The translations under genes were made by a program, and so were the position numbers. Source: a virus. From it: a stretch of DNA of 64,000 bases. The stretch is taken from the IMG/VR virus record IMGVR_UViG_3300009509_001033, positions 5,804-69,803 of that record. The stretch is one strand, 5' to 3'. Below are positions 1 to 64,000 of the stretch, piece after piece (within the stretch, counting starts at the first letter, position 1; each line of letters begins with the position of its first letter). Below the pieces are notes generated by a model. The model was given only the letters and a program-made list of their open reading frames with translations, had not been told where the DNA came from and searched no databases.

Positions 1-404
1 TTCAGCAAGCAGGGGCAGTTCCTCTATTTCACTTCAATGATTATACTAATGCACTTCCTATTAGCAAGATGCCAGATATATATCAGGATATGGATGTCTT
101 CATTGTTGCATCAACAGAAGATGGTACTCCGAATCCAGCATTGGAAGCAGCAGCATGTGGAAGACCAATTATCTCTAATGCAATTGGAAATATGCCTGAG
201 TTAATAAAGAATGGATATAATGGCTTTATTGTGGAGAAGAGGATAGGGGCATATGTAGAGAAGATCAACTATCTTAGGAACAACAGACAAAAGCTTATTG
301 AGATGGGCAAGAATGCACGAAAGACCATTGAGGAAGAATGGACCTGGAAAATACAATCAGAGCATTGGAGAAGAATGTTCAGAGAGGTATTGGGATTGAT
401 ATGA
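1..404 (+). CDS. GT4 (GT-B) glycosyltransferase, 5'-truncated by window edge
   Basis: Frame open from position 3; GT4 motif STEDGTPNPALEAAACGRPIISNAIGNMPE..NGYNGF. Confidence 0.85.
   Translation, partial: QQAGAVPLFHFNDYTNALPISKMPDIYQDMDVFIVASTEDGTPNPALEAAACGRPIISNAIGNMPELIKNGYNGFIVEKRIGAYVEKINYLRNNRQKLIEMGKNARKTIEEEWTWKIQSEHWRRMFREVLGLI
144..196 (+). repeat. 53-bp perfect direct repeat, second copy 2957..3009
   Basis: GAAGCAGCAGCATGTGGAAGACCAATTATCTCTAATGCAATTGGAAATATGCC in both GT4 genes. Confidence 0.9.
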
Positions 405-1342
405 AAGTAGCTATATTGGGAAATACCAGATTAAACTATAGTTGGTTCGTATTGACACATAGACAGGGATTGAAGCTGAATGGTCATACCGTAATTGATA
501 TAGACTATAAGACAACTCCACTAATGGAGATCTATAATAGGCTTGTAAGTGAGAATCCTAAATATGTCTTTACACATTTAACATTTCATTCTCATATACA
601 TCCACCTGATGTTATACTTAATGTCTTGAAGCAGGTGAAGAATAAGACAGGAACTAAATTTGTTCATGTATTAATGGATGCTCGACATGAACCAAGGTAT
701 AATAAAGATATCTCAGATGTCTTCCATATGGCATTTGTGAATCAAACAGAAAACCTTGAAAAATTCCAGGATTATTGGAGGATACCAGTTATCTTTGAAC
801 CATATTGCTCATTGGTGCAAGAAGAATTGGCAAACCCTGTAGGTGAATTGGCATTTGGTAATCGGCTTATTTTTCCTGGCAGTCCTATGGCACATCCACC
901 ACGTAGGAATTTTTTACAGAGGGTACAGCAAATAATGCCGTTAGTATATTTGCAAACTCAGTCAGCAAATGATTTAAGGCATAGAACACCGGAACTGTCA
1001 ATATCAGCTAAAGCTATTCTATCAGCATGTATTGGATATGATATAATGCATTATAATGAAGTAAGACCATGGCAATATCTAGGTGCTGGTGCCTGTTTGA
1101 TACATAGGAAGTTTAAAGGTGAGGATGATTTAATACCAAGTGATCTCTATTTGGAATATAACTCACCAAAGGAAGTAAAAGAACAATTTACTAGAGCATG
1201 TAATGAAGATACAATGCCGATGAGAAAGAAGGCATTTGAGTTCATGCAGAAACACCATAACAGTAAAGTTCGAATGTATAATGTAATGGAGTGTCTTGAG
1301 GAAAGACAGTTTACTACTAATTCATTTATATGGGAGTTATAA
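401..1342 (+). CDS. GT-B glycosyltransferase, CgeB-like (start refined to 401)
   Basis: ATGA overlap with upstream stop; MKVAILG N-terminus; C-terminal RPWQYLGAGACLI..KAFEFMQKHH..RM resembles Glyco_trans_1_2/CgeB. Confidence 0.6.
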   Translation: MKVAILGNTRLNYSWFVLTHRQGLKLNGHTVIDIDYKTTPLMEIYNRLVSENPKYVFTHLTFHSHIHPPDVILNVLKQVKNKTGTKFVHVLMDARHEPRYNKDISDVFHMAFVNQTENLEKFQDYWRIPVIFEPYCSLVQEELANPVGELAFGNRLIFPGSPMAHPPRRNFLQRVQQIMPLVYLQTQSANDLRHRTPELSISAKAILSACIGYDIMHYNEVRPWQYLGAGACLIHRKFKGEDDLIPSDLYLEYNSPKEVKEQFTRACNEDTMPMRKKAFEFMQKHHNSKVRMYNVMECLEERQFTTNSFIWEL

Positions 1343-1560
1343 TGGCAAAGAAAATAATAGTATGTGAGGGCAAGAAAGTAAAACTAAAGCATCTAAAGAA
1401 AGGTCTCATTTTCAGTCTTCTTGAAAACCAGGAGTTCATAGGTAATTTTGAAGTAGCAGAGGAAATGGATGCTACAGGAACAGTAAAGGCAAGAATTGTC
1501 ACTCCTAGTATAGGTGAGAAGTGGATAGAGACTAAGTTTACAGAGGATGATTTGCAATGA
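1342..1560 (+). CDS. hypothetical protein
   Basis: Tightly packed ORF, GGAG upstream. Confidence 0.6.
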   Translation: MAKKIIVCEGKKVKLKHLKKGLIFSLLENQEFIGNFEVAEEMDATGTVKARIVTPSIGEKWIETKFTEDDLQ

Positions 1561-2180
1561 AAAATTATGTGAAGAACCAAATCGAAATTACAAATAAGAA
1601 TATGAAGGACAAGTATTTCTATCTTCATAAACAAAGACATGATGAATATGCAAACTGGCTTAAACCTCATGTTAAAAAGGATATGAAGGTTCTGGATATA
1701 GGTTGTAGAGATGGTAGCTTTCTTGAATCTCTAAGAAACATAACTGGAGTATGGCAATTGTGGGGAATAGAGCTTAATGAGACTGCAAGCATGATTGCAG
1801 GTGATAAGGGGATAATGGTATATAATGTTGATGCTCATAATATATCATGTGAGAACTTACCGTCATGTGGTATGGAATTTTATGATCTTGTGTGTATGAC
1901 TCATTTTCTTGAACATACTCATTCTCCTATGTTGGTCCTGAAGGAAGCTTTAAGAGTATTAAAGACAGGTGGGATGCTTTTGATTGAAGTGCCACTTGAA
2001 CCAATGCCAGATAAGCTACCCACACAGTGGGGTCACTATTTCACTTTTCAATCACATAGTGATCTGATTAAGTTACTTAATATGGTTCGTAGGGAAGAGG
2101 GATATAATTTTGAGACTGTCAAAGAGCTAAAAGACAAGAAGAAAAATAAATGGTATAGGATGCTGATAAGGAAGAAATGA
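1557..2180 (+). CDS. class I SAM-dependent methyltransferase
   Basis: VLDIGCRDG motif I, GIELN, FLEH..P..VLKEALRVLKTGG. Confidence 0.9.
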   Translation: MKNYVKNQIEITNKNMKDKYFYLHKQRHDEYANWLKPHVKKDMKVLDIGCRDGSFLESLRNITGVWQLWGIELNETASMIAGDKGIMVYNVDAHNISCENLPSCGMEFYDLVCMTHFLEHTHSPMLVLKEALRVLKTGGMLLIEVPLEPMPDKLPTQWGHYFTFQSHSDLIKLLNMVRREEGYNFETVKELKDKKKNKWYRMLIRKK

Positions 2181-3214
2181 AAAAACCCAAAGTAAGAAAA
2201 CCCAAAGTATATACACCTATTGATTATCCACCTCCACCATTGAAAGTTTCTCCATTAAAGGAATATGTATTCCCAAAAGTAAAGGGAAGACCTAAAGTAT
2301 TGATGATAGCTGATCAAAAGGGATGGGGAGCATGGAAAAGAGGTGAGTATATACAGAAGCTTTTATCTGATGAGTTTGAGCTAGATTTAATTGACCTACG
2401 AACTTTCTTAGATAATTTCGAAGATATCAAGGAGAAAAATTATAAGGTGCTCTATGCTCTGCTTCATATATTAATGAGATATGGTAAAGTCAGAGAGATG
2501 TCAGAGAAGATCAAGACAATAGCAACCGTGACATCTAGACAAATTCTTAAACCAAGCTTTGGTCATGAAATGGAAGCAAGGATAAAGAACTTTAGAATTT
2601 TTACAAAACATGTGAACATACTGATTGTCAATAATTTGCTCGTTAGGCCAGAAGCAGAGAAATATTTTCGTGGTCCTGTTAGATATGCTCCTAGGGGGGT
2701 AGATCCTGATGTCTTTAGGTTTACGAAATATCCTATGGACAAGCAGTTTACAGTCTTCTATGTTGGTAAGCCAGTAATTGAGAAGGGTCTTAAGTTTTAT
2801 ATAAAGCCAGCATGTAAAAGGGCAGGGGCTAGGTTGATAACTAATACAAGAAACTTTACTAATGCATTATCTGAGGAAGAAATGATGCTGGCTTATAATA
2901 ACTCCAATGCATATGTGGTTGCAAGCATAATTGATGGTACTCCAAACCCTGCACTAGAAGCAGCAGCATGTGGAAGACCAATTATCTCTAATGCAATTGG
3001 AAATATGCCAGAATTTATTGAAGAAGGTGAGAATGGATTTCTTGTCCCTATGGAGGTTAGTGCATATGCTAGTAAGCTAAAGTGGATGGTGAATAATAGA
3101 GAGAAAGCAGCAGCAATGGGACAAAGGGCTAGAGAAACAGTTTTAAAAGGATGGACATGGGATTATATACTTAACAAGTATCAAAGACACGTACTAAGAG
3201 AATTATTAAATTAA
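2177..3214 (+). CDS. GT4 glycosyltransferase
   Basis: PRGVDPDVF, YVGK..KG, DGTPNPALEAAACGRPIISN, EEGENGFLV. Confidence 0.9.
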   Translation: MKKPKVRKPKVYTPIDYPPPPLKVSPLKEYVFPKVKGRPKVLMIADQKGWGAWKRGEYIQKLLSDEFELDLIDLRTFLDNFEDIKEKNYKVLYALLHILMRYGKVREMSEKIKTIATVTSRQILKPSFGHEMEARIKNFRIFTKHVNILIVNNLLVRPEAEKYFRGPVRYAPRGVDPDVFRFTKYPMDKQFTVFYVGKPVIEKGLKFYIKPACKRAGARLITNTRNFTNALSEEEMMLAYNNSNAYVVASIIDGTPNPALEAAACGRPIISNAIGNMPEFIEEGENGFLVPMEVSAYASKLKWMVNNREKAAAMGQRARETVLKGWTWDYILNKYQRHVLRELLN

Positions 3215-3233
3215 AAATGGTAGGAGGTTTAAA

Positions 3234-3935
3234 ATGGTAGCAACACAACAAAAATGGAAAGTAGATCCAGAACTACATTCTTGTGATAGAGAAGATGGTA
3301 AGAAGGTGCTGGACTACTACACAACTTATGTGAAGGAGTTTCTAGATGCTGATCCTTTAAGAGATTGGGAGAGCATCGAAAGATGTAAGGAACTATGGAA
3401 GTTCTTTCTATCTCTGGATATCAAGCTACCTAAGAAATGCAGTGTATTGGATTGTGGTACAAAGGATGGTCAATTTCCAGCATGGCTTGTAGAGCAAGGA
3501 TATGAAGGTGTTGGTATTGAAATATCAAAGCCATATGTCAAATATGCTACTGATAGAGGTAGACCTGTAGAGTTCGGAGATGTCACAGATCTTCATTTCA
3601 AAGATAGATCCTTTAATGTGGCCTTTGCTCATCACCTATTGGGTTTGGTGCCTGATTACCAGAAGGCATATGAAGAGATGATCAGGACTGTTAAAGCAGG
3701 TGGTTATATAATCACTCTAGATAATATTCCTGGTAACCCAAGGAAGCATTATCAGCTTGTGGAAAGCCCAGAGCAATTAACACAGATGGTTGATGGTGCA
3801 TCTCTTAAGGTGGGTAATGGAGCACATGCAGTTGATCTTGTTTTCTTTGACTACTATCCACAGGGGTTTGAAAAGGGAAGAGAGTTCTTGACAGTGCTAC
3901 AGAGAAAACGTGGAGCACCAAGAAAGAAGAAATAA
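3234..3935 (+). CDS. class I SAM-dependent methyltransferase
   Basis: VLDCGTKDG, GIEIS, GDVTDLHFKDRSF, EMIRTVKAGG; AGGAGG RBS. Confidence 0.85.
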   Translation: MVATQQKWKVDPELHSCDREDGKKVLDYYTTYVKEFLDADPLRDWESIERCKELWKFFLSLDIKLPKKCSVLDCGTKDGQFPAWLVEQGYEGVGIEISKPYVKYATDRGRPVEFGDVTDLHFKDRSFNVAFAHHLLGLVPDYQKAYEEMIRTVKAGGYIITLDNIPGNPRKHYQLVESPEQLTQMVDGASLKVGNGAHAVDLVFFDYYPQGFEKGREFLTVLQRKRGAPRKKK

Positions 3936-3947
3936 GGAGACTAGAAT

Positions 3948-4655
3948 ATGAATGCTTTTATTGTGGCTCAACAGAGAACAGGGTCTACTTTGCTCTATGA
4001 GTTTCTAGATTCACATCCAGGAATATTCTGTGCAGATGAGCTATTTATTATCAAGGGGAAAATAGACTGGAGATTCAGAATGATCAAGGTCTATAATTGG
4101 TATAGGAAAAATAAGGGATGGACCCCAGACCAGTTTATTGATTGGGTTTTTAGTTTGTCTCAGCATTCGTGCATGAAACTTTTATATCACCAAATAGAAT
4201 TTTTCCATTTGCATGATAGAGTATTCAGTACACCTATAATTCATTTGACAAGGAGAAACTACTTTCATAGAGCAGTTTCACAGTTTGCAACTGTAGGCAC
4301 TATTAATAATAAAAAACCTGAAGCTTACATCTTGGATATAAAGGAAGCAATTAGAAGAGATGAAATGTGGGAAAAGGCATTTAAGGAGAATCTTAATACG
4401 AAAAAATACCTTAGAGTGTATTATGAAGATCTTGTTGGTAGACATGAGAGTGTTAGAAGAGCAAGGTACACTTTTATGAAAGAAAGTATTGGGAAAACTG
4501 TATGTAGCTTCTTTGGAGTTCCTTATTTCGAAATGTTTACATCAACACCAAAGGCACTTCAACAGAAGGACTATTGGAACTATATACCTGATAGACATAA
4601 GAAGCTACTTAAATTGATGTTGGAAAATAGCCTTCCAGAGAGTGTATGGAAATGA
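3948..4655 (+). CDS. PAPS-dependent sulfotransferase (Stf0-like)
   Basis: 5'-PSB motif QRTGSTLL..LDSHP....ELF; IIHLTRRN..RAVS; YYEDL. Confidence 0.8.
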   Translation: MNAFIVAQQRTGSTLLYEFLDSHPGIFCADELFIIKGKIDWRFRMIKVYNWYRKNKGWTPDQFIDWVFSLSQHSCMKLLYHQIEFFHLHDRVFSTPIIHLTRRNYFHRAVSQFATVGTINNKKPEAYILDIKEAIRRDEMWEKAFKENLNTKKYLRVYYEDLVGRHESVRRARYTFMKESIGKTVCSFFGVPYFEMFTSTPKALQQKDYWNYIPDRHKKLLKLMLENSLPESVWK

Positions 4656-5221
4656 GACTAAGTATTTTTAGCATGAAACGTAGTGGTCAACATGCCATTA
4701 TAAATTGGCTCTGTGAACAGGGCAAACCTGCTTTACATTTTAATGCATGTGAGCTTAACTTGGAGCCTAGAAATTTTATTGTTGAATATGGTAACGACAA
4801 AAAAGTTATTCACCATAAACGTGATTTTCAACCGTTGTTGAAAAACTACAAATTGGTGATATACAATTTTGAGGATATACCTGTTGTTGATACAGGCATG
4901 AAACGAATGATCATCATTAGAGACCCATGGAACTGGAAGGCAAGCAGAAAGAGGTCCAAATTGGCTCTGAGAGATGATATCTGGATACAACATGCACTCA
5001 ACCCTACCCCTAAAGTGCTCTTTAATAGGTGGGTAATGGAAGAGGAATATCGAAAAAACCTTTGTAAAAGTCTCTCTGTTCCCTTTACTGATGCAGGTTT
5101 CAGGGAAGTGTTTTGGCATGGCAGAAGTCATTTTGATAATATGAATGTGCTGGAGAGATTCAAAGAAGAGAAAGTGACAGTTTCACCTGAAATGGAAAAA
5201 TTATGGAAGGGCTTAAAGTAG
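4652..5221 (+). CDS. sulfotransferase-like protein
   Basis: MKRSGQHAIINWL (PSB-like loop) and IIIRDPWNWKASR (3'-PB-like). Confidence 0.6.
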   Translation: MRLSIFSMKRSGQHAIINWLCEQGKPALHFNACELNLEPRNFIVEYGNDKKVIHHKRDFQPLLKNYKLVIYNFEDIPVVDTGMKRMIIIRDPWNWKASRKRSKLALRDDIWIQHALNPTPKVLFNRWVMEEEYRKNLCKSLSVPFTDAGFREVFWHGRSHFDNMNVLERFKEEKVTVSPEMEKLWKGLK

Positions 5222-5790
5222 AAAAACCGGAAAATGAAAAACCTTCAGATTGGTATGATGATCATACAGGAAAGGGAAGGGCATTTTTCCAAAGTGAATT
5301 TCATCAAGAACTATATCCTGAGATAGTGAAGTTTCTAGATCGAAAGGATAGAATCATTGATTTAGGTTGTGGTGGTGGAAGATTGATACAGGCTCTTCAA
5401 AAAGAGTTCATTCCCAAAAGCTATCTAGGTATAGACTTTTCAAATGCTAGAGTTGAAGTAGCAAATTCTGCATATGGTGGTAAGTGGTCTTTCAAAGTGG
5501 GAGATATTACAAGATACAATAAGATCTATGAGAAGTTCGATACGTTTGTGTTGATTACCGTTCTTGAGCATATAAATGAGGATAGAAAAGTTTTAGAGAA
5601 TATACCATCTGGAAGTAAAGTAATAATGGCCAATCCTAATAAGATGTCTGAAAGTCATGTCAGACAATATATATCAGAAGAGTATATAATTGATAGATAT
5701 AATGATCTACTTGAGTTTCAGGATGTCAAGATATTATACAATGCTGATAGTAGTCCTAGAATGTTCATACATAAATGCAGGAGGTTATAG
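5203..5790 (+). CDS. class I SAM-dependent methyltransferase
   Basis: IIDLGCGGG, YLGIDFS, VLEHI. Confidence 0.9.
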   Translation: MEGLKVEKPENEKPSDWYDDHTGKGRAFFQSEFHQELYPEIVKFLDRKDRIIDLGCGGGRLIQALQKEFIPKSYLGIDFSNARVEVANSAYGGKWSFKVGDITRYNKIYEKFDTFVLITVLEHINEDRKVLENIPSGSKVIMANPNKMSESHVRQYISEEYIIDRYNDLLEFQDVKILYNADSSPRMFIHKCRRL

Positions 5791-6656
5791 TGGAGAGATT
5801 TGAGTTGGATGTTTTGATATGTGGATCAAGTAGACCTCAGTTGCTTATCTACTTACTGGAGTCATTGGAGAGATTTATTGTGTCACAATCTAAGAATACT
5901 GATTTTAGATTATTGATGCATGAGGATTTTGTTCAACCAGAAAAGAGCAAAGAGACAGTAGAATTGGCCAGAGAATGGGGAGCAAAAGTAATAGCACATA
6001 ATCCACCTATCGGGTATGGACCTGCAATGAAGCTAATGCTAGATAACCATATCAAAACAGAGTACATGCTGAACCTTCAAGATGATTGGGAGTTTGAACG
6101 AACAGGTATTGATATAGATAGAATCCTATGGACTATGGACAAACACTCTAAAATTAATTGCATCACCTTTAACAAGAGAAAGAATGACCAAGCAGGTCAT
6201 ATTGTCCCTAATGGGCAGTATAAATATGATGGTTTGTTATTGTCATTATCCAAAGCATGGCATGTATTACCAGGAGTGTGGAGAGTATCAGTGGCAAGAA
6301 ATAAATGGGTTCCAGCACAGTCTAATCCTGCTGGTGCTTTTATAAAAGAGTTTGGTGGAGTGACAGACAATAAAAAATTTTTAGAGGAACATGTTGGTGC
6401 ATACTTTTATGGACCAGCAGGGGATGAAAGATGGGTTAGGCATTTGGGGCATACATGGAAGACAACACCATGGGGAAAAAATAATCCAAAGCTTGAAGCT
6501 GATATATCAGCCATAACAAAATGGAGACCAAAGTGGTTGCCACTTGAAGCAAGACCTACTAATAAAAAAGTAACAATAAAACCACATAATGAAGAACACT
6601 TTTTAAAACTTTTAGAACAGATGCCAGAAGATGTAAAGAAAGAGTATAAACGATGA
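5775..6656 (+). CDS. GT-A (GT2-like) glycosyltransferase
   Basis: LICGSSRPQLL..L.SL, NPPIGYG, YMLNLQDDWEF, terminal RHLG. Confidence 0.7.
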   Translation: MQEVIVERFELDVLICGSSRPQLLIYLLESLERFIVSQSKNTDFRLLMHEDFVQPEKSKETVELAREWGAKVIAHNPPIGYGPAMKLMLDNHIKTEYMLNLQDDWEFERTGIDIDRILWTMDKHSKINCITFNKRKNDQAGHIVPNGQYKYDGLLLSLSKAWHVLPGVWRVSVARNKWVPAQSNPAGAFIKEFGGVTDNKKFLEEHVGAYFYGPAGDERWVRHLGHTWKTTPWGKNNPKLEADISAITKWRPKWLPLEARPTNKKVTIKPHNEEHFLKLLEQMPEDVKKEYKR

Positions 6657-7348
6657 ATGCCGTACAGATGAATAATACTAGAACAGGATCTACCCTGCTA
6701 TATAGACTTCTTAATTCTCATCCTTCTATATTTGCATGTGATGAGCTATTTGCAAAGGAGTCACCACATAACAAACGAATATGTATGCTCAGACCATATG
6801 AGTTCTATAAGAAGAAGATGTCTATATACGAGTACCTGAAGATGTTTTTCAGCTATAACTCTCATACATGTTTTAAGGTCATTCCCCATATCCATTTTAA
6901 AAACTATCCTGATCTGGCAGGTGTGATAAAAGGACTTCCAGTGATTCATCTTAAAAGGGATTATATAGCCAGAGCAGTTTCGGCCTTTGCCCATAACGGT
7001 AAGCTTGAGACTGTAACATATAAAGACTTTATTGATGAGATAGAAACAGCAGTTTTGATAGACAATTCCATTGAGTTGTTTGCAAAGAGCTTTCCTTCTA
7101 TTCAAGTTAATTATGAGTGGATGATAAAACCAGAGAGAGTTACTTATTATGGCAAGGAACTTACCTTTGCATCTAACCGTCTTAACAAAGTGGTAAGTGA
7201 CTTTTTCAAGGTTCCTTATTTTGAAATGTATGCAGATTCGGTAAAGGAACTTAAAGACGATTACTGGAGCTACATTAAAAAACCAATTGTAGAGAGGTTA
7301 AAAGAAGTTGCTAACGATTTGGCTACTAGGACTACCATCAGCAGGTAA
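6653..7348 (+). CDS. PAPS-dependent sulfotransferase (Stf0-like), paralog of 3948..4655
   Basis: TRTGSTLL..LNSHP....DELF; VIHLKR..RAVS; shared FF.VPYFEM. Confidence 0.8.
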   Translation: MNAVQMNNTRTGSTLLYRLLNSHPSIFACDELFAKESPHNKRICMLRPYEFYKKKMSIYEYLKMFFSYNSHTCFKVIPHIHFKNYPDLAGVIKGLPVIHLKRDYIARAVSAFAHNGKLETVTYKDFIDEIETAVLIDNSIELFAKSFPSIQVNYEWMIKPERVTYYGKELTFASNRLNKVVSDFFKVPYFEMYADSVKELKDDYWSYIKKPIVERLKEVANDLATRTTISR

Positions 7349-7844
7349 GACAACAATATCAAGAGAACTATGTGCCAAGCTTGCATCTATGGGCTATAAG
7401 GTGGAGCTACTGGATGGTGATGAAGTGAGAAAGAATCTTGGTGGTGGATATTCATATGAAGAGAGACATGCACAGATCAGGAGACTACGATACTTCTGTA
7501 AGATCCTTAACAAGCATGGTATAGTGCCTATAGTTGCTGCTATTACTCCTTACGAACTATGGAGAGTGGAGAACAGAAAAGAGATAGATCATTATCTTGA
7601 GGTCTATGTAAATGCCCCATTGGAGCTATGTCAGAAAAGGGACGTGAAAGGTCTCTATAAACGTGCTCTGGCAGGGGATATAAAGAATATGACTGGAGTG
7701 GATGATCCATTTGAAGAAGCTTACAATTCAGATGTTATATGTTATACTGATGATGAAGATGTAAGGCAAAGTGTAAATAAAATATATAACAAATTTGTGG
7801 AGGTTATGAAAAATGCCGTATATAGAGCCAGAGACAAAAAGTGA
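7308..7844 (+). CDS. cysC: adenylyl-sulfate (APS) kinase
   Basis: TIWLLGLPSAGKTT, LLDGDEVR, RDVKGLYKRA..G.IKNMTGVDDPFE. Confidence 0.95.
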   Translation: MLTIWLLGLPSAGKTTISRELCAKLASMGYKVELLDGDEVRKNLGGGYSYEERHAQIRRLRYFCKILNKHGIVPIVAAITPYELWRVENRKEIDHYLEVYVNAPLELCQKRDVKGLYKRALAGDIKNMTGVDDPFEEAYNSDVICYTDDEDVRQSVNKIYNKFVEVMKNAVYRARDKK

Positions 7845-8130
7845 TAGAAGAGAACAGATGGACAAGATTGTTGATCTGATGTTGGAACAGGATGTAAAGG
7901 TTGATGGTGACCTTAACTATATCCTGTTTTCTTTTTTCTGCAAGCACATGATGAAGATAGGTCCATCATATAACAAGATGAAAAACTTTCGTGGTGAGCT
8001 AATGGAAATTCATGATCATATAGAATCACGATTCTTGGTATACTACGAAAGAAACAAGATGGAAGAGAATGGTGATGTTCCTGGTGCAGAGGAACTAGTA
8101 GAGTTTATAAAGAATATGAATGATAAGTAA
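7813..8130 (+). CDS. hypothetical phage protein (DUF6899-like)
   Basis: MPYI..GDLNY..YE..K..ENGDV pattern. Confidence 0.55.
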   Translation: MPYIEPETKSDRREQMDKIVDLMLEQDVKVDGDLNYILFSFFCKHMMKIGPSYNKMKNFRGELMEIHDHIESRFLVYYERNKMEENGDVPGAEELVEFIKNMNDK

Positions 8131-8141
8131 GGAGAAATGAT

Positions 8142-8357
8142 ATGGCAATTGTACCCATTGATCTAACAGGAAGAGGAAGACCATCTGTTTTTCTCAGAAA
8201 GAAACCTACTTTTGGGCATGAGGATATATTGAGAAGAAGAAAGGTTCTTGGTGGTGGTTTCTCTAGACCTATTAAAACTGACCCACCAGTAAAGAAACCA
8301 AGAGAGAAGACAGAAATAGAATTATATTTGGAGAGAATAGGCTATGGTGACAAATGA
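8142..8357 (+). CDS. hypothetical basic protein
   Basis: AGGAG RBS, operon context. Confidence 0.55.
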   Translation: MAIVPIDLTGRGRPSVFLRKKPTFGHEDILRRRKVLGGGFSRPIKTDPPVKKPREKTEIELYLERIGYGDK

Positions 8358-8814
8358 TGATTGGTTAGATGAAGTATTATCAAAGACAGAAAAGCAGGAG
8401 ATAAAAGAACGTATAAAGCTTGCCATTGGTAGAATAGAGAATTTGAGAATTGATGAAGCACTGCTTTTTTTAAAGGCACTATATCATGATCTTGATGATC
8501 ATATTGAAGAGAGTGTAGAGAAGTTGCTAACCGATATTGAATCAATGCCACAACCAAAGTACTGGTCACAACCACATGTACATAAATTAACAGATGGTCA
8601 TTCTCATACTGCTAGTGGTACTTATACAGCATCAGTACCTAACTATGATGAAGATATAATTTCTGAGATACAGACAATAAGAGAAGAGTTATTGAAGATG
8701 CAAAAAAAACATGAGCAGCAAGTGATAGAAGAACGAATGTTAGCATTTGAAGAAGATGCTGAAGCAGAGCCATTTAAAGAATATATTAAAGCTATACGAG
8801 ATGGGAGATGGTAA
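8344..8814 (+). CDS. hypothetical protein
   Basis: GGAG RBS, overlapping neighbours. Confidence 0.6.
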   Translation: MVTNDDWLDEVLSKTEKQEIKERIKLAIGRIENLRIDEALLFLKALYHDLDDHIEESVEKLLTDIESMPQPKYWSQPHVHKLTDGHSHTASGTYTASVPNYDEDIISEIQTIREELLKMQKKHEQQVIEERMLAFEEDAEAEPFKEYIKAIRDGRW

Positions 8815-9049
8815 TATGGAAACAGGAACAGATGCAGCAAAAAAGAGTTTAGTAGAGCAAAGAGATGAACATTTGGAATTGATAACAATGGAGATCAATG
8901 ATTTAAGAACCATACTGCTTCCTGCTGAAGGTTTTGATGAAGCAGATGGAGAGGTTTTCATTACTATCTATATTCTTAGAGTTATAGGTGGATGGATATA
9001 TTGGAGTGATGATGTTAACATGAATGTATTTGTACCGGAGAGGAAGTAA
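8747..9049 (+). CDS. hypothetical protein (true start probably 8816)
   Basis: Operon context. Confidence 0.5.
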   Translation: MKKMLKQSHLKNILKLYEMGDGNMETGTDAAKKSLVEQRDEHLELITMEINDLRTILLPAEGFDEADGEVFITIYILRVIGGWIYWSDDVNMNVFVPERK

Positions 9050-9267
9050 TGATATTACTGGATGATATTGCTGAGACAATAAGAGTAGGTGATATGATGA
9101 TAACATATGATGAAGCATTTTATCTGCAACTTGATAAAGGCAACCAGACCTTTATTAATTCATTTAGATGGATATATGCTTATGATCATATTCATCCAGA
9201 AGGTGGTGAGCCAGATCATGAGAAGATTTTGGCCTATTTGGGATTGCCTGGAGGTGGAGACAGATGA
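9049..9267 (+). CDS. hypothetical protein
   Basis: TAATG coupling to upstream ORF. Confidence 0.55.
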   Translation: MILLDDIAETIRVGDMMITYDEAFYLQLDKGNQTFINSFRWIYAYDHIHPEGGEPDHEKILAYLGLPGGGDR

Positions 9268-10085
9268 AACGAATACTTGTGACCGGAAGTAGAGGATATA
9301 GAGGAGAGAATTTGTATAAGTTCCTTGAGAGTGCAGGATATGATGTAATTGGTATAGATTCTAAAAAGGGACAACGTGCAGAGAAGTTTCCAATGTATGA
9401 TAATATAGATGGTATAGTTCACTTAGCTGCAATCCCAGGAATAGCAGCATGTGAAGACAAGCCAGCAGAAGCTATAGTCAGTAACTTGGAATCAACTATC
9501 TATATGTTCAATATATCCAGGAAGAAAGGCATTCCATGTGTGTTTACATCATCTCAAGCTGCAAAGGAACCCAAGTCGAGTATATATGCATTTACTAAAT
9601 ATGCATCTGAAGTCATAGGGAATAGGCTTATTGATGAAGGTGCTAAAATAAGGATACTGAGACTGTCAAATGTATATGGTGGTTACAATTACCTGGAGAA
9701 GAAAAATTCTGTAGTAGCTAGGTTTGCAAAGGCAACATTAGCTAGAAAGCCTTTCGTAGTGCATGGTCATGGCACACAAATTCGAGACTTTATTCATGTA
9801 GATGATGTTTGTAGAGCAATATATTTAGCTCTTCTTACAGAAAACGTAGTAGATCTTCCAATTGACATCGGAACAGGTATAGGAACCCAGATCAGTACAG
9901 TTGCCTTCTATTTCCAACAACTTTTTCGTGCCAAGTTTACATTTGACTTTTCATCTGATAGAATAGGTAAAGAGAGTAATATAGCAGATACTAAAGATGC
10001 AGAAAAAGTTCTGGGCTTTAAAGCTGAAGATAGATTGGTGCAGTATGTAGAATCATTGAGAGAGGAATATAATGGACACAATTAG
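9264..10085 (+). CDS. NAD-dependent NDP-sugar epimerase/dehydratase (extended SDR)
   Basis: VTGSRGYRG, HLAA, YAFTK, LRLSNVYG, GTQIRDFIHVDD. Confidence 0.92.
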   Translation: MKRILVTGSRGYRGENLYKFLESAGYDVIGIDSKKGQRAEKFPMYDNIDGIVHLAAIPGIAACEDKPAEAIVSNLESTIYMFNISRKKGIPCVFTSSQAAKEPKSSIYAFTKYASEVIGNRLIDEGAKIRILRLSNVYGGYNYLEKKNSVVARFAKATLARKPFVVHGHGTQIRDFIHVDDVCRAIYLALLTENVVDLPIDIGTGIGTQISTVAFYFQQLFRAKFTFDFSSDRIGKESNIADTKDAEKVLGFKAEDRLVQYVESLREEYNGHN

Positions 10086-10182
10086 AGTCTATATACTAGC
10101 AATCAAATATTGGCTTAGTGGTGATGAATGGAAGTTTGCCAAGGAGTATGCAGAAGCTCTAGTAAAGGGATTTAAGAAATGA
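10072..10182 (+). CDS. 36-aa hypothetical protein not in the ORF track (MDTIRVYILAIKYWLSGDEWKFAKEYAEALVKGFKK)
   Basis: GAGGA RBS; fills the gap and ends in ATGA overlap with next gene. Confidence 0.6.
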   Translation: MDTIRVYILAIKYWLSGDEWKFAKEYAEALVKGFKK

Positions 10183-10448
10183 ACTTTGATGATATATTTG
10201 ACCAGATAGAAAACCTTATTGATGGTACAAGTGTTGAGGGTAAGATAGAACTCGACTATACTGCAAAGTGTCTTCTCTGGACTATTAGAGCACTAGATGA
10301 ACTGCATAAGCTAGGTTTAGTATCTGAGGGACCATTCAGAATTAATAATGTAGAATGGGCCAATGAATTGTTAGGTGATTTTAAGCCAGCAATGCAAGAT
10401 ATAGAAGATGTAATGACTTGGATGAAAAAGGAGGGTTTTGTAGGATGA
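10179..10448 (+). CDS. hypothetical protein
   Basis: ATGA-coupled; N-terminus similar to next gene. Confidence 0.6.
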   Translation: MNFDDIFDQIENLIDGTSVEGKIELDYTAKCLLWTIRALDELHKLGLVSEGPFRINNVEWANELLGDFKPAMQDIEDVMTWMKKEGFVG

Positions 10449-11209
10449 GTTTTGATGATATATTTGACCAAATCAATGATTTGATTGACAATCCCATAGA
10501 AGATAGAACTGATAAGAAGACACAATATGTTGCATTTGTTCTTGATATGAGTGGATCAATGTTCAGCATTAAGGATGTGGCCATTAACAGCTTTAATGAG
10601 CAACTTCAGGAATTGAAAAAGCAAGATGATATTGAAACTAAAGTTATTATCACTATCTTTAATAGTGCTCCTGTAATGATGGATGGTGTTGATGTAGTCT
10701 CATTGGAAAGTGTTGAAGAGTTAAATGAACATACTTATTTTCCAAATGGAATGACTGCTCTTTATGATGCAATTGGGTTCACAGTTAATAAGGTGTTACA
10801 GACATATAAAGATGATAAAGATGATACTGCTGTTCTGTTTGTAGTTATTACTGATGGACAAGAAAATAACTCCATGGAGTTTAATCAACAATCTATCAAG
10901 AAAATGACAGAGGAACTAGAGAAGACCGAAAGATGGACCTTTACCTATCTTGGAGCCAATGTCAATCCTCTTGAGACTGCTGTTGCAGCTATGTCATATC
11001 AACTTAGCAATACAATGTCATGGCAAGCTGATCAACAGGGTACAGTAAGAATGAGTGATACACTATCAAAGGGCATTAATGAATATTATACAATGAGAAG
11101 AGGTGGTGGTAATATGACCTCTTGTTTCTTCAATGATACCAAAACAGATGATGAGGATGATAGTCAAAGGCTTGCAACATTAACCGATGGAACAACAAGC
11201 AAGGAGTAG
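10445..11209 (+). CDS. von Willebrand factor A domain protein (start refined to 10445)
   Basis: MIDAS FVLDMSGSM, GMTALYDAIG, VVITDGQENNS, WTFTYLGAN. Confidence 0.9.
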   Translation: MSFDDIFDQINDLIDNPIEDRTDKKTQYVAFVLDMSGSMFSIKDVAINSFNEQLQELKKQDDIETKVIITIFNSAPVMMDGVDVVSLESVEELNEHTYFPNGMTALYDAIGFTVNKVLQTYKDDKDDTAVLFVVITDGQENNSMEFNQQSIKKMTEELEKTERWTFTYLGANVNPLETAVAAMSYQLSNTMSWQADQQGTVRMSDTLSKGINEYYTMRRGGGNMTSCFFNDTKTDDEDDSQRLATLTDGTTSKE

Positions 11210-11212
11210 ACA

Positions 11213-11584
11213 ATGGGTTTATTTGATGATCTTTTCACTCCTGATGATTTCAGGATTGATGATGATGATGAGCCACAAGTAGAGGAAGAGAGTTTAGAGG
11301 AAGAAGAGGATAAATGTGATCATGCAGAAACGGATCAAACATGTGGACCTGACTGTGATCCTGATGCCTGTAGCTGTGATTGTGATCATGATCCTGACTT
11401 TGATCAAGATCCTACCCTTCTAGACGATGATTATTGTGATGATTGTGGTTGTGACCCATGTGAGTGTTTTGAAGATCTTGATGATGAAGATGATGAAGAA
11501 CAAGACAGTGGAACATGGGATACTGGTTACAGGAAACCTCCAGTCCCTAAAGGTGTGTGGAAACCCAAACATTGGAAAGCATAG
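11213..11584 (+). CDS. highly acidic Cys-rich protein
   Basis: AGGAG RBS; D/E-rich with many Cys, basic C-terminal tail. Confidence 0.6.
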   Translation: MGLFDDLFTPDDFRIDDDDEPQVEEESLEEEEDKCDHAETDQTCGPDCDPDACSCDCDHDPDFDQDPTLLDDDYCDDCGCDPCECFEDLDDEDDEEQDSGTWDTGYRKPPVPKGVWKPKHWKA

Positions 11585-11593
11585 GAGGATGAA

Positions 11594-11872
11594 ATGAAAA
11601 AATGTGCTGCTATTTTGATAGGATTAATGTTTTTGTTGTCTGCTTGTGGTATGTTTGTCAAAGAGGATAAAATTACTAAAGCAGTGGAGAAACAAGGTTA
11701 TACAAATGTTCAGGTGCTCGACAAACATATTTTCTTTGTTGGTTGGAGAGGTTGTTCCAAAAGTGATGAAGCAGCATTTGATGTACTTGCAACAAATGCT
11801 TTAGGTCAAAATGTTGATTTAGTTGTTTGTGCAGGTTGGCCTTTTAAGGGTGTAACAGTTAGAAGTAAATGA
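11594..11872 (+). CDS. putative lipoprotein
   Basis: Signal peptide with lipobox LSAC. Confidence 0.75.
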   Translation: MKKCAAILIGLMFLLSACGMFVKEDKITKAVEKQGYTNVQVLDKHIFFVGWRGCSKSDEAAFDVLATNALGQNVDLVVCAGWPFKGVTVRSK

Positions 11873-12930
11873 GACAAGCATTAACATATGATGATGTAAT
11901 ATTAGTCCCTGCTTATAATCATTATGAATCCAGAAAGGACGTGGATATCTCTATGGTTGATAAGACAGGGACTTTGCATTTAGACCTACCTATAATGTCT
12001 GCCAACATGGATACTATCACTGAAGATGCCATGGCAAAATGGATAAGAAAAAAAGGTGGAATTGGTGTGATCCATAGATTCATGCCAATTGATGAAAATG
12101 TAGAGGTCTTTAAACGAACTATTGATTATACTGGTCCTGAAGATCCCACTAATCCAGCACATGTTCCTCCAGGAATGATGAACTATAAATGCTTTGTCTC
12201 TATAGGGACAGGTGAAAAGGAACTAGAGAGAGCAGATGCATTAAGAAGTGTTGGTGCTCAGAATTTTTGTGTTGATGTAGCTCATGCACATGCAAAGTAT
12301 GTAGGTAAGGTATTAAAAAAGTTAAGAGACATTCTTGGAAGTAATGCTCTTATCATGGCAGGAAATGTTGCAACATATGCTGGAGCAGATTACTTAGCAT
12401 CCATGGGAGCAGATATAATCAAAGTCGGTATAGGCTCTGGATCTGCATGTACTACACGTTTAAAGACAGGTCACGGTGTGCCTATGATAACTGCAATCCA
12501 GGAGTGCTCTAGAGTAGGTAGATCTATAGTGGCTGATGGTGGAATTAGATATCCAGGAGATATTGTAAAGGCTCTTGCTTTTGGTGCTGATTTTGTAATG
12601 ATAGGTGGGATGCTTGCTGGAACTACACCAACTCCTGGTGACCCACAGTTTGCTTATGATGGTGCTGAAGGTCTATGTAAAATATACCGTGGAATGGCAA
12701 GTGAAGAAGTTCAAGGTAATGCAGATTGGAAAACTGCTGAAGGTATATCAGTTAGGGTTCCTTTTCGTAGGGATGAAGATAAGATAATTCAAGATATAAT
12801 TGGTGGGCTAAGATCTGGGCTTACTTATGCTGGAGCTATTAACATCAGGGAACTTCAAAGAAAGCTGAACTGGCTTACCGTCACTTCTAATGGGCTTAGA
12901 GAAGCTTTTCCTCATATTAGGTCTACCTGA
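11869..12930 (+). CDS. guaB: IMP dehydrogenase / GMP reductase family, no CBS domain
   Basis: LTYDDVILVP, SANMDT, VDVAHAH, AGNVAT, KVGIGSGSACTTR, ADGGI, YRGMAS. Confidence 0.9.
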   Translation: MRQALTYDDVILVPAYNHYESRKDVDISMVDKTGTLHLDLPIMSANMDTITEDAMAKWIRKKGGIGVIHRFMPIDENVEVFKRTIDYTGPEDPTNPAHVPPGMMNYKCFVSIGTGEKELERADALRSVGAQNFCVDVAHAHAKYVGKVLKKLRDILGSNALIMAGNVATYAGADYLASMGADIIKVGIGSGSACTTRLKTGHGVPMITAIQECSRVGRSIVADGGIRYPGDIVKALAFGADFVMIGGMLAGTTPTPGDPQFAYDGAEGLCKIYRGMASEEVQGNADWKTAEGISVRVPFRRDEDKIIQDIIGGLRSGLTYAGAINIRELQRKLNWLTVTSNGLREAFPHIRST

Positions 12931-13134
12931 ACAATCATCACACATCAACCAATCTCTCCAATGATATGGTAATGTACTCATAAAATTTTCAGAGAAGACA
13001 TCTCCCATTCTTGTCATTGTGTTTGTCTTTTGAGGTTGATTGCAGTGAGAACATGGAGTCTCATCTGGATAATGACCCCATCTCCTATAAAAATTTTGTC
13101 GTTCTATATCTCTTTCTTCTTCAAAACTAAGCAT
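12808..13134 (-). CDS. hypothetical protein with two CxxC pairs
   Basis: CSHC..CDDC; convergent overlap with IMPDH end. Confidence 0.45.
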   Translation of the reverse strand: MLSFEEERDIERQNFYRRWGHYPDETPCSHCNQPQKTNTMTRMGDVFSENFMSTLPYHWRDWLMCDDCSGRPNMRKSFSKPIRSDGKPVQLSLKFPDVNSSSISKPRS

Positions 13135-13157
13135 CTTGCATCCTAACTCTATAGCTG

Positions 13158-13526
13158 TTATTGTGCATCTCTTTTGTATTTCCTGTGACCATATTGATAA
13201 CTACCACCAAAAAAGTCAAGTAGGTAATCTATCCTTTCTACATCTTCAACAAAGGCAAACTTATCATTGCTTCTTTCACTTTCTTTCACTCTGAGAACTT
13301 TGATTGTTTTTTCTACTGAGAGGTATGGAGGTTCGTAATCATCATAAAAGCCAAATCTTCCATAGATTCCCTTTCCTCCCATATATGTTCCTTCTTGCCT
13401 GTATGTATAACCAGTATAGATCATTTTCTTTGGAGGATCTAGCTCTTTCCTTATCAATGTTCTATTATTGTCTACATATACAGGCTCTACTAATGCTTTT
13501 ACTATTACTTCATCACCTATCTTCAT
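13158..13526 (-). CDS. hypothetical protein
   Basis: Packed minus-strand operon. Confidence 0.6.
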   Translation of the reverse strand: MKIGDEVIVKALVEPVYVDNNRTLIRKELDPPKKMIYTGYTYRQEGTYMGGKGIYGRFGFYDDYEPPYLSVEKTIKVLRVKESERSNDKFAFVEDVERIDYLLDFFGGSYQYGHRKYKRDAQ

Positions 13527-13863
13527 TTAAATCCCTCTTAACTTCATCAATAAGTTCGTTAATTTCATTTGTTATATTTGTATAACAGCTTGGATGGTAC
13601 TTATCATCTAGCTTAAATCTTGGTTTTGTATGTACAGTTTTAAGGGTTTTGATTAAGAACTCTCGTAAGTAATAGCCAAGACATGTATCACATATATCAA
13701 GTTTCCAGGAAAGTGTAAACCAGATGGGCTTGTTAACAGTAGTTTGTTTCTCTAACATCTCTCTAGATGGTTGAACCAGTATTCCCTCTGGATCTTCTCT
13801 AGAAGACCATTCCCAGAACTGTTTACTGCATATTTCACAATAGTATATTGCTTTTCTACTCAT
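13513..13863 (-). CDS. hypothetical protein, two CxxC pairs
   Basis: CEIC..CDTC. Confidence 0.6.
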   Translation of the reverse strand: MSRKAIYYCEICSKQFWEWSSREDPEGILVQPSREMLEKQTTVNKPIWFTLSWKLDICDTCLGYYLREFLIKTLKTVHTKPRFKLDDKYHPSCYTNITNEINELIDEVKRDLNEDR

Positions 13864-14453
13864 TTCTTAGTTCCATAATCAAAGGGCTGATCTATAAGCA
13901 TTATAACTATGGCATTCCAGAACTTCTTTAGATAGATGAAATAGTATGGATCTATGACATCATCCATGTATGTAACATCACCATATTCAATGCCAAGCTT
14001 TTTGTTTTCCACCTTCCATATACTTTTAACATACCTGTCTGGAATACCATCAATATTATCGTCATAGAAGATCCAGTTCCATCTTTCCTTGACTATACGT
14101 TCCTTCCTGACTTCATCAAGTACATAAATTATTTTTGTAGCATGTACTTCTACTCCAGATTCAGGATCGTTTGTTCTCTTTGTAAGTTGGAACATGTAGA
14201 AGAGGTCTCTGTTTTCACTACCATCTGGATGTTCACCATATGCATTCACATAATGTGTTCTCCATTGATATACAGGACGTTCCTCTATATCTCCAAGAAG
14301 TATGAGATGTCTTACCATCTTTGCATAGTCTTCTTGTGTATAGTCATATTCCCATACTATTGGTGCTTCTTCAGGAACAACAAGATCTGGTTTAGGTGGT
14401 GCTGTTACACAAGAGACCATAAACAACAACAAAAACAATAATAGCTTTTTCAT
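13860..14453 (-). CDS. putative lipoprotein
   Basis: MKKLLLFLLLFMVSC lipobox-like signal. Confidence 0.7.
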   Translation of the reverse strand: MKKLLLFLLLFMVSCVTAPPKPDLVVPEEAPIVWEYDYTQEDYAKMVRHLILLGDIEERPVYQWRTHYVNAYGEHPDGSENRDLFYMFQLTKRTNDPESGVEVHATKIIYVLDEVRKERIVKERWNWIFYDDNIDGIPDRYVKSIWKVENKKLGIEYGDVTYMDDVIDPYYFIYLKKFWNAIVIMLIDQPFDYGTKK

Positions 14454-14462
14454 GGTTCTTTC

Positions 14463-15347
14463 CTAGTAGTCTGTTGTTATTGTCAAATGAAACGGATCAT
14501 TACACTCTTTTCTTCTAAGCCACAACCAGGAATCTATTTCTGATGCATTCCATCCTGTTTTTGATTGTAGCTCACTACACACAACAATTGTGGCAGCACG
14601 AATCTCACATTCCATCAGGTCATTTTTCGGTATCAGGTTTTGATTATTAACCATAGTTTTTAGTGGATCAAGGTATCTAATGCAGTCAAAATGCCTAAGC
14701 ATTTTTGGAACCTGATAGTCAGCAGGTATAGGTAGGTAGAGCATCATGTCTTTATACCATCCTAGTCTTCTGTATAGCTGGAGAAAAAACAGAGATGCCC
14801 TTTTCAAAAAGATGTCAGATGCAAAGCCAGGAAAGTTTTCTATAAGAGTTCTAAGATAAGTATATCCATCATTTTCAGGCTTAAGCTGATTATTGATGTA
14901 TCCATGGTGGATATGAGAAACAAGACCTTCTCCTATGATTGCAACCTCTGTTAAGTGCTTTATCCTTTCTTCAAGGAGAGGAAATCTATTCAGTGACAGT
15001 TTCATAGTGAGTCTATCAATACTTGCTTTTGCTGAAGTTGCATATCCATGAGGATCATAGCCTGTAAAAGCTTCATTGACAAGATCATACATCAATCCAG
15101 AGCCACACCCACCAGGACGTATAGTTGATTTGCCATACCAATAACAGTAATTGATAGAACTGGCAACCAATTCTTTTATAACTATATGTCTTTCATTTTC
15201 CCCTGTTGATTGTGGGGGAAATGGTGTGATGCCTGTCTTTGACATTTCATTTGCAAGTGCTTCTACATTTTCACCCAGAATATCTACATATTTGGCATTC
15301 TTCATGAACTCCCTTGATATCTCAAATACACTAGTAACCATCTCCAT
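14463..15347 (-). CDS. qng1: queuosine-nucleotide N-glycosylase / Q salvage protein (DUF2419)
   Basis: SINYCYW, FLKRA.L, PADYQVPKML, ECEIRAA, IDSWLW, PFHLTITTDY terminus. Confidence 0.85.
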   Translation of the reverse strand: MEMVTSVFEISREFMKNAKYVDILGENVEALANEMSKTGITPFPPQSTGENERHIVIKELVASSINYCYWYGKSTIRPGGCGSGLMYDLVNEAFTGYDPHGYATSAKASIDRLTMKLSLNRFPLLEERIKHLTEVAIIGEGLVSHIHHGYINNQLKPENDGYTYLRTLIENFPGFASDIFLKRASLFFLQLYRRLGWYKDMMLYLPIPADYQVPKMLRHFDCIRYLDPLKTMVNNQNLIPKNDLMECEIRAATIVVCSELQSKTGWNASEIDSWLWLRRKECNDPFHLTITTDY

Positions 15348-15542
15348 TTAAAGTCCTCCTTGTCTTAATAGCCATTCAAGATGGTTCTCACTCTTTTCGA
15401 TTACATGGTGAGTCCATCCCTCTTTTGTGGGAAAATCGTTTTTGATGCTTGCCATTAAACCAAAGGCTTGTAATGAGTCTTTGCAACCTTGGTGCAAGAC
15501 CTCTTCTGTTTCCCAATTAACTGATATTAACATTGCTTTCAT
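15348..15542 (-). CDS. hypothetical protein
   Basis: Packed operon. Confidence 0.55.
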   Translation of the reverse strand: MKAMLISVNWETEEVLHQGCKDSLQAFGLMASIKNDFPTKEGWTHHVIEKSENHLEWLLRQGGL

Positions 15543-15796
15543 TTGTAATCTCCATCTTCAAGGAAAAATTGATCACTCCAGTAATACCTATACCACCACC
15601 AGAAGAAAAATTTTTTCATCTTCACTCCAATACATTCTTGTTGTATATAAGCAGTCTCTAACCATCTCCACTGTGCTAGATCAGATGGATCATATCTTCC
15701 TACTGGTAGTCTCTTAGGTATGAAGAGGAACTTCTTTTTAGAACGTACATCATACCTCTTGTGTTTTGGATCTGGTAATTTATCCCCCCATCTCAT
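15539..15796 (-). CDS. hypothetical protein
   Basis: Packed operon. Confidence 0.55.
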   Translation of the reverse strand: MRWGDKLPDPKHKRYDVRSKKKFLFIPKRLPVGRYDPSDLAQWRWLETAYIQQECIGVKMKKFFFWWWYRYYWSDQFFLEDGDYK

Positions 15797-16110
15797 TTTC
15801 CTAAGACCTCTTCAAGGCAAACATTTTTTGCTTTTTCATATTGTGCTTCTACTGATTTCCTTTTACAATTTATTCTATACTGGTGTTGCTTGATTCGTTC
15901 TGTTATACCAAGCATATAATCAACCATTTTGTGTCCATGTGTCTCTGGGTGACAAAGAACTTCTTCAAGGCATTCATCATGATAGGCCCAATGTCTCATT
16001 ATATAGCCATAATCACTATATTCAGGAACAAGCTTTACGTTTTTACGTGAACGACAAAAAGGACATTTTTTCCAGTACGTTAAAAAATTAAACCTAGCTA
16101 TTTCAGCCAT
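15793..16110 (-). CDS. hypothetical protein, possible Zn binding
   Basis: CPFC..HDEC; AGGAG RBS. Confidence 0.6.
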   Translation of the reverse strand: MAEIARFNFLTYWKKCPFCRSRKNVKLVPEYSDYGYIMRHWAYHDECLEEVLCHPETHGHKMVDYMLGITERIKQHQYRINCKRKSVEAQYEKAKNVCLEEVLGK

Positions 16111-16123
16111 ATCCTACTCCTTT

Positions 16124-16921
16124 CTAATCTTCATCGAACATGCTAATAACACCTTCCTCTTCTTCCTCTTGTATTTCCATAGAAGCAGTGGCAAGGTCTT
16201 TAGCAGCATCTATTTCTGCCTGTGCCTGTAGCACTATTGGTCTTCCAAAGTCTTCCCATACACGTCTAGCTTTAATCTGATAATCCTGTGCTGTACCTGC
16301 TGAGATTGAATCTTCACTTGCATAAGCTGTGAAGAATGCTTCTGGACAAGGAATGCCAATATAACCATATTGAAAGAACTTTAACCATAATGCCCAATCA
16401 AGGAGTCTCTTATATTTCTGCTCCATTACAGGACCACCAATGAACTCAAGGTAGTCATATTTGATTAGGCTATTTGATGAAATGTAGTTACCTTTGATAA
16501 GTCTGTTAATATCGTAAGGTTCACATGGGAATTGCCTATTGATTGCACCTTTGAACTCAAAGCTGCAATAACAGAATGCATGTCGTTCACTTGATTGCTT
16601 GATAACAGCTAATAGTCTATCTAGCATGTGTCTACCAAGCTTGATATCTTTGTCGAGTGGCAGTATATAGGGGATCTTCAGGGTACTTCTCATTTGGAAG
16701 TATTTTCTGCTACCATACCACCAGTTTGTGGGAATGTTATATTCTCCGGTACATGTAATCCAGGTAAAGGGTAATTCATTTCTTTTGATAGTTACTTTTG
16801 TTTCTCTGGAAATTTTGTGTCCTGGTAGCAATGGAGTAGCTACTAGGATTTCTGAGTAATCATCTTCTCTAACAATCTGTATATCTACATTCATATTTTT
16901 ATCCCTACTCTTAGGCACCAA
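16124..16921 (-). CDS. GT2-like glycosyltransferase
   Basis: YILPLDKD DxD-like motif, GNYISSNSLI, LLDWALWL. Confidence 0.75.
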   Translation of the reverse strand: MVPKSRDKNMNVDIQIVREDDYSEILVATPLLPGHKISRETKVTIKRNELPFTWITCTGEYNIPTNWWYGSRKYFQMRSTLKIPYILPLDKDIKLGRHMLDRLLAVIKQSSERHAFCYCSFEFKGAINRQFPCEPYDINRLIKGNYISSNSLIKYDYLEFIGGPVMEQKYKRLLDWALWLKFFQYGYIGIPCPEAFFTAYASEDSISAGTAQDYQIKARRVWEDFGRPIVLQAQAEIDAAKDLATASMEIQEEEEEGVISMFDED

Positions 16922-17139
16922 TTAATAAAGTCAGGATCTACTGTCTCTTTAATAGGTTTAAATTCTTTCCTCTCACTTTTAGGTATACGAAAACACTTAG
17001 AGCATCTGTCAAAATATTCAGTGGGAAGAGATAGTTCTTCAGTTGGATTGTTTATATATGCCAATCCACACATTGAATGTCTCCCATTGCCACTTAACAC
17101 TTTATGAAGCTTACCAGTACCACTAAAACCATATCTCAT
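16891..17139 (-). CDS. small putative Zn-binding protein (start refined)
   Basis: GGGAG RBS before MRYGF; GKLHK..CG..CSKCF. Confidence 0.55.
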   Translation of the reverse strand: MRYGFSGTGKLHKVLSGNGRHSMCGLAYINNPTEELSLPTEYFDRCSKCFRIPKSERKEFKPIKETVDPDFINWCLRVGIKI

Positions 17140-17211
17140 GGTATTCTCCCTTTCTGACATCATCAATATTCTGCCAGTTAGTCTTCCACCACCTACCATA
17201 TATAACTCCTA

Positions 17212-17490
17212 TTATAACCTAAAAAGATCATCTGGTAAACTCATATCTTGATAAATTACTAGATCTGGAAAACATCGTCTACAAAAGGTCTTTCTGCCTA
17301 GATCTAGAGCTTCTTGAGGAAGCTCTTTATATCTGATATCAGACCATTGTTCATATCTTGAAGAACCACATTTAAAATCGTCATACTTGCCCATCTTATG
17401 GACTTTTCCAACTGGACCTGGAATCCAATAGTGCTTCTTTCTATTTTCCTTTTTGTTTTTCCAGACGTATTTCCAAACTCTTTTACTCAT
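17212..17490 (-). CDS. small putative Zn-binding protein, paralog of previous
   Basis: GKVHK..CG..CRRCF. Confidence 0.6.
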   Translation of the reverse strand: MSKRVWKYVWKNKKENRKKHYWIPGPVGKVHKMGKYDDFKCGSSRYEQWSDIRYKELPQEALDLGRKTFCRRCFPDLVIYQDMSLPDDLFRL

Positions 17491-17774
17491 ATCTCAAATA
17501 GTTCATCTTCTAGTGTTATATCAAATGGGAAAACCTCTTCTTCTTCCTCACAAACACAATCATAATATGGGAGATTGCAACCTATACATAATAGGTCTGG
17601 TTGAGGATATTTGGGAAAATATTTTGACTGCCCTGGAGGTCTTTTGTAGTTAAGTTTTCTATCAAGAAACTCTCCATCCGATAGGTGAAGCCATTCACCT
17701 TTATCATCATCCCATATTGAAATATCTCTATTATCTGGATTTATATATAGTTCACCATGTCGTGGTTTAGCCAT
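17487..17774 (-). CDS. hypothetical protein
   Basis: CIGC..CVC, acidic tail. Confidence 0.6.
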   Translation of the reverse strand: MAKPRHGELYINPDNRDISIWDDDKGEWLHLSDGEFLDRKLNYKRPPGQSKYFPKYPQPDLLCIGCNLPYYDCVCEEEEEVFPFDITLEDELFEI

Positions 17775-18082
17775 TAATCGTTCTCCATCAATCTACAGAG
17801 CACTCTAACGTGACCGTCTAGCTTCTCTTTTATATTATCTAGTGCAGATTGAAGTGCATCTCTATACATTCCCCAACCCTCTTCACTAATGCTTTTCATC
17901 TCTTCTGTTAAAGCAAGTGTCTCAAGAGCCATGAGTGAATCTACAATTGCAGATAAATGATTATATATGTCGTGGATATCCTCAAGTTCATGAACCAAGG
18001 ATATAGATACGGAAGGTTTAATATTAGAGAAGTTACCAGTGTTAATGGTCATTTCTCTAGACAATTCTAGTTTTGTTTTCAT
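17774..18082 (-). CDS. hypothetical phage protein
   Basis: TINTGNFSNIK pattern; coupled ORF. Confidence 0.6.
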   Translation of the reverse strand: MKTKLELSREMTINTGNFSNIKPSVSISLVHELEDIHDIYNHLSAIVDSLMALETLALTEEMKSISEEGWGMYRDALQSALDNIKEKLDGHVRVLCRLMEND

Positions 18083-18936
18083 CTCTCAACACACTTTCGT
18101 ATTACATCTACTGTATTAGTTATAAGCATCTCTGGAAAAACCTTAGAGATATTCTTATATATATCTAATAAAACAATTTCTTTGACACCACAATATGAAT
18201 CAATTTCAAGAGCAAGCTGCATCAGATTCTTTATAGGTGGGAAAACAGCATGATAATATCTATGCTCTTCTGGTAATAACGGATAACAACCCATATACAT
18301 GGCATCAAAAATATCAGGATTCAAATACCCTATCTCATAATTGTTAGGTGTATCTATTAGTACAAAGCATTTTATATTACTCCAAGAAAAGTCCTTTCTT
18401 GTAACTCCTGCATTCTTATATTCGTCTATTTTATGTTTCGGTAAAGATGCAGTATAGTGTACTTTGTATTTTGGAAAATGTTCAGATAGTTCTACATAAT
18501 AGGCTTCAAATCCTTTAAGCCTATTCTTTAGTGTACCTATATGCCCCAAGTCAATTTCCTTTTTATCACCACCATCTGGAAGAGTGTTGATTGTTATCTC
18601 TTCTGTCCATGGGGGAAGAAAAGAAAATCCTTCTCTATGATTTATTGCTGGTTCAAAGAAGGAGACATTAAACTTCTTTAGATAGTTAAACTCTCTTTCA
18701 ATAATGTCTAGATACCTATCAAATAAGACAACTGGCTTTTTTGATGATGCATAAAAGTCTACCACTGCTGCTTGTGTGGCAAGCTTATCTTTATCTTTTA
18801 CATAACGTGGTATCCAGTCAATTAATATAGAGTCTACATCTGGAAGTTTATCTTCATTCTCAAGATATACCAGTTCGTATGTTTTAGGCATGTGACCTAA
18901 AAGCCTTTTATCACAGTTAAATACACCTAGTCTCAT
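18079..18936 (-). CDS. GT-B fold protein resembling T4 DNA beta-glucosyltransferase
   Basis: KKEIDLGHIG..R and VLIDTPNNYEIGYLNPDIFDAMYMGCYPLLPEE parallel the BGT C-terminal domain as recalled. Confidence 0.45.
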   Translation of the reverse strand: MRLGVFNCDKRLLGHMPKTYELVYLENEDKLPDVDSILIDWIPRYVKDKDKLATQAAVVDFYASSKKPVVLFDRYLDIIEREFNYLKKFNVSFFEPAINHREGFSFLPPWTEEITINTLPDGGDKKEIDLGHIGTLKNRLKGFEAYYVELSEHFPKYKVHYTASLPKHKIDEYKNAGVTRKDFSWSNIKCFVLIDTPNNYEIGYLNPDIFDAMYMGCYPLLPEEHRYYHAVFPPIKNLMQLALEIDSYCGVKEIVLLDIYKNISKVFPEMLITNTVDVIRKCVER

Positions 18937-19226
18937 TATTCACCTTTCGGTACTATTGATCTTTTTTGAGCCTGTTTCTGTGGATTATCACTACTTTTCT
19001 TTGGTAGCATAGGTTCTGCTATTTTCTTTCTTACCGGATCGGTAACTGCATCTAATCTGCATTCTGTACTTAAAGAATTTATAATTATTCTTCTAGTATT
19101 GAGCAAAGTATATAAATACCTAGTTGCTTCATCTGAAGAATAAGCTGCAATGTATGCAGTCCATGATTGATCACGGTTACCATCCATTTCATAATCAAGT
19201 CTGTAAACTTCAACTCTTTTAGCCAT
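18936..19226 (-). CDS. hypothetical protein
   Basis: Packed operon. Confidence 0.6.
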   Translation of the reverse strand: MAKRVEVYRLDYEMDGNRDQSWTAYIAAYSSDEATRYLYTLLNTRRIIINSLSTECRLDAVTDPVRKKIAEPMLPKKSSDNPQKQAQKRSIVPKGE

Positions 19227-19548
19227 AATAATCTTCTCCTTCTTCTTCTAGTACCTTCTTTAAGAAAGTACGTGTCATTGCCAAGAGGATTTTCGGTTTT
19301 AATGCTACCGTTTCATCATCGTCTTGGTTATAATATTCTATTTTAATATCGTTTAGTTCTTCATCATCAAGATCTATTCCCATCTGGTCACATAGTTGTT
19401 TAATAGCTTCCTCTAAACAACCTTCACATTGACATTCTTCTGAATGCTTACCTAATGCAGCTTCTTTAGCTTGATTGTCTCTGTAGAAACCATAATCATC
19501 ATAGTCTTTTGATGAATTTTTGTTTGGTCCTAGAATATCCTTAAACAT
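19219..19548 (-). CDS. hypothetical acidic protein
   Basis: HSEECQCEGC motif. Confidence 0.6.
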   Translation of the reverse strand: MFKDILGPNKNSSKDYDDYGFYRDNQAKEAALGKHSEECQCEGCLEEAIKQLCDQMGIDLDDEELNDIKIEYYNQDDDETVALKPKILLAMTRTFLKKVLEEEGEDYYG

Positions 19549-19918
19549 TTTCTTTGCCCTCTTTCTGTTCTTGATATGTCTCCTTAAGAGATCTTAAAAT
19601 AGCATTAATGCTTCCTAGAGCTTCCTCCATATTGGACATAAAGTTATAGAAGTAGTCTTCTAGGAAACGTAGCTCATTCTCAAGTTGTCCTATAGTAAAG
19701 AGAGTTGTCCCTTCTGCTGGAACTTGCTCTCCACTTTTTATTAGTGAATCTGCAATACACTTATCACATCTTAAAATAGTAAAAGTGAAATTCTCAGGAT
19801 CATATTTTTCAAGCTTTAGTTGTGTATCATAAAGAGTACAGCATATATGGTCAGTACCTATATCCATAAACTCACATTCACGTACACATTCTCTTTTAGA
19901 CATTTCAATCATCACCAC
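19541..19918 (-). CDS. hypothetical protein, Cys-rich N-terminus
   Basis: Packed operon. Confidence 0.6.
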   Translation of the reverse strand: MVMIEMSKRECVRECEFMDIGTDHICCTLYDTQLKLEKYDPENFTFTILRCDKCIADSLIKSGEQVPAEGTTLFTIGQLENELRFLEDYFYNFMSNMEEALGSINAILRSLKETYQEQKEGKENV

Positions 19919-19924
19919 CTTTCA

Positions 19925-20899
19925 TTAGAGATATAACCACTTTTTATTCTCCTTAGATTTAAAGTACCACTTTACAGTTCGTTCTAAGGATCGTTCAAAA
20001 TCAACCGGAAGATCCCATCCCATTTTTTCCATTTTAGATCCATCTAGAGCATATCTTAAATCGTGTCCAGGTCTGCTTGAATGAAAGTCAACTAATTGAT
20101 ATTCTAATGGTTTTTCTAGTATATCTGCTATTAACATTGCTAGTTTTAAATTGGTTACTTCTTTTTCTCCTACGATGTTATATTTTTCTCTAAATTGAAA
20201 CTTGTCTAATAGAAAATGCAGTGCATGAGCAACATTTCTACAATGAATATAAAACCTAGATCCTGGAATGGTTTTTGTAGCATCCGAATGAATTGTTACT
20301 ACTTCATTATTTAACACCTTTCTTATAATCAATGGTATGAATTTTTCTGGGTGTTGTCTTTCACCAAAGCAATTCATTCCATGTGTTATAAAGACTGGTA
20401 CTCTATATGTATTAGCATATGCAAGTGCTAACTCTTCTCCACCTGCCTTTGTAGCTGCATATGGGTTAGTGCTATTATATCTATCCCACTCTTTGTAATT
20501 CATTCCTTTAGGAGCAGGACCAAAAACTTCATCAGTACTGAAATAATTGAACCCTCTAAGATCCTCTAGCTCTTTTGCATAGTTTAACATGTGCATGGTC
20601 CCTACTACATTTGACATAACAAATGGTTCTGGATCATCTATTGAATTATCTACATGTGTCTCTGCTGCTAAATGAAGAATATAGTCAACATTTTTTGTTT
20701 CTTGAATAACTCCAGGTGGGATAGGTCTGGTGAGATCTGTTGTGAAGAAAGATACTCGTTTATCATCGAAAGCTTTAATATCTCTAACACGGTCAAAGCC
20801 ACTTGCTGCATAAGTAAGCTTGTCAAATATTACTATCTCCCATTTTGTGTTCTTAAGAAAGTGTTCTACTACATGGTGACCTGTTATTAAAATTTTCAT
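19925..20899 (-). CDS. rfbB: dTDP-glucose 4,6-dehydratase homolog lacking the GxxGxxG motif
   Basis: DKLTYAA, HLAAETHVDNSI, STDEVFG, PYAATKA, QHPEKFIP, RPGHDLRYALD. Confidence 0.9.
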   Translation of the reverse strand: MKILITGHHVVEHFLKNTKWEIVIFDKLTYAASGFDRVRDIKAFDDKRVSFFTTDLTRPIPPGVIQETKNVDYILHLAAETHVDNSIDDPEPFVMSNVVGTMHMLNYAKELEDLRGFNYFSTDEVFGPAPKGMNYKEWDRYNSTNPYAATKAGGEELALAYANTYRVPVFITHGMNCFGERQHPEKFIPLIIRKVLNNEVVTIHSDATKTIPGSRFYIHCRNVAHALHFLLDKFQFREKYNIVGEKEVTNLKLAMLIADILEKPLEYQLVDFHSSRPGHDLRYALDGSKMEKMGWDLPVDFERSLERTVKWYFKSKENKKWLYL

Positions 20900-20915
20900 G
20901 TTTCATGAATCCCCC

Positions 20916-21149
20916 TTAATATTCTAGTTCTCCATCTGTTAATAATCTTGGGTTTTGTGCAACTTCAGCATCAATTCGTTCTTTCATATACCCTATATAG
21001 TCTCTGACAGTATCTTCTCCGGTAGTAAAACTATCTTCAAGTATGTACCCATCAGAGAGTCTTATTATTGAAAAGTAGAGGTTATCCCATCCACCTAAAG
21101 CCCTTTCTCTTCTGACATCTATTTCAAAGCCCCTGTATATGACTTTCAT
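20916..21149 (-). CDS. hypothetical protein
   Basis: GGAG RBS. Confidence 0.6.
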   Translation of the reverse strand: MKVIYRGFEIDVRRERALGGWDNLYFSIIRLSDGYILEDSFTTGEDTVRDYIGYMKERIDAEVAQNPRLLTDGELEY

Positions 21150-21159
21150 ATTATCTCCA

Positions 21160-21348
21160 TTAAAAGTTTTTATGGTTTGAATAAAACTCTATTTCCTTTT
21201 TTATATTATCCCATTCTGGTATTATATTTGGTTCAGGTGTTGTATTGCCTTTACCAAACATCCACTCTTCTAGAGCTTTGGCTTTCTTTTTGTAGGCTTC
21301 AACTAATCCCTCTAATCTTTCTATTTCTCTATGATTCAAGTTCATCAT
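21160..21348 (-). CDS. hypothetical protein
   Basis: Packed operon. Confidence 0.5.
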   Translation of the reverse strand: MMNLNHREIERLEGLVEAYKKKAKALEEWMFGKGNTTPEPNIIPEWDNIKKEIEFYSNHKNF

Positions 21349-21739
21349 AGATTCCTTTCATTGTCTCAGGTGGAGAGGTAGAACAGTGCTCCGTTTTTAT
21401 ATCTTGGAATTGCCCCTTCTCTCCTGAAAGCTTATTTTTGACCTTTACTCTTTGGGCATTATAGTTTCGTATTTCTAATGCTCTTCTCCCAACTTCTTCT
21501 AATCCCATTTCCCCTTCTTTTCCTAATCTAATATCAGCTTCTAATGCCCAAATAATTCCATTTATCCTGTGTAATTGTCTAATACACTTTACCATATCTT
21601 CAAAGTCTTCTGGTTTAGAATTGAGCAGTACTTCTTTAGCAAAGGCATAAAATTCTGGCAGTGCTTTCTCACCTGCCTTTTCTACTTTATGAAAGAGAAT
21701 GGATAGTCTATCACATATTTCTCCTATATTCATTTCCAT
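21329..21739 (-). CDS. DUF6165/DUF4254-like helical protein
   Basis: IGEICDRLSIL..K, IN..IW.LE.DIR, N..R..KN pattern. Confidence 0.6.
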   Translation of the reverse strand: MEMNIGEICDRLSILFHKVEKAGEKALPEFYAFAKEVLLNSKPEDFEDMVKCIRQLHRINGIIWALEADIRLGKEGEMGLEEVGRRALEIRNYNAQRVKVKNKLSGEKGQFQDIKTEHCSTSPPETMKGIYDELES

Positions 21740-22809
21740 TACTCTTCTTCACCATCCTCTACTAGTTTTGCAGCTTCTTCTATTTCTTCATTAATAGTAG
21801 AATAGCCTGTATCGGCAATCCATTCTTCTAGTTTTTCCAGAATACTTTCATCTTCAAATAGATATTGTTTTAAAGCTTCCCTTCCCTGAATCTTTTTCTC
21901 TTCACCAACATCATACCAGGAACCAGAAGCAACAATAATACCTGATCCAAGTGCTTGTTCTATAATACCTGCATATGGATCAATACCTTTTCTATAGTCA
22001 ATATCTACTATTGCTTCTTGGAATGGTGGATATAGATTATTCTTCAGAGTATATGCTTTGAGTCTTGTGCCTATGATTTGTTTCTTACTGGTGCCTTCCT
22101 CATCAGCATCCCCACCTTCTGTGATATACTCCTTTTTAAGGTTGATAAGGATTCTGGGAAGGTATCTCATTGCCTTACCACCACCAATTTGATCGGGCAT
22201 TGGAACTAGTCCAGGTCTTCCATATAAATGGCCACAGGCAATACCGATAGAGTTCTGTTTAATACATAATGCAAGGAAGAGTCTGAACATTGCTTTAAGA
22301 TCTTTTTGTAGGAGACCCTGATCTTGTTTGTATTTCCCCTTCTTTGCATCCTTTAATGCTTTCTGTCTCTGTAGGTTACCAATACTATCAATACCGATTA
22401 TATATTTATCTCCAGAACCTTCTAATTGGCCAAGTATAGCTATAACCTCTTCAACAAAAGGTGTGTAAATATACATGCAGCTTTCAATATCTAATCCCCA
22501 TCTCTCACAGAAAGTATTATTAATACCACCTTCCGTATCAATTATGACCGGAGTATAGCCTTTCTTCTGTGCTTCAACCATGCAGAGCACCATGAAGGAA
22601 GATTTCATACTTGCTTCTGGTCCAACAATACCAACAATGATCTTATTAGGAATACCTCTGAAAAAGCTACCGGAGATTATTCTATTAAGATCATAACACG
22701 GTGATTGTATCCAGTCTCGTTCTGCTGCTATGTTTGAATCTGCAAGAACAGAGACATGTACTCCTTTAACATTTGCTTCGATTCGTTTTTTTATGTCTGC
22801 TAGTTTCAT
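21739..22809 (-). CDS. uvsX: UvsX/RecA-like recombinase
   Basis: LNRIISG, GPEASMKS P-loop, IDTEG, IDSIGNL, GGGKA, KNNLYPPF, SGSWY. Confidence 0.92.
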   Translation of the reverse strand: MKLADIKKRIEANVKGVHVSVLADSNIAAERDWIQSPCYDLNRIISGSFFRGIPNKIIVGIVGPEASMKSSFMVLCMVEAQKKGYTPVIIDTEGGINNTFCERWGLDIESCMYIYTPFVEEVIAILGQLEGSGDKYIIGIDSIGNLQRQKALKDAKKGKYKQDQGLLQKDLKAMFRLFLALCIKQNSIGIACGHLYGRPGLVPMPDQIGGGKAMRYLPRILINLKKEYITEGGDADEEGTSKKQIIGTRLKAYTLKNNLYPPFQEAIVDIDYRKGIDPYAGIIEQALGSGIIVASGSWYDVGEEKKIQGREALKQYLFEDESILEKLEEWIADTGYSTINEEIEEAAKLVEDGEEE

Positions 22810-22810
22810 A

Positions 22811-23272
22811 TTATCCCCAACTCATATGTTTTGCTCCTGGTTTTTCTGGCTCTGGCTCTGATGGTTCTGGTTCTGGCTCTTCTTCTCCATCTCTTACTCT
22901 ATGAAGGCTTTCACGGTCAAGTATCAAATGACCCATACCAAGAGCTTGTAAAGCTGATCTTTGTTCATTTATAATTCGTAGGTAGTCTTGCTCTATGCTT
23001 CGTATTTCTTCAGCATTCTTATATACTTTTAACTCTTCTACCTTCTGCTCTAGATCATCTACTCTTTCTTCCAGAAAGGCTATGTATTCTTCTCTTTCCT
23101 CCGTAACGAATGTTTCAAAAGAGTCTATATCCTTATTTATAAGACTATATAGGATATCTTCAATTTCCCATCCTGCATATTTTTTAGTAAGCCTTTCAAT
23201 GAACAGTTTTACTTGTTCTTTATCAATTAATATGCCATTAATTAATTCAAATCTGTCCATATTTTCCTCCAT
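22811..23272 (-). CDS. hypothetical coiled-coil protein
   Basis: EP-rich tail; between gp46 and uvsX. Confidence 0.6.
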   Translation of the reverse strand: MEENMDRFELINGILIDKEQVKLFIERLTKKYAGWEIEDILYSLINKDIDSFETFVTEEREEYIAFLEERVDDLEQKVEELKVYKNAEEIRSIEQDYLRIINEQRSALQALGMGHLILDRESLHRVRDGEEEPEPEPSEPEPEKPGAKHMSWG

Positions 23273-23289
23273 TATATCATCAGCTATCC

Positions 23290-24231
23290 TTATTGTAAAG
23301 TAATTGTACTAAACCCACTTATCTTTTCTACTAGATAAGTTCTATCAACATCTATATCAGCTACTTCTTTACGATGAGAGATAAGAAATATCTTTAAACT
23401 ATCTTCTTGTTGTTTCCATTTAACTATCCTCATTAATTTCTCTATACCGTAGCTATCAATAGATGAATCAAGAAGTTCATCAGTAACAAGGATGTCAGGA
23501 AAAATTCCAGCTTTGAGCCTAGCAAAGTCGAGAAGTGCCATTTGTAGTGATAGATCTATGCTACGTCCTTCTCCACCTGATAGACTTCCATAGGAAGCAT
23601 TAGTTATTCCTGGTCCTTTAATTTCTGCTTCTAACCACTTATCTATTATAGCATAAAAACCATGCCCTGTTTCGGATAAATGATGATTTGTTCTTCTATT
23701 GAGATAGGGCATATTTGCAGAGATCACGAACTGCTTGATATTCTCATCTTTACAACACTCCTTAATGAAGTTTATATAGTCACTAAGAAGTTGGAGTTTT
23801 TCTGTTTCTTTTTGGTGTATTTCATTCTCTCCAGACAGAGAGACTATCTTTGCTCTCTCTGATTCGATTATCTCTTCAAAGCTTGCTCTTGTTTCTTTTT
23901 CACTTACAACTTTGTTTTCAAGGTTATCTATTAACCTCTCCAGGTTTTCTAACTTTTCAATTGCTAGTTTGTAGTCTTTAATAGAATGCTCTACATCTGC
24001 AAGTTCTTTACCTGCTTTGGTGCATTTTGTATTATACTTGGTGCTAATATCATCAAGCTTTTTCAAAGCATTTTTGTATCGTTCAACTATGCCCTTATTC
24101 TTTTTGATGTCAAGAGACTTTAGGACTGCTTTCTTTTCTTTAATATCACCATCTAGTCTTATGATGGTCATTAAGGTATCTTTCATTTTATGTATACTTT
24201 CACTCCTAATATTAACTTCCTTTCTGACCAT
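23290..24231 (-). CDS. gp46: gp46 (Rad50/SbcC) C-terminal half
   Basis: Signature SLSGGE, Walker B DELLDSSID, LISH. Confidence 0.9.
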   Translation of the reverse strand: MVRKEVNIRSESIHKMKDTLMTIIRLDGDIKEKKAVLKSLDIKKNKGIVERYKNALKKLDDISTKYNTKCTKAGKELADVEHSIKDYKLAIEKLENLERLIDNLENKVVSEKETRASFEEIIESERAKIVSLSGENEIHQKETEKLQLLSDYINFIKECCKDENIKQFVISANMPYLNRRTNHHLSETGHGFYAIIDKWLEAEIKGPGITNASYGSLSGGEGRSIDLSLQMALLDFARLKAGIFPDILVTDELLDSSIDSYGIEKLMRIVKWKQQEDSLKIFLISHRKEVADIDVDRTYLVEKISGFSTITLQ

Positions 24232-24265
24232 ACTTTTTTGAGCAACAGCTTCCTTTCTTCCCTCT

Positions 24266-25456
24266 TTAGCTCTCCATCTTTCTTTTTAGATCTGTAATCT
24301 TCTCTTCTGTTATCTTTTCACCACAAAGAGGACACTCATCTTCTTCCTCCATTACTCTAAGGTGTCCTACATCCTGTTCAATGAGAGTTTCAAGGGAAGA
24401 GATTTCTTTCTCATAGTTCATTTCACGAATAAGATGTTGGTCTCCTTCTGCTACAATTTCATCTCTTTCTTTTTCAGCTTCTTCTATTCCCTTTTCAAGT
24501 TTTTTCGGGTCACCATATTTAGCTCTTTCACTTTCAATCTGTTTTATCTCTGCTAAAGCCCCTCTAACTCTATCCATGTCAACTTGTTTTTCAAGAGTTT
24601 TAATTTTAAACTCTACATTTTCGACCTTGCTATTTATACTCAGAACGATATTCATTAGTACAGCATGGTTTTCTCCAGCTTTAATGATCTGTTTTTGGAG
24701 TCTTTCGTACTCTTTTCTATCTTCTGCATATCTCTCTTTAAGCTTTTCGTATTTGTCCTGTGCATCTTCCAGTTCTGAAGCTGAAGAGACAAGAGTTCTT
24801 ATTTTGCTCTGGATGTTAGCAATGGTCCTGTTTGATTCATTAATAGTCTGCTCATTGAACTGAGACTTCATCAAGTGGTCACTAAGTTTCTTATCAATAG
24901 ATCTCAACTTCTCATTACATTTCTCATTGATCTTGTTGAAAAGCTGAAGATTGAAAATACGTTCCAGGAACTTTCTTTTTTCAGGCTTTTTCATTGTGAG
25001 TACTGGAGAAGTAGTGTTGATGTTGGTGTAGACAAGAGACATGAAGGTGTTGAAGTCAATTCCTAGAACCTCTTCCTCCAGTTGCTTTTGGAATATATCT
25101 TTTCTTGCATCTATAGGAACATCAGTGCCGTTCTTTGAGACTGTGAATGCATCTGGCTTCAATGCTCTATAAATAATATATTCATCCTTGCCTTTATGGA
25201 AAGTGATTGCAACTTCACAATTCTTTCTGTTTCTCCAATTGACTATCTGTTCAAGTTTTATATCACGATTTACCTTTCCAAAGAGGGCAAAAGGAATGGT
25301 TTCAAGAAAAGAGGATTTTCCTGATGCATTTGATCTGTCCTTGGCATGATCAAGACCAAGAATCAAATTAAGCCCATAAAGAAAATCCACTTCTTGCCAT
25401 CTGCTACCAAAGCTTAGGAAGTTACGGAATCTTATTGAATCAATTTCTAATCTCAC
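24266..25456 (-). CDS. gp46: gp46 (Rad50/SbcC) N-terminal half
   Basis: FRNFLSFG, Walker A NASGKSS, ALFGK, coiled coil, zinc hook CPLC. Confidence 0.9.
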   Translation of the reverse strand: MRLEIDSIRFRNFLSFGSRWQEVDFLYGLNLILGLDHAKDRSNASGKSSFLETIPFALFGKVNRDIKLEQIVNWRNRKNCEVAITFHKGKDEYIIYRALKPDAFTVSKNGTDVPIDARKDIFQKQLEEEVLGIDFNTFMSLVYTNINTTSPVLTMKKPEKRKFLERIFNLQLFNKINEKCNEKLRSIDKKLSDHLMKSQFNEQTINESNRTIANIQSKIRTLVSSASELEDAQDKYEKLKERYAEDRKEYERLQKQIIKAGENHAVLMNIVLSINSKVENVEFKIKTLEKQVDMDRVRGALAEIKQIESERAKYGDPKKLEKGIEEAEKERDEIVAEGDQHLIREMNYEKEISSLETLIEQDVGHLRVMEEEDECPLCGEKITEEKITDLKRKMES

Positions 25457-26472
25457 TTCATTTCCTCTATCACAACATCTATAAAGTTATGGAACATAGT
25501 AAGGGCAGTTTTAAATTCAAGCCCCTCTGGTATTTCTGATTTTTCCAGGTAGCTCTTGACTATCTCTTTCTCACTTTTCATTTCTACTTCTTCATCAATG
25601 ATGTCTCCTGTAAGATCAACAGCAGCATTGGCAAAGTCAGTATAAACTTGAAGGGGATTTCTCATTTGGATTTCTTCAAGCATTTCTGTGTTTTTAGTAG
25701 TTCCATAGTCTCTATCATAAATTATTTTAATTATATTACCTTCTATATTTGTAAGGTCTCCAAAACAATCTGTATTAATGATAATGAATTTTGGTGCCTT
25801 GTTATATTCAACAAAATCAAAGTCTCCACCATTGTCAGTGTTGGGATAATAGAAATAATATCCTCTAGAGCTACCTGCATCTCCAAAGTCCTGTTGATAT
25901 GGAGAACCCAAATATTTGATGCCATCAATCCCATGAGTAGGTGTATGAAAATGACCCGAAACAACCATCTTAAATTTTTTAAAATCACTGGCATTAAGGT
26001 TTGCCCTTCTCATTATATATCCATCATTCATCTTGAAACCATTGATTTCGAAATGCCCCATGAGTACAGGACATTCAAGATGTTGGAAGTTCTGGCTCCA
26101 TGGCACTAAACCTATTTGCCAAGGTTCAAGACAAATTGGATCATCTACTATATGAATGTTTGTAAATTCTTTGAGTGTAACTAGGGAGTGAGGGTGAGTT
26201 TGGTTTTTAAAGTATTGATCATGGTTGCCTACCACTATCCATGTTTCAAATTGATTGAGAATGTTTCCTATTTGATGTGCATAATTGAGAGTTTTAACAT
26301 TAAGTGCTCTTCTATTATCATAGAAATCACCAAGATGTATTATGGTATTTACATTACGTCTATCACATTCATCTGCAATTTCTTTGAAGAGTTCTAATAC
26401 AACCTCATGCCATATATCAGCAGATTTGAAAATTCCTAAATGTGTATCGGTAACGATACAAAGTGGGTCCAC
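25453..26472 (-). CDS. gp47: gp47 recombination nuclease (Mre11/SbcD)
   Basis: TDTHLG, LGDFYDNR, GNHD, GHFE, SGHFH, YLGSPYQ. Confidence 0.95.
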   Translation of the reverse strand: MDPLCIVTDTHLGIFKSADIWHEVVLELFKEIADECDRRNVNTIIHLGDFYDNRRALNVKTLNYAHQIGNILNQFETWIVVGNHDQYFKNQTHPHSLVTLKEFTNIHIVDDPICLEPWQIGLVPWSQNFQHLECPVLMGHFEINGFKMNDGYIMRRANLNASDFKKFKMVVSGHFHTPTHGIDGIKYLGSPYQQDFGDAGSSRGYYFYYPNTDNGGDFDFVEYNKAPKFIIINTDCFGDLTNIEGNIIKIIYDRDYGTTKNTEMLEEIQMRNPLQVYTDFANAAVDLTGDIIDEEVEMKSEKEIVKSYLEKSEIPEGLEFKTALTMFHNFIDVVIEEMK

Positions 26473-26475
26473 ACA

Positions 26476-26676
26476 TTAACTCCTTTGTTTCTTAATAAGA
26501 CTTTTAAATACAGAGTCCATCCAATTGGAGGATCTATTCGGATTATAGCTCATATTTCTTATAAAGTGCTTCAGGAAGAGTTCTGGGTTATGTTTCACTT
26601 CTTCTAGCCAGTTAACCAGTTCTTCTTTCTCTTCTTGTTCTTTTTCTAGTTCTTTTATCCAGTCAATTTGTTCCAT
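26476..26676 (-). CDS. hypothetical protein
   Basis: TAATG coupling. Confidence 0.5.
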   Translation of the reverse strand: MEQIDWIKELEKEQEEKEELVNWLEEVKHNPELFLKHFIRNMSYNPNRSSNWMDSVFKSLIKKQRS

Positions 26677-26870
26677 TAATCAGTCCTGTAAAATCTACGA
26701 GTAGCACCACATTTGGGGCATTTAAAAGACCAGTTTTTAACCTGTCTAGCTTTGACTTTCGTATCATAATCACATTTTTCACATCGTGTTCTTAGTATAC
26801 CTTTTTCAGCCTGTTCCTCAACAGCTTCCCAATATTGCCAAGAATCCATTTCCATAAATACAACCTCCAC
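26676..26870 (-). CDS. small zinc-ribbon protein
   Basis: CEKC..CPKC. Confidence 0.6.
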   Translation of the reverse strand: MEVVFMEMDSWQYWEAVEEQAEKGILRTRCEKCDYDTKVKARQVKNWSFKCPKCGATRRFYRTD

Positions 26871-26881
26871 AAATTGTTTTC

Positions 26882-28534
26882 CTATATTACAAGCTTTAGG
26901 GCTTGTTCTACTACATCTTCTGGATCTGGGAGATATGGTCTTATATCCCCATCTTTAACCCAATCAAGTGTTGCACCATGGACCTCAGTTGGATTAGAGC
27001 TAATATCATCACAGGTCAGTCTTTTGTAAAGAGAGATAGTTTTGTAGTCTCTTCCACCCTCTATACCACCACCTCTCCATGGAAGCACATGGGATGGGTG
27101 TTTACAAGTGGGAATAAATAAAATCCAATTATCAAATGCACCTGCAATATGAATAGGTGCAGAGCAATTTGATATAGTTACTCTAGCTTTGCTTATTATA
27201 GCAAACAAACCTTTAACTGTTAACATATCACGAAAATCTCTTATACCTTTTGGCAAATCTACCTCAACATATCCTTGTTCGTCTGATATGTGCTTTCCTA
27301 TAATACCAGTATTTTTATGTTCCTTGTAGATGCCGTTAATTACTGCTTCCCACCAGTCTTTAGGAAATGTTTTACTTTCCCATCCTCTGCCAGGATGAAT
27401 TAGAATCATGTTTGAAAACCCTCTTAATGACCCACCATTTAAATTTCTTAATTCGTTAAGTGCATCTTCTGTTACTTCTAATTGTATTTGTCTGTGCTCA
27501 TCTGGTAGGATTTTTCGTATACATGAAAGACTTGAAAAATCTTGTGAATGCATTAGTGTTTGTGCTGCTACATTCCAAACATCTGGTCTTCCTTCAGGAC
27601 TTGGCATTGTCTCCATATGATAATCAGGAACTCTTTTGGTATTATATGCCCTTGAGTGATATATTCTAATTCTGTCTTTCATGTGATGATAAATTTCTGG
27701 CCAATCTGTTCTAACAACCATATCAGAGACCGGAAATGCAACATCCTTTATATATCTAACAACAGGTTCAGCATCTATTTGATCACCTATACCACCACCA
27801 ACAGTAATAACAATATTTCGTGGATATTTGTCTTTGTGATCACCTTCATTTGCTTTCCATATCTCAAGATCTTGATTAATAATGCTCATTAATTCTGTTG
27901 TATTAACATTGTCGGGAGCACCAGCATAATGGATTATATAAGAATTATATCTTTGGTCACCTGTTATTTCATCCATACATGTCATTCTATTATAAGGATA
28001 TGGTAAATCAAACATCTTCCATTCATCTCTGAAGATCTTTAAATTAATATAGCCTTGTTCATACATTCCTAGTTTAATAAGTCTTTCGGGTAGTTTGAAA
28101 AGAACTCTATGTTTTTTAGATAAAACCATTACACCGGAATTGTAATAGGATCTACCATCCCATTTAGGAATTTCCTCTTTATAAGCCATTACAGCTTCAC
28201 GTAGGGATTCCATTCGTGAAACAAAATGACCTTCATTAAACATTCCTATTTTATCTGAGGGAACTATTTCGGTAAGGTCAGGACAATCATCTCTAACAAT
28301 AATGTCTGTGTCGAGAAAAATTATTCTGTCATAATCTGGAAGCAGATCATAGAGCAAGAATTTGCTCCAGTGAGGTTGATTACAAGTTAACATATCACTT
28401 AATACTATGAAATCTGCTTTGATCCTTTTTGCATATGCTTCTAAGGTAGGATGAGTTAATGTAGCTAATGCTTCAAATTTATTTCCAATTGTTAAAGTTA
28501 CTACAGCTTTCTTCATATGTACATATTCCTCCAC
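26882..28534 (-). CDS. fused GT8-like and GT9 (heptosyltransferase-like) glycosyltransferase
   Basis: N: FLDTDIIV, YNSGVMV, EQ, IIHYAG; C: GGIGD, HPGRGWESKTFP..WW, SNCSAPIHIAGAFD. Confidence 0.85.
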   Translation of the reverse strand: MEEYVHMKKAVVTLTIGNKFEALATLTHPTLEAYAKRIKADFIVLSDMLTCNQPHWSKFLLYDLLPDYDRIIFLDTDIIVRDDCPDLTEIVPSDKIGMFNEGHFVSRMESLREAVMAYKEEIPKWDGRSYYNSGVMVLSKKHRVLFKLPERLIKLGMYEQGYINLKIFRDEWKMFDLPYPYNRMTCMDEITGDQRYNSYIIHYAGAPDNVNTTELMSIINQDLEIWKANEGDHKDKYPRNIVITVGGGIGDQIDAEPVVRYIKDVAFPVSDMVVRTDWPEIYHHMKDRIRIYHSRAYNTKRVPDYHMETMPSPEGRPDVWNVAAQTLMHSQDFSSLSCIRKILPDEHRQIQLEVTEDALNELRNLNGGSLRGFSNMILIHPGRGWESKTFPKDWWEAVINGIYKEHKNTGIIGKHISDEQGYVEVDLPKGIRDFRDMLTVKGLFAIISKARVTISNCSAPIHIAGAFDNWILFIPTCKHPSHVLPWRGGGIEGGRDYKTISLYKRLTCDDISSNPTEVHGATLDWVKDGDIRPYLPDPEDVVEQALKLVI

Positions 28535-28549
28535 AGGTAATTTTTTTAC

Positions 28550-28578
28550 ATTGTATCATAAGTTATTTAGATTGTAAA
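28550..28578 (-). promoter_or_regulatory. sigma70-type promoter for the GT/gp47/gp46/uvsX block
   Basis: TTTACA-17bp-TACAAT with extended TG, intergenic. Confidence 0.7.
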
Positions 28579-31500
28579 TTATGGATTTCCATATGCAGGT
28601 GTCCATCCAGCAGGAGGGGCAACACTGCTTGCCTTTATCCAATCAAAAGTAACACCAAAGGATATAACAGCAGGTGGATTGACAGGATCTTCATCGGCAT
28701 GGTTTGCAAACAAGCCAATGAAACCTGACTTTCCTGCAAATTGGCTAATAGTCCAGTTTCCTATAAGATTCCAGGTAGTGCCATTGTTTGACCACCATAC
28801 AGAAATACTAGTATTTGATCTATAGATTTGGAAACCCAAATTCATATCTGTATTTCCTGCTGCTGATCTTGTAGATCCAACACCATTTATTACTTGTCTT
28901 ACCTCTCTCTTTTCACCATCTGCATAAGTTCTCCAAGCACCGAACCAGTTCAAATGGTCAATCCAGAAGAACATACCACATCTCTGCCAGTTTGAACTTA
29001 CCCAGAAAGAAGGATTGATTCTAAAGAAACAGTTAATAGTAAATACTGAAGAACCCACATAGGAAACGGCATAAGCCATATTTTGTGTATCAGTGGAAGC
29101 TCCATCACCGGACCACATTTGCATCCCATTACTTCTACCAACTTGACCCCATGTTAACCAATGTGGAGCTAGATTAGAAGAAGCACCATATGATGTATCA
29201 AAGAAATCATATCCAGGGAAGAACATTTCATCAAAACATGGTAGAGTTGAAGCTGGAGTATATAATGGTGTTCCACCAACTGTTTCTATTGTATCTATGC
29301 CCAATCTTCCTCCACCACCATAACCCCATTTCCAGGTTCTACATCCTTCAGGTCTTTGCTCTAAGCCAATATTATGGTAGTACCCTGCTTTGATATCTGT
29401 AAAAGAGATTGCTTTACCAACAGGATCAAACAAATCATCACGATAATCGTCAGTCCATATTGATCTAGTTCCAGGTGCAAGATTATAGCCAGGACCAATA
29501 CCACTTGCTAACCTGTCGAAAATCCAACTTCTATATACTGATATAGGAGAACTATAATTAGTACCAGAAGATTCTATTCCAAGAGCACAACCATGACTAA
29601 CTCCAGCTTCTTCACCTCTACCCCATGCCCATACAGAACCATCTTCTTTTAATCCCATGGAGTGTAAAGAACCTGCTGCCATTTTTACAAATTTGTGACC
29701 TCCAGCAATTGGTGTTGGTGATCCTCTGTTGGTTTGTGTACCATCACCAACTTCTCCATAATCATTAGTACCCCATCCAAAGGCATTACCACCAACATCA
29801 CAACCAAGAACAGTGTAGTTAGTTCCAGGGGAAATCATTCTCCAATTATAATCACCATAAACGGATACTGGAGTGCTTGCATCACCTCCTGGTGCTCCAA
29901 GAGCACCATCATAATCTCTTCCCCATGCCCATGCTTCACCATTTGCTTTGATTCCAAAGGTTGTTCTACCATTACATACTAAGTCTACAAAAGAATGTCC
30001 ACCAAAAACGGATACAGGAGAACTTCTTGAAGTATTAGGAAGATTGGCACCAAGTTCACCATATGTATTACCCCCCCAACACCATACAGAACCATCGGCT
30101 TTCATACCACATGTATGAGAAAACCCTGCACAAACTTTTTCAAAAACATGCCCACCAGCAACGGAAACAGGGTAGCTACTGTCAGTTGTTGAATTGTTAC
30201 CCAATTGACCTGCTGAATTATCTCCAAATGTTCTGGCAGTTCCATCTACTTCTAATACGATGTTATGATAAGTTCCAACACCTATTGCTTTAAAACTTCT
30301 GGATTTAATTAAAGTTGGAACCCACCTATCGGTAATATCACCTATACCTAATTGACCTTGACTGTTATCTCCCCATCCCCAGAGAGAACCAGACATTAAA
30401 GTAGTTTGGTAAGCACATTCTATATCAAACTCACATGGTAGAGGTATTGCAACTGGAGTAGATGTTGGATTATCACATGGAATATCTCCCCATTGCCATA
30501 TTTGACCATTTGCATCTAGAGCATAACTGTATTGTGTTCCAGCAGCAATGTCAATAATGTTTGAAAGTCCTGGTACTGAAATTGGAGATGATTTATTAGT
30601 TGTAGTACCATCACCTAATTGCCCTCCAGCATTGTCTCCCCATGCCCACACTTCATCAATTTCCGATATTGCTAGGTTATGATTGTCACCTGCTGCTATA
30701 TCTTTGAAGAGAATATCAGTTGGAACTAATGTTGGGGATGCTTTAACTGTTTCAGGTGTAATTTGAGCTAATGATGTTGCAGTGGGTATTGATTTTCCTG
30801 CTGTTGTATTATCACCAATATGTTGCCAACTACCCCATGCCCAGACTTGACCATCAGAGTCAATAGCAACAGTTCCACTCTCACCACCAATTACAAAATT
30901 AACAAAACTATATGACTGACCACTTCCAAGAACTGATGTTGGGCTTGATACAACAGTAACAGTGCCAACACCACACTCTCCATTATTGTTTTCTCCCCAC
31001 ATCCAAAGGGAACCATCTGCTCTAAGGAAACCGTGAGTTGCTGATTGTATTCCAGTTGCAACTTTGATTGCATTATGTGGTGAACCCAAAACTATTGTTG
31101 GAGTGCTTCTGTTTATCGGACCTCCCATAAAAGCCCAAGGTGGAGACATAGCATTGTAGTATTCGTTATAACCACACATCCAAACATTACCACTATTATC
31201 TAACCATATAGAATTAGCTTCTCCCATACTTGCATTTTTCCAAACTGAGGGCCAACCCACACCTGTAGCCACAGGGTCAGGTGACCCTCTGCCTGTTGTA
31301 TCATTTGTACATAGTCTACCTTGGCTATTTTCCCCCCAGACAAACCCACCACCAGCAAAGTCAAGAGTTAGACCACCATTTGAACCCATAGAGAGAAGTT
31401 TGTGTGCTCTTGCTATAAATGGATGAGTACAACCAACACCACAAGCAGAGTGCATAATTGCTTCTACATCTTTTGGGCTTGAAAAACTAGTTGCTCCACC

Positions 31501-32469
31501 AAGACCTGCTAATGGATACTGACCTGTATTCCCCCAACAGAATAGATATCCAAATTCGTCTAAAGCACATGCAGTATTACCAGCACCAGTAGCACCAATC
31601 CAGAATTTGTAGGCACCAGAATAGAGAACCGATGTTGGAGATGATTTATTAACTTCCCATTGACCATTTCCAAGATTTCCTTGAGTTGCTTCCCCCCACA
31701 TCCACATAGAACCATCTTCTTTAATTGCCCATGATTGATTGTCTCCAAATACTCCAATACCTGCACAAACTCCAGGAACACCACAAGCTTCATCTCTATC
31801 TAAAGCAGAGTTAAGAATATTTCTTGTATCTGCTGCCCATCCTTGAGGTCCAGCTACGGTAACAGGAGAACTTCTATCGGTTAAAGTACCATCTCCAAGT
31901 AAACCCCATCCAGGAGAAAAAACATAGTTAAGACCCCACATCCAAAGTTTTCCTGTATTACGATCTATTGCACCAGAAAAACCAGTAGAACCAGCACCAA
32001 TTGCTCCTATTTCAAATTGAACTCCACCAAGCTGACCAGCATCATCACATCCCCATGACCATACAGTACCGTCTGCTTTAAGACCTATAGAGTGGCATTC
32101 ACCAGCATCAACCTTAATAAATTCGTGATCACCAAGGACAGAAACAGGAGAAGATGCAGTAACAGGAGCAGTTCCAGTGCCTAATTGTCCAGTTGTTCCT
32201 CTACCCCATGACCATAGAGAACTATTTCGTTTTAGACCTAGTATATGATACCATCCAGCAGCAATATAGTCGAATTTATGAATACCAGCAACTATACCTG
32301 GAGTGCTTTTTCCTGTAAGAGTACCATCACCTAATTGACCGTATTGGTTGTCTCCCCATGAAAAAACTCTACCGTCATTCCTAAGTCCATAACCAGACTT
32401 AAGACCTGCTGTTACTTGAGTAAAAATTCCATCTGACAAAACTGCTATTGGACTGCTTCTATCTGCCAT
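28579..32469 (-). CDS. RCC1/BLIP-II repeat protein with C-terminal ConA-like domain (putative virion adhesin)
   Basis: Many WG.N..GQLGDG...SSP repeats; aromatic beta-rich C-terminus. Confidence 0.8.
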   Translation of the reverse strand: MADRSSPIAVLSDGIFTQVTAGLKSGYGLRNDGRVFSWGDNQYGQLGDGTLTGKSTPGIVAGIHKFDYIAAGWYHILGLKRNSSLWSWGRGTTGQLGTGTAPVTASSPVSVLGDHEFIKVDAGECHSIGLKADGTVWSWGCDDAGQLGGVQFEIGAIGAGSTGFSGAIDRNTGKLWMWGLNYVFSPGWGLLGDGTLTDRSSPVTVAGPQGWAADTRNILNSALDRDEACGVPGVCAGIGVFGDNQSWAIKEDGSMWMWGEATQGNLGNGQWEVNKSSPTSVLYSGAYKFWIGATGAGNTACALDEFGYLFCWGNTGQYPLAGLGGATSFSSPKDVEAIMHSACGVGCTHPFIARAHKLLSMGSNGGLTLDFAGGGFVWGENSQGRLCTNDTTGRGSPDPVATGVGWPSVWKNASMGEANSIWLDNSGNVWMCGYNEYYNAMSPPWAFMGGPINRSTPTIVLGSPHNAIKVATGIQSATHGFLRADGSLWMWGENNNGECGVGTVTVVSSPTSVLGSGQSYSFVNFVIGGESGTVAIDSDGQVWAWGSWQHIGDNTTAGKSIPTATSLAQITPETVKASPTLVPTDILFKDIAAGDNHNLAISEIDEVWAWGDNAGGQLGDGTTTNKSSPISVPGLSNIIDIAAGTQYSYALDANGQIWQWGDIPCDNPTSTPVAIPLPCEFDIECAYQTTLMSGSLWGWGDNSQGQLGIGDITDRWVPTLIKSRSFKAIGVGTYHNIVLEVDGTARTFGDNSAGQLGNNSTTDSSYPVSVAGGHVFEKVCAGFSHTCGMKADGSVWCWGGNTYGELGANLPNTSRSSPVSVFGGHSFVDLVCNGRTTFGIKANGEAWAWGRDYDGALGAPGGDASTPVSVYGDYNWRMISPGTNYTVLGCDVGGNAFGWGTNDYGEVGDGTQTNRGSPTPIAGGHKFVKMAAGSLHSMGLKEDGSVWAWGRGEEAGVSHGCALGIESSGTNYSSPISVYRSWIFDRLASGIGPGYNLAPGTRSIWTDDYRDDLFDPVGKAISFTDIKAGYYHNIGLEQRPEGCRTWKWGYGGGGRLGIDTIETVGGTPLYTPASTLPCFDEMFFPGYDFFDTSYGASSNLAPHWLTWGQVGRSNGMQMWSGDGASTDTQNMAYAVSYVGSSVFTINCFFRINPSFWVSSNWQRCGMFFWIDHLNWFGAWRTYADGEKREVRQVINGVGSTRSAAGNTDMNLGFQIYRSNTSISVWWSNNGTTWNLIGNWTISQFAGKSGFIGLFANHADEDPVNPPAVISFGVTFDWIKASSVAPPAGWTPAYGNP

Positions 32470-32472
32470 GTT

Positions 32473-35400
32473 TTATCCATCTCCTAATTGTCCTAGGGCA
32501 TCATCTCCCCATGCCCATATCTTGCCATCCTCATCAATACCAAGGGTGAAGTCTCCACCACCTGACATATCAATCCATTTCTTATTTCCTATTACTTGCA
32601 CTGGAGAACGTCTATTTGTTATTGTACCGTCACCAAGTTTTCCATCAGTATTACAACCCCATGCCCATGCTTGCCATGAGGTAGTACATTTTAATAATGT
32701 TGAATGTAAATAATTACCAGTGTTAGGTAGTAAGTTTACACACTCTTCTGCTCCGATTGCTCCACAATGTGGAATACTTCTAGCACTCTGGTCAGTATGA
32801 TGAAGCAATTTTCCATATTCACCTGCTCCCCATGTACAAATAGTTCCATCCTTTTTTAATGCATATGTATGCATTTCACCAGCAGCAAAATCAATAAATG
32901 TGTGATCACCATAAACAGAAGTTGGTGTGCTTTTCTGATCTAATGAATTAACTCCAAGCTGACCATAATCATTTCTGCCCCATGCCCATACTTTATAATT
33001 GCTATCTAAGGCAATATTGTGGTAACCACCTGCATCAATGTCAATAAAATCCTGACCACTTGCAGGAACTTCACCACCTGATGGTAAAATAGGTATTTCA
33101 TCTCCAGTATCAACACCTATAGTTCTAATTATTTCTTTACCATTAACAGCAACACCAATCCAGTCAACAAAACCTGCTGTATCTGCTAACATGCCCCAAT
33201 CTGCTCCAAATCCCCAAGTACCAGCACCAGTAATGTCATTATCCTCTATTATCATATCCCATCCTCTTGGCATAGGATATCCATAAGGCCAAGCTTTGCC
33301 TTTTAGTATATTTCCTTGGATTCTGAGCCTAATCCACATCCAATCTCCGTTTCTCCAAAGATTGCCTTGTAATGGGACATAAACACCTGTATCAGTGTTA
33401 TATCCAGGGCAACGGTGATGTCCAGGATTTTCAACACAGAATACACAATGTCTAGGTACAAGCATTTCTCCTAGACTAGTAAACGAACCATTTACAATTT
33501 TCATCATTCTTACTCCACCATCATTTCCATGGTTAAAGGCAAAACGATAATATGTATTAGTGGTTTGGCTTATATCTTTAACTCTTCCACAAATATGGAG
33601 AAAGTCATGATAACTTTCATCACCATGTAGTTTCATTAAAGCTAATATATCTTGATCTTCATAATTATCTAGTATTCTGTTGGCAATAATATTGTCATTA
33701 GTAGCACCTGAATGTTTTCTTCTTGCAGTCACAGGACCGAATTTATTTGTTGTTCCAAAATCTCCAGGGTCAATAATTGTCCATTCACCATTTGGATATT
33801 GTCCATGCTCCCAATCATTGCTAAATCCCAATCCAGGACCAAAACATGGGTGTGTTCCATATTGGCAGAAAAATCCAAGAGAGAATGTAATTCCACCATC
33901 CCAACAACAATAGCCAGAATATTCTGTATATTGGCTGAAATCTGTATACCAATCGGGTGTTATTATTTCCTGTTGTCCTGGAACTTCTATTGCTGCTTCA
34001 GTTCCACCACCACCAGCACCAATATCAATACCTGCTGCTGTTGATGCTTGTGTAAATGTATTGTCTCCCCATGCATATACTTGACCATCTTGAGCCAATG
34101 CTAATGAGTGCTCTGCTCCAGCAGCAACTTTAACATATTTCTTTGATGGAAGACCTGTAACAGCAACCGGAGAACTTCTGTTAATTAAGTCACCTACTCC
34201 CAATTGTCCTTTATTATTTCTGCCCCATGCCCATACACTTCCTGTTGAATCAATTCCAAGAGAGTGATAGAGTCCAGCAGCAGCAGTTTCGAATCTTCCT
34301 ATACTTCTTGGTGAAGCTTGATTTGATAAGAATCCTAATAGATATTGTGCTTCATCTGCTGGAAAGTAAGGACTTGTTTTTCCTTGTACTGCAAGAACAC
34401 TTACCGGAGAACTAAAGCTTGTACTTCTAAAGTTTCCATATGGAAATCCCCATCCCCAGAGAAGACCGTCTTCATCAAGTGCAAAAGTAGAATTTGCTGC
34501 ACAAATAATTGTAACAAAGGAACGTCCACCTACTACTGATTTTGGAGAATTTCTTTGTGTTCTTGTATTGTCACCTAACTGTCCGTAGGTGTTCCATCCC
34601 CAACACCATGCAGTACCGTCACTTGCTCTTAATGCACATGTATGTCTATATCCACATGAGAAATCTTTCCAGCCACTATTATCATTAATCGGTCCTGCCA
34701 CTGCAACCGGAGCACTTGTCCAATTACCTGTAGTATCCCCTAATTGATTATAATCATTATATCCCCAACAGAAAATTCTACCACCACTTTTTCCTATATC
34801 TGATGCACAGGCAAAATTTTGTCCTTGGTCAACATGTGTTACATACCATCCTTGTTCACATTGATAATCAAGCAGTCCTTGTATCAAGTAAGGGACAGGC
34901 ATTTCATATGGAGCACAACATGTTACTGGTGAACTTCTATGTACATTATCCCAATCAGGTACTTTCCATTGAGCACCTGCTGCCATTAGAATCCCTCTAG
35001 TTTGAACCCCTCTAATTCTATAACCCCAATCAGGTACTTCCTCTCTTCCTAAAAGATTGTCACTCCATCCAATAGTAAAGGTGTTATCATATTCGGCACT
35101 AACATGACCTACTTTACCCCAAAGAGGAAGTGCAATTGGAGATGTTACACTATTAGTATTACCTCTTCCTAACTGACCATAGTTGTTATATCCCCATCCG
35201 TATAAAGTACCATCTTCACCTATGGCAAGACTATGATTAGATCCAGCATCAACTATTCCTTTCTTTCCACAACTATTACACATTAAGTCTGTTCCAGGTC
35301 TCATTACCTTTACCCCTCCAGGTAGAGGAAGGACTGCTCTTGGAGTGCTAGTATTTACTAAGGCACCAATACCACATCTATGGTAGTTATTATAGCTACA

Positions 35401-36696
35401 ATAACCCCATGCCCAAAGGTCACCAGTTGCATCTACTGCTATGTTAAAATAGTTGCCCCCATTTCCTATATCAAGAAAAATATGTCCACCATAAACTGAC
35501 AATGGAGAGGATTGATTACCACTTATATTAGCACCTAAGCTACCTAGGGTCTGTTGCCCCCATGTCCATGCTTGACCTGTTGATTTTTCTAATATAAATC
35601 CTGCTGACTCTGAACCTTTAGTAAGCCAAGGATAGGTCAATTCTTGTGAGTATTCGATTAAGGCACCTTGTTCACCCAACTCTTCTGGGGTAGCACCAGA
35701 AGGTGCCACAAATCCCAATTGACCATAATCATTTCTGCCCCATCCCCATAAAACTCCATTTATATCTATTGCCATGCTATGGTCTGCTGAAGACGAAACT
35801 TCTACAAACTTTCTATTTCCTTGAACGGCAACCGGAGAGGATTTACTAATATTAGTACCATCACCTAATTGTCCATAAGTGTTATCTCCCCATGCATATA
35901 CTTTACCGTCATAATTTAAACCTAGTGAATGGTTTCTTCCACCTGCAATGTCAATAAGGTTCAGATCTCCCACTAATTCTACTGCTTGTGGGTCTACTGC
36001 TGGTACTACGTCAAAATCACTGAAACTGACATTAAAAGGAGTACCACTTCCAGCTTGTGCTGCCCATAGACCAATATATAGAGGTTCAGAAGAAGTAATC
36101 AAAAAACCAGTTTCAGGATTTGCATCAACAAAGTTTATACCATCAATGCTATAAGAACATTCAATTACTCCATTTGTTCTTGATATTCTCATCCAAATTG
36201 GGGAAACATTTATTAAAGGATCTGCACCAGTACCATCGAAATTTCTATTATTGTTTAGGGTAGCATCAAAATGATAACAGTTAAGATATTTAAAACCACT
36301 ATAAATCACACGAAGTCCAGCTTTTTTAGAAGCAGCAGATGAACTTTCTGCTACTACAAGACCTGCTTGTTCAGAGTTTTGGTTGATAGTATCAACATGA
36401 TATATTTTAGCAGTTACTATAAAATCAGATTCGTTAACTATCTGGTATACCCAAGTCGGTGTAAAAGTGGCAGAACTTTGACTTCCTGCACCTGCTGTTA
36501 TAGTTAGATAACCAGCACTTGCTGCTTCAGTGAAAGAACCCCCTCCACCAAGGTCTTGTTGAGTCCAGTAGTCAGCTATAACAGCATCTTCAAAAACATC
36601 AGGATATAATCCAGTGAGTGTACTATATTTAGTATAGTCTCCTAATTGACCATATTTGTTACTTCCCCATGAAAAGATCTTACCTGTAATTGGCAT
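32473..36696 (-). CDS. RCC1 repeat protein with two inserted ConA-like domains
   Basis: RCC1 repeats; inserts with QAGLVV..WMRISR..YS.DG..YIGL and WMWIRLRIQG..LKGKAW. Confidence 0.8.
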   Translation of the reverse strand: MPITGKIFSWGSNKYGQLGDYTKYSTLTGLYPDVFEDAVIADYWTQQDLGGGGSFTEAASAGYLTITAGAGSQSSATFTPTWVYQIVNESDFIVTAKIYHVDTINQNSEQAGLVVAESSSAASKKAGLRVIYSGFKYLNCYHFDATLNNNRNFDGTGADPLINVSPIWMRISRTNGVIECSYSIDGINFVDANPETGFLITSSEPLYIGLWAAQAGSGTPFNVSFSDFDVVPAVDPQAVELVGDLNLIDIAGGRNHSLGLNYDGKVYAWGDNTYGQLGDGTNISKSSPVAVQGNRKFVEVSSSADHSMAIDINGVLWGWGRNDYGQLGFVAPSGATPEELGEQGALIEYSQELTYPWLTKGSESAGFILEKSTGQAWTWGQQTLGSLGANISGNQSSPLSVYGGHIFLDIGNGGNYFNIAVDATGDLWAWGYCSYNNYHRCGIGALVNTSTPRAVLPLPGGVKVMRPGTDLMCNSCGKKGIVDAGSNHSLAIGEDGTLYGWGYNNYGQLGRGNTNSVTSPIALPLWGKVGHVSAEYDNTFTIGWSDNLLGREEVPDWGYRIRGVQTRGILMAAGAQWKVPDWDNVHRSSPVTCCAPYEMPVPYLIQGLLDYQCEQGWYVTHVDQGQNFACASDIGKSGGRIFCWGYNDYNQLGDTTGNWTSAPVAVAGPINDNSGWKDFSCGYRHTCALRASDGTAWCWGWNTYGQLGDNTRTQRNSPKSVVGGRSFVTIICAANSTFALDEDGLLWGWGFPYGNFRSTSFSSPVSVLAVQGKTSPYFPADEAQYLLGFLSNQASPRSIGRFETAAAGLYHSLGIDSTGSVWAWGRNNKGQLGVGDLINRSSPVAVTGLPSKKYVKVAAGAEHSLALAQDGQVYAWGDNTFTQASTAAGIDIGAGGGGTEAAIEVPGQQEIITPDWYTDFSQYTEYSGYCCWDGGITFSLGFFCQYGTHPCFGPGLGFSNDWEHGQYPNGEWTIIDPGDFGTTNKFGPVTARRKHSGATNDNIIANRILDNYEDQDILALMKLHGDESYHDFLHICGRVKDISQTTNTYYRFAFNHGNDGGVRMMKIVNGSFTSLGEMLVPRHCVFCVENPGHHRCPGYNTDTGVYVPLQGNLWRNGDWMWIRLRIQGNILKGKAWPYGYPMPRGWDMIIEDNDITGAGTWGFGADWGMLADTAGFVDWIGVAVNGKEIIRTIGVDTGDEIPILPSGGEVPASGQDFIDIDAGGYHNIALDSNYKVWAWGRNDYGQLGVNSLDQKSTPTSVYGDHTFIDFAAGEMHTYALKKDGTICTWGAGEYGKLLHHTDQSARSIPHCGAIGAEECVNLLPNTGNYLHSTLLKCTTSWQAWAWGCNTDGKLGDGTITNRRSPVQVIGNKKWIDMSGGGDFTLGIDEDGKIWAWGDDALGQLGDG
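34597..34644. repeat. 48-bp perfect direct repeat, second copy 39755..39802
   Basis: Identical DNA encoding HTCALRASDGTAWCWG in two RCC1 genes. Confidence 0.9.
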
Positions 36697-36700
36697 ATTT

Positions 36701-39700
36701 TTAGTACTCCAAGTAAAGTGAGTGGTCTTCTAAATAACCTCTTCCTAATATATTTAGTGTAATTAAGTTAAAATCTGGTATTGATACAGGACTACAATAG
36801 TTTGTTCCAGCACAAAATGGAGTCTTGCCCCATACCCATACAGAACCATCTAATTTGATTGCTATAGTATTATATCCATCTTTTGCTGCCCATACATCAA
36901 TGAAAGAATGTCTACCAATAACTGATGTTGGTGTGCTTCTATCTGAGTAATCACATACACCAAGTTGACCATAATTGTTTCTTCCCCAACACCATACAGA
37001 ACCATCGGCCTTTAATCCACATGCATGACCTTCTGATATACGTCCACCAGCAGTAACTTGAATAAATGAGTGCCTACCTGATACTGATACTGGTATTGAT
37101 TTATCAACAGTTGTACCGTCACCTAATTGTCCATAGGTATTATCTCCCCATGTCCAGAGTTTGCCGTTTATGTCAATACCATAACTTGACTGTGCTCCAG
37201 CAGCAACTTCTATGAATCTTGTTTCTAATGTTCTAGGTGAACCACCACCTATTAATAGTTGACCATCTGATATATCCTCTTTCCACAAATGGATTTCATC
37301 TATTCTTCCATGAAATTGTGCATCACCTATCCATCCATGGTTCATTATAGAAAAGGTAGTAACTGGAACAATAGTTAATGGAGCAGCAAGTACCCTTTGA
37401 GTTACAAAAGTTCCATTAAGAAAATATTTTTCAATCTGTGTTGTGCTATTATAAGTTACATGTAATGTATACCAAGTTTCTGGATCAAGAGTAGCAACAA
37501 GTTGGTTTTCACCTTCATGACCTGCATAAAGTTCTCTTGTGCTCTTTACATAATAGGCTCTGATTTGCTCTCTCCAGTTTGTTTGACTTCCATACCAGAA
37601 TAATACCTGTCCACTTCCAACACCAGCACCAGCAATTGGAGTTCTGAAAACAACTTTGTAACTAAAATCAAAATTGCCTGTTCCCCAATTTCCGTAATGA
37701 GCCTGTACCCAAACATCAGCTAGTGGAGCACCAGTATTAAAATCGAAACCTGTTGCACCATCCAATGAACCAAAAGTTCTAGTTTTTGCTTTTGGTGTAT
37801 TAGGTCTATATCTCCATCCAGTGCTTTGCTCATCAAGGTTGTCAAACTCAATAACATCATATATTGTCAGACCATGGTGAAAACCATCATAGGCATTATT
37901 ACCTCTGCTACCCTGTACCCAACAATATGGGTTCATGTTATATCCACCATAGCCAGGAGGATCACCTGTTCCCCATTCCATATAGACTTGTAATGAATCA
38001 AGAAAACCAAGTCTGTTAACTGATAATCCTTGGGGATTTGGTGCAATAATAGCAGAGAAATCACCATTAACACCAAAGAAACTTTCATATCCAGCACTTC
38101 CACCAGGATAAACATTTTGATCCCAATCAGTAAGATTTGTAGTCCAATCAAGTTTTTTGGTATCTTGGTCATACCATTTGTTTACCGATTTAGTACCATC
38201 CAAGAAAGTAATAGCTTGGCCTACCATATCAGCTACTCTTCCTGTAACAGTATTTCCAGCAGATGATTGAAAATTGTAAAATGCTGGTTCGAACCATGCT
38301 TGAAGTGTATTATTAGGACTATTATCATTTGAATTGATTTTCCATGATATGAGATTTAGCATCTTGTCTGCATTTCCCTTAGTTATTGCAGATGATGAAT
38401 ATACACCGGAACCATCAACATGTTGCCATTCTCTGGTTTGAACAATAAAGCCATAATCATCAAGAGATTCTACAACCCACCATCCAACATCCATATCACC
38501 ACTTCCATCATATCTATCAATTAATATACTAGTAGGACTGGTAATTTTAGCCCTTACCATAGCATCTCTCCATACATTATTAGTGCCTTCACATCTCCAA
38601 GAGTGATAGATAAAAGCTTTTGACATACTAACAGGATCAATTGTTATAGTTGCACTTTGACCACCTGCATCAATTCTACCTTTTTGTACTCTAACTCTAT
38701 TAGAATTAAATTCTACTAAGAATACACCTATCTTTAATTGACTTCCTGTTGTTGTTCCTCTAGAACATCTAACACTTCCACCTTCCAATAGTATTCTACA
38801 GAAGTCTCTATTGAAGTTTGTGCTACCAGTTGCAGTAACATGTTGTATTCCAGACATGAACGGAACACAGTTATCTAAAATTTGTCCTTTAGATGGTGAT
38901 TGATATTCATTTGTTTCACCTGAAGATAAGTTAAATTCAAAAAACTCTACTGATAGAACTAGTGGTTCAATCCATGGTACAGGATTATTAGGGTCTCCTT
39001 CAGAAAATTCAAATCCTCCTGTTTGCCACTGACATGGATAAACACCTGTTCTATTGAAAACAATACCAGCAGGATCTAGACTATCTGATACAATTCCATC
39101 TCTCCAAGTATATGATACGTCTGGTTGTGCTACTTCTTGAGGTAAAGTTGGATAAGCAGAATCATCATTTGTTCCATCACCTAACTGTCCATATGCATTA
39201 CTTCCCCATGTCCATACTTTTCCTCTTTGGTCAAGTGTAATAGTATGCTCATCTCCAGCATCTATTTTTCTGAATCGTCTTCCAGCACCAAGAGCAATTT
39301 CTTCAGGTGAATATCTATCAGTTGTGTCTCCCACTCCAAGTTGACCATAATTATTCAATCCCCATGCCCATGCTTTGCTATCAGTTTGATCAATCATTAA
39401 TGAGTGACCCCATCCAGCAGCAGCAGCATTTCCATATATTCCTAATAATCCACCATCGGTATTGCCTTTTACTATTTTTACATAATCTCTATCTACTCCT
39501 GGACCTAAATAGAAATTTGTTGGTCTAGCACTAGGTGGTGAAACAGATGGTAGTTGAACAGGGGAATTAACACTTGTATTTAAGCCTGATAAATACCCTG
39601 ATCCCCAACAATAAACAGAACCATCTTCTAATAAACCACATGTTGCATTATCACTGGCACCAATTGAAACAAATGACATACCACCTAAAACAGATACAGG

Positions 39701-41164
39701 GGAACTACTACTTACATTAAATGCTCCTGTTCCTAATTGACCAGATGTTCCTCTTCCCCAACACCATGCAGTACCGTCACTTGCTCTTAATGCACATGTA
39801 TGGTCTTGACCACAAGAGAAGTCTTTCCAGTACACCCCACCAGCAACACTTACAGCAGCACTTTTGTTTGCTATAGTATTATCTCCAAGTTGACCATAGG
39901 TGTTCCTACCCCAACAGAATAATTGACCACCATTATTGTCTATAGCAGCAGCACATGCATGAGTATTACCAGCACTAATCTTATTTGCTGCAAGTTGCTG
40001 TCCACCAACTTCTTTAATGACTTCTACTGGACTATTTATGGAAGTGGTTGTACCGTCACCTAACTGACCAAAACTATTTTGTCCTGTTGCCCAAACAAAT
40101 GCTGCTGGTTGTAATGCTCCCCTAGGTCTTGGCCAACTAGGTAATACTGGATTTTCTGGTAAAGGTTCCCATTCAATACCATATGATGATGATTCTCCAC
40201 ATGCAATTTCTCCTATTTGCATTCCATACCAAACTGATACCGGAGAACTTTTATCAACATATGTTCCATCACCCAAAGCACCACCACGAACATTTGAATT
40301 TCTTCCCATACCATAGACTTGTCTATCTTCACCAATAAGCAAAGAAAACTCATCACCACCACATATAAGCCCATGTTTATTACAATCATTGCACATATAG
40401 GTTGTACCAGGATACATGGCTTTTATTCCTCCTGGTAATGCAAGAATCTGTACAGGACTATCATAAGCTGTGAGATTACCAGTTCCTAGTTGTCCGTAAC
40501 TATTATTTCCCCATGCATAGACATCTCCATTAACAGTAATAGCTAGACCGTGATTTGAACCTAATCCCATGTTTACCCAAAAAAGATTACTTAAAACTGA
40601 GGAAGGAGGGGTTCTATTTACTATACCAAACCCAAATCCACTACCATGACTACCTAAAATACCACTACCCCATGTAAATATCATTCCAGTTGCTCTTTCT
40701 AAAATCTGTCCTGTTCCCGATGCATTTCCATCAAATAACCATGGGTAATAGTTACCATCACCTAATTGACCATAAGTATTATTTCCCCATGTATATGGAG
40801 CACCACTGACATCAAGAGCAAGTGTGTGTGCTCTTCCGGTTGCAAAAACTCTTGAAAAGTCTAACTCACCTGTATCAATCAATGTTGGTATTTCTGTTGG
40901 CTCTGTGCTTCCTGTTCCTAACTGACCACCAGCAGCACTACATCCCCAACTCCAAAGATTTCCACTTTGTCTTCTAGCAATAACAAAACCATTACCATAT
41001 CGTGCTGCCATAATTCTGTAGTATTTGAATTGTACTTTAGGATCTTCATAGTCTTCACCAATATTGAAAAGTGTTTGCTTTACTTTTGCAATTTTGGTTC
41101 TATCTAGAGTTCTACTTCTTATATCAATAGATTCTAATGGGTTTGTGGGATTCACTCTTGCCAT
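36701..41164 (-). CDS. RCC1 repeat protein with inserted beta-rich and LamG domains
   Basis: RCC1 repeats; LamG motif WYTLHVTY..FLNG..FHGRIDEI. Confidence 0.8.
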   Translation of the reverse strand: MARVNPTNPLESIDIRSRTLDRTKIAKVKQTLFNIGEDYEDPKVQFKYYRIMAARYGNGFVIARRQSGNLWSWGCSAAGGQLGTGSTEPTEIPTLIDTGELDFSRVFATGRAHTLALDVSGAPYTWGNNTYGQLGDGNYYPWLFDGNASGTGQILERATGMIFTWGSGILGSHGSGFGFGIVNRTPPSSVLSNLFWVNMGLGSNHGLAITVNGDVYAWGNNSYGQLGTGNLTAYDSPVQILALPGGIKAMYPGTTYMCNDCNKHGLICGGDEFSLLIGEDRQVYGMGRNSNVRGGALGDGTYVDKSSPVSVWYGMQIGEIACGESSSYGIEWEPLPENPVLPSWPRPRGALQPAAFVWATGQNSFGQLGDGTTTSINSPVEVIKEVGGQQLAANKISAGNTHACAAAIDNNGGQLFCWGRNTYGQLGDNTIANKSAAVSVAGGVYWKDFSCGQDHTCALRASDGTAWCWGRGTSGQLGTGAFNVSSSSPVSVLGGMSFVSIGASDNATCGLLEDGSVYCWGSGYLSGLNTSVNSPVQLPSVSPPSARPTNFYLGPGVDRDYVKIVKGNTDGGLLGIYGNAAAAGWGHSLMIDQTDSKAWAWGLNNYGQLGVGDTTDRYSPEEIALGAGRRFRKIDAGDEHTITLDQRGKVWTWGSNAYGQLGDGTNDDSAYPTLPQEVAQPDVSYTWRDGIVSDSLDPAGIVFNRTGVYPCQWQTGGFEFSEGDPNNPVPWIEPLVLSVEFFEFNLSSGETNEYQSPSKGQILDNCVPFMSGIQHVTATGSTNFNRDFCRILLEGGSVRCSRGTTTGSQLKIGVFLVEFNSNRVRVQKGRIDAGGQSATITIDPVSMSKAFIYHSWRCEGTNNVWRDAMVRAKITSPTSILIDRYDGSGDMDVGWWVVESLDDYGFIVQTREWQHVDGSGVYSSSAITKGNADKMLNLISWKINSNDNSPNNTLQAWFEPAFYNFQSSAGNTVTGRVADMVGQAITFLDGTKSVNKWYDQDTKKLDWTTNLTDWDQNVYPGGSAGYESFFGVNGDFSAIIAPNPQGLSVNRLGFLDSLQVYMEWGTGDPPGYGGYNMNPYCWVQGSRGNNAYDGFHHGLTIYDVIEFDNLDEQSTGWRYRPNTPKAKTRTFGSLDGATGFDFNTGAPLADVWVQAHYGNWGTGNFDFSYKVVFRTPIAGAGVGSGQVLFWYGSQTNWREQIRAYYVKSTRELYAGHEGENQLVATLDPETWYTLHVTYNSTTQIEKYFLNGTFVTQRVLAAPLTIVPVTTFSIMNHGWIGDAQFHGRIDEIHLWKEDISDGQLLIGGGSPRTLETRFIEVAAGAQSSYGIDINGKLWTWGDNTYGQLGDGTTVDKSIPVSVSGRHSFIQVTAGGRISEGHACGLKADGSVWCWGRNNYGQLGVCDYSDRSTPTSVIGRHSFIDVWAAKDGYNTIAIKLDGSVWVWGKTPFCAGTNYCSPVSIPDFNLITLNILGRGYLEDHSLYLEY

Positions 41165-41167
41165 ATA

Positions 41168-42601
41168 TTATCTTCCTTGTATGCTATGTATTCTTCTTCT
41201 TTGTATTCTTCTGTATCTATGTACTATTGCTTCACTGAAGTAAGGATAGTCATAAGGCCAAAATTCATTTTCAGTCCATACAGCTTTGTTAATTAACAGT
41301 CTTAGCTCATCCATATATCCATGGTATAGGTCTGTATCACTGGTTCCTCTACCAATCCACATAGGTCCGGTTAGGTTAGGAATATTGAAGTTTTCTGCTG
41401 TTTGCACCTGTTTAATTCCTTTAATATACATTCTCCAAACTTGTCCTGTATTTCCAGCACCAGTTACTTCTAATGATCTTGTTAGTGCAGCATGTGACCA
41501 TTCATTTAATGGAACTGTACCGGATGTTTGTAATGAAAATGTAGCAAGACCATCTTGTATATAGAAATTCAATTTCCCTGCTGAGTCAATATACCAGTAC
41601 CATCTGGTATTTTGAAGCATGAGACCTGCATAATTAAAATGACTTAATGGATATAACCAAGCATCTAAAGTAAAATCTTTGTCATTTATATACCAGTTAG
41701 AATGATCTGGCAGTTGTAGTGAATATGGTGTAAAACCATCTTGTGAGCCAGGAAAATATCCACACTGAGTGCCAAATCTAAAAATTCTTAATCCTGTATC
41801 TACTCCACCTCTGGTTACTTGAACAGGGTTCCATATAGGTAATCCTGCTTGTGCTTCATCTTCTATATCAGTTCCGAAATTAATTAATAGGTGTGTATTA
41901 GCATCTGTTTCGTATACACTATAAATATCAAAGTCAGGAGAAAAAGTGTTTACAAATCTTGTTGTTGTACTTATACGGAACTTTCTCATTGTTCCACTAT
42001 AGTAATTTGCTGTATTACCGTCTTGACCTATAAATATATCACTATCTATTAATTCATTGCCGAACTCATAAACATCAGAATCTTCTAATATACCATCAAG
42101 AAACAGTCTGAATGTATCACCTTCTTTTGTTAATGCTATATGATGCTCGTCAGTATCGGTAATTTCAGTTCCAGTTAATGATACCAAGTCTACTCCACCA
42201 AATCTGAAGAGAAATTCTATACCAGTTCCGTTTATATGCTGCAAATGGCATCTGTTATTAGAATCATCATATTTGCCATAATATGTCTGAGATCCACCAA
42301 GGCTAGAATGTTTTATGATGAAATCAATTTCCCAATCAGGATTAACAGGTGATAGTGTATTTGCTTTGGCAACCTGAAGATATGCACTGCCATTGAACAC
42401 ACCTTTCCCATAACCACTGACAGAATCAGCCCATGTTGCTCCACTTACTGTAATGGTTTTGTTTTGTCCTGAAGAATCTGTAAATGGCCATTCATCAAAC
42501 TGGAGTAGTAAACCATCTAGTACTTGTAGTCTAGGGAAACGTAATGTGAAAGGACAACTTCCAACACCTGTTAATGCTTGGTTGAAATTGAAATCAGGCA
42601 T
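41168..42601 (-). CDS. tandem LamG/ConA-domain virion protein
   Basis: Two HIALT..LFLDG / WSHAALTR..GYMDELR units. Confidence 0.8.
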   Translation of the reverse strand: MPDFNFNQALTGVGSCPFTLRFPRLQVLDGLLLQFDEWPFTDSSGQNKTITVSGATWADSVSGYGKGVFNGSAYLQVAKANTLSPVNPDWEIDFIIKHSSLGGSQTYYGKYDDSNNRCHLQHINGTGIEFLFRFGGVDLVSLTGTEITDTDEHHIALTKEGDTFRLFLDGILEDSDVYEFGNELIDSDIFIGQDGNTANYYSGTMRKFRISTTTRFVNTFSPDFDIYSVYETDANTHLLINFGTDIEDEAQAGLPIWNPVQVTRGGVDTGLRIFRFGTQCGYFPGSQDGFTPYSLQLPDHSNWYINDKDFTLDAWLYPLSHFNYAGLMLQNTRWYWYIDSAGKLNFYIQDGLATFSLQTSGTVPLNEWSHAALTRSLEVTGAGNTGQVWRMYIKGIKQVQTAENFNIPNLTGPMWIGRGTSDTDLYHGYMDELRLLINKAVWTENEFWPYDYPYFSEAIVHRYRRIQRRRIHSIQGR

Positions 42602-42610
42602 GTTCTCTCC

Positions 42611-43930
42611 TTATATTGAACTATACTGCTCTGGTGTTTGCACACCGTATGCTATCAATGCTTTATCAGAGTTCCTTTCTGCAATAATGTGCATCTCTCT
42701 ATCATCTGGTAAACCTACAAATTCATAATCACCAGCAGAAACACCTTCCTGTAATCTCCATACTTTCCATGTATCTGGGTCAATAACTCTAATTGCACAA
42801 TCATGAGTACATGTACCACAAAACTTATAGGCTTTCACAGGAACATCATAAACAGTAAAATAGTTAGGACTATTTAAAATGCCAAATACTCCTTGTGGTG
42901 TTTCATGAAATTCAAAATTTGAAAGCCAGTCATTTGGTGTTTCTGTTGGTGATGTGTCTGAATCTAACCATACAGGTGAAGAAGGTGATGATAAATCGAA
43001 TACTGCTGGTCCATCGTGAGTTATATTATTTGAACCACCTGCAACATATACATAATTTCCTACAAAATGACTCCATCCACCACCATATAGGCTTTCATAT
43101 TTGCCCAGATAATCCCAATTTGCAGGGTCATTTTCTCCATCAACATCCCATATGTACCATCCTGCATAACAATCTACTTCACCAGTACAACCACTGTAAT
43201 GCCAATAAGGATAAAATAGATAGTATTTTCCACCTATCTTTTTAATTGTAGGGTTGTACCAATTAGTCCAACTAGGAACTGTAAACCAATCACTAAGTTG
43301 TTTAGTTGTGGAAAGTGTAGGTGAAGCTTTTGTTGAAACATCCACTTCACATATTCTACTTGCTGCTATAACATATACAGAGTTTGGAAACTCTGGATGA
43401 AGAAATGGGCTTTGTGGACCTCCAAAGGAAAATTGACCTTCTGGAGTTTTTCCAGTATATCCTACAAGATTGCTTGGATCTCTAACATCATATACATAGA
43501 GATGTGACCAAACATGTGCTCCAGAATCTCTAGTTATATAACAATAATCACCATCACTAATACCTTGAAAAGTAGCACCAGGACTTGAACTACCTTCTAA
43601 AGCTTGATAATCTAGCTGAGTAACACTTGAGGGAGCACTTGATAAATCGAAAGCTGCAAGCCTACCAATAGTATCATAACCTGAGACTTGAAATAGAATA
43701 TTTCCAAAAATTCCACAAAACTTCAGATAGTCTTGATTGTTATTCATAGTCCATGTAGTTGCACCACCATCCCATGCCTGTGTTTGTGTTGGATTGTCTG
43801 GATCTGTAATATCCCATATATATACATATCTATTCCCACGGTAAAGTTCTACCAGATAGTTAGTATCTGGGATTCTATGTACCCACCTTTTGCTTGCTTG
43901 GCTTACTTGCCCTCTCTGTGTTAAAGCCAT
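42611..43930 (-). CDS. LVIVD-repeat beta-propeller protein
   Basis: IWDITDPDNP, VYDVRDPSN, VDVSTKASP, GNYVYVA..VFDLSSPSSP. Confidence 0.7.
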   Translation of the reverse strand: MALTQRGQVSQASKRWVHRIPDTNYLVELYRGNRYVYIWDITDPDNPTQTQAWDGGATTWTMNNNQDYLKFCGIFGNILFQVSGYDTIGRLAAFDLSSAPSSVTQLDYQALEGSSSPGATFQGISDGDYCYITRDSGAHVWSHLYVYDVRDPSNLVGYTGKTPEGQFSFGGPQSPFLHPEFPNSVYVIAASRICEVDVSTKASPTLSTTKQLSDWFTVPSWTNWYNPTIKKIGGKYYLFYPYWHYSGCTGEVDCYAGWYIWDVDGENDPANWDYLGKYESLYGGGWSHFVGNYVYVAGGSNNITHDGPAVFDLSSPSSPVWLDSDTSPTETPNDWLSNFEFHETPQGVFGILNSPNYFTVYDVPVKAYKFCGTCTHDCAIRVIDPDTWKVWRLQEGVSAGDYEFVGLPDDREMHIIAERNSDKALIAYGVQTPEQYSSI

Positions 43931-43941
43931 TTTTTATCTCC

Positions 43942-45750
43942 TTATAGTACCTCTGTAGTGGTCTTATCTCTATCAAAGAATATAATGTTTGTATCGAATG
44001 CCCATCCGATAACTTGTACAATGTCACCACTTACTGCTGGTTGTGTTTCTGTTAATTCACCTGCATCAGTATCAACATAGATGTCTGCTCCAGGAGTCCA
44101 TGACCATGAATCATCTCTAATATAACCAAACATTAGAACATTCTTTAATCCCACTCCTGTTTCTAATGCTAGACAATGACACGGCATGGTGCTTATATCG
44201 GATGCATCTGCTTCATAGAATGCATCTGTTGCTCTATAGAGAGCAGCACCAAAGCCAGTATCATTAGCACTGACAGTTACAGTTGTTGTGATACCACTGG
44301 CAGTTAAATCAGTAGTAGGTGGTATGATCTGTAAACCACCAGCAGGTGGAATATACTGGTCAAAAACTTCTAAAGCATCCTGAACATCCTGAACACCTGC
44401 TGCTGAAAGGTTTCCTGTCATGGTTGTTTTATCTATTGATATAGATGCTGCTGGATGTTGTGCAGACTCATCTCTACCTGCTAAACTACCATGAACTAAA
44501 ACAGAAGGTTGACCTGTTGGTAAACTTGTTACTGCTCTATAGTCTTCGATGTCTCTAATTACAGCTTTTGGCTGATTTCCATATATGGTATGTACTTGCC
44601 AGATAATTCTGTAAAGCATCTTAAATTCAGTAAATGGAAAAGTACCGAATGAAAGTGAATTAAGCTGATTCCCATTTTCTGCTGCTTCAAGTGATCCATC
44701 TTCTCTTTGACCACATATAACTGCTACAGGCTCATCTTTATCATTTGTTCCCATTACCCATGTAGCAATGTACCATCCACTTGTAGCTTCAGTTAGACTA
44801 AAATTATTATTTGGATCGTTCCATGCAGGTAATGTATATCCGAACCCTGATGTTGCTTCCGAACCTGACCAGAGCAATGGAAATTCATCTGCATTTGATC
44901 TTCTCCAGTTGCCTAATGCACCACTTCTATAGTAAACAGGACAGTGGGCAACAGGATCTAATACTTGTTCCCAAAGATCAGATGGTGCTATTGCATTTTT
45001 GATGTCAATGGTAATATCTTCATCCATCAATTTACCATCTGATATTGCAATTTCTGCTTGAGAATCACTACTTCCATCAAAACCCGATGGAGTACCTGTT
45101 GCTGCTATTGTCAGTGATAGACCAGATCTGTATCTAGTGTTAACAGTTGTGTGAAGATATTCATGTGTTGAGCAGTCCATTGTTACACCATGTCTTTCTT
45201 CACCAAACAATATAGCTCTTTGATTAACAGTATCCCAATGAATGATTGCAGCAAAAGCATGTTCACAGAATTGCCATGGAACTTGACTTGTGGTAAGATT
45301 AGCACTAGGTGTTTGTGAGCCAGTTCCTATCTTTTCGAAATATATAAAATGCAATCCTTCACTATTTGGAATTGCTACAGTTTTTGGTTCTGTTATAGTA
45401 AACTTTCTTCCTTTGAGATAAATGTCATAGTTACCACCTGGATAACCTGTAGGAGTAATAGTAAAGGTTCTAGTGGCTTCATCAAATTCGGTTATAGAAT
45501 GTATATATTGATCAACAAAACCTAAAGGCTCAAAAGTGTCAGTTCCAAGTCTTTCTGGACCTTCATCAACATACCTTTTAGGAACCATATGTCTGGGTTC
45601 AACAGGGGGATATGCACTTAAGCCAAGGTTTTCAGTCCATATAACCTCTCCTAATCCTGGTAGAAATTTTACTTCATTTTGACCAAGAGAACCAAATATT
45701 ATTTTCTCTTCATCATCTATTCTTAGATGTCTTTCTTTAAATCTAGCCAT
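43942..45750 (-). CDS. tail fibre / structural protein
   Basis: VPKRYVD, HGSLAGR..QHPA, C-terminal WSWTPGA.IY..AG.LT..P..VQVIG.A. Confidence 0.6.
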   Translation of the reverse strand: MARFKERHLRIDDEEKIIFGSLGQNEVKFLPGLGEVIWTENLGLSAYPPVEPRHMVPKRYVDEGPERLGTDTFEPLGFVDQYIHSITEFDEATRTFTITPTGYPGGNYDIYLKGRKFTITEPKTVAIPNSEGLHFIYFEKIGTGSQTPSANLTTSQVPWQFCEHAFAAIIHWDTVNQRAILFGEERHGVTMDCSTHEYLHTTVNTRYRSGLSLTIAATGTPSGFDGSSDSQAEIAISDGKLMDEDITIDIKNAIAPSDLWEQVLDPVAHCPVYYRSGALGNWRRSNADEFPLLWSGSEATSGFGYTLPAWNDPNNNFSLTEATSGWYIATWVMGTNDKDEPVAVICGQREDGSLEAAENGNQLNSLSFGTFPFTEFKMLYRIIWQVHTIYGNQPKAVIRDIEDYRAVTSLPTGQPSVLVHGSLAGRDESAQHPAASISIDKTTMTGNLSAAGVQDVQDALEVFDQYIPPAGGLQIIPPTTDLTASGITTTVTVSANDTGFGAALYRATDAFYEADASDISTMPCHCLALETGVGLKNVLMFGYIRDDSWSWTPGADIYVDTDAGELTETQPAVSGDIVQVIGWAFDTNIIFFDRDKTTTEVL

Positions 45751-45765
45751 TTTTATTACTCCCTT

Positions 45766-46263
45766 TTATAATATTAGATCTCTAGATGCTATCCAGAATA
45801 ATTGATAATTGCCTGAATCTAGTGCTCCAGAAAAATCAATTGTAAAGCCATTTATAGTTTTTCCAGAAATGGTTAAAGCATATTGTGATGGTGGTGAATC
45901 TACAGTATTTGAAAGAGATGCAACAACCTGGAAGTTCAAATCGTCAAATGGATAGTCAAAGGTAACACCTACCTGCACAATTCCATTTGCAAGTGTTACT
46001 CTGCCCCTTTGAGTGTCTGTAACTTGGCCTATAAGTAACCATCTCTTATTTCCACCACTATCTAGTTCTGTATCAGGTGCAATTATTTTTGGAACATCCT
46101 CTGCTGCCCCAGAGTTTTCATCTAGGTTGTAGACATATACGGCAGTTTCGGTTGCAACAAAACACTTATCCTGGTCATTTAATCTATCACCATGGATTTT
46201 GTCCATTGCACCTACACCACCACCATATAATGCTCTTGCTCCATATGCTCTTGTAGTAGACAT
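45766..46263 (-). CDS. structural protein with gp53-like/H-type-lectin-like C-terminus
   Basis: VTFDYPF..KTINGFT..WIA. Confidence 0.5.
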   Translation of the reverse strand: MSTTRAYGARALYGGGVGAMDKIHGDRLNDQDKCFVATETAVYVYNLDENSGAAEDVPKIIAPDTELDSGGNKRWLLIGQVTDTQRGRVTLANGIVQVGVTFDYPFDDLNFQVVASLSNTVDSPPSQYALTISGKTINGFTIDFSGALDSGNYQLFWIASRDLIL

Positions 46264-46273
46264 TTATCTCTCC

Positions 46274-46687
46274 TTACTCTTGTAGTCTTTGATAATCTAT
46301 GCCTTTATTAGTATATGTAGGTCCATCAAAAAGTATTTCTCGTTTTTGATAACAGATATCTTTTATATTGCTGTGCTTCCCCTGCTTCTTTATATAGTTA
46401 ATAAAAGCATGTCTAAAAATAGTTGTTATATATGCAAACGGATTAGGCTTGTTTTGCTTTTCAGGATCAAAGTTCTTGAGGTATGTGAGACATATTTGAA
46501 TAGCATCACTCACCATATCATCAATCCAGGTATAATTTGCAAAATTGCCCTTGGTTGCATATTTGTATCCAATGCTTAATAACATACTACCTAGTTCTTC
46601 CGATGCAATGCCAGTCTCTTTGAACCTAATCACTTCAGGTAGCAGGTCTTTGTTGGATATGTACTTTCGTCTAAAATTTTTTCTCAT
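46274..46687 (-). CDS. gp55: T4-type late transcription sigma factor (start refined)
   Basis: YISNKDL, NFANYTWIDDMVSDA, NFDPEK..NPFAYITTI..AF..IKK. Confidence 0.92.
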   Translation of the reverse strand: MRKNFRRKYISNKDLLPEVIRFKETGIASEELGSMLLSIGYKYATKGNFANYTWIDDMVSDAIQICLTYLKNFDPEKQNKPNPFAYITTIFRHAFINYIKKQGKHSNIKDICYQKREILFDGPTYTNKGIDYQRLQE

Positions 46688-46737
46688 TGTTAACACCCCC
46701 CACATATTATGGTAATAGTATATAAAGTCTTTAAATC

Positions 46738-46766
46738 ATTTTACCATAGCTTGGGGGTTTTGTTAA
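46738..46766 (-). promoter_or_regulatory. sigma70-type promoter for gp55
   Basis: TTAACA-17bp-TAAAAT with extended TG, intergenic. Confidence 0.6.
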
Positions 46767-47132
46767 TTAACTTTTCTGTTCTTTTAAGTAACTTTCTAAT
46801 TTTCTTTGACACTTTGCTAATACATCTACAAATTCATAAGCCTTTTTCTTTATATGTTTCTTTCTTCCTGGCTTAATTTTAAGAGTATCTACAGGTTCTC
46901 CTTCATCAATTGTAAAGTCAAACTTGTATTTCCCTTTATAATACCTTCTAAGGTCTTTATTTAATAGTTCATAAAGATCCAATATGTCGTTACCAAGCTC
47001 ATACTTCTCTACAACTTTTTCTACAAGCTCTTTATGACCTGTTTCTTTGTCTACAAGTTTACAAGTAAGTGCTCTGAACTTGGTTCTCTCTTCGTCTGAA
47101 TCTGATTGGGAAAGATATTTTAAAAGCTTCAT
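46767..47132 (-). CDS. hypothetical protein
   Basis: TAATG coupling. Confidence 0.6.
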   Translation of the reverse strand: MKLLKYLSQSDSDEERTKFRALTCKLVDKETGHKELVEKVVEKYELGNDILDLYELLNKDLRRYYKGKYKFDFTIDEGEPVDTLKIKPGRKKHIKKKAYEFVDVLAKCQRKLESYLKEQKS

Positions 47133-47662
47133 TATCCTATAACAGCTATCTCCAGTATTTGTGTATTATTAATCATCCATATTCGTGTGACTGATGTTGA
47201 AATAGTTTCAATCAATAGTGGATCTACTATTGTTCTAGATGAAGCATCATATGCTTGAACTAGTGGAAATTGATTATTTAAACCATGCCCCACATCTCCA
47301 TAGTATCCAGATGCCCCTGAAGTCCAGCTTGTAATTGTTGTGTGATAAAATCGTGGAGCATTAGGAAGAATATCAATGAAGTCAATCAATCCGGTAGCAA
47401 CACCAATTTTCTCCCATGAGAGTTTAAATTTCTGTGGTGTGGCATAACCTGCAACTTCATTAACATCTCCTATCCAGAACTCAAAGTAGCCTTCTGAATT
47501 AGTTGTTAGCTGTGGTGCTGTATCTGTATAAGTACCACCTGCTTCTTGTAGATATATATCTGCTGGAACAACAGTACCAGCAAGATATATTGTTACATCT
47601 GCATTTTGAAGTGGTTGCCCTTCTTCGTTTAGCAAATATGACCAGAAATGAATACGTGCCAT
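47132..47662 (-). CDS. virion structural protein
   Basis: GQPLQNADV.IY.AGT..TNSEGYFEFW; HGLN..P.VQAYD unit. Confidence 0.6.
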   Translation of the reverse strand: MARIHFWSYLLNEEGQPLQNADVTIYLAGTVVPADIYLQEAGGTYTDTAPQLTTNSEGYFEFWIGDVNEVAGYATPQKFKLSWEKIGVATGLIDFIDILPNAPRFYHTTITSWTSGASGYYGDVGHGLNNQFPLVQAYDASSRTIVDPLLIETISTSVTRIWMINNTQILEIAVIG

Positions 47663-47674
47663 GATATCTCTCCC

Positions 47675-50074
47675 TTATCTTGTTATTCTATAATGTAATG
47701 TAATCCCTACATCAGACGGTTTGTAGACTGGATCACATCTAGTATAAAACCATAGTTTGTCGAATCTATCAAAGATTCCAATTTCAGTAATATCTGTTTC
47801 CACTCCAGGTGCTAAGAAGTCACAGTTAAAGTGGAACATTGATGTTCGTCTTGTTAAAGACCAATTTGGCCAATAAACTGTGTAAACAGGACTTTTTAAA
47901 TCATTATTAAAAGCTGGATTCCAGATTTCTAATCCAGTTCCATTTCCGACTTTAATATATCCTCCAGGCTCAATTTTATCCATAACAGCAGTTTGAGTTA
48001 GAGGTTGTCCAACTGCTTTAACTAATACCCATCCAGTCATTGCTGTTTCAAAATTAACTAAACACTCTGTATCAGATAATAGTGTTATTGATGAAGGTTG
48101 TATCATTTCACGTCCACTATCAAATACCTGTACTTGAATGCCTTTTACATTTAATCCATGATTAACTTGCCATGTAGCAGCAGGAACAATTTGATGATAT
48201 GTAAAGTCAGCAGTATTTGTTATAGCCCATCCATCTCTTGCTTCACTAAATTGTGCTTGAAGAGAATTGTTAGTTATAAGATCTACTGTTAATGGGATCA
48301 TCTTTCTTCTTTCATCTGGATCAGGTTCAGTGAAGATAGAGTCATATTGTGAAAGAACATCCCATTGTCCTTGATTATGAATAACATTCCATGTTGTGCT
48401 TGCTGCTCCCTGTGTAAATACTGCACCTGCTTTGATATATGCAAATGCCTGTCCCGAAACAGGTCTATCCCAAACAATTCTTACATTATTACTATTTTCA
48501 ACTACAATTTCTTCTGGATAGATAAGCTGATAGGTATTATCATATGTTTGAACAATAAGATCTACTGTACCTAAACCATGAAAGAAATTCCATTCATCAC
48601 TATTGTAAATCTGTACCAAAATAGCACCACCAGGAAGGACACCAATAATAGGATCAGTAATAATAGAGTTCATTACTGCTGAATATTCAGCAGAATATAA
48701 TGGTATCCAGGCTCCATCAAAGTTAGTTATAGGTGATAATAGGTAACGATAATGTGAAACTCTTGCTACAGGTCTCACCAATTCAAAGTAGTCTACTAAC
48801 GATTCTATAGTAAACTGATCTATAATATAGTTAGGTCCAAGAGGTTCACATGATAAGTCTAATTCCACTTTATAGTGTGGTGATAGATACATTGCAGCAC
48901 TTGGTGGTGTTGCTGTAGTAGCTGGACCATAAGTATCTGGATATCCACTTACACCAAGAGATGCATAATATTCATCACCTGCTCCATTTGTACAAGTGCC
49001 ACTAACAGGTGGTGTGTAGTCCATACCATAATAAGCAAGATAGTTGAAATCTTGGAAATATGGTAAAACAGGACTTGTAACCGATTGGTCACCTATTGCA
49101 TCACCAGGAGGATTTTTTCCTCTATGCCATCTTTCATAGATATTCAATCTATTGGAAGTATTACCCATCATAATACGGAAAATGGAGAAAATTGATGTAT
49201 ATGTGCCTTTTCTCTTAAGCCAGTTAATAATACTTTCAACAAATTGTCTTTTTCTTAGTTCATCTGGTATTTCTTCAACCAGAGTGACATTAAATAAGTT
49301 GGATATTAGACCAAGATAATCTATATCAACTTCGATAGGATCTAATAATGTTGCAACTTCTTTCAATGCTTGATATGCTTCATGATGAAGTCTATCGAAA
49401 TATAGATTAAATAATTCTTGTATCCTTTCAGTTCTATTTAACATTGGTAAGGCAGCAACAGTCCAGTCTTTTAATCCCCAAAATTCAATATGGAAGAACT
49501 GATCACCTTCTGATGTCGGATTGCCAATAGGAAATATAGGACCAAAATACATAAATGGTCTTTCAGTATTAACATATCGTTTATATAGATCCCTCTGTCC
49601 TCTTAGCCATTCATGAAAAAGGCTATTTTTTCTGAAGAACACAGAAGATCCTGGTTCCCATTCTTGTGTTTCCACATTATGGTTTTTGAAAAACTTGAAA
49701 AAATTACCGTCTATATCAGTGAAAAGAAGTTTGATCTTTTTAAATTGCTGACCTTCACCAGTTGCAGGTGTTAATACCCAAAATTCTGTTCCTGCCCCAC
49801 CTTTAGCTACAATACCATGTCCCTGTCCAGCACCAGGATATTGTCCATGCATCGAACATCCGTCACTCCATCCACCTGTGGTATAGACTACCCATCTTAC
49901 CCATGACCAAAAGTTAGCATCTTTCCATTTCCAATCATCCCAATCTTGCCAAACGGTATCACTCCACCATAGACCAGAGGTATCTAATTCTAGAACAGGT
50001 GGGACTCCTGGTACTTGTTGCCCATCGAAAAAGTTTTTCAATAGAAAGTATGGAGGATCTGTAAATTGTGGCAT
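47675..50074 (-). CDS. baseplate wedge protein (P2 gpI / T4 gp7-like)
   Basis: LDP..V...YL..KRKGT; follows gp6; three W.V.HGL..VQ..D repeats. Confidence 0.65.
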   Translation of the reverse strand: MPQFTDPPYFLLKNFFDGQQVPGVPPVLELDTSGLWWSDTVWQDWDDWKWKDANFWSWVRWVVYTTGGWSDGCSMHGQYPGAGQGHGIVAKGGAGTEFWVLTPATGEGQQFKKIKLLFTDIDGNFFKFFKNHNVETQEWEPGSSVFFRKNSLFHEWLRGQRDLYKRYVNTERPFMYFGPIFPIGNPTSEGDQFFHIEFWGLKDWTVAALPMLNRTERIQELFNLYFDRLHHEAYQALKEVATLLDPIEVDIDYLGLISNLFNVTLVEEIPDELRKRQFVESIINWLKRKGTYTSIFSIFRIMMGNTSNRLNIYERWHRGKNPPGDAIGDQSVTSPVLPYFQDFNYLAYYGMDYTPPVSGTCTNGAGDEYYASLGVSGYPDTYGPATTATPPSAAMYLSPHYKVELDLSCEPLGPNYIIDQFTIESLVDYFELVRPVARVSHYRYLLSPITNFDGAWIPLYSAEYSAVMNSIITDPIIGVLPGGAILVQIYNSDEWNFFHGLGTVDLIVQTYDNTYQLIYPEEIVVENSNNVRIVWDRPVSGQAFAYIKAGAVFTQGAASTTWNVIHNQGQWDVLSQYDSIFTEPDPDERRKMIPLTVDLITNNSLQAQFSEARDGWAITNTADFTYHQIVPAATWQVNHGLNVKGIQVQVFDSGREMIQPSSITLLSDTECLVNFETAMTGWVLVKAVGQPLTQTAVMDKIEPGGYIKVGNGTGLEIWNPAFNNDLKSPVYTVYWPNWSLTRRTSMFHFNCDFLAPGVETDITEIGIFDRFDKLWFYTRCDPVYKPSDVGITLHYRITR

Positions 50075-50076
50075 AA

Positions 50077-51771
50077 TTATACCTCTTGTGAAAATCTAGT
50101 ATTTATTATATCTATAGCAGGAAATTGATCAACACCTAGCTCAATAGTTCTTAATTTGTTATCACCTACATATGGTGTATGTATATATCTTGGAAACATT
50201 GATGGATTGGGTTCATATACAACGGAGTTTTGAACATCAATGTCTCTAAATATAAGATTTTTAACACCAGCAACATTTGGAAATGTATCTGCTTCTGAAA
50301 ACAATGTTCCTTCAGATACAATAGATCTATCAAGTATAAAGTTTTCAAGATCTCTAAAGTTAACCTGCTCATTAAAGCTTCTTAAAGTTGGATCAAAATA
50401 GTATATTAATTTACGTCTTACATCATCTCTGACTGCTGCATAACTATATGTTCTTTGAATACGAATACCTATATCATATCTAAAGTAGATCAGAACTGGT
50501 AGTTCATATTGTTCATATACGGTTAAGATTTTACGTGCTTCAAGATATTCGGTAAGATCTGTTCTGAAAGCATCTGTGAAATTATACGGAACTATATACT
50601 CTGCTCCATTTGCACCTGATGCAGCAGATGTTTCAATAGATGCAGATCCCCATGGGTTTGGATATACGACAATATGAACTTTGTTATATTCTGAGGTATC
50701 ACCCGATGGTGCTACTTCTTGCTCTCCCCAAACATTAGAAGTTATGATATCTGACCTTTGATTTAGATTTGTAATATAGTCAATAGCAGTTACATTTCTA
50801 AACTGTGCATGTAACTGTCCCTGTGCATTATCTTTAATAGAGTCAATTGGTTCTGGGTTTGCAGCACCAATTGTTGCTGCACTGTTTGTGCATGTGATAG
50901 TGGAATTATCAAGATATAAACTAGTATTTGTGTTATAGATAAATTCATCCTGTGGATTAGTAATGGTATAGGGACCAACACCACTATTTTCTCCAAGAGA
51001 CTGCAAACAGGTTATTTCAATGGTTTGATAATCTTCTGGAACCTGTCTAAGTGAAGAAAAGACAACTTTATATCTTTGATACTTATCATATTCAAATTTA
51101 TAGACAGTTCTGGTTTCTTGAAGACCAGAGATCAAATCAAAAAAATCCGAAACTCTAGTCCATAGAACACCATCAACTCTAACTTCAAGAGTATTATACT
51201 CATCTATTAAACTATCATCGTAACCATAATCACCAAGAGGAAGTAAAAGCTCATTGCTTACAATATCGTCACCTGTATAAGAAAGATTAATAACATTACC
51301 CTGTCTTACAAATATATCGAACTTATACGGCACCTCTGTAGCTGTAAGTGTATAGCTTTCTGTTGTAGCATATTGAATTGCTTCACCTGTATCTGGATCA
51401 TCTTGAGTAGATTCTATTTGTTTCCAGGCATCAATGTTTAATATATCCCCAACACCGACACCTGCTGATACAGTAATAGAGCAAGTTCCCCTTGCCCCTC
51501 TATGTCCTTTCGGATCATATCCAATAAGAGTAGCTAGTCTATGGACGTTTTCATAAATATCTGCTGTTTCCATATACATATTTTTTGCTACTTTATTTGT
51601 GTAGAAGGTCTGTAGTTCTCCTATATATGCCATTAATTCTGCTATAAGAGTTACGTTTGCCCCTTCATAATCTGTATCCCTGAAGATATCACTATCTTTT
51701 ATCTGCTCTTTTAGCCTAGATACCAGTGTATTGAAATCAATTTGTAAATATTCCGGTACTAATGTAGGCAT
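50077..51771 (-). CDS. gp6: baseplate wedge subunit
   Basis: IDF..L, D.DYEGAN, LATLIGYDP, AQFRNVTAIDY, VWGE. Confidence 0.9.
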   Translation of the reverse strand: MPTLVPEYLQIDFNTLVSRLKEQIKDSDIFRDTDYEGANVTLIAELMAYIGELQTFYTNKVAKNMYMETADIYENVHRLATLIGYDPKGHRGARGTCSITVSAGVGVGDILNIDAWKQIESTQDDPDTGEAIQYATTESYTLTATEVPYKFDIFVRQGNVINLSYTGDDIVSNELLLPLGDYGYDDSLIDEYNTLEVRVDGVLWTRVSDFFDLISGLQETRTVYKFEYDKYQRYKVVFSSLRQVPEDYQTIEITCLQSLGENSGVGPYTITNPQDEFIYNTNTSLYLDNSTITCTNSAATIGAANPEPIDSIKDNAQGQLHAQFRNVTAIDYITNLNQRSDIITSNVWGEQEVAPSGDTSEYNKVHIVVYPNPWGSASIETSAASGANGAEYIVPYNFTDAFRTDLTEYLEARKILTVYEQYELPVLIYFRYDIGIRIQRTYSYAAVRDDVRRKLIYYFDPTLRSFNEQVNFRDLENFILDRSIVSEGTLFSEADTFPNVAGVKNLIFRDIDVQNSVVYEPNPSMFPRYIHTPYVGDNKLRTIELGVDQFPAIDIINTRFSQEV

Positions 51772-51772
51772 T

Positions 51773-52162
51773 TTATCCTCCTGGGCTTAATATAAAGTCA
51801 ACGGTTACTTCTTGTCTTGTTGTTTGAATCCTAAAAGTTAATTTTACTTCATATTGATTATTATCATAATTTGCATGAACATGGATTCTTTGTACAATAA
51901 CTCTGTCCTCCCATGTCTCAATTGCTCTTAAAAAGTCATTACCAATTCTAAAAGCTGTATCTTCATCCATGGGTTCAAAGAGATATCCCCAAATATCAGT
52001 TGCAAATTCTGGTAGCATTCTTCTTGTTCTTGGTTGAGTATTAAAAATATTTGTAAGAGAATTTATAACAGCATCATATTCGATATCCCTAGTGAAATCA
52101 CCATCTGTTTGTGGCTCTAGTTTGATATCAATGTCTGAATAAAAAGCTTTTCCTACTGCCAT
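51773..52162 (-). CDS. gp25: baseplate wedge subunit / sheath initiator
   Basis: YSDID, AVINSL.NI..T..R.MLPEF, LFEP.D, WEDRV. Confidence 0.9.
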   Translation of the reverse strand: MAVGKAFYSDIDIKLEPQTDGDFTRDIEYDAVINSLTNIFNTQPRTRRMLPEFATDIWGYLFEPMDEDTAFRIGNDFLRAIETWEDRVIVQRIHVHANYDNNQYEVKLTFRIQTTRQEVTVDFILSPGG

Positions 52163-52173
52163 TTAACCCTCCA

Positions 52174-52926
52174 TTATGTTGGTGTAGCAAAGTCTGTATA
52201 GGTATCTTCCATACCTTGTGTCTTCAATAAGTTTTTATAAATAATACTTCTTCCCTGTGTTAATGCTGCTTTAAGATCTATAATTCCATATGTTCCACCA
52301 GTGCCTAATGGTGCATGTATATGATCAAGTGTAAAATCATAATCATCTATCTTGCCTTGAATAACAGTATCACCATCCCATCCTACACCTAGGTACTCGT
52401 AAACTAGCTTCCAGACTCCATTTACAGTTGCTAAAACAATAGCTGTATCTACTTCAATATAGGTGCTATTAGCTGGATAAAACGGAGCACCTGTTACCAT
52501 TACTGTGAGTGTGGTTGCAGGAGCACTATATACACCACCATTAGTAACAATTATTTTTCTACCAACAGGGATTTGACCTGTTAAATTTACACTCTGCACT
52601 ACAAATTCGGTTGTACTAACTTGTGTGAATACAGCAGTGTTGTTTACCAAGTCATATACACCAAAATCAGTAACATTGCCACTTGCATCATAGCTTCCAT
52701 AATTACCAAATGTATAAACATAAGGATTGGTTGCTTTTGCTGGAAGAAGAGTGTTCTTCATTTGATCTATGGCAATTATACTTAGAACACCATCTTCTAA
52801 TGCAGACTTTTGTTCTCCAAGATCATCAATTTGGAGTGTGATAGATTGATAAGATTTATTAAGACTATCAATCTTATCTGGATATCCATCAACCATTTCA
52901 CGAATTTTGTCACTAGCTACACTCAT
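52174..52926 (-). CDS. hypothetical baseplate-region protein
   Basis: Own late promoter and AAGGAG RBS. Confidence 0.6.
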   Translation of the reverse strand: MSVASDKIREMVDGYPDKIDSLNKSYQSITLQIDDLGEQKSALEDGVLSIIAIDQMKNTLLPAKATNPYVYTFGNYGSYDASGNVTDFGVYDLVNNTAVFTQVSTTEFVVQSVNLTGQIPVGRKIIVTNGGVYSAPATTLTVMVTGAPFYPANSTYIEVDTAIVLATVNGVWKLVYEYLGVGWDGDTVIQGKIDDYDFTLDHIHAPLGTGGTYGIIDLKAALTQGRSIIYKNLLKTQGMEDTYTDFATPT

Positions 52927-52938
52927 TCTATCTCCTTA

Positions 52939-52946
52939 TATTTATA
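52939..52946 (-). promoter_or_regulatory. T4-type late promoter TATAAATA
   Basis: Exact consensus, intergenic; gp55 present in window. Confidence 0.7.
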
Positions 52947-52951
52947 TTATT

Positions 52952-53257
52952 TTATCCTGCTGTTACTGTTCCTGCTGCTGTAACTACTGTACCTTTGAAA
53001 CAACCTGAAAATTGGGAACCCAACTGTGCCACAGGAGCACCTTCTGCAAAGACTGTTCCTGCTCCTGTGATAATTAAACCCCAATGACCATCCCCTCTAA
53101 CTACAAAGGAAATACCTACTTGTCCTACAGGTGAACCCTCTGCTTTAACTGTTCCTGCTCCATTGACTATAACTCCAGAGACATTGTGTTTAGTGCTATC
53201 ATGACAAGTATCATCACCAACACCAATATCTCCTATCCTTGCTACCGGAACACCCAT
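52952..53257 (-). CDS. PAAR-repeat spike tip (gp5.4-like)
   Basis: PVARIGD, PVGQVG, PVAQLG; directly after gp5. Confidence 0.85.
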   Translation of the reverse strand: MGVPVARIGDIGVGDDTCHDSTKHNVSGVIVNGAGTVKAEGSPVGQVGISFVVRGDGHWGLIITGAGTVFAEGAPVAQLGSQFSGCFKGTVVTAAGTVTAG

Positions 53258-54390
53258 TAGTTCAAATTAATTGCTGAAGCACTTACATTTACAACACCAC
53301 TGGCAGTGATATCAGCATTTCCTCCTATAGTTACTCTTGCATTACCACCTATTGATATATTTGCATCGGCACCGATAGTTATCTCTAGTTTTCCTCCAAT
53401 GTCTTTTACTTCATCACCTGTTACTTGTATATTTTTGTCTGCACCAACTGACTGATTATATTCATTGCCAATATCTACATTTAAGTCTTTGGCAATGGTT
53501 TTATTCTCATGTCTATCAATCTTAGTTATCTTGTCTTTCTTTATATATGTAGTTTGGTTTAAATCAATTGTTTTATCTTCATTGGCTAAAATATAGATCT
53601 TTTTATTTCGTGTTACTATTTCAAAACTGTCTCTTTGGTTTCTAATTACAATATCTCCTTCTTCACTCACTTCAACAAATGTGTGGGAAGGATGATATAC
53701 ATGAACTCTTCTTTTACCTTGTTCTGGTTCTTGTTCACTTGCTGGAGGAATTACAGTATTATCTATTTCGATTACAATTCCACCATGTGTTGCCAGAACA
53801 ATATTTTCAGGATACCTAGCATCATAGTATGGAAGAGGTTCGTTCCATTGATTACCGTCTGCTGTTTGAATTTCAGTAATTCTTCTATCTTTCTTTTCAT
53901 TAACAATTGTCTGTTGAATTATTCCTCTTGCCAATTTATGAACGTCAGGTTCATTAAGTGCATTGGGCTTAAGTGGAGGTTCTGCTGCTGCAATTGGATA
54001 GACACCATCAGGATCTTGAAATCCAAGATCTGGATCTGTGCCTGGACCCTCTATTGGTATTCCTGGTACAGTGGCAAAATATCTTGGTTGCATTATATGA
54101 CCATTTTCAAAGAACACAAAAACATGAGACCCCTGTAAAGGCACAGACCACATACCAAAACCAGACATAGATCCCTCTATAAGACCCATTGCTGGTTCTG
54201 CCCATGGAAGCTCTTCTGTTGGTATTCCTTCACGAAGATCTTTAGTTCTGAGATTACTGTGAAGACCCCAAACTCTTACTCTTACTCTTCCTGCCTGTTC
54301 TGGATCATTTCTGTCTTCCACAATACCACGATATATGCCATACATACGTTCTGAAGGTGGAATAAAATCTTCTGGCTTGTTTTTTATCAT
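53257..54390 (-). CDS. gp5: central spike, OB-fold plus beta-helix, no lysozyme domain
   Basis: GIVEDRNDP..GRVRVRV.G.H, LPWAEP, HPSHTF.E, VG/IG repeats. Confidence 0.92.
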   Translation of the reverse strand: MIKNKPEDFIPPSERMYGIYRGIVEDRNDPEQAGRVRVRVWGLHSNLRTKDLREGIPTEELPWAEPAMGLIEGSMSGFGMWSVPLQGSHVFVFFENGHIMQPRYFATVPGIPIEGPGTDPDLGFQDPDGVYPIAAAEPPLKPNALNEPDVHKLARGIIQQTIVNEKKDRRITEIQTADGNQWNEPLPYYDARYPENIVLATHGGIVIEIDNTVIPPASEQEPEQGKRRVHVYHPSHTFVEVSEEGDIVIRNQRDSFEIVTRNKKIYILANEDKTIDLNQTTYIKKDKITKIDRHENKTIAKDLNVDIGNEYNQSVGADKNIQVTGDEVKDIGGKLEITIGADANISIGGNARVTIGGNADITASGVVNVSASAINLN

Positions 54391-55667
54391 GTTAAACTTC
54401 CTATAATGGTACTAACAGTAGATCCATAGAGATTCTTCCTAGTTGCCCTGACCAAATCTCTGTTCCTTGAGTCAGTATATCCGTTTTTCAAAAGTACTAA
54501 CTTCTGAATCCATGGTGGTTTTGTAGTTGAACTCCACTGGTTAGTTACAGATTTGACTAGATATAGACCTTTCATTTGTTTATTGAATAACTGATCTTGT
54601 CTTTCTGTACTTGGCCACTCAATTTCTACCATATCTCCAGCATATCTAGTTTCATATCCCTGAACAATTATTTTTACAGCTTGTTGTAGTGAATATCTTT
54701 TCTGCCAATCACTAACAAACATAGCATCTAAAATATTTGGATCTGGTTCACCCTCTAAAACATAATCTGCCCTTGGTATTCCTATATCTGAATATAGGGA
54801 TCTATTACCCAATACAGTTGTCTTTTTTACTAGGTCTGAGTACTCATACTGTTGAGTCACAAAAGCCTTTTTGGAAAAATCATATCCATATTTATGACCA
54901 CCTCTTAGAAAAGACATTTGATAATTATCAACACCCTGTAAAGTCATACTTAAAATTTTATTCAAATAGTAAGATTCTCCTGGCCTATCGAATGCATATG
55001 GAACTGATGTCTTTTTTCCAGATTGTGGAGAACCCTGTAATAAACTATCAAGAGTTACAAAATTAGTTCCTTTAATATTATTGTAGAAGAGATATCCTGG
55101 TTGTTTGGTTATTTTTGCCCTTCCCCTTCTACATAACCAAGTAAGTGCTTGCTTTGGATACCAATAGGGCATAACAAAATCAAGTTTTTCACCTGATTCC
55201 TCAAATTTAGCAAAAGACTTCACACCAAGCATATTATTTGCAATGTGCTTTACAATATTAGAAATACTTTCTTGTTGCCATGATCTGCTGAACTTTTGTT
55301 GTGTTAATAGCTGATACATATCATCAACAAAAGTAACTTCTATAACAGCTTGCCCTTGGCTTTGACTTGGGTTTTGACTGGCAATCTCTTTTACTTCATA
55401 AACATCAAAAGTTAAATCAATGTCTTTATCAACACCATATGTTATAGTTATTTTTTCATTGTCACCTGTTAGTGGTGCAAATTCATAGAAACCATACATA
55501 TCTCTGAATCGAAGTACACCAACTATACAATGAGAAAAAATGTCTTCAATGAAATAGAAAAGTTCCAGATCTTTCATATCTATCTGGAAACCCCTATCAA
55601 AGCAATTATAAGCAATACTCAGATTTTGATATGTTTCGACTATATTTCCAGAATCAACAATACCCAT
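54387..55667 (-). CDS. gp27: baseplate hub protein (gp27-like)
   Basis: Between gp53 and gp5; FIEDIF, GYLFY, AGDMVEI, GLYLVKSV. Confidence 0.7.
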   Translation of the reverse strand: MGIVDSGNIVETYQNLSIAYNCFDRGFQIDMKDLELFYFIEDIFSHCIVGVLRFRDMYGFYEFAPLTGDNEKITITYGVDKDIDLTFDVYEVKEIASQNPSQSQGQAVIEVTFVDDMYQLLTQQKFSRSWQQESISNIVKHIANNMLGVKSFAKFEESGEKLDFVMPYWYPKQALTWLCRRGRAKITKQPGYLFYNNIKGTNFVTLDSLLQGSPQSGKKTSVPYAFDRPGESYYLNKILSMTLQGVDNYQMSFLRGGHKYGYDFSKKAFVTQQYEYSDLVKKTTVLGNRSLYSDIGIPRADYVLEGEPDPNILDAMFVSDWQKRYSLQQAVKIIVQGYETRYAGDMVEIEWPSTERQDQLFNKQMKGLYLVKSVTNQWSSTTKPPWIQKLVLLKNGYTDSRNRDLVRATRKNLYGSTVSTIIGSLT

Positions 55668-56063
55668 TTATCCCTCTCTTCCAAGTTCAGATATAATTTC
55701 TATTTCTTTTATAACTTGGTAAATATAATTGTCTCTTAGTATGTTAGTTTCCTTTCCAGGGTACACTTCTTCAAAGGGGTTTTGAACATTATTCATGACA
55801 CACAAAATCCACCAAAGGCCAGGAGTTTCATAAGCAGCATAGGATATGTTATCCCACCAATCATCATCATTCATATTGTATGCCTGGAAAAATAAAGTCT
55901 CTTCTGCAATTAATGGATTTAATGAATATGATCTCCAAATGTTTTGAAATTTAACACCTTCTTCATCTTGTAGAATATTAAATAGTTTAAGTTGGGATGC
56001 ATTACTTAAATCCTTTCCAGTTAAATCGGTGAAATTTTCTGTCAATCTAACTGTATTAGCCAT
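55668..56063 (-). CDS. gp53: baseplate wedge protein (LysM-like)
   Basis: DNISY..Y..P.LWWIL..MNN..NPF. Confidence 0.85.
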   Translation of the reverse strand: MANTVRLTENFTDLTGKDLSNASQLKLFNILQDEEGVKFQNIWRSYSLNPLIAEETLFFQAYNMNDDDWWDNISYAAYETPGLWWILCVMNNVQNPFEEVYPGKETNILRDNYIYQVIKEIEIISELGREG

Positions 56064-56066
56064 TAA

Positions 56067-57158
56067 TTAACCTCCTGTTCCTGCTGTTTTTGTTGCAGCA
56101 CTAATCTTATCAACATATTTTCTAGTTGATATACCAGCAACAGATAGATCTTGTTGCTCACCAAAAGTAGCCCTTACTCCTGGAGTTATTGATACTGTAA
56201 CAGAACCTTGACCACCTTCTCTATCATAGTTTTTTCTATAGAGAGGATCTATTTCTGTGAAAGTTAAATTCAATTCACAGTAAGCAGGATGTCCATCTCT
56301 ATATGGTTGTCTATAGATAGGTTGAATAGCTGTAAGTGCTGCATTATCTATTTTTATAAATTTACTATCCGGTACTGTTTGTACTGTAAAAACAAAAGGA
56401 GGATCGTAAGCAATTTGAGTTCCTTCCTTATAAGATGCAGCAGCATATTTCTGCAATAACTTAACCGGATAAACAACATCCTTATATGCATTGCCCTCAT
56501 CAATTAATTGGAAAGCAAAGGTATACATTCTTCTAGTAGAATCTTGAAAAACCAATGGAGTATCAAGCTTTACTCTGGGTACAGGTGATTGAACAATGCT
56601 TGATATAATATTATTCAAACTTTGTTTCATTTCACTAGTATCTGTAAGCTTTTCTGTTTGTAGTCGAAGAAGGTATTTTCCCCATTTTTCCAGTTCTCTT
56701 CCAATAGGTCTTCCAACTGCAAGAGTTTCGTCTATGAGTTTTGTAAGATCAACACCCTTTTGTAAAAGTCTTGTTGCAATACTTTCATATGCTTCCCATT
56801 GATGTACAATGTTTTCTTGTATTTCAACAGGTGCCAGAAATTTAAAAGAAGGGAAAGATCCCTTAGAATTGGTAAGGTCATTATATTCCTGTGCCTGTGC
56901 TATATTGAGGTCTTGTACGTTGTCACTTGTTTTAATTGCATTCTTACCTCTAGCACCTCTGGTTTGTGATACTAAACGTCTGGGTTTAATTTCTATCCAA
57001 ACAGCATCTTTCATACCAGCATGGGGTATTCTTGTACCTTTAGGACGTTGAATTATTTTTTCATCAGGAAGAAGAATACCTGCTAAAGCAGCAAGATTCT
57101 TTCCTGTGCCAACTACCTGTTCGGCTAAATTTAAAGCTTTATCAAAATCGAAACCCAT
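56067..57158 (-). CDS. gp48: tail tube initiator / cap (gp48-like)
   Basis: RRMYTFAFQL, PP.F, DGHP..ELNLTFTEI. Confidence 0.65.
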   Translation of the reverse strand: MGFDFDKALNLAEQVVGTGKNLAALAGILLPDEKIIQRPKGTRIPHAGMKDAVWIEIKPRRLVSQTRGARGKNAIKTSDNVQDLNIAQAQEYNDLTNSKGSFPSFKFLAPVEIQENIVHQWEAYESIATRLLQKGVDLTKLIDETLAVGRPIGRELEKWGKYLLRLQTEKLTDTSEMKQSLNNIISSIVQSPVPRVKLDTPLVFQDSTRRMYTFAFQLIDEGNAYKDVVYPVKLLQKYAAASYKEGTQIAYDPPFVFTVQTVPDSKFIKIDNAALTAIQPIYRQPYRDGHPAYCELNLTFTEIDPLYRKNYDREGGQGSVTVSITPGVRATFGEQQDLSVAGISTRKYVDKISAATKTAGTGG

Positions 57159-57172
57159 CTAAGTGACCTCCA

Positions 57173-58894
57173 TTATTGTTTGTTATATAGCAATACCCCA
57201 GGATTGGCTAATTCTTCTTTTGGTTCTGTTGCTATCCTTGCAGCAGCAGCAGGTGCAGTTATAGGGTTCATCATCATTGCAGCATTTGCAACTGATTGGC
57301 CTACTCTCTCTGGGGATACTGGCTTACCTTCCATAACATCTGCCAAGAGATTAATAGTATCTGTAAGTTTACCAATATTTTTATTAATCAAATTTCCTAC
57401 ATCTAGATTTTCTTTTAACCATTTACCAATACCTGATTGTTCCCACTTTTCTTTTCTTGCTGCTAATTCTTCTGGAGATAATTTTGATTCTCTAGGAGCA
57501 TATACTTCTCCAGGAAAGGCTTGTTGTATCTGTATTTCCCTTTGTGCTGGTGTCAATTTTTCAAATTCTTCCTGTGCTTTCCTTCTTGCTTCTTCACCGA
57601 AATGCCTTTCCCACCAATCAGTTAATTTATCTCTCCAGTCTTTCATCATTTCAATAAAAGCTTTTCTAGCTCTTTCTGTTGCTTCATTAAGTTCACTAAA
57701 AGTTTTCTCTGTCTCTGGATCTTCTATGTAATTTTTAATAGGAGTAATAAACCATTCATTAAATTTATCACCTATCCAGTGAATGCTTTTAGCTATTGTC
57801 TCTATGGAAAAATACTGAGAAAGGTTTGTTTCAATACCAAGAACTTTCTTCATTACCCAATCGAAAGCTTTTGCTGGTAATTGAAAAATACCAGAAGCTA
57901 TACCTGCAATTGCAGATTCAATAGCTTCTCGTAAACCTGCATGTTTTCCGAATATTTTTTTATACTTTGAAAGACCCCTCAAGGCATCAAAAAATAGGAA
58001 TAATGGAAATAGGATCTTACCACCAACAAATTTTCCTAGTCTAAACATTTTTCCAATCCAAGGATTTTTGGCCAGATACTCAAAGACTCTTCCTAGGATG
58101 GGAATTTTCTTTATCCATCCTAACCATCGTGGCATACCTTTTGTTGCCTTTTCTAATGGCTTTGCCACTTTAGGAATAAAACCTAATGCTCTCCCTAGTG
58201 CTGCTACTCCCCTTAATGGTAAGAGCAACACTTTTGTAAACATAGCAACAAAACCTGCAATTACTCCAGCAAGAATTGCAAAGGGACCAAAAACAACTGC
58301 CATTATAAGATCAAAGACCCTTCCCCAAAAGGTTCTGTCTTTTTTCTTTGTTTCTCTCATTTCCTCTAGTCGTTTTTTCTTTGCTTCTTCTAGTCTTTCT
58401 TTCTCAGTTTTTGTAGATATACCTAACTGCTCTGCCAATAACTTAAATCCAGACTTTGTTTCTTCAACAATTTCCTGGTCAATATCATACATTTTTGCCC
58501 ATGCATCCATTTGTTGTTCAAACATATCCCATGATGCTTCTTGTCCTTGTATAAACAATTCGTTTGATCTTTGTGACTCTTCTATAATCTCTGCTCCTTG
58601 TTGTAGTGAGGTTCCTCTATACATTCTCTCTTCAACTTTTTCATCCATTCCAAAGAACTCACCAAGATCATCCATAGCACCTTTTACAAAGCCCCATGTA
58701 TTTGCAAAAGTATTTTTAATAACATCTACACCTTCTTGTACTGGACCTAGAACTTCACGTACATGACCACCAATGGTGGTTGCAACCATTTCAGCCTGTT
58801 GTTTCAATGCTTGTGTAGCTCTAAGTTCTGCAAAGCCTTTAACTACGTTCTTAAAGAACATTTCAAGTCTTTGGTCTTCACCACTTTCTGGCAT
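57173..58894 (-). CDS. putative tape measure protein (gp29-like)
   Basis: Long helical protein with hydrophobic G/A-rich segments between gp51 and gp48. Confidence 0.65.
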   Translation of the reverse strand: MPESGEDQRLEMFFKNVVKGFAELRATQALKQQAEMVATTIGGHVREVLGPVQEGVDVIKNTFANTWGFVKGAMDDLGEFFGMDEKVEERMYRGTSLQQGAEIIEESQRSNELFIQGQEASWDMFEQQMDAWAKMYDIDQEIVEETKSGFKLLAEQLGISTKTEKERLEEAKKKRLEEMRETKKKDRTFWGRVFDLIMAVVFGPFAILAGVIAGFVAMFTKVLLLPLRGVAALGRALGFIPKVAKPLEKATKGMPRWLGWIKKIPILGRVFEYLAKNPWIGKMFRLGKFVGGKILFPLFLFFDALRGLSKYKKIFGKHAGLREAIESAIAGIASGIFQLPAKAFDWVMKKVLGIETNLSQYFSIETIAKSIHWIGDKFNEWFITPIKNYIEDPETEKTFSELNEATERARKAFIEMMKDWRDKLTDWWERHFGEEARRKAQEEFEKLTPAQREIQIQQAFPGEVYAPRESKLSPEELAARKEKWEQSGIGKWLKENLDVGNLINKNIGKLTDTINLLADVMEGKPVSPERVGQSVANAAMMMNPITAPAAAARIATEPKEELANPGVLLYNKQ

Positions 58895-58909
58895 TTAATT
58901 CCTCCTAAT

Positions 58910-58946
58910 AAAAAAAAAGGAATCTCAAACCCTTGAGACTCCTTTT
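58910..58946 (-). terminator. intrinsic terminator
   Basis: AAAAGGAGTCTCAA-gggt-TTGAGATTCCTTTT stem followed by T-run. Confidence 0.8.
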
Positions 58947-58965
58947 GAATCCTTTAGATAATTAT

Positions 58966-59163
58966 CTAAGTGTGGCTTGCAGCAATATTTTCTATGCTTT
59001 GTTTTTCTTGTCGTAAATCTTTTATAAGCATATTCACATATGCTTCAAATTCAAAAATGGGCAAACAAGCACTCTCTTCAAGTGATATATTAGCTTTTCT
59101 GGCCAACTGGAATTGTTCATATGTCACAACTTCCAAGCTATCCCCTGCTAACAAGATTCTCAT
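58966..59163 (-). CDS. gp51: baseplate hub assembly protein (gp51-like)
   Basis: EQFQL..IS.EE..LP.FE.E.Y..ML; follows gp26. Confidence 0.75.
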   Translation of the reverse strand: MRILLAGDSLEVVTYEQFQLARKANISLEESACLPIFEFEAYVNMLIKDLRQEKQSIENIAASHT

Positions 59164-59912
59164 TAGAAAAAAAAATTCTCTGGGGGGATGTCAATAACCT
59201 TTTTATATTTGCACTTTTTGGTTTTGCATTTGATTTCAGTTTTGAAATCAATACCAAAGTTTCTAGAAGAGAAGTCAGCTATTTTTTCATACATCTGAGT
59301 TGAGATGTTTTCTACAAAAAGAATCTTTTCCTCCAATGGAATATCTGAATCCTCTCCATCAGGTGTTATTATAGATTTAATTGTTAAAGCCGATACAATT
59401 GTTCCAAGTTCTGCTGTTCTTTGCATATCACTGATATCAGGTGCTTCTTTTAGAATTTCATATGCTAACTTTTGATCACTTCTTCTTGGAAAGTCTAACT
59501 TGACAGATATGTTATCATCCATCTTCACAATATTATCAAGTTTTTGGGGTAGTTTTTCTACTTTTAATGTTTTTAAATCTACCTTCTGTATTGATTGTGA
59601 ACGACACTCAGGACATTGATGTTCAAATTCATATACTGTCCCTCTAGTGTTCTTCCTTAGCTCTATCATGAAAAAGAATCTATCGTTAATATACATGCTA
59701 GTTATATCAAAATCTTTGGGTTCTATGATACTTTCGGCTAGAAGATCATCCAAGATTTCTTCAACTTTAGCCATGTCAGTTTCTTTTTCATAGGCTAGTA
59801 AAGATTTCATCTGTCCAGTTGTAATCGGCTTAAATTTAATTTTTTGCCCACTTCCTGGAAGTACAGTTTCAAACTCATACTTGTTTAAATACTTCTTATA
59901 ATTTGAAGACAT
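59163..59912 (-). CDS. gp26: baseplate hub assembly chaperone
   Basis: LPGSGQKIKFKP, D..F..ELR..G, CPEC, C-terminal C..C..ENFFF. Confidence 0.88.
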   Translation of the reverse strand: MSSNYKKYLNKYEFETVLPGSGQKIKFKPITTGQMKSLLAYEKETDMAKVEEILDDLLAESIIEPKDFDITSMYINDRFFFMIELRKNTRGTVYEFEHQCPECRSQSIQKVDLKTLKVEKLPQKLDNIVKMDDNISVKLDFPRRSDQKLAYEILKEAPDISDMQRTAELGTIVSALTIKSIITPDGEDSDIPLEEKILFVENISTQMYEKIADFSSRNFGIDFKTEIKCKTKKCKYKKVIDIPPENFFF

Positions 59913-59927
59913 TTTACCACCTCACAA

Positions 59928-60212
59928 TTATTTACTTGTTATTTCGTTTATAGCTTCATTTAAATCATGTATTGCAGCTTTTAAAGCTAGTTCTGCATCA
60001 TTTCTAGAACCACCTTCTAGAAATTTACCTGCTGAATCAATTTTGGATCTGGCATCAGATAACTTCATGATGCCAGTTCCAAATTTTAGTTTGTTTTGTT
60101 CTCGTATCTTCTGTAGCTGAACCTGCATAGGGTCAACTTTCTTATCCAATTTGCCTTCATTCAACATCTTCTCGTATTTATCTGTAATACGTTCACTCCA
60201 CCCCTTGAGCAT
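59928..60212 (-). CDS. hypothetical protein
   Basis: AGGAGG RBS. Confidence 0.6.
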   Translation of the reverse strand: MLKGWSERITDKYEKMLNEGKLDKKVDPMQVQLQKIREQNKLKFGTGIMKLSDARSKIDSAGKFLEGGSRNDAELALKAAIHDLNEAINEITSK

Positions 60213-60228
60213 AATAACCTCCTAAGTA

Positions 60229-60780
60229 TTAGCCAGCAAAGGAAAGAACCCTTGCATAGTCAACCAATCTATCTACTATATGGTATTGGTAGTTGAACAT
60301 AACATTAAATTGTGCTACGTCATTTGTTGCATAGTCCAGAGTAACAGCTTCAACTGTACTTGGCCAAGCACCTACCAACTTATATTTTAAGATAGGGTCA
60401 CCATTAAGATCAAGAAGCTCAACTACCTGATCAACCATGTAGTCTGATGGTGCAGAAGCTTGGTTTGATGTTGGATCATGAATCAGCCTTTGCCAATCTA
60501 TATACCACTTCAAAACATCTGCATTCTGATCAACATTAAACAACATGCCCCATTCAGCATATGTGAGCTTACCTGCCATCTTGAAGTCAAATCCTTGCCA
60601 GTTAGTTGTAATTGGCTCAATTGTTCCTGCTGGTAAAGATGATGATCTCACAAGATATGTAGCTTGATCAGTGTTGGCATTAACTATTTGCACTGGAAAC
60701 AAAGGTTTGCATTGAAACAAATATGCTCTTGCTCCAGCTTTGAAGTTTGCTCTGTAACTATCAATATCAAAACCTGCCAT
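60229..60780 (-). CDS. gp19: tail tube protein
   Basis: GARAYLF, SSLPA, K.AG..TY.EW, L.GAWP..V..LDY. Confidence 0.92.
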   Translation of the reverse strand: MAGFDIDSYRANFKAGARAYLFQCKPLFPVQIVNANTDQATYLVRSSSLPAGTIEPITTNWQGFDFKMAGKLTYAEWGMLFNVDQNADVLKWYIDWQRLIHDPTSNQASAPSDYMVDQVVELLDLNGDPILKYKLVGAWPSTVEAVTLDYATNDVAQFNVMFNYQYHIVDRLVDYARVLSFAG

Positions 60781-60796
60781 TATATTTTCCTCCTAA

Positions 60797-62578
60797 TTAA
60801 GCTCTTCCTGCTCTCAAGGCAGCAATTTCAGTAAAACTAGCACCTGTCTTTGTTGCTATAAAGTTAAGTACTATGAACTCTGCTGCTCTTGTAGGCTTAA
60901 CGTAAATATCACACCAAAGTTCATTTCTATCAATTCTCTCAGGTGTGTTGTTTGTCTCATCACAGACAATTAGGTAATCAAAAATTCCTCTTCTAGATCT
61001 TACATCTCTCAAGAACGGATCAATCAAGTTAAGTAAGAGAAGTCTAGTAATATCATCATTTGGCTCAAAGAGGAAATTAACAACTGCTGTTGAGATTGCC
61101 TTTTCAAGAATAATGAAAAGTCTTCTTACGTTAATTCTATTGAAAGCAGAATTTCTATCTAACATTGTCTTTTGACCAAAGACAACTTTACCTTGACCAG
61201 CAAAACTAACAATAGGATTAATACCATTCTTGTAAAGAATGTCTCTTTCACCAAGAGTTGGATTCCATGCAAGTCTTCTAACATTACTTAGAATACCTCT
61301 TTGGAAACCTGCTGGTGCAAACCATGGATCTGTTACATCATCGGTACGTGCAAATATACCTGCAACATGACCTGATGTTGGTATCCATCTATATTTGTTG
61401 TTCCACTTGTCGTAAATTTCTAACCAGTTTCCATAAACAGCAGCATAACTAGTATTTAGATTTAAGTTATCGGTGATATAAGGTGTAGAACCTGTTCTCC
61501 AAGCTCTTAATTCCTCTACTTCATTTCCACTGTTATTTACAACTGTTTCGTATGGACAATCTAGAACTGCCATACAGTCAAGTCTGCTCTCACAGATGCT
61601 TGACATATATGATTTAACTGTTTCTGACTTGTCAGAATCAATGAAAATATTAACATCTACATCTTCTGCATTAGCATAAAGATCTAGATCTCTTATAATA
61701 TCTCCATCTTCAACCTGATCACCTTGATTATCTACACCACCACCAAACTGTTGCCAACTTGCAGTTGCAACAAATATATTAGTATTCTTTTGTGCTTCAT
61801 TGAAAGCAATTCTAATATATTTGGATTGGTTGTTAATAACATTCTCTGCAAAAGTTGTAACACCTTCATCATCTACTCTGTCTTCTTGTGTTGAAACATT
61901 CCATTCTTCCTTTCTGGTATATGCTGTTTCACCTTGCTCTTTTGATTCAACAATAATCAAGAAATCTTTTTGATCTGATAGTGGACTATCTGTTGATTGC
62001 ACTGCTTGCCATGTTCCTGTATCTGGATCTGACCAAGTAGGATCAGTTCTAAATCCACCAGTAGTAATAGCTGTATAGGTAGATCTGTCTACTACTGCCA
62101 CTCTTACGTTTGCTCCCCATGCCCCTCTAGAACTGGCTATTAGGTAAAATGGGTTGCCTGGATCAACAGTAACCTCTTCTGCAAATTGATCAGGGTCTTC
62201 ACTTACAAAATCACTTAAGATATATGCATTGGCTTGTGTAAAAGGGACAAAAGTTGAGGGACTGGCTCCAGTACCACTAACTGCTTTTGTACCAGCAAAA
62301 GTTGCTGACATCGGCATTGTTCTGGTAGCATAAAGTTTTGTTCCCCATCTAAAGAAACCTGTAGCTGTAAGCATATCTCTATAAGCATTTACATTGCTTG
62401 GTGGTTGACCAAAGGTTTCGATTAAATCATCTTCCGATGTCACCAACCACTTTTTTCTCTCTGGACCTTTATAAGTATTCCTTAGAATTATACAACCAAT
62501 AGAGGTTGCTACTGCTGGAATAGTAGTTGTAAGGTCAATTTCATTAACGTCAACTAATGGACTAAGATAAAAAGCCAT
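60797..62578 (-). CDS. gp18: tail sheath protein
   Basis: YLSP.V.V.EIDLT, PWFAPAG, LY..GINP, SAFNRINVRRLF, FEPND, KPTRAAEFI.LNF. Confidence 0.97.
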   Translation of the reverse strand: MAFYLSPLVDVNEIDLTTTIPAVATSIGCIILRNTYKGPERKKWLVTSEDDLIETFGQPPSNVNAYRDMLTATGFFRWGTKLYATRTMPMSATFAGTKAVSGTGASPSTFVPFTQANAYILSDFVSEDPDQFAEEVTVDPGNPFYLIASSRGAWGANVRVAVVDRSTYTAITTGGFRTDPTWSDPDTGTWQAVQSTDSPLSDQKDFLIIVESKEQGETAYTRKEEWNVSTQEDRVDDEGVTTFAENVINNQSKYIRIAFNEAQKNTNIFVATASWQQFGGGVDNQGDQVEDGDIIRDLDLYANAEDVDVNIFIDSDKSETVKSYMSSICESRLDCMAVLDCPYETVVNNSGNEVEELRAWRTGSTPYITDNLNLNTSYAAVYGNWLEIYDKWNNKYRWIPTSGHVAGIFARTDDVTDPWFAPAGFQRGILSNVRRLAWNPTLGERDILYKNGINPIVSFAGQGKVVFGQKTMLDRNSAFNRINVRRLFIILEKAISTAVVNFLFEPNDDITRLLLLNLIDPFLRDVRSRRGIFDYLIVCDETNNTPERIDRNELWCDIYVKPTRAAEFIVLNFIATKTGASFTEIAALRAGRA

Positions 62579-62625
62579 TCCTCTTTCCTCCTACAAAATA
62601 GTAAATAAATAACCCAATTCAATAG

Positions 62626-62633
62626 TATTTATA
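62626..62633 (-). promoter_or_regulatory. T4-type late promoter TATAAATA for the sheath/tube operon
   Basis: Exact consensus about 50 bp upstream of gp18. Confidence 0.8.
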
Positions 62634-62721
62634 AAAAACGGATTAAAAATTCTAAATATATTTAGAGTTGTTTAATAAATGATATGCAGACGTAAGACAG
62701 AAATACGACAAAAGGAGAAAG

Positions 62722-62979
62722 TTGAAAATTATGTTTAAAAGAAAGGCTAAAAAAGGTGAGACATATTGCTTCAGGTTAACACAAGATGAAAGGGAAATGA
62801 TTAAATTTCTTCAGAAAAATATTGATGTTCCCTTTGAACTGAGAAAAAGGGTAAGGGAGATGTACAACTATGAAATGAAAAATAAAGTTGAACCACCTGC
62901 CCCAAAACCAGCAAAAAAATTTGATCCAGATGCAAGCTATTTTAGAGAAAGACATGGAATGCATGAAAGTGACGGTTAA
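62722..62979 (+). CDS. small basic protein, possibly ribbon-helix-helix-like
   Basis: AAGGAG RBS, TTG start; TYCFRLTQDEREMI pattern. Confidence 0.5.
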   Translation: MKIMFKRKAKKGETYCFRLTQDEREMIKFLQKNIDVPFELRKRVREMYNYEMKNKVEPPAPKPAKKFDPDASYFRERHGMHESDG

Positions 62980-63524
62980 TCATCACATCGTGCATCACGT
63001 AGCTCATATCTGTCATATGTAAACTGTGCTGTGGATTCAAGGTTAGCTTGACCCTCTCTGGTGTTAAATCTAACTTCTCCAACTGCACTTACCCAGAGGT
63101 TTACAAAAAATAATCTAAATAGCTCTTTTTGAAAGTTATCTAATACTCTTAAAGTTGCATCTATACAATAATCTTGTGGTGGTCTACCACGTCTATTTTT
63201 ATTGTTGTTGATATACATCATCCATCTATGCAGGATTCTCCAGTTTAGAAGACCTTCATCAACAATATATTCACAGGTAAAAGGTTCCCATGTGATACCA
63301 CCACTATCCATGTGAGTCTTTCCCATTACCCAATATAGCTCCAATACATCAAGTGATACTCCAGGAATAACAGTTCCATAAATGTTTATTATCAATTCTT
63401 GTGTATCTGCTATTGAAACGTCTGGTGGTAGATTAGGAATCACCAAGCTAAAATTAGCTGGAGATGCTTTATCTAATATAATTCCACCAGAAACATCATC
63501 TTGGCATTGTAAAGTATCTGTCAT
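62976..63524 (-). CDS. gp3: tail tube terminator (gp3-like)
   Basis: NFSL.IP, IPGVSL, VDEGL.NW..HRW, DATL.VLDN, F.NLW, FTYD.Y. Confidence 0.8.
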   Translation of the reverse strand: MTDTLQCQDDVSGGIILDKASPANFSLVIPNLPPDVSIADTQELIINIYGTVIPGVSLDVLELYWVMGKTHMDSGGITWEPFTCEYIVDEGLLNWRILHRWMMYINNNKNRRGRPPQDYCIDATLRVLDNFQKELFRLFFVNLWVSAVGEVRFNTREGQANLESTAQFTYDRYELRDARCDD

Positions 63525-64000
63525 TAGTGTTCCTCAAAAAGTTCATATTTGAAAAGTTTCACTACTTCACCATCAACCGGATATGCTGTTATGCCCTTTG
63601 TCCAGGATGTATAGAGACCTCCTGATGGTGCAGCAGATGTAAATAGTGCTGAAGTATCTCGTTCATTAAAATATCCACATTTAGTGTAGTATTGTATTAT
63701 AATTTCCTTCACTATTTTTGCAGCAGGATCATCTAGGAGAGGTTGAAATAGATAACCTTGAACTGTGAAATCCAGATTCCATTTCAAAATTCGTCTTTCC
63801 TCATCTGCATATTCTAATGTTTGATCAGATGATGCACTATTAAACTGTACTCGTTCATCTAAAGTAACACTTAGTTCTGGAATTGCAACCCTTATTTGAA
63901 CAAAAGGTGTGAAGAAAGGAAGAATCTGCTCTAGGATCTGATCAACATCAACTATATGAAGGCTCCATATTGTAAGCTGAAAATTAAAATTATATGGAAT
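63524..64000 (-). CDS. gp15: tail sheath terminator, 5'-truncated by window edge
   Basis: Frame open to window end: IPYNFNFQL.I..DQILEQILPFFTP..RRILKWNLDFTVQGYLF. Confidence 0.9.
   Translation of the reverse strand: MPYNFNFQLTIWSLHIVDVDQILEQILPFFTPFVQIRVAIPELSVTLDERVQFNSASSDQTLEYADEERRILKWNLDFTVQGYLFQPLLDDPAAKIVKEIIIQYYTKCGYFNERDTSALFTSAAPSGGLYTSWTKGITAYPVDGEVVKLFKYELFEEH

What the first reader, a model, noticed from the sequence alone, without database searches (positions are those of the whole stretch)
1..64000. Apparent total absence of the trinucleotide GCG/CGC
Seen: I checked the flanks of every CG I could find (a few hundred; CG itself is scarce). All are preceded by A/C/T and followed by A/G/T. 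I found no GCG or CGC, while ACG, TCG, CCG, GCC, GGC, GCA, CCGG, GGCC and GATC all occur. The gap holds in all frames, on both strands and in both accessory and structural genes, so codon bias alone does not explain it. Known: phages deplete 4-6 bp restriction sites, but GCGC, CGCG and CCGC avoidance together would still allow words such as ACGCA or TGCGA. Inference: a DNA-level selector with an effective 3-bp target, such as a host nuclease, toxin or deaminase, a methyl-dependent system triggered where GpC and CpG overlap, or a phage nuclease that destroys GCG-containing host DNA and spares its own genome.
Basis: partly seen in the sequence, partly recalled or inferred. Interest (0 to 1): 0.9.

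Follow-up and report, generated by a model that had tools for sequence, protein, structure and literature searches.

The report
Phage clade with no GCG
A sediment phage related to T4, and its close relatives, have removed every copy of the three-letter DNA word GCG (CGC on the other strand) by silent changes, which suggests that something in their hosts attacks DNA at a target shorter than that of any restriction enzyme I could find described.

Summary
The window, the whole 69,803-base record and about 10 kb more from a near-identical contig contain 0 GCG and 0 CGC. A dinucleotide model expects about 150-165, and reshuffling synonymous codons gives 245 +/- 14. All nine other NCGN contexts occur 28-93 times. 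Both words are absent from the sense strand of genes on both strands, so the constraint acts on DNA. It is met by context-dependent silent codon choice. Known 4-bp sites cannot explain it: WGCGW alone is expected 76-119 times and is found 0 times. Relatives with a 90-100% identical sheath protein also have none, despite up to 0.35 changes per four-fold site. The sister lineage (78% identity) has GCG near expectation. Other branches of the family show weaker, independent GCG losses, and the family carries many lineage-specific purges of restriction-type words. My best reading (about 0.5) is purifying selection by a host DNA-cutting defence that reads only GCG. I found no natural enzyme with that target. 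The host is unknown and only about a third of the genome is available. An earlier agent of this scan reported a similar TCG purge in crAss-like phages; I did not test that.

The parts
1..64000 (.). DNA with no GCG and no CGC on either strand (447 CG dinucleotides, all in other contexts). The property continues through the rest of the record (5,803 bases to the left of the window) and about 9.9 kb beyond its right end in contig L086.
338..12930 (+). Block of + strand genes (sugar, methyl and sulfo-transferases, APS kinase, GMP reductase). The sense strand lacks both GCG and CGC. For all 31 + strand ORFs of the record the shuffle expectation is 30.5 and 39.2.
13158..64000 (-). Block of - strand genes (recombination genes, RCC1-repeat fibre proteins, baseplate, tape measure, tube, sheath). 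The sense strand lacks both GCG and CGC. For all 53 - strand ORFs the shuffle expectation is 77.3 and 98.2.
60797..62578 (-). Tail sheath gene, used as the marker to collect relatives and to build the family tree.

Best explanation
The phage lineage is under continuing purifying selection from a host-encoded, restriction-like DNA-cutting defence whose effective recognition is only the trinucleotide GCG on double-stranded DNA (read on either strand, hence CGC too). The phage appears to have no protecting DNA modification at these sites. It survives by word avoidance, as it does for at least 15 longer restriction-type words. Any mutation that creates GCG is removed, and the ban is met wholly by silent, context-dependent codon choice. 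Shown: the absence, its DNA-level and strand-symmetric nature, its maintenance through divergence, its recent origin in this lineage, and weaker parallel losses elsewhere in the family. Inferred: that the agent is a host nuclease.
For: (1) There are 0 GCG/CGC in 69.8 kb against 245 +/- 14 under codon shuffle. 0 of 1,331 Ala codons follow a C-ending codon, 0 of 144 CGN Arg codons follow a G-ending codon, 0 of 306 NGC codons precede a G, and 0 of 92 NCG codons precede a C. (2) Both words are absent from the sense strand of genes on both strands, so the target is DNA, not one RNA word. (3) The ban is maintained. Five of 80 IMG/VR loci and L088 and L089 of 79 metagenome loci (sheath 90-100% identical) have 0 against 15-53 expected, although four-fold sites differ by 0.06, 0.24 and 0.35. 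The 66 CG dinucleotides that differ between members are all in non-GCG contexts, where about 30 GCG-type ones are expected. (4) It is recent and lineage-specific. The sister lineage L005/L006/L090 (78-79%) has 31/41, 37/51 and 13/15 observed/expected. 19 of 29 of its aligned GCG sites are replaced silently here, including AGG CGA to AGA AGA. (5) The family pattern looks like restriction avoidance. Different lineages have purged GATC, CTAG, CATG, ACGT, GTAC, TTAA, CGCG or GAGGC. This lineage also has 0/72 GAGGC, 0/38 GATGAC, 0/32 GRGCYC, 0/30 ACTGGG, 0/27 CAGCTC, 0/15 CTGCAG, 0/14 GGATCC and 1/31 GAATTC. The sister lineage shares GAGGC, ACTGGG and CAGCTC but keeps GATGAC and GAATTC and has purged GATC instead. 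(6) Graded, independent GCG losses occur elsewhere in the tree: L084 1/14.6, L162 0/7, L149 2/10, L145 5/17, L048 5/15. This fits a dose-dependent external pressure. (7) No DNA methyltransferase family was found in the record.
Against: I found no natural restriction enzyme or methyltransferase with a GCG target. A 2009 paper states that no natural C5-methyltransferase recognises GCG (PMC2790894, Discussion passage). That the shortest orthodox Type II sites are 4 bp is my recollection. The host is unknown, so no cognate system can be shown. A host that cuts at every GCG must protect a very large number of its own sites. The survey of Rusinov et al. (PMC6286503, abstract) finds avoidance mainly for orthodox Type II sites and rarely for asymmetric types, whereas GCG is asymmetric. 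Only about 33% of the genome is available by CheckV's estimate, so a phage methyltransferase or nuclease may lie in the unseen part.
Confidence: 0.5

Rival explanations
1. Union of several ordinary restriction sites. The host population carries enzymes for GCGC, CGCG, CCGC/GCGG and further 4-5 bp words that together happen to cover every GCG context.
For: The phage has clearly purged many different words, at least 15 of 5-6 bp. Its hosts therefore carry many systems, and GCGC, CGCG and CCGC enzymes are common (recalled).
Against: WGCGW is expected 76-119 times and found 0 times. Covering it needs at least four more asymmetric pentamers or two degenerate words, and the union would have to equal NGCGN exactly while sparing ACGT (81 found), TCGA (60) and CCGG (32). 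In the sister lineage 23 of 37 GCG sites lie in WGCGW.
Confidence: 0.1
2. CRISPR PAM purge. The hosts' CRISPR-Cas system uses GCG (or CGC) as its protospacer-adjacent motif. Repeated escape by PAM mutation has ratcheted the motif out of the genome, leaving nothing to acquire or target.
For: A 2-3 nt motif read on either strand is what PAMs are. Partial PAM depletion in phages is published (PMC4246573 and PMC12174588, abstracts). Graded depletion in other lineages fits a weak per-site pressure.
Against: Published PAM depletion is partial, not total. I know of no system with this PAM (recall only; my searches did not ask for a GCG PAM). The other purged words in the same genome are restriction-type 5-6-mers.
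Confidence: 0.1
3. Methylation-dependent restriction or motif-directed base damage. Either GCG becomes methylated in one host and a modification-dependent nuclease in another host cuts it, or a cytosine deaminase or other DNA-modifying toxin acts at GCG on single strands. The word is then both mutated away and selected against.
For: CG as a whole is strongly depleted in this lineage (0.21) and in much of the family (0.09-0.87 in most loci), which suggests CG-centred pressure. Of the 29 aligned GCG sites of L006, 15 correspond here to GTG (9) or GCA (6), the CpG transition products. A five-residue loop deletion turns M.HhaI from GCGC to GCG specificity (PMC2790894, abstract and passages). CGC/GCG-context 5mC exists in a eukaryote (10.1101/2024.01.08.574619, passages).
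Against: Mutation alone cannot hold the count at 0 of about 245 while other CG contexts turn over freely. Two-step silent replacements such as CGA to AGA indicate selection. GTG and CAC are not enriched (0.93 and 0.99). L078/L140 have almost no CG, yet 5 of their 8 CG lie in GCG, so CG loss and GCG loss are separable.
Confidence: 0.12
4. Self-sparing phage nuclease. The phage makes an enzyme that cuts or nicks at GCG to destroy host DNA, as T4 destroys cytosine DNA, and is immune because its own genome lacks the word.
For: The phage is related to T4. It carries a free-standing HNH endonuclease gene at record positions 2463-2999, outside the window (Pfam E 0.0048, below cut-off; PHROGs HNH families down to E 1.9e-8). 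Phage and prophage HNH nickases with 3-7 bp specificity are described (PMC3592412, abstract and Table 1 passage).
Against: A genome with about 150-250 sites cannot acquire such an enzyme step by step. Partial depletion in other lineages would be lethal under this model. The HNH has only generic core similarity (at most 40% over at most 61% of its length) to HNH genes of GC-rich Streptomyces and Mycobacterium phages and no close relative in IMG/VR. The other lineage-specific purges look host-imposed.
Confidence: 0.08
5. Artefact. A modified base at GCG is misread by sequencing, or assembly or filtering removed the word.
For: All data are probably short-read assemblies, so a chemistry-dependent misreading would be shared by all of them (inference).
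Against: The same result is seen in independent assemblies: five IMG/VR contigs from five metagenome ids, two further metagenome contigs, and contigs of runs from 7 studies. ORFs are intact. Replacements are silent and often involve two bases or the neighbouring codon, which a single misread base cannot give. Contigs in two of the same runs that fit this stretch only in part, so perhaps related phages, do contain CGC in their loose ends.
Confidence: 0.02
6. RNA-level selection by a sequence-specific endoribonuclease toxin (MazF-like, 3-nt target).
For: Trinucleotide avoidance driven by MazF (ACA) is reported for RNA phages (PMC12151602; search listing and start of abstract only).
Against: Both GCG and CGC are absent from the sense strand of genes on both strands (expected 30-98 each). 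One RNA word would deplete only one of the two.
Confidence: 0.02

Closest known systems
Restriction-site avoidance in virulent dsDNA phages (survey: Rusinov et al. 2018, PMC6286503; abstract read)
   Same: A short word is eliminated completely and strand-symmetrically by silent changes, differs between related lineages, and is accompanied by purges of classical 4-6 bp sites in the same genome and family.
   Different: The word has only 3 bp and is asymmetric. I found no enzyme with this site. The abstract reports avoidance mainly for orthodox Type II sites.
Very short-site nucleases: phage and prophage HNH nicking enzymes with 3-7 bp sites, e.g. N.BceSVIII S^RT (PMC3592412, Table 1 passage); chlorella-virus Nt.CviPII (CCD) and CviJI (RGCY), sites recalled
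   Same: They show that natural DNA enzymes can act on about 3 bp of information.
   Different: None is reported for GCG. They are virus-encoded, and Nt.CviPII needs a cognate methylase for over-expression (PMC3592412 passage). No avoidance of their sites by a whole phage clade is known to me.
PAM depletion in phages (Kupczok and Bollback 2014, PMC4246573; Ortega-Sanz et al. 2025, PMC12174588; abstracts)
   Same: A 2-3 nt motif read by a DNA-targeting immune system is under-represented in phage genomes.
   Different: Depletion there is statistical and partial. Here it is total over about 80 kb and in every member of the clade.
Engineered GCG-specific M.HhaI variants (Gerasimaite et al. 2009, PMC2790894; abstract and passages)
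   Same: A protein reads exactly GCG on DNA. It arose from a GCGC enzyme by a five-residue loop deletion, so such specificity is within evolutionary reach.
   Different: It is a laboratory methyltransferase, not a natural nuclease. The paper states that no natural C5-MTase has this target.
TCG/CGA purge in marine crAss-like phages
   Same: Another NCG trinucleotide is removed almost completely from a phage clade by silent changes.
   Different: A different word, a different phage group, about 99% rather than 100% removal, and a reported strand bias. Here the loss is total, so no strand bias can be measured.

Membership tests
Restriction-site avoidance | The word is far below expectation under composition-aware and codon-aware nulls | tested here: met
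   0 against 148-165 (Markov) and 245 +/- 14 (codon shuffle)
Restriction-site avoidance | The depletion is strand-symmetric and independent of reading frame and gene orientation | tested here: met
Restriction-site avoidance | The depletion is lineage-specific and maintained by purifying selection | tested here: met
   Clade members have 0, the sister lineage is near expectation, and 66 polymorphic CG all lie outside GCG
Restriction-site avoidance | The word is the recognition site of a known restriction enzyme | tested here: not met
   No natural GCG enzyme was found in the papers searched. PMC2790894 says no natural C5-MTase has this target. REBASE itself was not available.
Restriction-site avoidance | The host carries the cognate restriction-modification system | not testable with these tools
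   The host is unknown. The MAG bins that hold relatives are inconsistent (Arcobacter, Thermoplasmata, Woesearchaeota).
CRISPR PAM depletion | The motif equals the PAM of the host's CRISPR-Cas type, and protospacers in relatives are flanked by it | not testable with these tools
   No host and no spacer collection were at hand.
RNA-level toxin avoidance (MazF type) | The depletion is confined to the transcribed sense strand | tested here: not met
   Sense GCG and sense CGC are both 0 in + and - strand genes
T4-type self/non-self host-DNA destruction | A phage-encoded nuclease that discriminates host DNA from phage DNA | tested here: inconclusive
   One HNH gene of unknown specificity. Only about 33% of the genome was seen.
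T4-like myoviruses (taxonomic placement only) | T4-type tail sheath and gp15-type sheath stabiliser | tested here: met
   The sheath is 31-41% identical to those of T4-like phages of Pelagibacter, Sinorhizobium and Synechococcus. PF16724 T4-gp15_tss, E 5.5e-48.

The most novel reading that the evidence does not exclude
A natural DNA-targeting defence exists whose specificity is just the trinucleotide GCG, shorter than the site of any characterised restriction endonuclease I could find. It is common enough in anoxic-sediment hosts to have driven one total and at least two partial, independent purges within a single phage family. Together with the TCG purge this scan reported in crAss-like phages, it would mark an unrecognised class of NCG-reading enzymes that shape phage genomes.
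Probability: 0.45. Interest if true: 0.85.

Novelty: new variant of a known kind. Interest (0 to 1): 0.8.

Why it matters
Word avoidance in a phage genome is a negative image of the nucleases its hosts use. A complete, maintained purge of a 3-bp word says that some activity in nature reads only three base pairs and is lethal at a single site. No catalogued restriction enzyme I found does this. Identifying it would extend the known range of defence specificity. It could yield a very frequent cutter or nickase as a tool, or a natural GCG methyltransferase of the kind that had to be engineered in 2009. It would also explain why some phages show extreme CG-context biases. The GCG-free clade and its GCG-containing sister lineage (78% sheath identity) give a ready-made comparison for experiments.

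Tried and rejected
Codon bias as the cause is rejected. The shuffle null already uses the phage's own codon usage and still gives 245.

A single RNA-level word is rejected by strand symmetry in sense strands.

GCGC + CGCG + CCGC as the cause is rejected by the WGCGW count.

Host identification failed. ARAGORN found no tRNA genes. The four GTDB contigs that hold relatives are binned to Arcobacter, Thermoplasmata, an unnamed bacterium and Woesearchaeota, which I take as binning noise. The atlas look-up of the GMP reductase gave mostly viral clusters. 57 of 84 ORFs have a Shine-Dalgarno-like word upstream, a weak hint only.

Search for a phage nuclease or methyltransferase: Pfam on 60 proteins and six-frame searches for PF00145, PF01555 and PF02086 gave no DNA methyltransferase. 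The three SAM methyltransferases in the sugar operon match small-molecule-type families only. The only nuclease-like hits were the weak HNH match and a calcineurin-like phosphoesterase (PF00149, E 8.6e-06) in a 396-aa protein encoded on L001 beyond the record's end. I did not scan the structural ORFs or the gp46/gp47-like pair. The HNH had no PDB match below E 0.3.

Extending the genome: IMG/VR gave about 9.9 kb more (L086). A 52-kb metagenome contig holds about 17 kb further sequence that I did not fetch; L088 and L089 are not held for whole-record searches.

Residual GCG sites in the partly depleted relatives show no common flank.

Reads: contigs of four runs were laid on window 41168-60000. 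Only 40 of 520 variant rows were shown, and none of the 40 creates GCG or CGC. This is weak evidence because most rows were hidden.

The megablast of 12.6 kb against GenBank phages found nothing. The UvsX-like protein and the HNH found no close relatives in IMG/VR.

Literature: I found no paper describing total loss of a trinucleotide from a DNA phage. Supplements were closed and not read, so supplementary tables of the avoidance survey could bear on this.


Full report
WHAT IS THERE. The window has 447 CG dinucleotides but no GCG and no CGC. A first-order Markov model expects 68 and 80. No other trinucleotide falls below 0.69 of expectation. The nine contexts [A/C/T]CG[A/G/T] occur 28-93 times each. 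The window is part of a single-contig virus record of 69,803 bases, which also has 0 GCG and 0 CGC among 495 CG. CheckV's estimate for the record is 33% complete, so the genome is probably near 210 kb. The tail sheath is 31-41% identical to those of T4-like phages of Pelagibacter, Methylophilales, Sinorhizobium and Synechococcus, and a T4 gp15-type protein lies next to it. The phage is therefore a distant T4-like myovirus. Near-identical DNA is held by runs of 7 studies, labelled marine sediment, soil or plain metagenome.

IT IS NOT CODON BIAS AND NOT AN RNA EFFECT. I called 84 ORFs, covering 98% of the record. The codons GCG (0 of 1,331 Ala) and CGC (0 of 1,051 Arg) are unused. Even with that codon usage kept, shuffling synonymous codons within genes gives 244.8 +/- 14.0 GCG+CGC at codon junctions (minimum 206 in 200 shuffles) against 0 observed. 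The junction rules are absolute:
- 0 of 1,331 Ala codons follow a C-ending codon, although 2,456 of 22,630 codons end in C.
- 0 of 144 CGN Arg codons follow a G-ending codon, whereas 116 AGR codons do.
- 0 of 306 NGC codons precede a G-starting codon.
- 0 of 92 NCG codons precede a C-starting codon.
Both words are missing from the sense strand of the 31 + strand ORFs (expected 30.5 and 39.2) and of the 53 - strand ORFs (expected 77.3 and 98.2). A selector reading one RNA word would leave its complement in place. The constraint therefore lies on DNA.

IT IS NOT A SET OF KNOWN LONGER SITES. Twelve of the 16 NGCGN contexts have a shuffle expectation of 8-32, and all 16 are empty. The four CGCGN contexts are too rare to judge. 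WGCGW, which GCGC, CGCG and CCGC/GCGG do not touch, is expected 119 times (shuffle) or 76 times (Markov) and is found 0 times. In the sister lineage, 23 of 37 GCG sites are of this kind.

IT IS A TRAIT OF A CLADE, HELD BY SELECTION. With the sheath protein I collected 80 loci from IMG/VR, 4 from GTDB genomes and 79 from metagenome contigs. The first and last sets overlap in part. GCG+CGC is 0 in L001-L004 and L066 (expected 15-43) and in L088 and L089 (expected 53 and 28). These are exactly the loci whose sheath is 90-100% identical to ours. L086 adds about 9.9 kb beyond the end of our record, also with none, giving 79,662 bases in all. Within this clade, four-fold degenerate sites differ by 0.06 (L002), 0.24 (L089) and 0.35 (L066) changes per site. 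If the 328, 424 and 311 observed differences were drawn at random from the possible ones, about 25, 30 and 21 of them would have created a GCG or CGC. A stricter control allows for the general scarcity of CG. 24, 26 and 16 CG dinucleotides are present in one member and absent in the other, all in non-GCG contexts, where about 10.8, 12.0 and 7.4 GCG-type ones are expected. These three comparisons cover overlapping DNA and are not independent. The next relatives, L005, L006 and L090 (sheath 78-79%, four-fold divergence 0.82), have 31/41, 37/51 and 13/15 observed/expected. Their CG ratio of 0.33-0.37 is close to ours once GCG is set aside. Of 29 scorable GCG or CGC sites in these relatives, 19 keep the same amino acids in our phage through silent replacements (GGC GAG to GGT GAA, TTC GCT to TTT GCC, AGG CGA to AGA AGA), and 10 have changed residues. 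So the purge arose after that split and was achieved without cost to the proteins.

THE FAMILY CONTEXT POINTS TO NUCLEASES. Across the family, different lineages have purged different short words:
- GATC in L005/L006 (0/37 and 0/44) and in L063.
- CATG, ACGT and CTAG in L007-L009.
- CTAG in several lineages.
- GTAC in L015, L018, L019 and L047.
- TTAA in L065, and CGCG in L063.
- GAGGC and CACTG in several lineages.
In about 79.7 kb of our lineage these words are absent or nearly so: GAGGC 0/72, GATGAC 0/38, GRGCYC 0/32, ACTGGG 0/30, CAGCTC 0/27, ACAGCC 0/23, CCCAGC 0/18, CAGCTG and CTGCAG 0/15, GGATCC and AGGCCT 0/14, GAATTC 1/31 and GAGGAG 1/30. GATC, GTAC, TCGA, CCGG and ACGT are unaffected. 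I recall some of these as Type II and IIS sites (PstI, BamHI, EcoRI, PvuII, BmrI, AceIII). The names come from memory, not from a call. The sister lineage shares the loss of GAGGC, ACTGGG and CAGCTC but keeps GATGAC and GAATTC. Such changing fingerprints are what restriction-site avoidance looks like (PMC6286503, abstract). GCG is the shortest member of this phage's list.

CONVERGENCE. On a sheath tree of 98 rows (IQ-TREE quick search) the GCG-free clade and its GCG-containing sister form a group with support 100, nested among lineages with normal counts. In the other half of the tree, a group 55-57% identical to ours shows strong but incomplete loss: L084 1/14.6, L162 0/7 (99% identical to L084), L149 2/10 and L145 5/17. 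Its neighbours L073 and L159 stand at 8/14 and 21/35. L048 (5/15) is a third case, next to L034 (20/25). L084 and L162 are not in the tree because their sheath genes are cut; I placed them by nucleotide identity to L149. Over all three sets, the remaining loci have a median observed/expected of 0.94-1.00. The pressure on GCG is thus not unique to one lineage, and it comes in degrees.

MECHANISM. The most economical reading is an external, host-encoded activity that damages DNA wherever GCG occurs. Fitness rises as sites are lost, and in our lineage a single site is not tolerated. I put about 0.5 on a restriction-like nuclease acting on unmodified DNA. Two points speak against too much confidence. 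I found no natural enzyme with this target: the 2009 paper that engineered a GCG-specific variant of M.HhaI says no natural C5-methyltransferase recognises GCG, although it also shows that a five-residue loop deletion suffices to go from GCGC to GCG (PMC2790894). And the host is unknown.

The rivals are as follows.
- A tiling of several longer sites (0.1) needs an exact and unlikely union.
- A CRISPR PAM ratchet (0.1) is attractive because PAMs are 2-3 nt and depletion of PAMs is published, but only as a partial effect.
- Methylation-dependent restriction or motif-directed base damage (0.12) could link the purge to the general CG depletion, but mutation alone cannot hold a zero.
- A self-sparing phage nuclease (0.08) is made conceivable by an HNH gene at record positions 2463-2999 and by known 3-7 bp HNH nickases. 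It fits poorly with partial depletion elsewhere and with any stepwise origin.
- An artefact (0.02) is contradicted by independent assemblies and by two-base silent replacements.
- An RNA-level toxin (0.02) is contradicted.

COMPARISON AND NOVELTY. As a phenomenon this is restriction-site avoidance. It differs in the length of the word (3 bp), its asymmetry, its completeness over about 80 kb, and the lack of any known cognate enzyme. Natural enzymes with about 3 bp of specificity do exist among virus-encoded nickases (PMC3592412; Nt.CviPII and CviJI sites recalled), and a CGC/GCG-context cytosine methylation exists in a eukaryote. Such reading is therefore biochemically plausible. Earlier agent reports of this scan describe a near-total TCG/CGA purge in marine crAss-like phages and a GCG-free operon in another phage. 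I did not test them, but they suggest that purges of NCG trinucleotides recur. I found no paper describing a DNA phage that lacks a trinucleotide altogether. Supplements were closed.

VERDICT. Interest 0.8; a new variant of a known kind.

Noticed in passing
whole window and record; L086: Besides GCG, at least 15 words of 5-6 bp are absent or nearly absent from about 79.7 kb of this lineage. Examples are GAGGC 0/72, GATGAC 0/38, GRGCYC 0/32, ACTGGG 0/30, CAGCTC 0/27, ACAGCC 0/23, GAATTC 1/31 and GAGGAG 1/30. Several are asymmetric, a class for which avoidance is said to be rare.
   Followed up: partly
L005, L006 (whole loci): The sister lineage has no GATC at all (0/37 and 0/44), while our phage has GATC at expectation (256/271). 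It shares our loss of GAGGC, ACTGGG and CAGCTC but keeps GATGAC and GAATTC.
   Followed up: partly
L007-L009, L015, L018, L019, L047, L063, L065 and others: Across the phage family, different lineages have purged different 4-bp palindromes (CATG+ACGT+CTAG, GTAC, TTAA, CTAG, CGCG+GATC+CTAG). This is an unusually rich set of avoidance fingerprints within one family.
   Followed up: no
L078 / L140 (4,018 bases): CG is almost gone (8 CG, observed/expected 0.09), yet 5 of the 8 lie in GCG. This is the opposite bias to our phage and shows that CG loss and GCG loss are separate pressures.
   Followed up: no
L145:9390, L073:6783, L159:8803, L154:2597: The same 11-base stretch containing GCG (AAGAGCGTTTA) survives in four partly GCG-depleted relatives. 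It is perhaps a constrained site.
   Followed up: no
record G000 2463-2999 (outside the window, 2.8-3.3 kb left of its start): A free-standing HNH endonuclease gene (178 aa, CxxC...HH...N...CxxCH) sits inside the sugar-modification operon. It has no close relative in IMG/VR or GenBank phages.
   Followed up: partly
Its role in a phage is unclear.
   Followed up: no
window 1557-7844 (+): An operon with three SAM methyltransferases of small-molecule type, glycosyltransferases, two sulfotransferase-family proteins and an APS kinase. None matches a DNA methyltransferase family.
   Followed up: partly
window 41168-60000: Near-identical DNA (share of sampled words 0.97-0.99) is held by 18 runs of five studies, and partly by two more runs of two further studies, with different habitat labels. 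Two of the four runs I laid also hold contigs that fit the stretch only in part and whose loose ends contain CGC.
   Followed up: partly

Follow-up and report, generated by a model that had tools for sequence, protein, structure and literature searches.

The locus lies in a T4-like myovirus fragment from an uncultured sediment phage (IMG/VR virus record IMGVR_UViG_3300009509_001033, estimated completeness 33%), in which profile searches found tail sheath, baseplate, UvsX and gp46/47-like genes. The window, i.e. the whole stretch of 64,000 nucleotides analysed, begins inside the locus, and gene absences were searched over the 69.8-kb record, about one third of the genome. From position 1 to 7844 all genes lie on the + strand in one co-directional block (Table 1), which contains four glycosyltransferase genes (five glycosyltransferase domains), three class-I SAM methyltransferases, two Sulfotransfer_3 paralogues, one divergent sulfotransferase-like protein and a full-length APS kinase. 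According to the list of open reading frames, neighbouring genes from 1 to 8357 overlap by 4-41 nt or stand 11-19 nt apart, and a scan of positions 1-14000 located no + strand terminator-like site within the 7844-base cluster other than that at 11-25. The first-pass annotation had described one tightly coupled operon ending at 7844. This description holds, and the operon extends further both ways: its 5′ end is upstream of the window, with the first gene starting 2.4 kb upstream in the record, and the block continues to at least 8357. A queuosine-salvage-like gene is also present in the window.

Table 1. Genes of the cassette and of the fibre region, with positions in the window.
Feature	Position	Strand	Basis or remark
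GT794, 3′ end (C-terminal 133 aa)	1..404	+	Glycos_transf_1, 65 bits
GT334, Glyco_trans_1_2 (CgeB-like) glycosyltransferase	338..1342	+	Pfam 20.7 bits, under cut-off 25
ORF, 76 aa	1330..1560	+	inside operon; 62% identity in relative L004, flanks 86-94%
MT207, class-I SAM methyltransferase	1557..2180	+	Methyltransf_23, E 5.5e-19
GT345, GT4 glycosyltransferase	2177..3214	+	70.9 bits
MT233, class-I SAM methyltransferase	3234..3935	+	Methyltransf_11, E 1.1e-14
ST235, Sulfotransfer_3 sulfotransferase	3948..4655	+	51 bits, cut-off 27
ST191, divergent sulfotransferase-like protein	4646..5221	+	no Pfam model; profile and structure level only
MT195, class-I SAM methyltransferase	5203..5790	+	E 1.3e-12; present or absent among natural variants
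GTA293, GT-A-fold glycosyltransferase, 293 aa	5775..6656	+	no Pfam match; AF2 model, Foldseek, QDDW motif
ST231, Sulfotransfer_3 sulfotransferase	6653..7348	+	30.7 bits, cut-off 27
CysC, APS kinase, full length, TTG start	7308..7844	+	PF01583, 151.4 bits, profile positions 3-151 of 152
DUF6899 protein	7813..8130	+	Pfam; overlaps cysC end
NAD-dependent sugar epimerase/dehydratase	9264..10085	+	Epimerase, E 4.7e-34
GT8 + GT9-like two-domain glycosyltransferase	26882..28534	-	44 nt downstream of RCC1 fibre genes
Three giant RCC1-repeat fibre-like proteins (1296, 1407, 1487 aa)	28579..41164	-	profile search

The four glycosyltransferase genes first proposed were recovered by Pfam, Atlas and AF2/Foldseek, the first of them being cut by the window edge. 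When complete, it encodes a 794-aa GT2+GT4 fusion (GT2, residues 45-149, 37.2 bits; GT4, residues 682-768, 63.4 bits). For GT334, PF13524 appears on 29 of the 30 ESM-Atlas feature matches; its ESM-Atlas record begins at residue 22, and its true start is probably M22 at position 401, overlapping the upstream stop. The AF2 model of GTA293 (pLDDT 93) matches TarP, TarS, SpsA and LH3 in Foldseek (E ~1e-8), and in its QDDW motif D104 is invariant, with Q102, D103 and W105 conserved at 90% or more across 30 sequences. Its best structural match is TarP, the S. aureus prophage wall-teichoic-acid glycosyltransferase (PDB 6H2N and others; Foldseek E 9e-9, TM 0.51); at 12-14% identity, this match shows the fold class and is silent on the substrate. 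The three methyltransferases are also as originally described; they score far under the cut-offs of sugar-methylase models and read as generic class-I enzymes. The epimerase/dehydratase downstream is a likely supplier of nucleotide sugars, and the record holds two further genes of this type, one upstream of the window and one at 19925-20899 (minus strand).

As for the three sulfotransferase-like genes announced by the same annotation, two are firm and the third is probable. ST235 and ST231 exceed the Pfam cut-off and are paralogues (35% identity). In 12 sequences, R10-T-G-S-T-L-L and R108..V110-S111 are invariant, and the RTGSTLL loop aligns with loops of solved sulfotransferases; we take these motifs to be of the kinds named 5′-phosphosulfate loop and 3′-phosphate motif. 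Similarity of the ST235-family profile to solved sulfotransferases is confined to the surroundings of the PAPS loop (E 9e-4 to 0.2), the best matches being a polyketide sulfotransferase and protein-tyrosine sulfotransferases.

ST191 belongs to a large family, for which Pfam has no model and in which K-R-S-G-Q-H and R92-D-P..A99-S100 are invariant. Its Atlas model (pTM 0.81) falls on sulfotransferase-family clusters in 7 of the 10 matches listed (TM 0.64-0.71), and the profile of 96 family members matches the solved sulfotransferase 5X2B over the RDP..AS motif (E 0.01). Weak matches to Sulfotransfer_1 come from 5 of the 96 members, and one member (P0139) reaches 26.7 bits on Sulfotransfer_3. 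An hhalign comparison of the ST191 and ST235 families detected no kinship (probability 3%), and the AF2 model of ST191 has a pLDDT of 44. Profiles and models taken together, ST191 is probably a third sulfotransferase. The relatives of ST191 keep company with glycan genes: domains of this family are fused to glycosyltransferase-type domains in 4 of the 10 long members examined, and glycan genes flank the family gene in 6/7 bacterial loci examined. A Deltaproteobacteria MAG encodes a 1585-aa protein combining an ST191-like domain, a methyltransferase, a GT4 and a DUF3880/Glyco_trans_1_2 domain, with a flagellin gene 2.2 kb away.

CysC, also proposed at the outset, is confirmed by full-length matches to PF01583 and TIGR00455 (170.8, cut-off 138.7); with the subfamily model NF002059 it scores 193.8, under the cut-off of 244. 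An alignment with four other viral APS kinases has 32 invariant columns, including G8, G13, K14, T16, D36-G37-D38, R111-D112 and K114-G115-L116-Y117, presumably the P-loop, DGD and KGLY-type motifs. The gene overlaps ST231 by 41 nt. Neither PAPS reductase (PF01507) nor ATP sulfurylase (PF01747) nor a small CTP_transf_like protein was found in the 69.8-kb record; in 6 of 22 other viral loci the last of these adjoins the APS kinase or forms a fusion with it. The record thus holds the kinase step alone and not a complete, NodPQ-like PAPS-synthesis module (Sat/CysDN plus CysC), and it has neither cysH nor cysDN/sat beside cysC as an assimilatory sulfate-reduction set would.

We compared the 25 viral records carrying the closest full-length CysC. 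PAPS reductase (PF01507) occurs in 0 of them and a sulfotransferase of any type in 11, while a canonical ATP sulfurylase occurs in two, both giant-virus bins. Within 3.3 kb of CysC, phage-type loci have a sulfotransferase in 10/22 cases and a glycan gene in 17/22, and viral CysC loci hold many nucleotide-sugar genes. Sulfotransfer_3 occurs in 23 of the 49 records whose CysC-like kinase is short; a control gave 0 of 14 records, a small set (Fisher p = 0.003 and 0.002). In one relative (L005), an ST235-like gene is followed by three different genes and then CysC; in another record (L017), Sulfotransfer_3, a DUF2061-APS kinase fusion and an ST191-like gene succeed one another amid glycosyltransferases, epimerases and methyltransferases. 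The absence of PAPS reductase, the frequency of sulfotransferases and these two arrangements support the original suggestion that cysC serves sulfation rather than general sulfur assimilation. Conversely, of 26 viral ST191-family loci just one has a CysC within 10 kb, which suggests that phage sulfotransferases usually use host PAPS and that CysC is an optional extra.

Dedicated sulfation modules are known in bacteria, namely rhizobial NodP/NodQ with NodH and Xanthomonas RaxP/RaxQ with RaxST, and bacterial sulfated-polysaccharide loci can carry cysC plus a sulfotransferase. By analogy with NodPQ/NodH and RaxPQ/RaxST, the phage cassette would place a private PAPS supply beside its sulfotransferases, apart from assimilation; it differs in its phage setting, in having the kinase step only and in combining three sulfotransferases and three methyltransferases in one operon. 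In published work, phage cysC, a gene of the same enzyme family, is read as an assimilatory sulfate-reduction auxiliary gene (available part of PMC10914622), and larger genomes have been noted in phages that carry it (excerpts of PMC10914622 and bioRxiv 10.1101/2021.01.05.425418). A preprint that mentions cysC 27 times names sulfotransferase or sulfation 0 times. In contrast to that assimilatory setting, cysC here and in related viral records is accompanied by sulfotransferases and glycan genes, in no case by a PAPS reductase.

Glycosylation cassettes have also been found in other phages. Some of those in mycobacteriophages contain methyltransferases, and Freeman et al. 2023 reportedly described virion glycosylation cassettes in Che8, Corndog and Myrna. 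Virion glycosylation is known in these phages, and their phage-encoded soluble glycosyltransferases, to which those of the present cassette may be analogous, act in the cytoplasm, where they decorate capsid and tail proteins of the same phage; the accessible text reports no sulfotransferase or APS kinase in the Che8, Corndog and Myrna cassettes (PMC12619734 and PMC12801897, in part). Compared with these, the present cassette is far larger; it is placed outside the structural module and belongs to a T4-like myovirus. Large T4-like cyanophages (P-SSM2, S-SCSM1, S-SCSM2R) have cell-wall/LPS gene clusters of putative function which, like the present one, join many glycosyltransferases and epimerases of nucleoside-diphosphate sugars in one block; sulfotransferase is mentioned 0 times in the available portion of that paper (PMC12801897). 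A collection of 50,697 phage records gave no nucleotide match to our locus and only weak protein matches, and a look through the literature turned up no comparable phage cassette joining glycosyltransferases, methyltransferases, sulfotransferases and CysC.

The cassette varies between close relatives. In one of them (L004), GT345 is replaced by a 40%-identical allele between flanks that are 86-94% identical, and L005 has a different middle between its ST235-like gene and CysC, both of which are kept. A variant without MT195 was found in one DNA run and one RNA-library run, with joints 5208->5796 and 5208->5812. Such single-gene swaps fit an exposed, diversifying product.

The tight operon of glycosyltransferase, methyltransferase and sulfotransferase genes with its own PAPS kinase suggests that the phage probably makes a sugar chain that is both methylated and sulfated, and we hold with moderate confidence that the cassette includes a PAPS supply dedicated to a sulfated glycoconjugate of the phage's own making. 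In the order of steps that we propose, a soluble, cytoplasmic, phage-encoded line would build and tailor the glycan. The phage epimerases/dehydratases would modify host nucleotide sugars, and the five glycosyltransferase domains (GT2, GT4 twice, Glyco_trans_1_2, GT-A) would assemble an oligosaccharide, which the three SAM methyltransferases could O-methylate and the three sulfotransferases sulfate. CysC would phosphorylate host-made APS to PAPS; we propose that the sulfate donor thereby stays sufficient during infection.

On which acceptor would this chain be placed? The first-pass annotation left virion, DNA and host surface as options, and here we tentatively favour the virion over the host envelope, for three reasons. 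Hydropathy stays below 1.6 in every 19-residue window of the cluster proteins; no open reading frame in the 69.8-kb record has four or more hydrophobic segments, as a polytopic membrane protein would; and the GT8+GT9 gene lies behind the RCC1 fibre genes, and in 11 of 14 other viral loci its GT9-like half comes after a gene with RCC1 repeats. The structural genes occupy the minus strand from ~26.9 kb onward, and only the GT8+GT9 gene, which is separate from the cassette, lies inside this block. The main cassette, on the + strand, has metabolic genes (vWA, GMP reductase-like) for neighbours and not the structural module, and so departs from the mycobacteriophage type, where glycosyltransferase and methyltransferase genes lie inside or beside the structural operon. 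The structural proteins show no conspicuous Ser/Thr-rich tract. Further hints of a protein acceptor come from the flagellin gene near the ST191-like fusion of the Deltaproteobacteria MAG and from the glycosylated virions of mycobacteriophages. The RCC1-repeat fibres would be the first candidate acceptor.

A somewhat less likely alternative is the remodelling of the host surface: an envelope glycan (LPS O-chain, capsule or EPS), carried on a lipid at the inner membrane face, would be built or decorated by the operon and exported by the host; this could mask receptors against superinfection or otherwise alter the infected-cell surface. Bacterial ST191-family genes mostly lie in exported-polysaccharide loci, their neighbours being a Wzx-like flippase in L038, an ABC-transporter ATPase in L037 and sugar aminotransferase, acetyltransferase and glycosyltransferase genes in L036. 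GTA293 shows similarity to TarP and TarS, both glycosyltransferases of wall teichoic acid, the best NCBIfam matches of the GT4s, all sub-threshold, are EPS and PEP-CTERM-type enzymes, and cassette swapping would also fit a surface antigen. However, the 69.8-kb record contains no initiating phosphoglycosyl transferase, flippase, polymerase or polytopic membrane protein, a slowly exported polymer would presumably be of little gain to a lytic T4-like phage, and the fibre-linked GT8+GT9 gene points to the particle. The lack of ATP sulfurylase, flippase and polymerase, noted at first for the window, extends to the whole record, which thus has none of the initiating transferase plus Wzx/Wzy or ABC export of bacterial exported sulfated-polysaccharide loci. 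Nevertheless, absences are weak evidence in a record that is 33% complete, and the earlier argument that a missing flippase and polymerase favour a cytoplasmic acceptor carries little weight, since the host could supply export and the bacterial relatives of ST191 sit in export loci.

It is very unlikely that the sulfotransferases act on a non-glycan substrate (phage or host protein tyrosines, a lipid or a small metabolite), the glycosyltransferase and methyltransferase genes being a separate function sharing the operon. The confinement of the ST235 matches to the PAPS loop, with polyketide and protein-tyrosine enzymes as the best of them, would agree with it, and families of the ST235 and ST191 types give no readable substrate specificity. 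Against this, the sulfotransferases alternate gene by gene with glycosyltransferases and methyltransferases, and the fusions and glycan-gene neighbourhoods of the ST191 family, like the nucleotide-sugar genes of viral CysC loci, argue for a glycan.

DNA hypermodification, with glycan, methyl and sulfate groups on modified phage bases, is highly improbable. One viral record (L090) does have a TET-associated glycosyltransferase, an ST191-like gene, a radical-SAM/SPASM enzyme and an APS kinase in a row, beside DNA polymerase III alpha; the queuosine-salvage-like gene could be cited as well, and, to judge by the references cited in PMC12619734, phage glycosyltransferases that attach varied glycans to DNA have been published. 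Yet TAGT is missing from our record, which makes a DNA acceptor unlikely here; the cluster glycosyltransferases belong to polysaccharide or protein-glycan families, and general scans, run with no family-specific query, revealed no base-hydroxymethylase or TET-type gene. We know of no sulfated DNA. Equally little credence goes to an ordinary assimilatory cysC that would raise the cysteine supply and lie beside sulfotransferases by accident: this is the published reading of phage cysC as far as PMC10914622 was available, but it sits badly with the missing PAPS reductase, here and in all 25 related records, the overlap with ST231 and the sulfotransferase link kept in other loci.

In conclusion, the product that we favour would be a charged glycan coat on a protein of the phage particle, varying between strains. 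A methylated, sulfated sugar chain made by a phage would be without earlier demonstration for any phage.

The first-pass annotation had described, at the start of the window, a tightly coupled operon of glycosyltransferase, methyltransferase and sulfotransferase-like genes together with the APS kinase gene cysC. This observation is borne out by the open reading frames, by Pfam and NCBIfam and by structure matches: the genes are co-directional, and from the window start to 8357 neighbouring plus-strand genes either overlap by 4-41 nt or are separated by 11-19 nt. The first gene, completed with the record upstream of the window, encodes a 794-aa protein (GT794) with a GT2 domain at residues 45-149 and a GT4 domain at residues 682-768. 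It is preceded by three small ORFs, by genes for an HNH endonuclease and a 404-aa epimerase/dehydratase, and by one for a 333-aa protein that fits no known family.

Features of the operon and of other regions of the window (window coordinates)
Feature	Position	Strand	Basis or remark
GT4 C-terminus (end of GT794)	1-404	+	Pfam
Glycosyltransferase GT334	338-1342	+	Glyco_trans_1_2, Pfam 20.7, under cut-off 25
Antisense ORF, 114 aa	1326-1670	-	probably a shadow ORF
Class-I SAM methyltransferases	1557-2180, 3234-3935, 5203-5790	+	Pfam
GT4 (GT345)	2177-3214	+	Pfam
Sulfotransfer_3 (ST235)	3948-4655	+	Pfam, 51 bits
ST191, 191 aa, probable sulfotransferase	4646-5221	+	
GTA293, 293 aa	5775-6656	+	structure match
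Sulfotransfer_3 (ST231)	6653-7348	+	Pfam, 30.7 bits
APS kinase CysC	7308-7844	+	Pfam, 151 bits; TIGR00455, 170.8 vs cut-off 138.7
vWA/TerF-like protein	10418-11209	+	
GMP reductase/IMPDH-family protein	11869-12930	+	
Queuosine-salvage-family protein	14463-15347	-	PF10343
GT8+GT9-like protein, 550 aa	26882-28534	-	44-nt gap after RCC1-repeat genes
Three giant RCC1-repeat fibre genes	28579-41164	-	

The Glyco_trans_1_2 domain that GT334 shows only below the Pfam cut-off is carried by 29 of the 30 ESM-Atlas clusters nearest to it, most of them viral; its Atlas record begins at residue 22, which places the start codon across the preceding stop. GTA293 has a QDDW motif conserved among 30 homologues and a predicted fold of pLDDT 93, whose Foldseek matches (E about 1e-8) are the GT-A glycosyltransferases TarP, TarS, SpsA, the LH3 GT domain and GnT-I. 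A phmmer search of PDB sequences gave nothing meaningful for GTA293, GT334, ST191 or the upstream 333-aa protein. The antisense 114-aa ORF has three hydrophobic segments and overlaps a poorly conserved 76-aa ORF. Downstream of the operon and on the same strand lie the vWA/TerF-like and GMP reductase/IMPDH-family genes; a vWA homologue (35% identity) is also found near an ST191-like gene in a Pyrinomonadaceae MAG (L040). The queuosine-salvage-family protein has a possible tie to 7-deazaguanine metabolism.

The third sulfotransferase-like protein, ST191, matches nothing in Pfam, PHROG or NCBIfam. Its AF2 model, built from a 5-sequence alignment, was unusable (pLDDT 43.8), and hhalign of its family against that of ST235 gave a probability of 3%, which does not support a shared ancestry. 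Four close homologues keep two sequence features, a K-R-S-G-Q-H loop and an R-D-P...A-S motif, that resemble the two PAPS-binding motifs of sulfotransferases. The Atlas's own model of the exact ST191 sequence has a pTM of 0.81, and sulfotransferase-family clusters make up 7 of the 10 structural neighbours listed (TM 0.64-0.71), the top three rows being unannotated. A profile search recovered 2095 relatives among 1.84 billion representatives. The profile of 96 of them matches the solved sulfotransferase 5X2B (E 0.01) across the R-D-P...S motif, and Sulfotransfer_1 is matched weakly by 5 of the 96. Furthermore, fusion to GT-type domains is seen in 4 of 10 long members of the family, and one of the ten reaches 26.7 bits against Sulfotransfer_3. 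From sequence and model together, ST191 is probably a sulfotransferase of an unmodelled family linked to glycan genes.

What does the APS kinase supply? Published work reads phage cysC as an assimilatory gene and describes cysC phages as having larger genomes (PMC10914622). The assimilation-type partners of such a gene, PAPS reductase (PF01507) and ATP sulfurylase (PF01747), were not found in this 69.8-kb record, nor was a CTP_transf_like protein. An alignment search of IMG/VR gave at least 195 CysC relatives; among the best 80, 27 match at least 133 residues, and 25 of these records could be searched whole. PAPS reductase occurs in none of the 25 and ATP sulfurylase in two, both giant-virus bins. 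Sulfotransfer_3 is present in 7, Sulfotransfer_1 in 6 and the ST191 family in 3, so that any sulfotransferase is present in 11 (union). A further 49 viral records (L095-L144), in which the CysC match covers only the N-terminal 80-100 residues, had been intended as a control and proved sulfotransferase-linked, with Sulfotransfer_3 in 23/49; 14 other viral records, picked via an unrelated gene, served instead and had Sulfotransfer_3 in none. With this control, which is small and not matched for genome size, the p-value of Fisher's test is 0.003 for 11/25 and 0.002 for 30/74.

Tblastn of the window's glycosyltransferases and methyltransferases against viral CysC loci was too insensitive, and Pfam was used instead: 142 ORFs, each 146 aa or longer and no more than 3.3 kb away from CysC, were annotated in 22 phage-type loci, leaving out four giant-virus loci and L092, whose query match has the same coordinates and E-value as that of L091. 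A Pfam sulfotransferase lies in 9 of the 22 (10 counting the ST191-like gene of L090), and a glycan gene (glycosyltransferase, nucleotide-sugar enzyme, FkbM methyltransferase or sulfotransferase) in 17. Approached from the other side, the ST191-family alignment found 26 viral loci, and CysC lies within 10 kb in only one, L017, where a Sulfotransfer_3 gene, a DUF2061-APS kinase fusion and an ST191-like gene are consecutive and have around them GT2s, epimerases, a TylF methyltransferase and UDP-glucose dehydrogenase; L008 has a similar glycosyltransferase, methyltransferase and epimerase cluster without CysC. The core reading, well supported by context and comparison, is that CysC probably provides PAPS specifically for sulfation, towards a methylated and sulfated glycoconjugate that the phage would make.

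Three further features of viral APS kinases deserve mention. The short kinases of L095-L144 co-occur with strong Sulfotransfer_3 genes, often on tiny contigs, and may be a truncated APS kinase form tied to sulfation. A small CTP_transf_like protein of about 150-190 aa lies beside the kinase (L069, L073, L080, L081, L082) or is fused to it (L068), that is, in 6/22 phage-type loci; since canonical ATP sulfurylase was found in 0/23 phage-type CysC records searched, it is a candidate minimal sulfate-adenylylating enzyme. DUF2061, annotated as a 'predicted membrane protein', adjoins viral APS kinases or is fused to them in L017, L071, L074, L075 and L082; the count within the 22 phage-type loci is 4.

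The ST235 family is rare, with 11 proteins, the window's own included, among 5.8 billion in a word-based search. Four of its metagenome loci are real; L007, from the metagenome scan, was a false positive (an acetyl-CoA hydrolase). The close relative L004 has syntenic genes 80-98% identical and a 40%-identical allele in place of GT345. L003 gives 81-94% matches, and L005 keeps an ST235-like gene and CysC with three other genes between them, one a Methyltransf_24. Variation is also seen in sequencing runs: in contigs of a DNA run (X5) and an RNA-library run (X19), position 5208 is followed by 5796 or 5812, a genome form that lacks exactly the third methyltransferase gene. Some X5 contigs pass into unlike sequence at 6131, and others enter from unlike sequence at 6322, 7312 and 7329; neither the gaps in X5 contig cover (about 6.7-8.0 kb and 8.7-10.0 kb) nor the uneven cover by the RNA library counts as evidence here. 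We infer that single-gene swapping among near-identical genomes fits an exposed structure under diversifying selection, unlike a housekeeping pathway. Between the epimerase gene and the operon, the HNH endonuclease gene and two small ORFs form an insertion (L002:2463-3641, in this record upstream of the window); it is probably a mobile homing element, because L004 is without it.

No inference on operon timing is drawn from the T4-type late-promoter motif TATAAATA: its 11 copies in the record are near a rough composition-based chance estimate, and the copy upstream of the operon lies inside the HNH-bearing insertion missing from L004. Sigma-70 and terminator scans were not above shuffles. RNA-library contigs match short cluster pieces without mismatches (e.g. 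400-668, 1986-2253, 2819-3079) and a piece over the end of cysC (7634-7845) with 2 differences; since libraries of this type can contain DNA, the matches do not prove transcription.

The window spans positions 5804-69803 of a linear IMG/VR virus record of 69,803 bases, 33% complete by the CheckV estimate. PHROG matches on the minus strand include a tail sheath (E 1.6e-103), baseplate wedge and hub, a tail protein, a UvsX-like recombinase and a gp46/gp47-type nuclease; RCC1-type repeats are present in three minus-strand proteins of 1296-1487 aa. Across 2714 matching phage records, identity to the tail sheath does not exceed 41%, and Pelagibacter, Methylophilales, Sinorhizobium and Stenotrophomonas myophages come closest; the virus is therefore a distant T4-like myovirus. 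In 50,697 phage records, Megablast of 1-8200 and tblastn of ST235 and of GTA293 gave no match, CysC matched 5 records (36-43% identity) and GT794 had 3 partial matches. IMG/VR scanned with single proteins and with the ST235 alignment, and genome_contigs scanned with that alignment, gave no relative. At least 81% of sampled words of 1-8200 are present in 18 DNA runs. These come from six studies and bear the labels marine sediment, estuary, mangrove or soil metagenome; four rows may be the source itself.

Where would the glycan go? In no cluster protein does a 19-residue window reach a hydropathy of 1.6, so the enzymes are soluble. Four or more such windows occur in none of the record's ORFs, and no export gene was found in the present third of the genome. 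The virion is the acceptor we favour, tentatively. The GT8+GT9-like gene follows the giant RCC1-repeat genes, and homologues of its GT9-like half lie 164-318 nt after an RCC1-repeat coding region and share its strand. This holds for 11 of 14 other viral loci (L052-L056, L058-L063), of which six belong to complete genomes of about 43-51 kb; in the two loci inspected, these are separate adjacent genes. Fibre and glycosyltransferase thus look like a conserved gene pair. For this lineage, the synteny suggests that fibres are glycosylated; a connection between the main cassette and the fibres does not follow from it. Two observations speak against a virion target: the cassette is located apart from the structural module, and the structural proteins show no striking Ser/Thr-rich tracts.

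The host envelope is a somewhat less likely acceptor. Among 17 bacterial ST191-family loci, CysC is within reach in none; seven were annotated (51 of 88 computed ORFs, leaving out ORFs further off and L041, which is annotated like L040), and glycosyltransferase genes adjoin the ST191-family match in six. Three look like exported-polysaccharide loci: L036 (sugar aminotransferase, acetyltransferase and glycosyltransferase genes), L037 (ABC-transporter ATPase and Sulfotransfer_4) and L038 (Wzx-like flippase and Sulfotransfer_3). In a Deltaproteobacteria MAG, a 1585-aa protein (L035, 6014-10771) joins a methyltransferase, GT4 and DUF3880/Glyco_trans_1_2 to an ST191-like domain at its end; lying 2.2 kb from a flagellin gene and adjoining a GT2-TPR protein (L035 also 13015-13899), it may be a flagellin glycosylation and sulfation enzyme. 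Some other acceptor is improbable, and DNA very improbable. In another phage, L090 (7355-13952), a TET-associated glycosyltransferase, an ST191-like gene, a radical-SAM/SPASM enzyme, an APS kinase and a DNA polymerase III alpha-UDG fusion stand in a row, which raises the possibility of sulfated glycans on the DNA of that phage.

The operon is akin to two known kinds of system, phage glycosylation cassettes and bacterial sulfation modules. The nearest described systems are mycobacteriophage virion glycosylation and T4-like cyanophage glycosyltransferase clusters (PMC12619734, PMC12801897). Sulfotransfer_3 genes are noted in OM43 phages and one Synechococcus phage, with function unclear according to the authors (PMC10580990). 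In a preprint devoted to viral organosulfur genes, cysC is named 27 times, and sulfotransferase or sulfation not once. A literature search for phrases naming phage or viral sulfotransferases found none, and a broader term search listed nothing on phages; as far as this search by phrase shows, a phage-made sulfated glycoconjugate has not been described before.

Together, these data allow a broader reading, which we consider possible and hold with considerable reserve: tailed phages would cover their own particles, in this case the giant RCC1-repeat fibres, with a glycan that phage enzymes alone assemble, methylate and sulfate in the cytoplasm; the polyanionic coat would be varied by cassette swapping between strains, and phage cysC as a class would supply the donor for sulfation, not sulfur assimilation. 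The operon is compact and its enzymes soluble; it is therefore expressible and its product directly analysable. If this reading is true, sulfated glycoconjugates would belong to the ordinary biology of phage particles in sediments and waters. Should phage cysC mainly serve sulfotransferases, the reading of a widely counted viral "sulfur-cycle" gene would change, and cysC counts would misjudge how far viruses influence sulfate assimilation. Adsorption, adhesion to particles and mucus and the evasion of host defences would all be touched by a charged, variable glycan, be it on virions or on infected cells.
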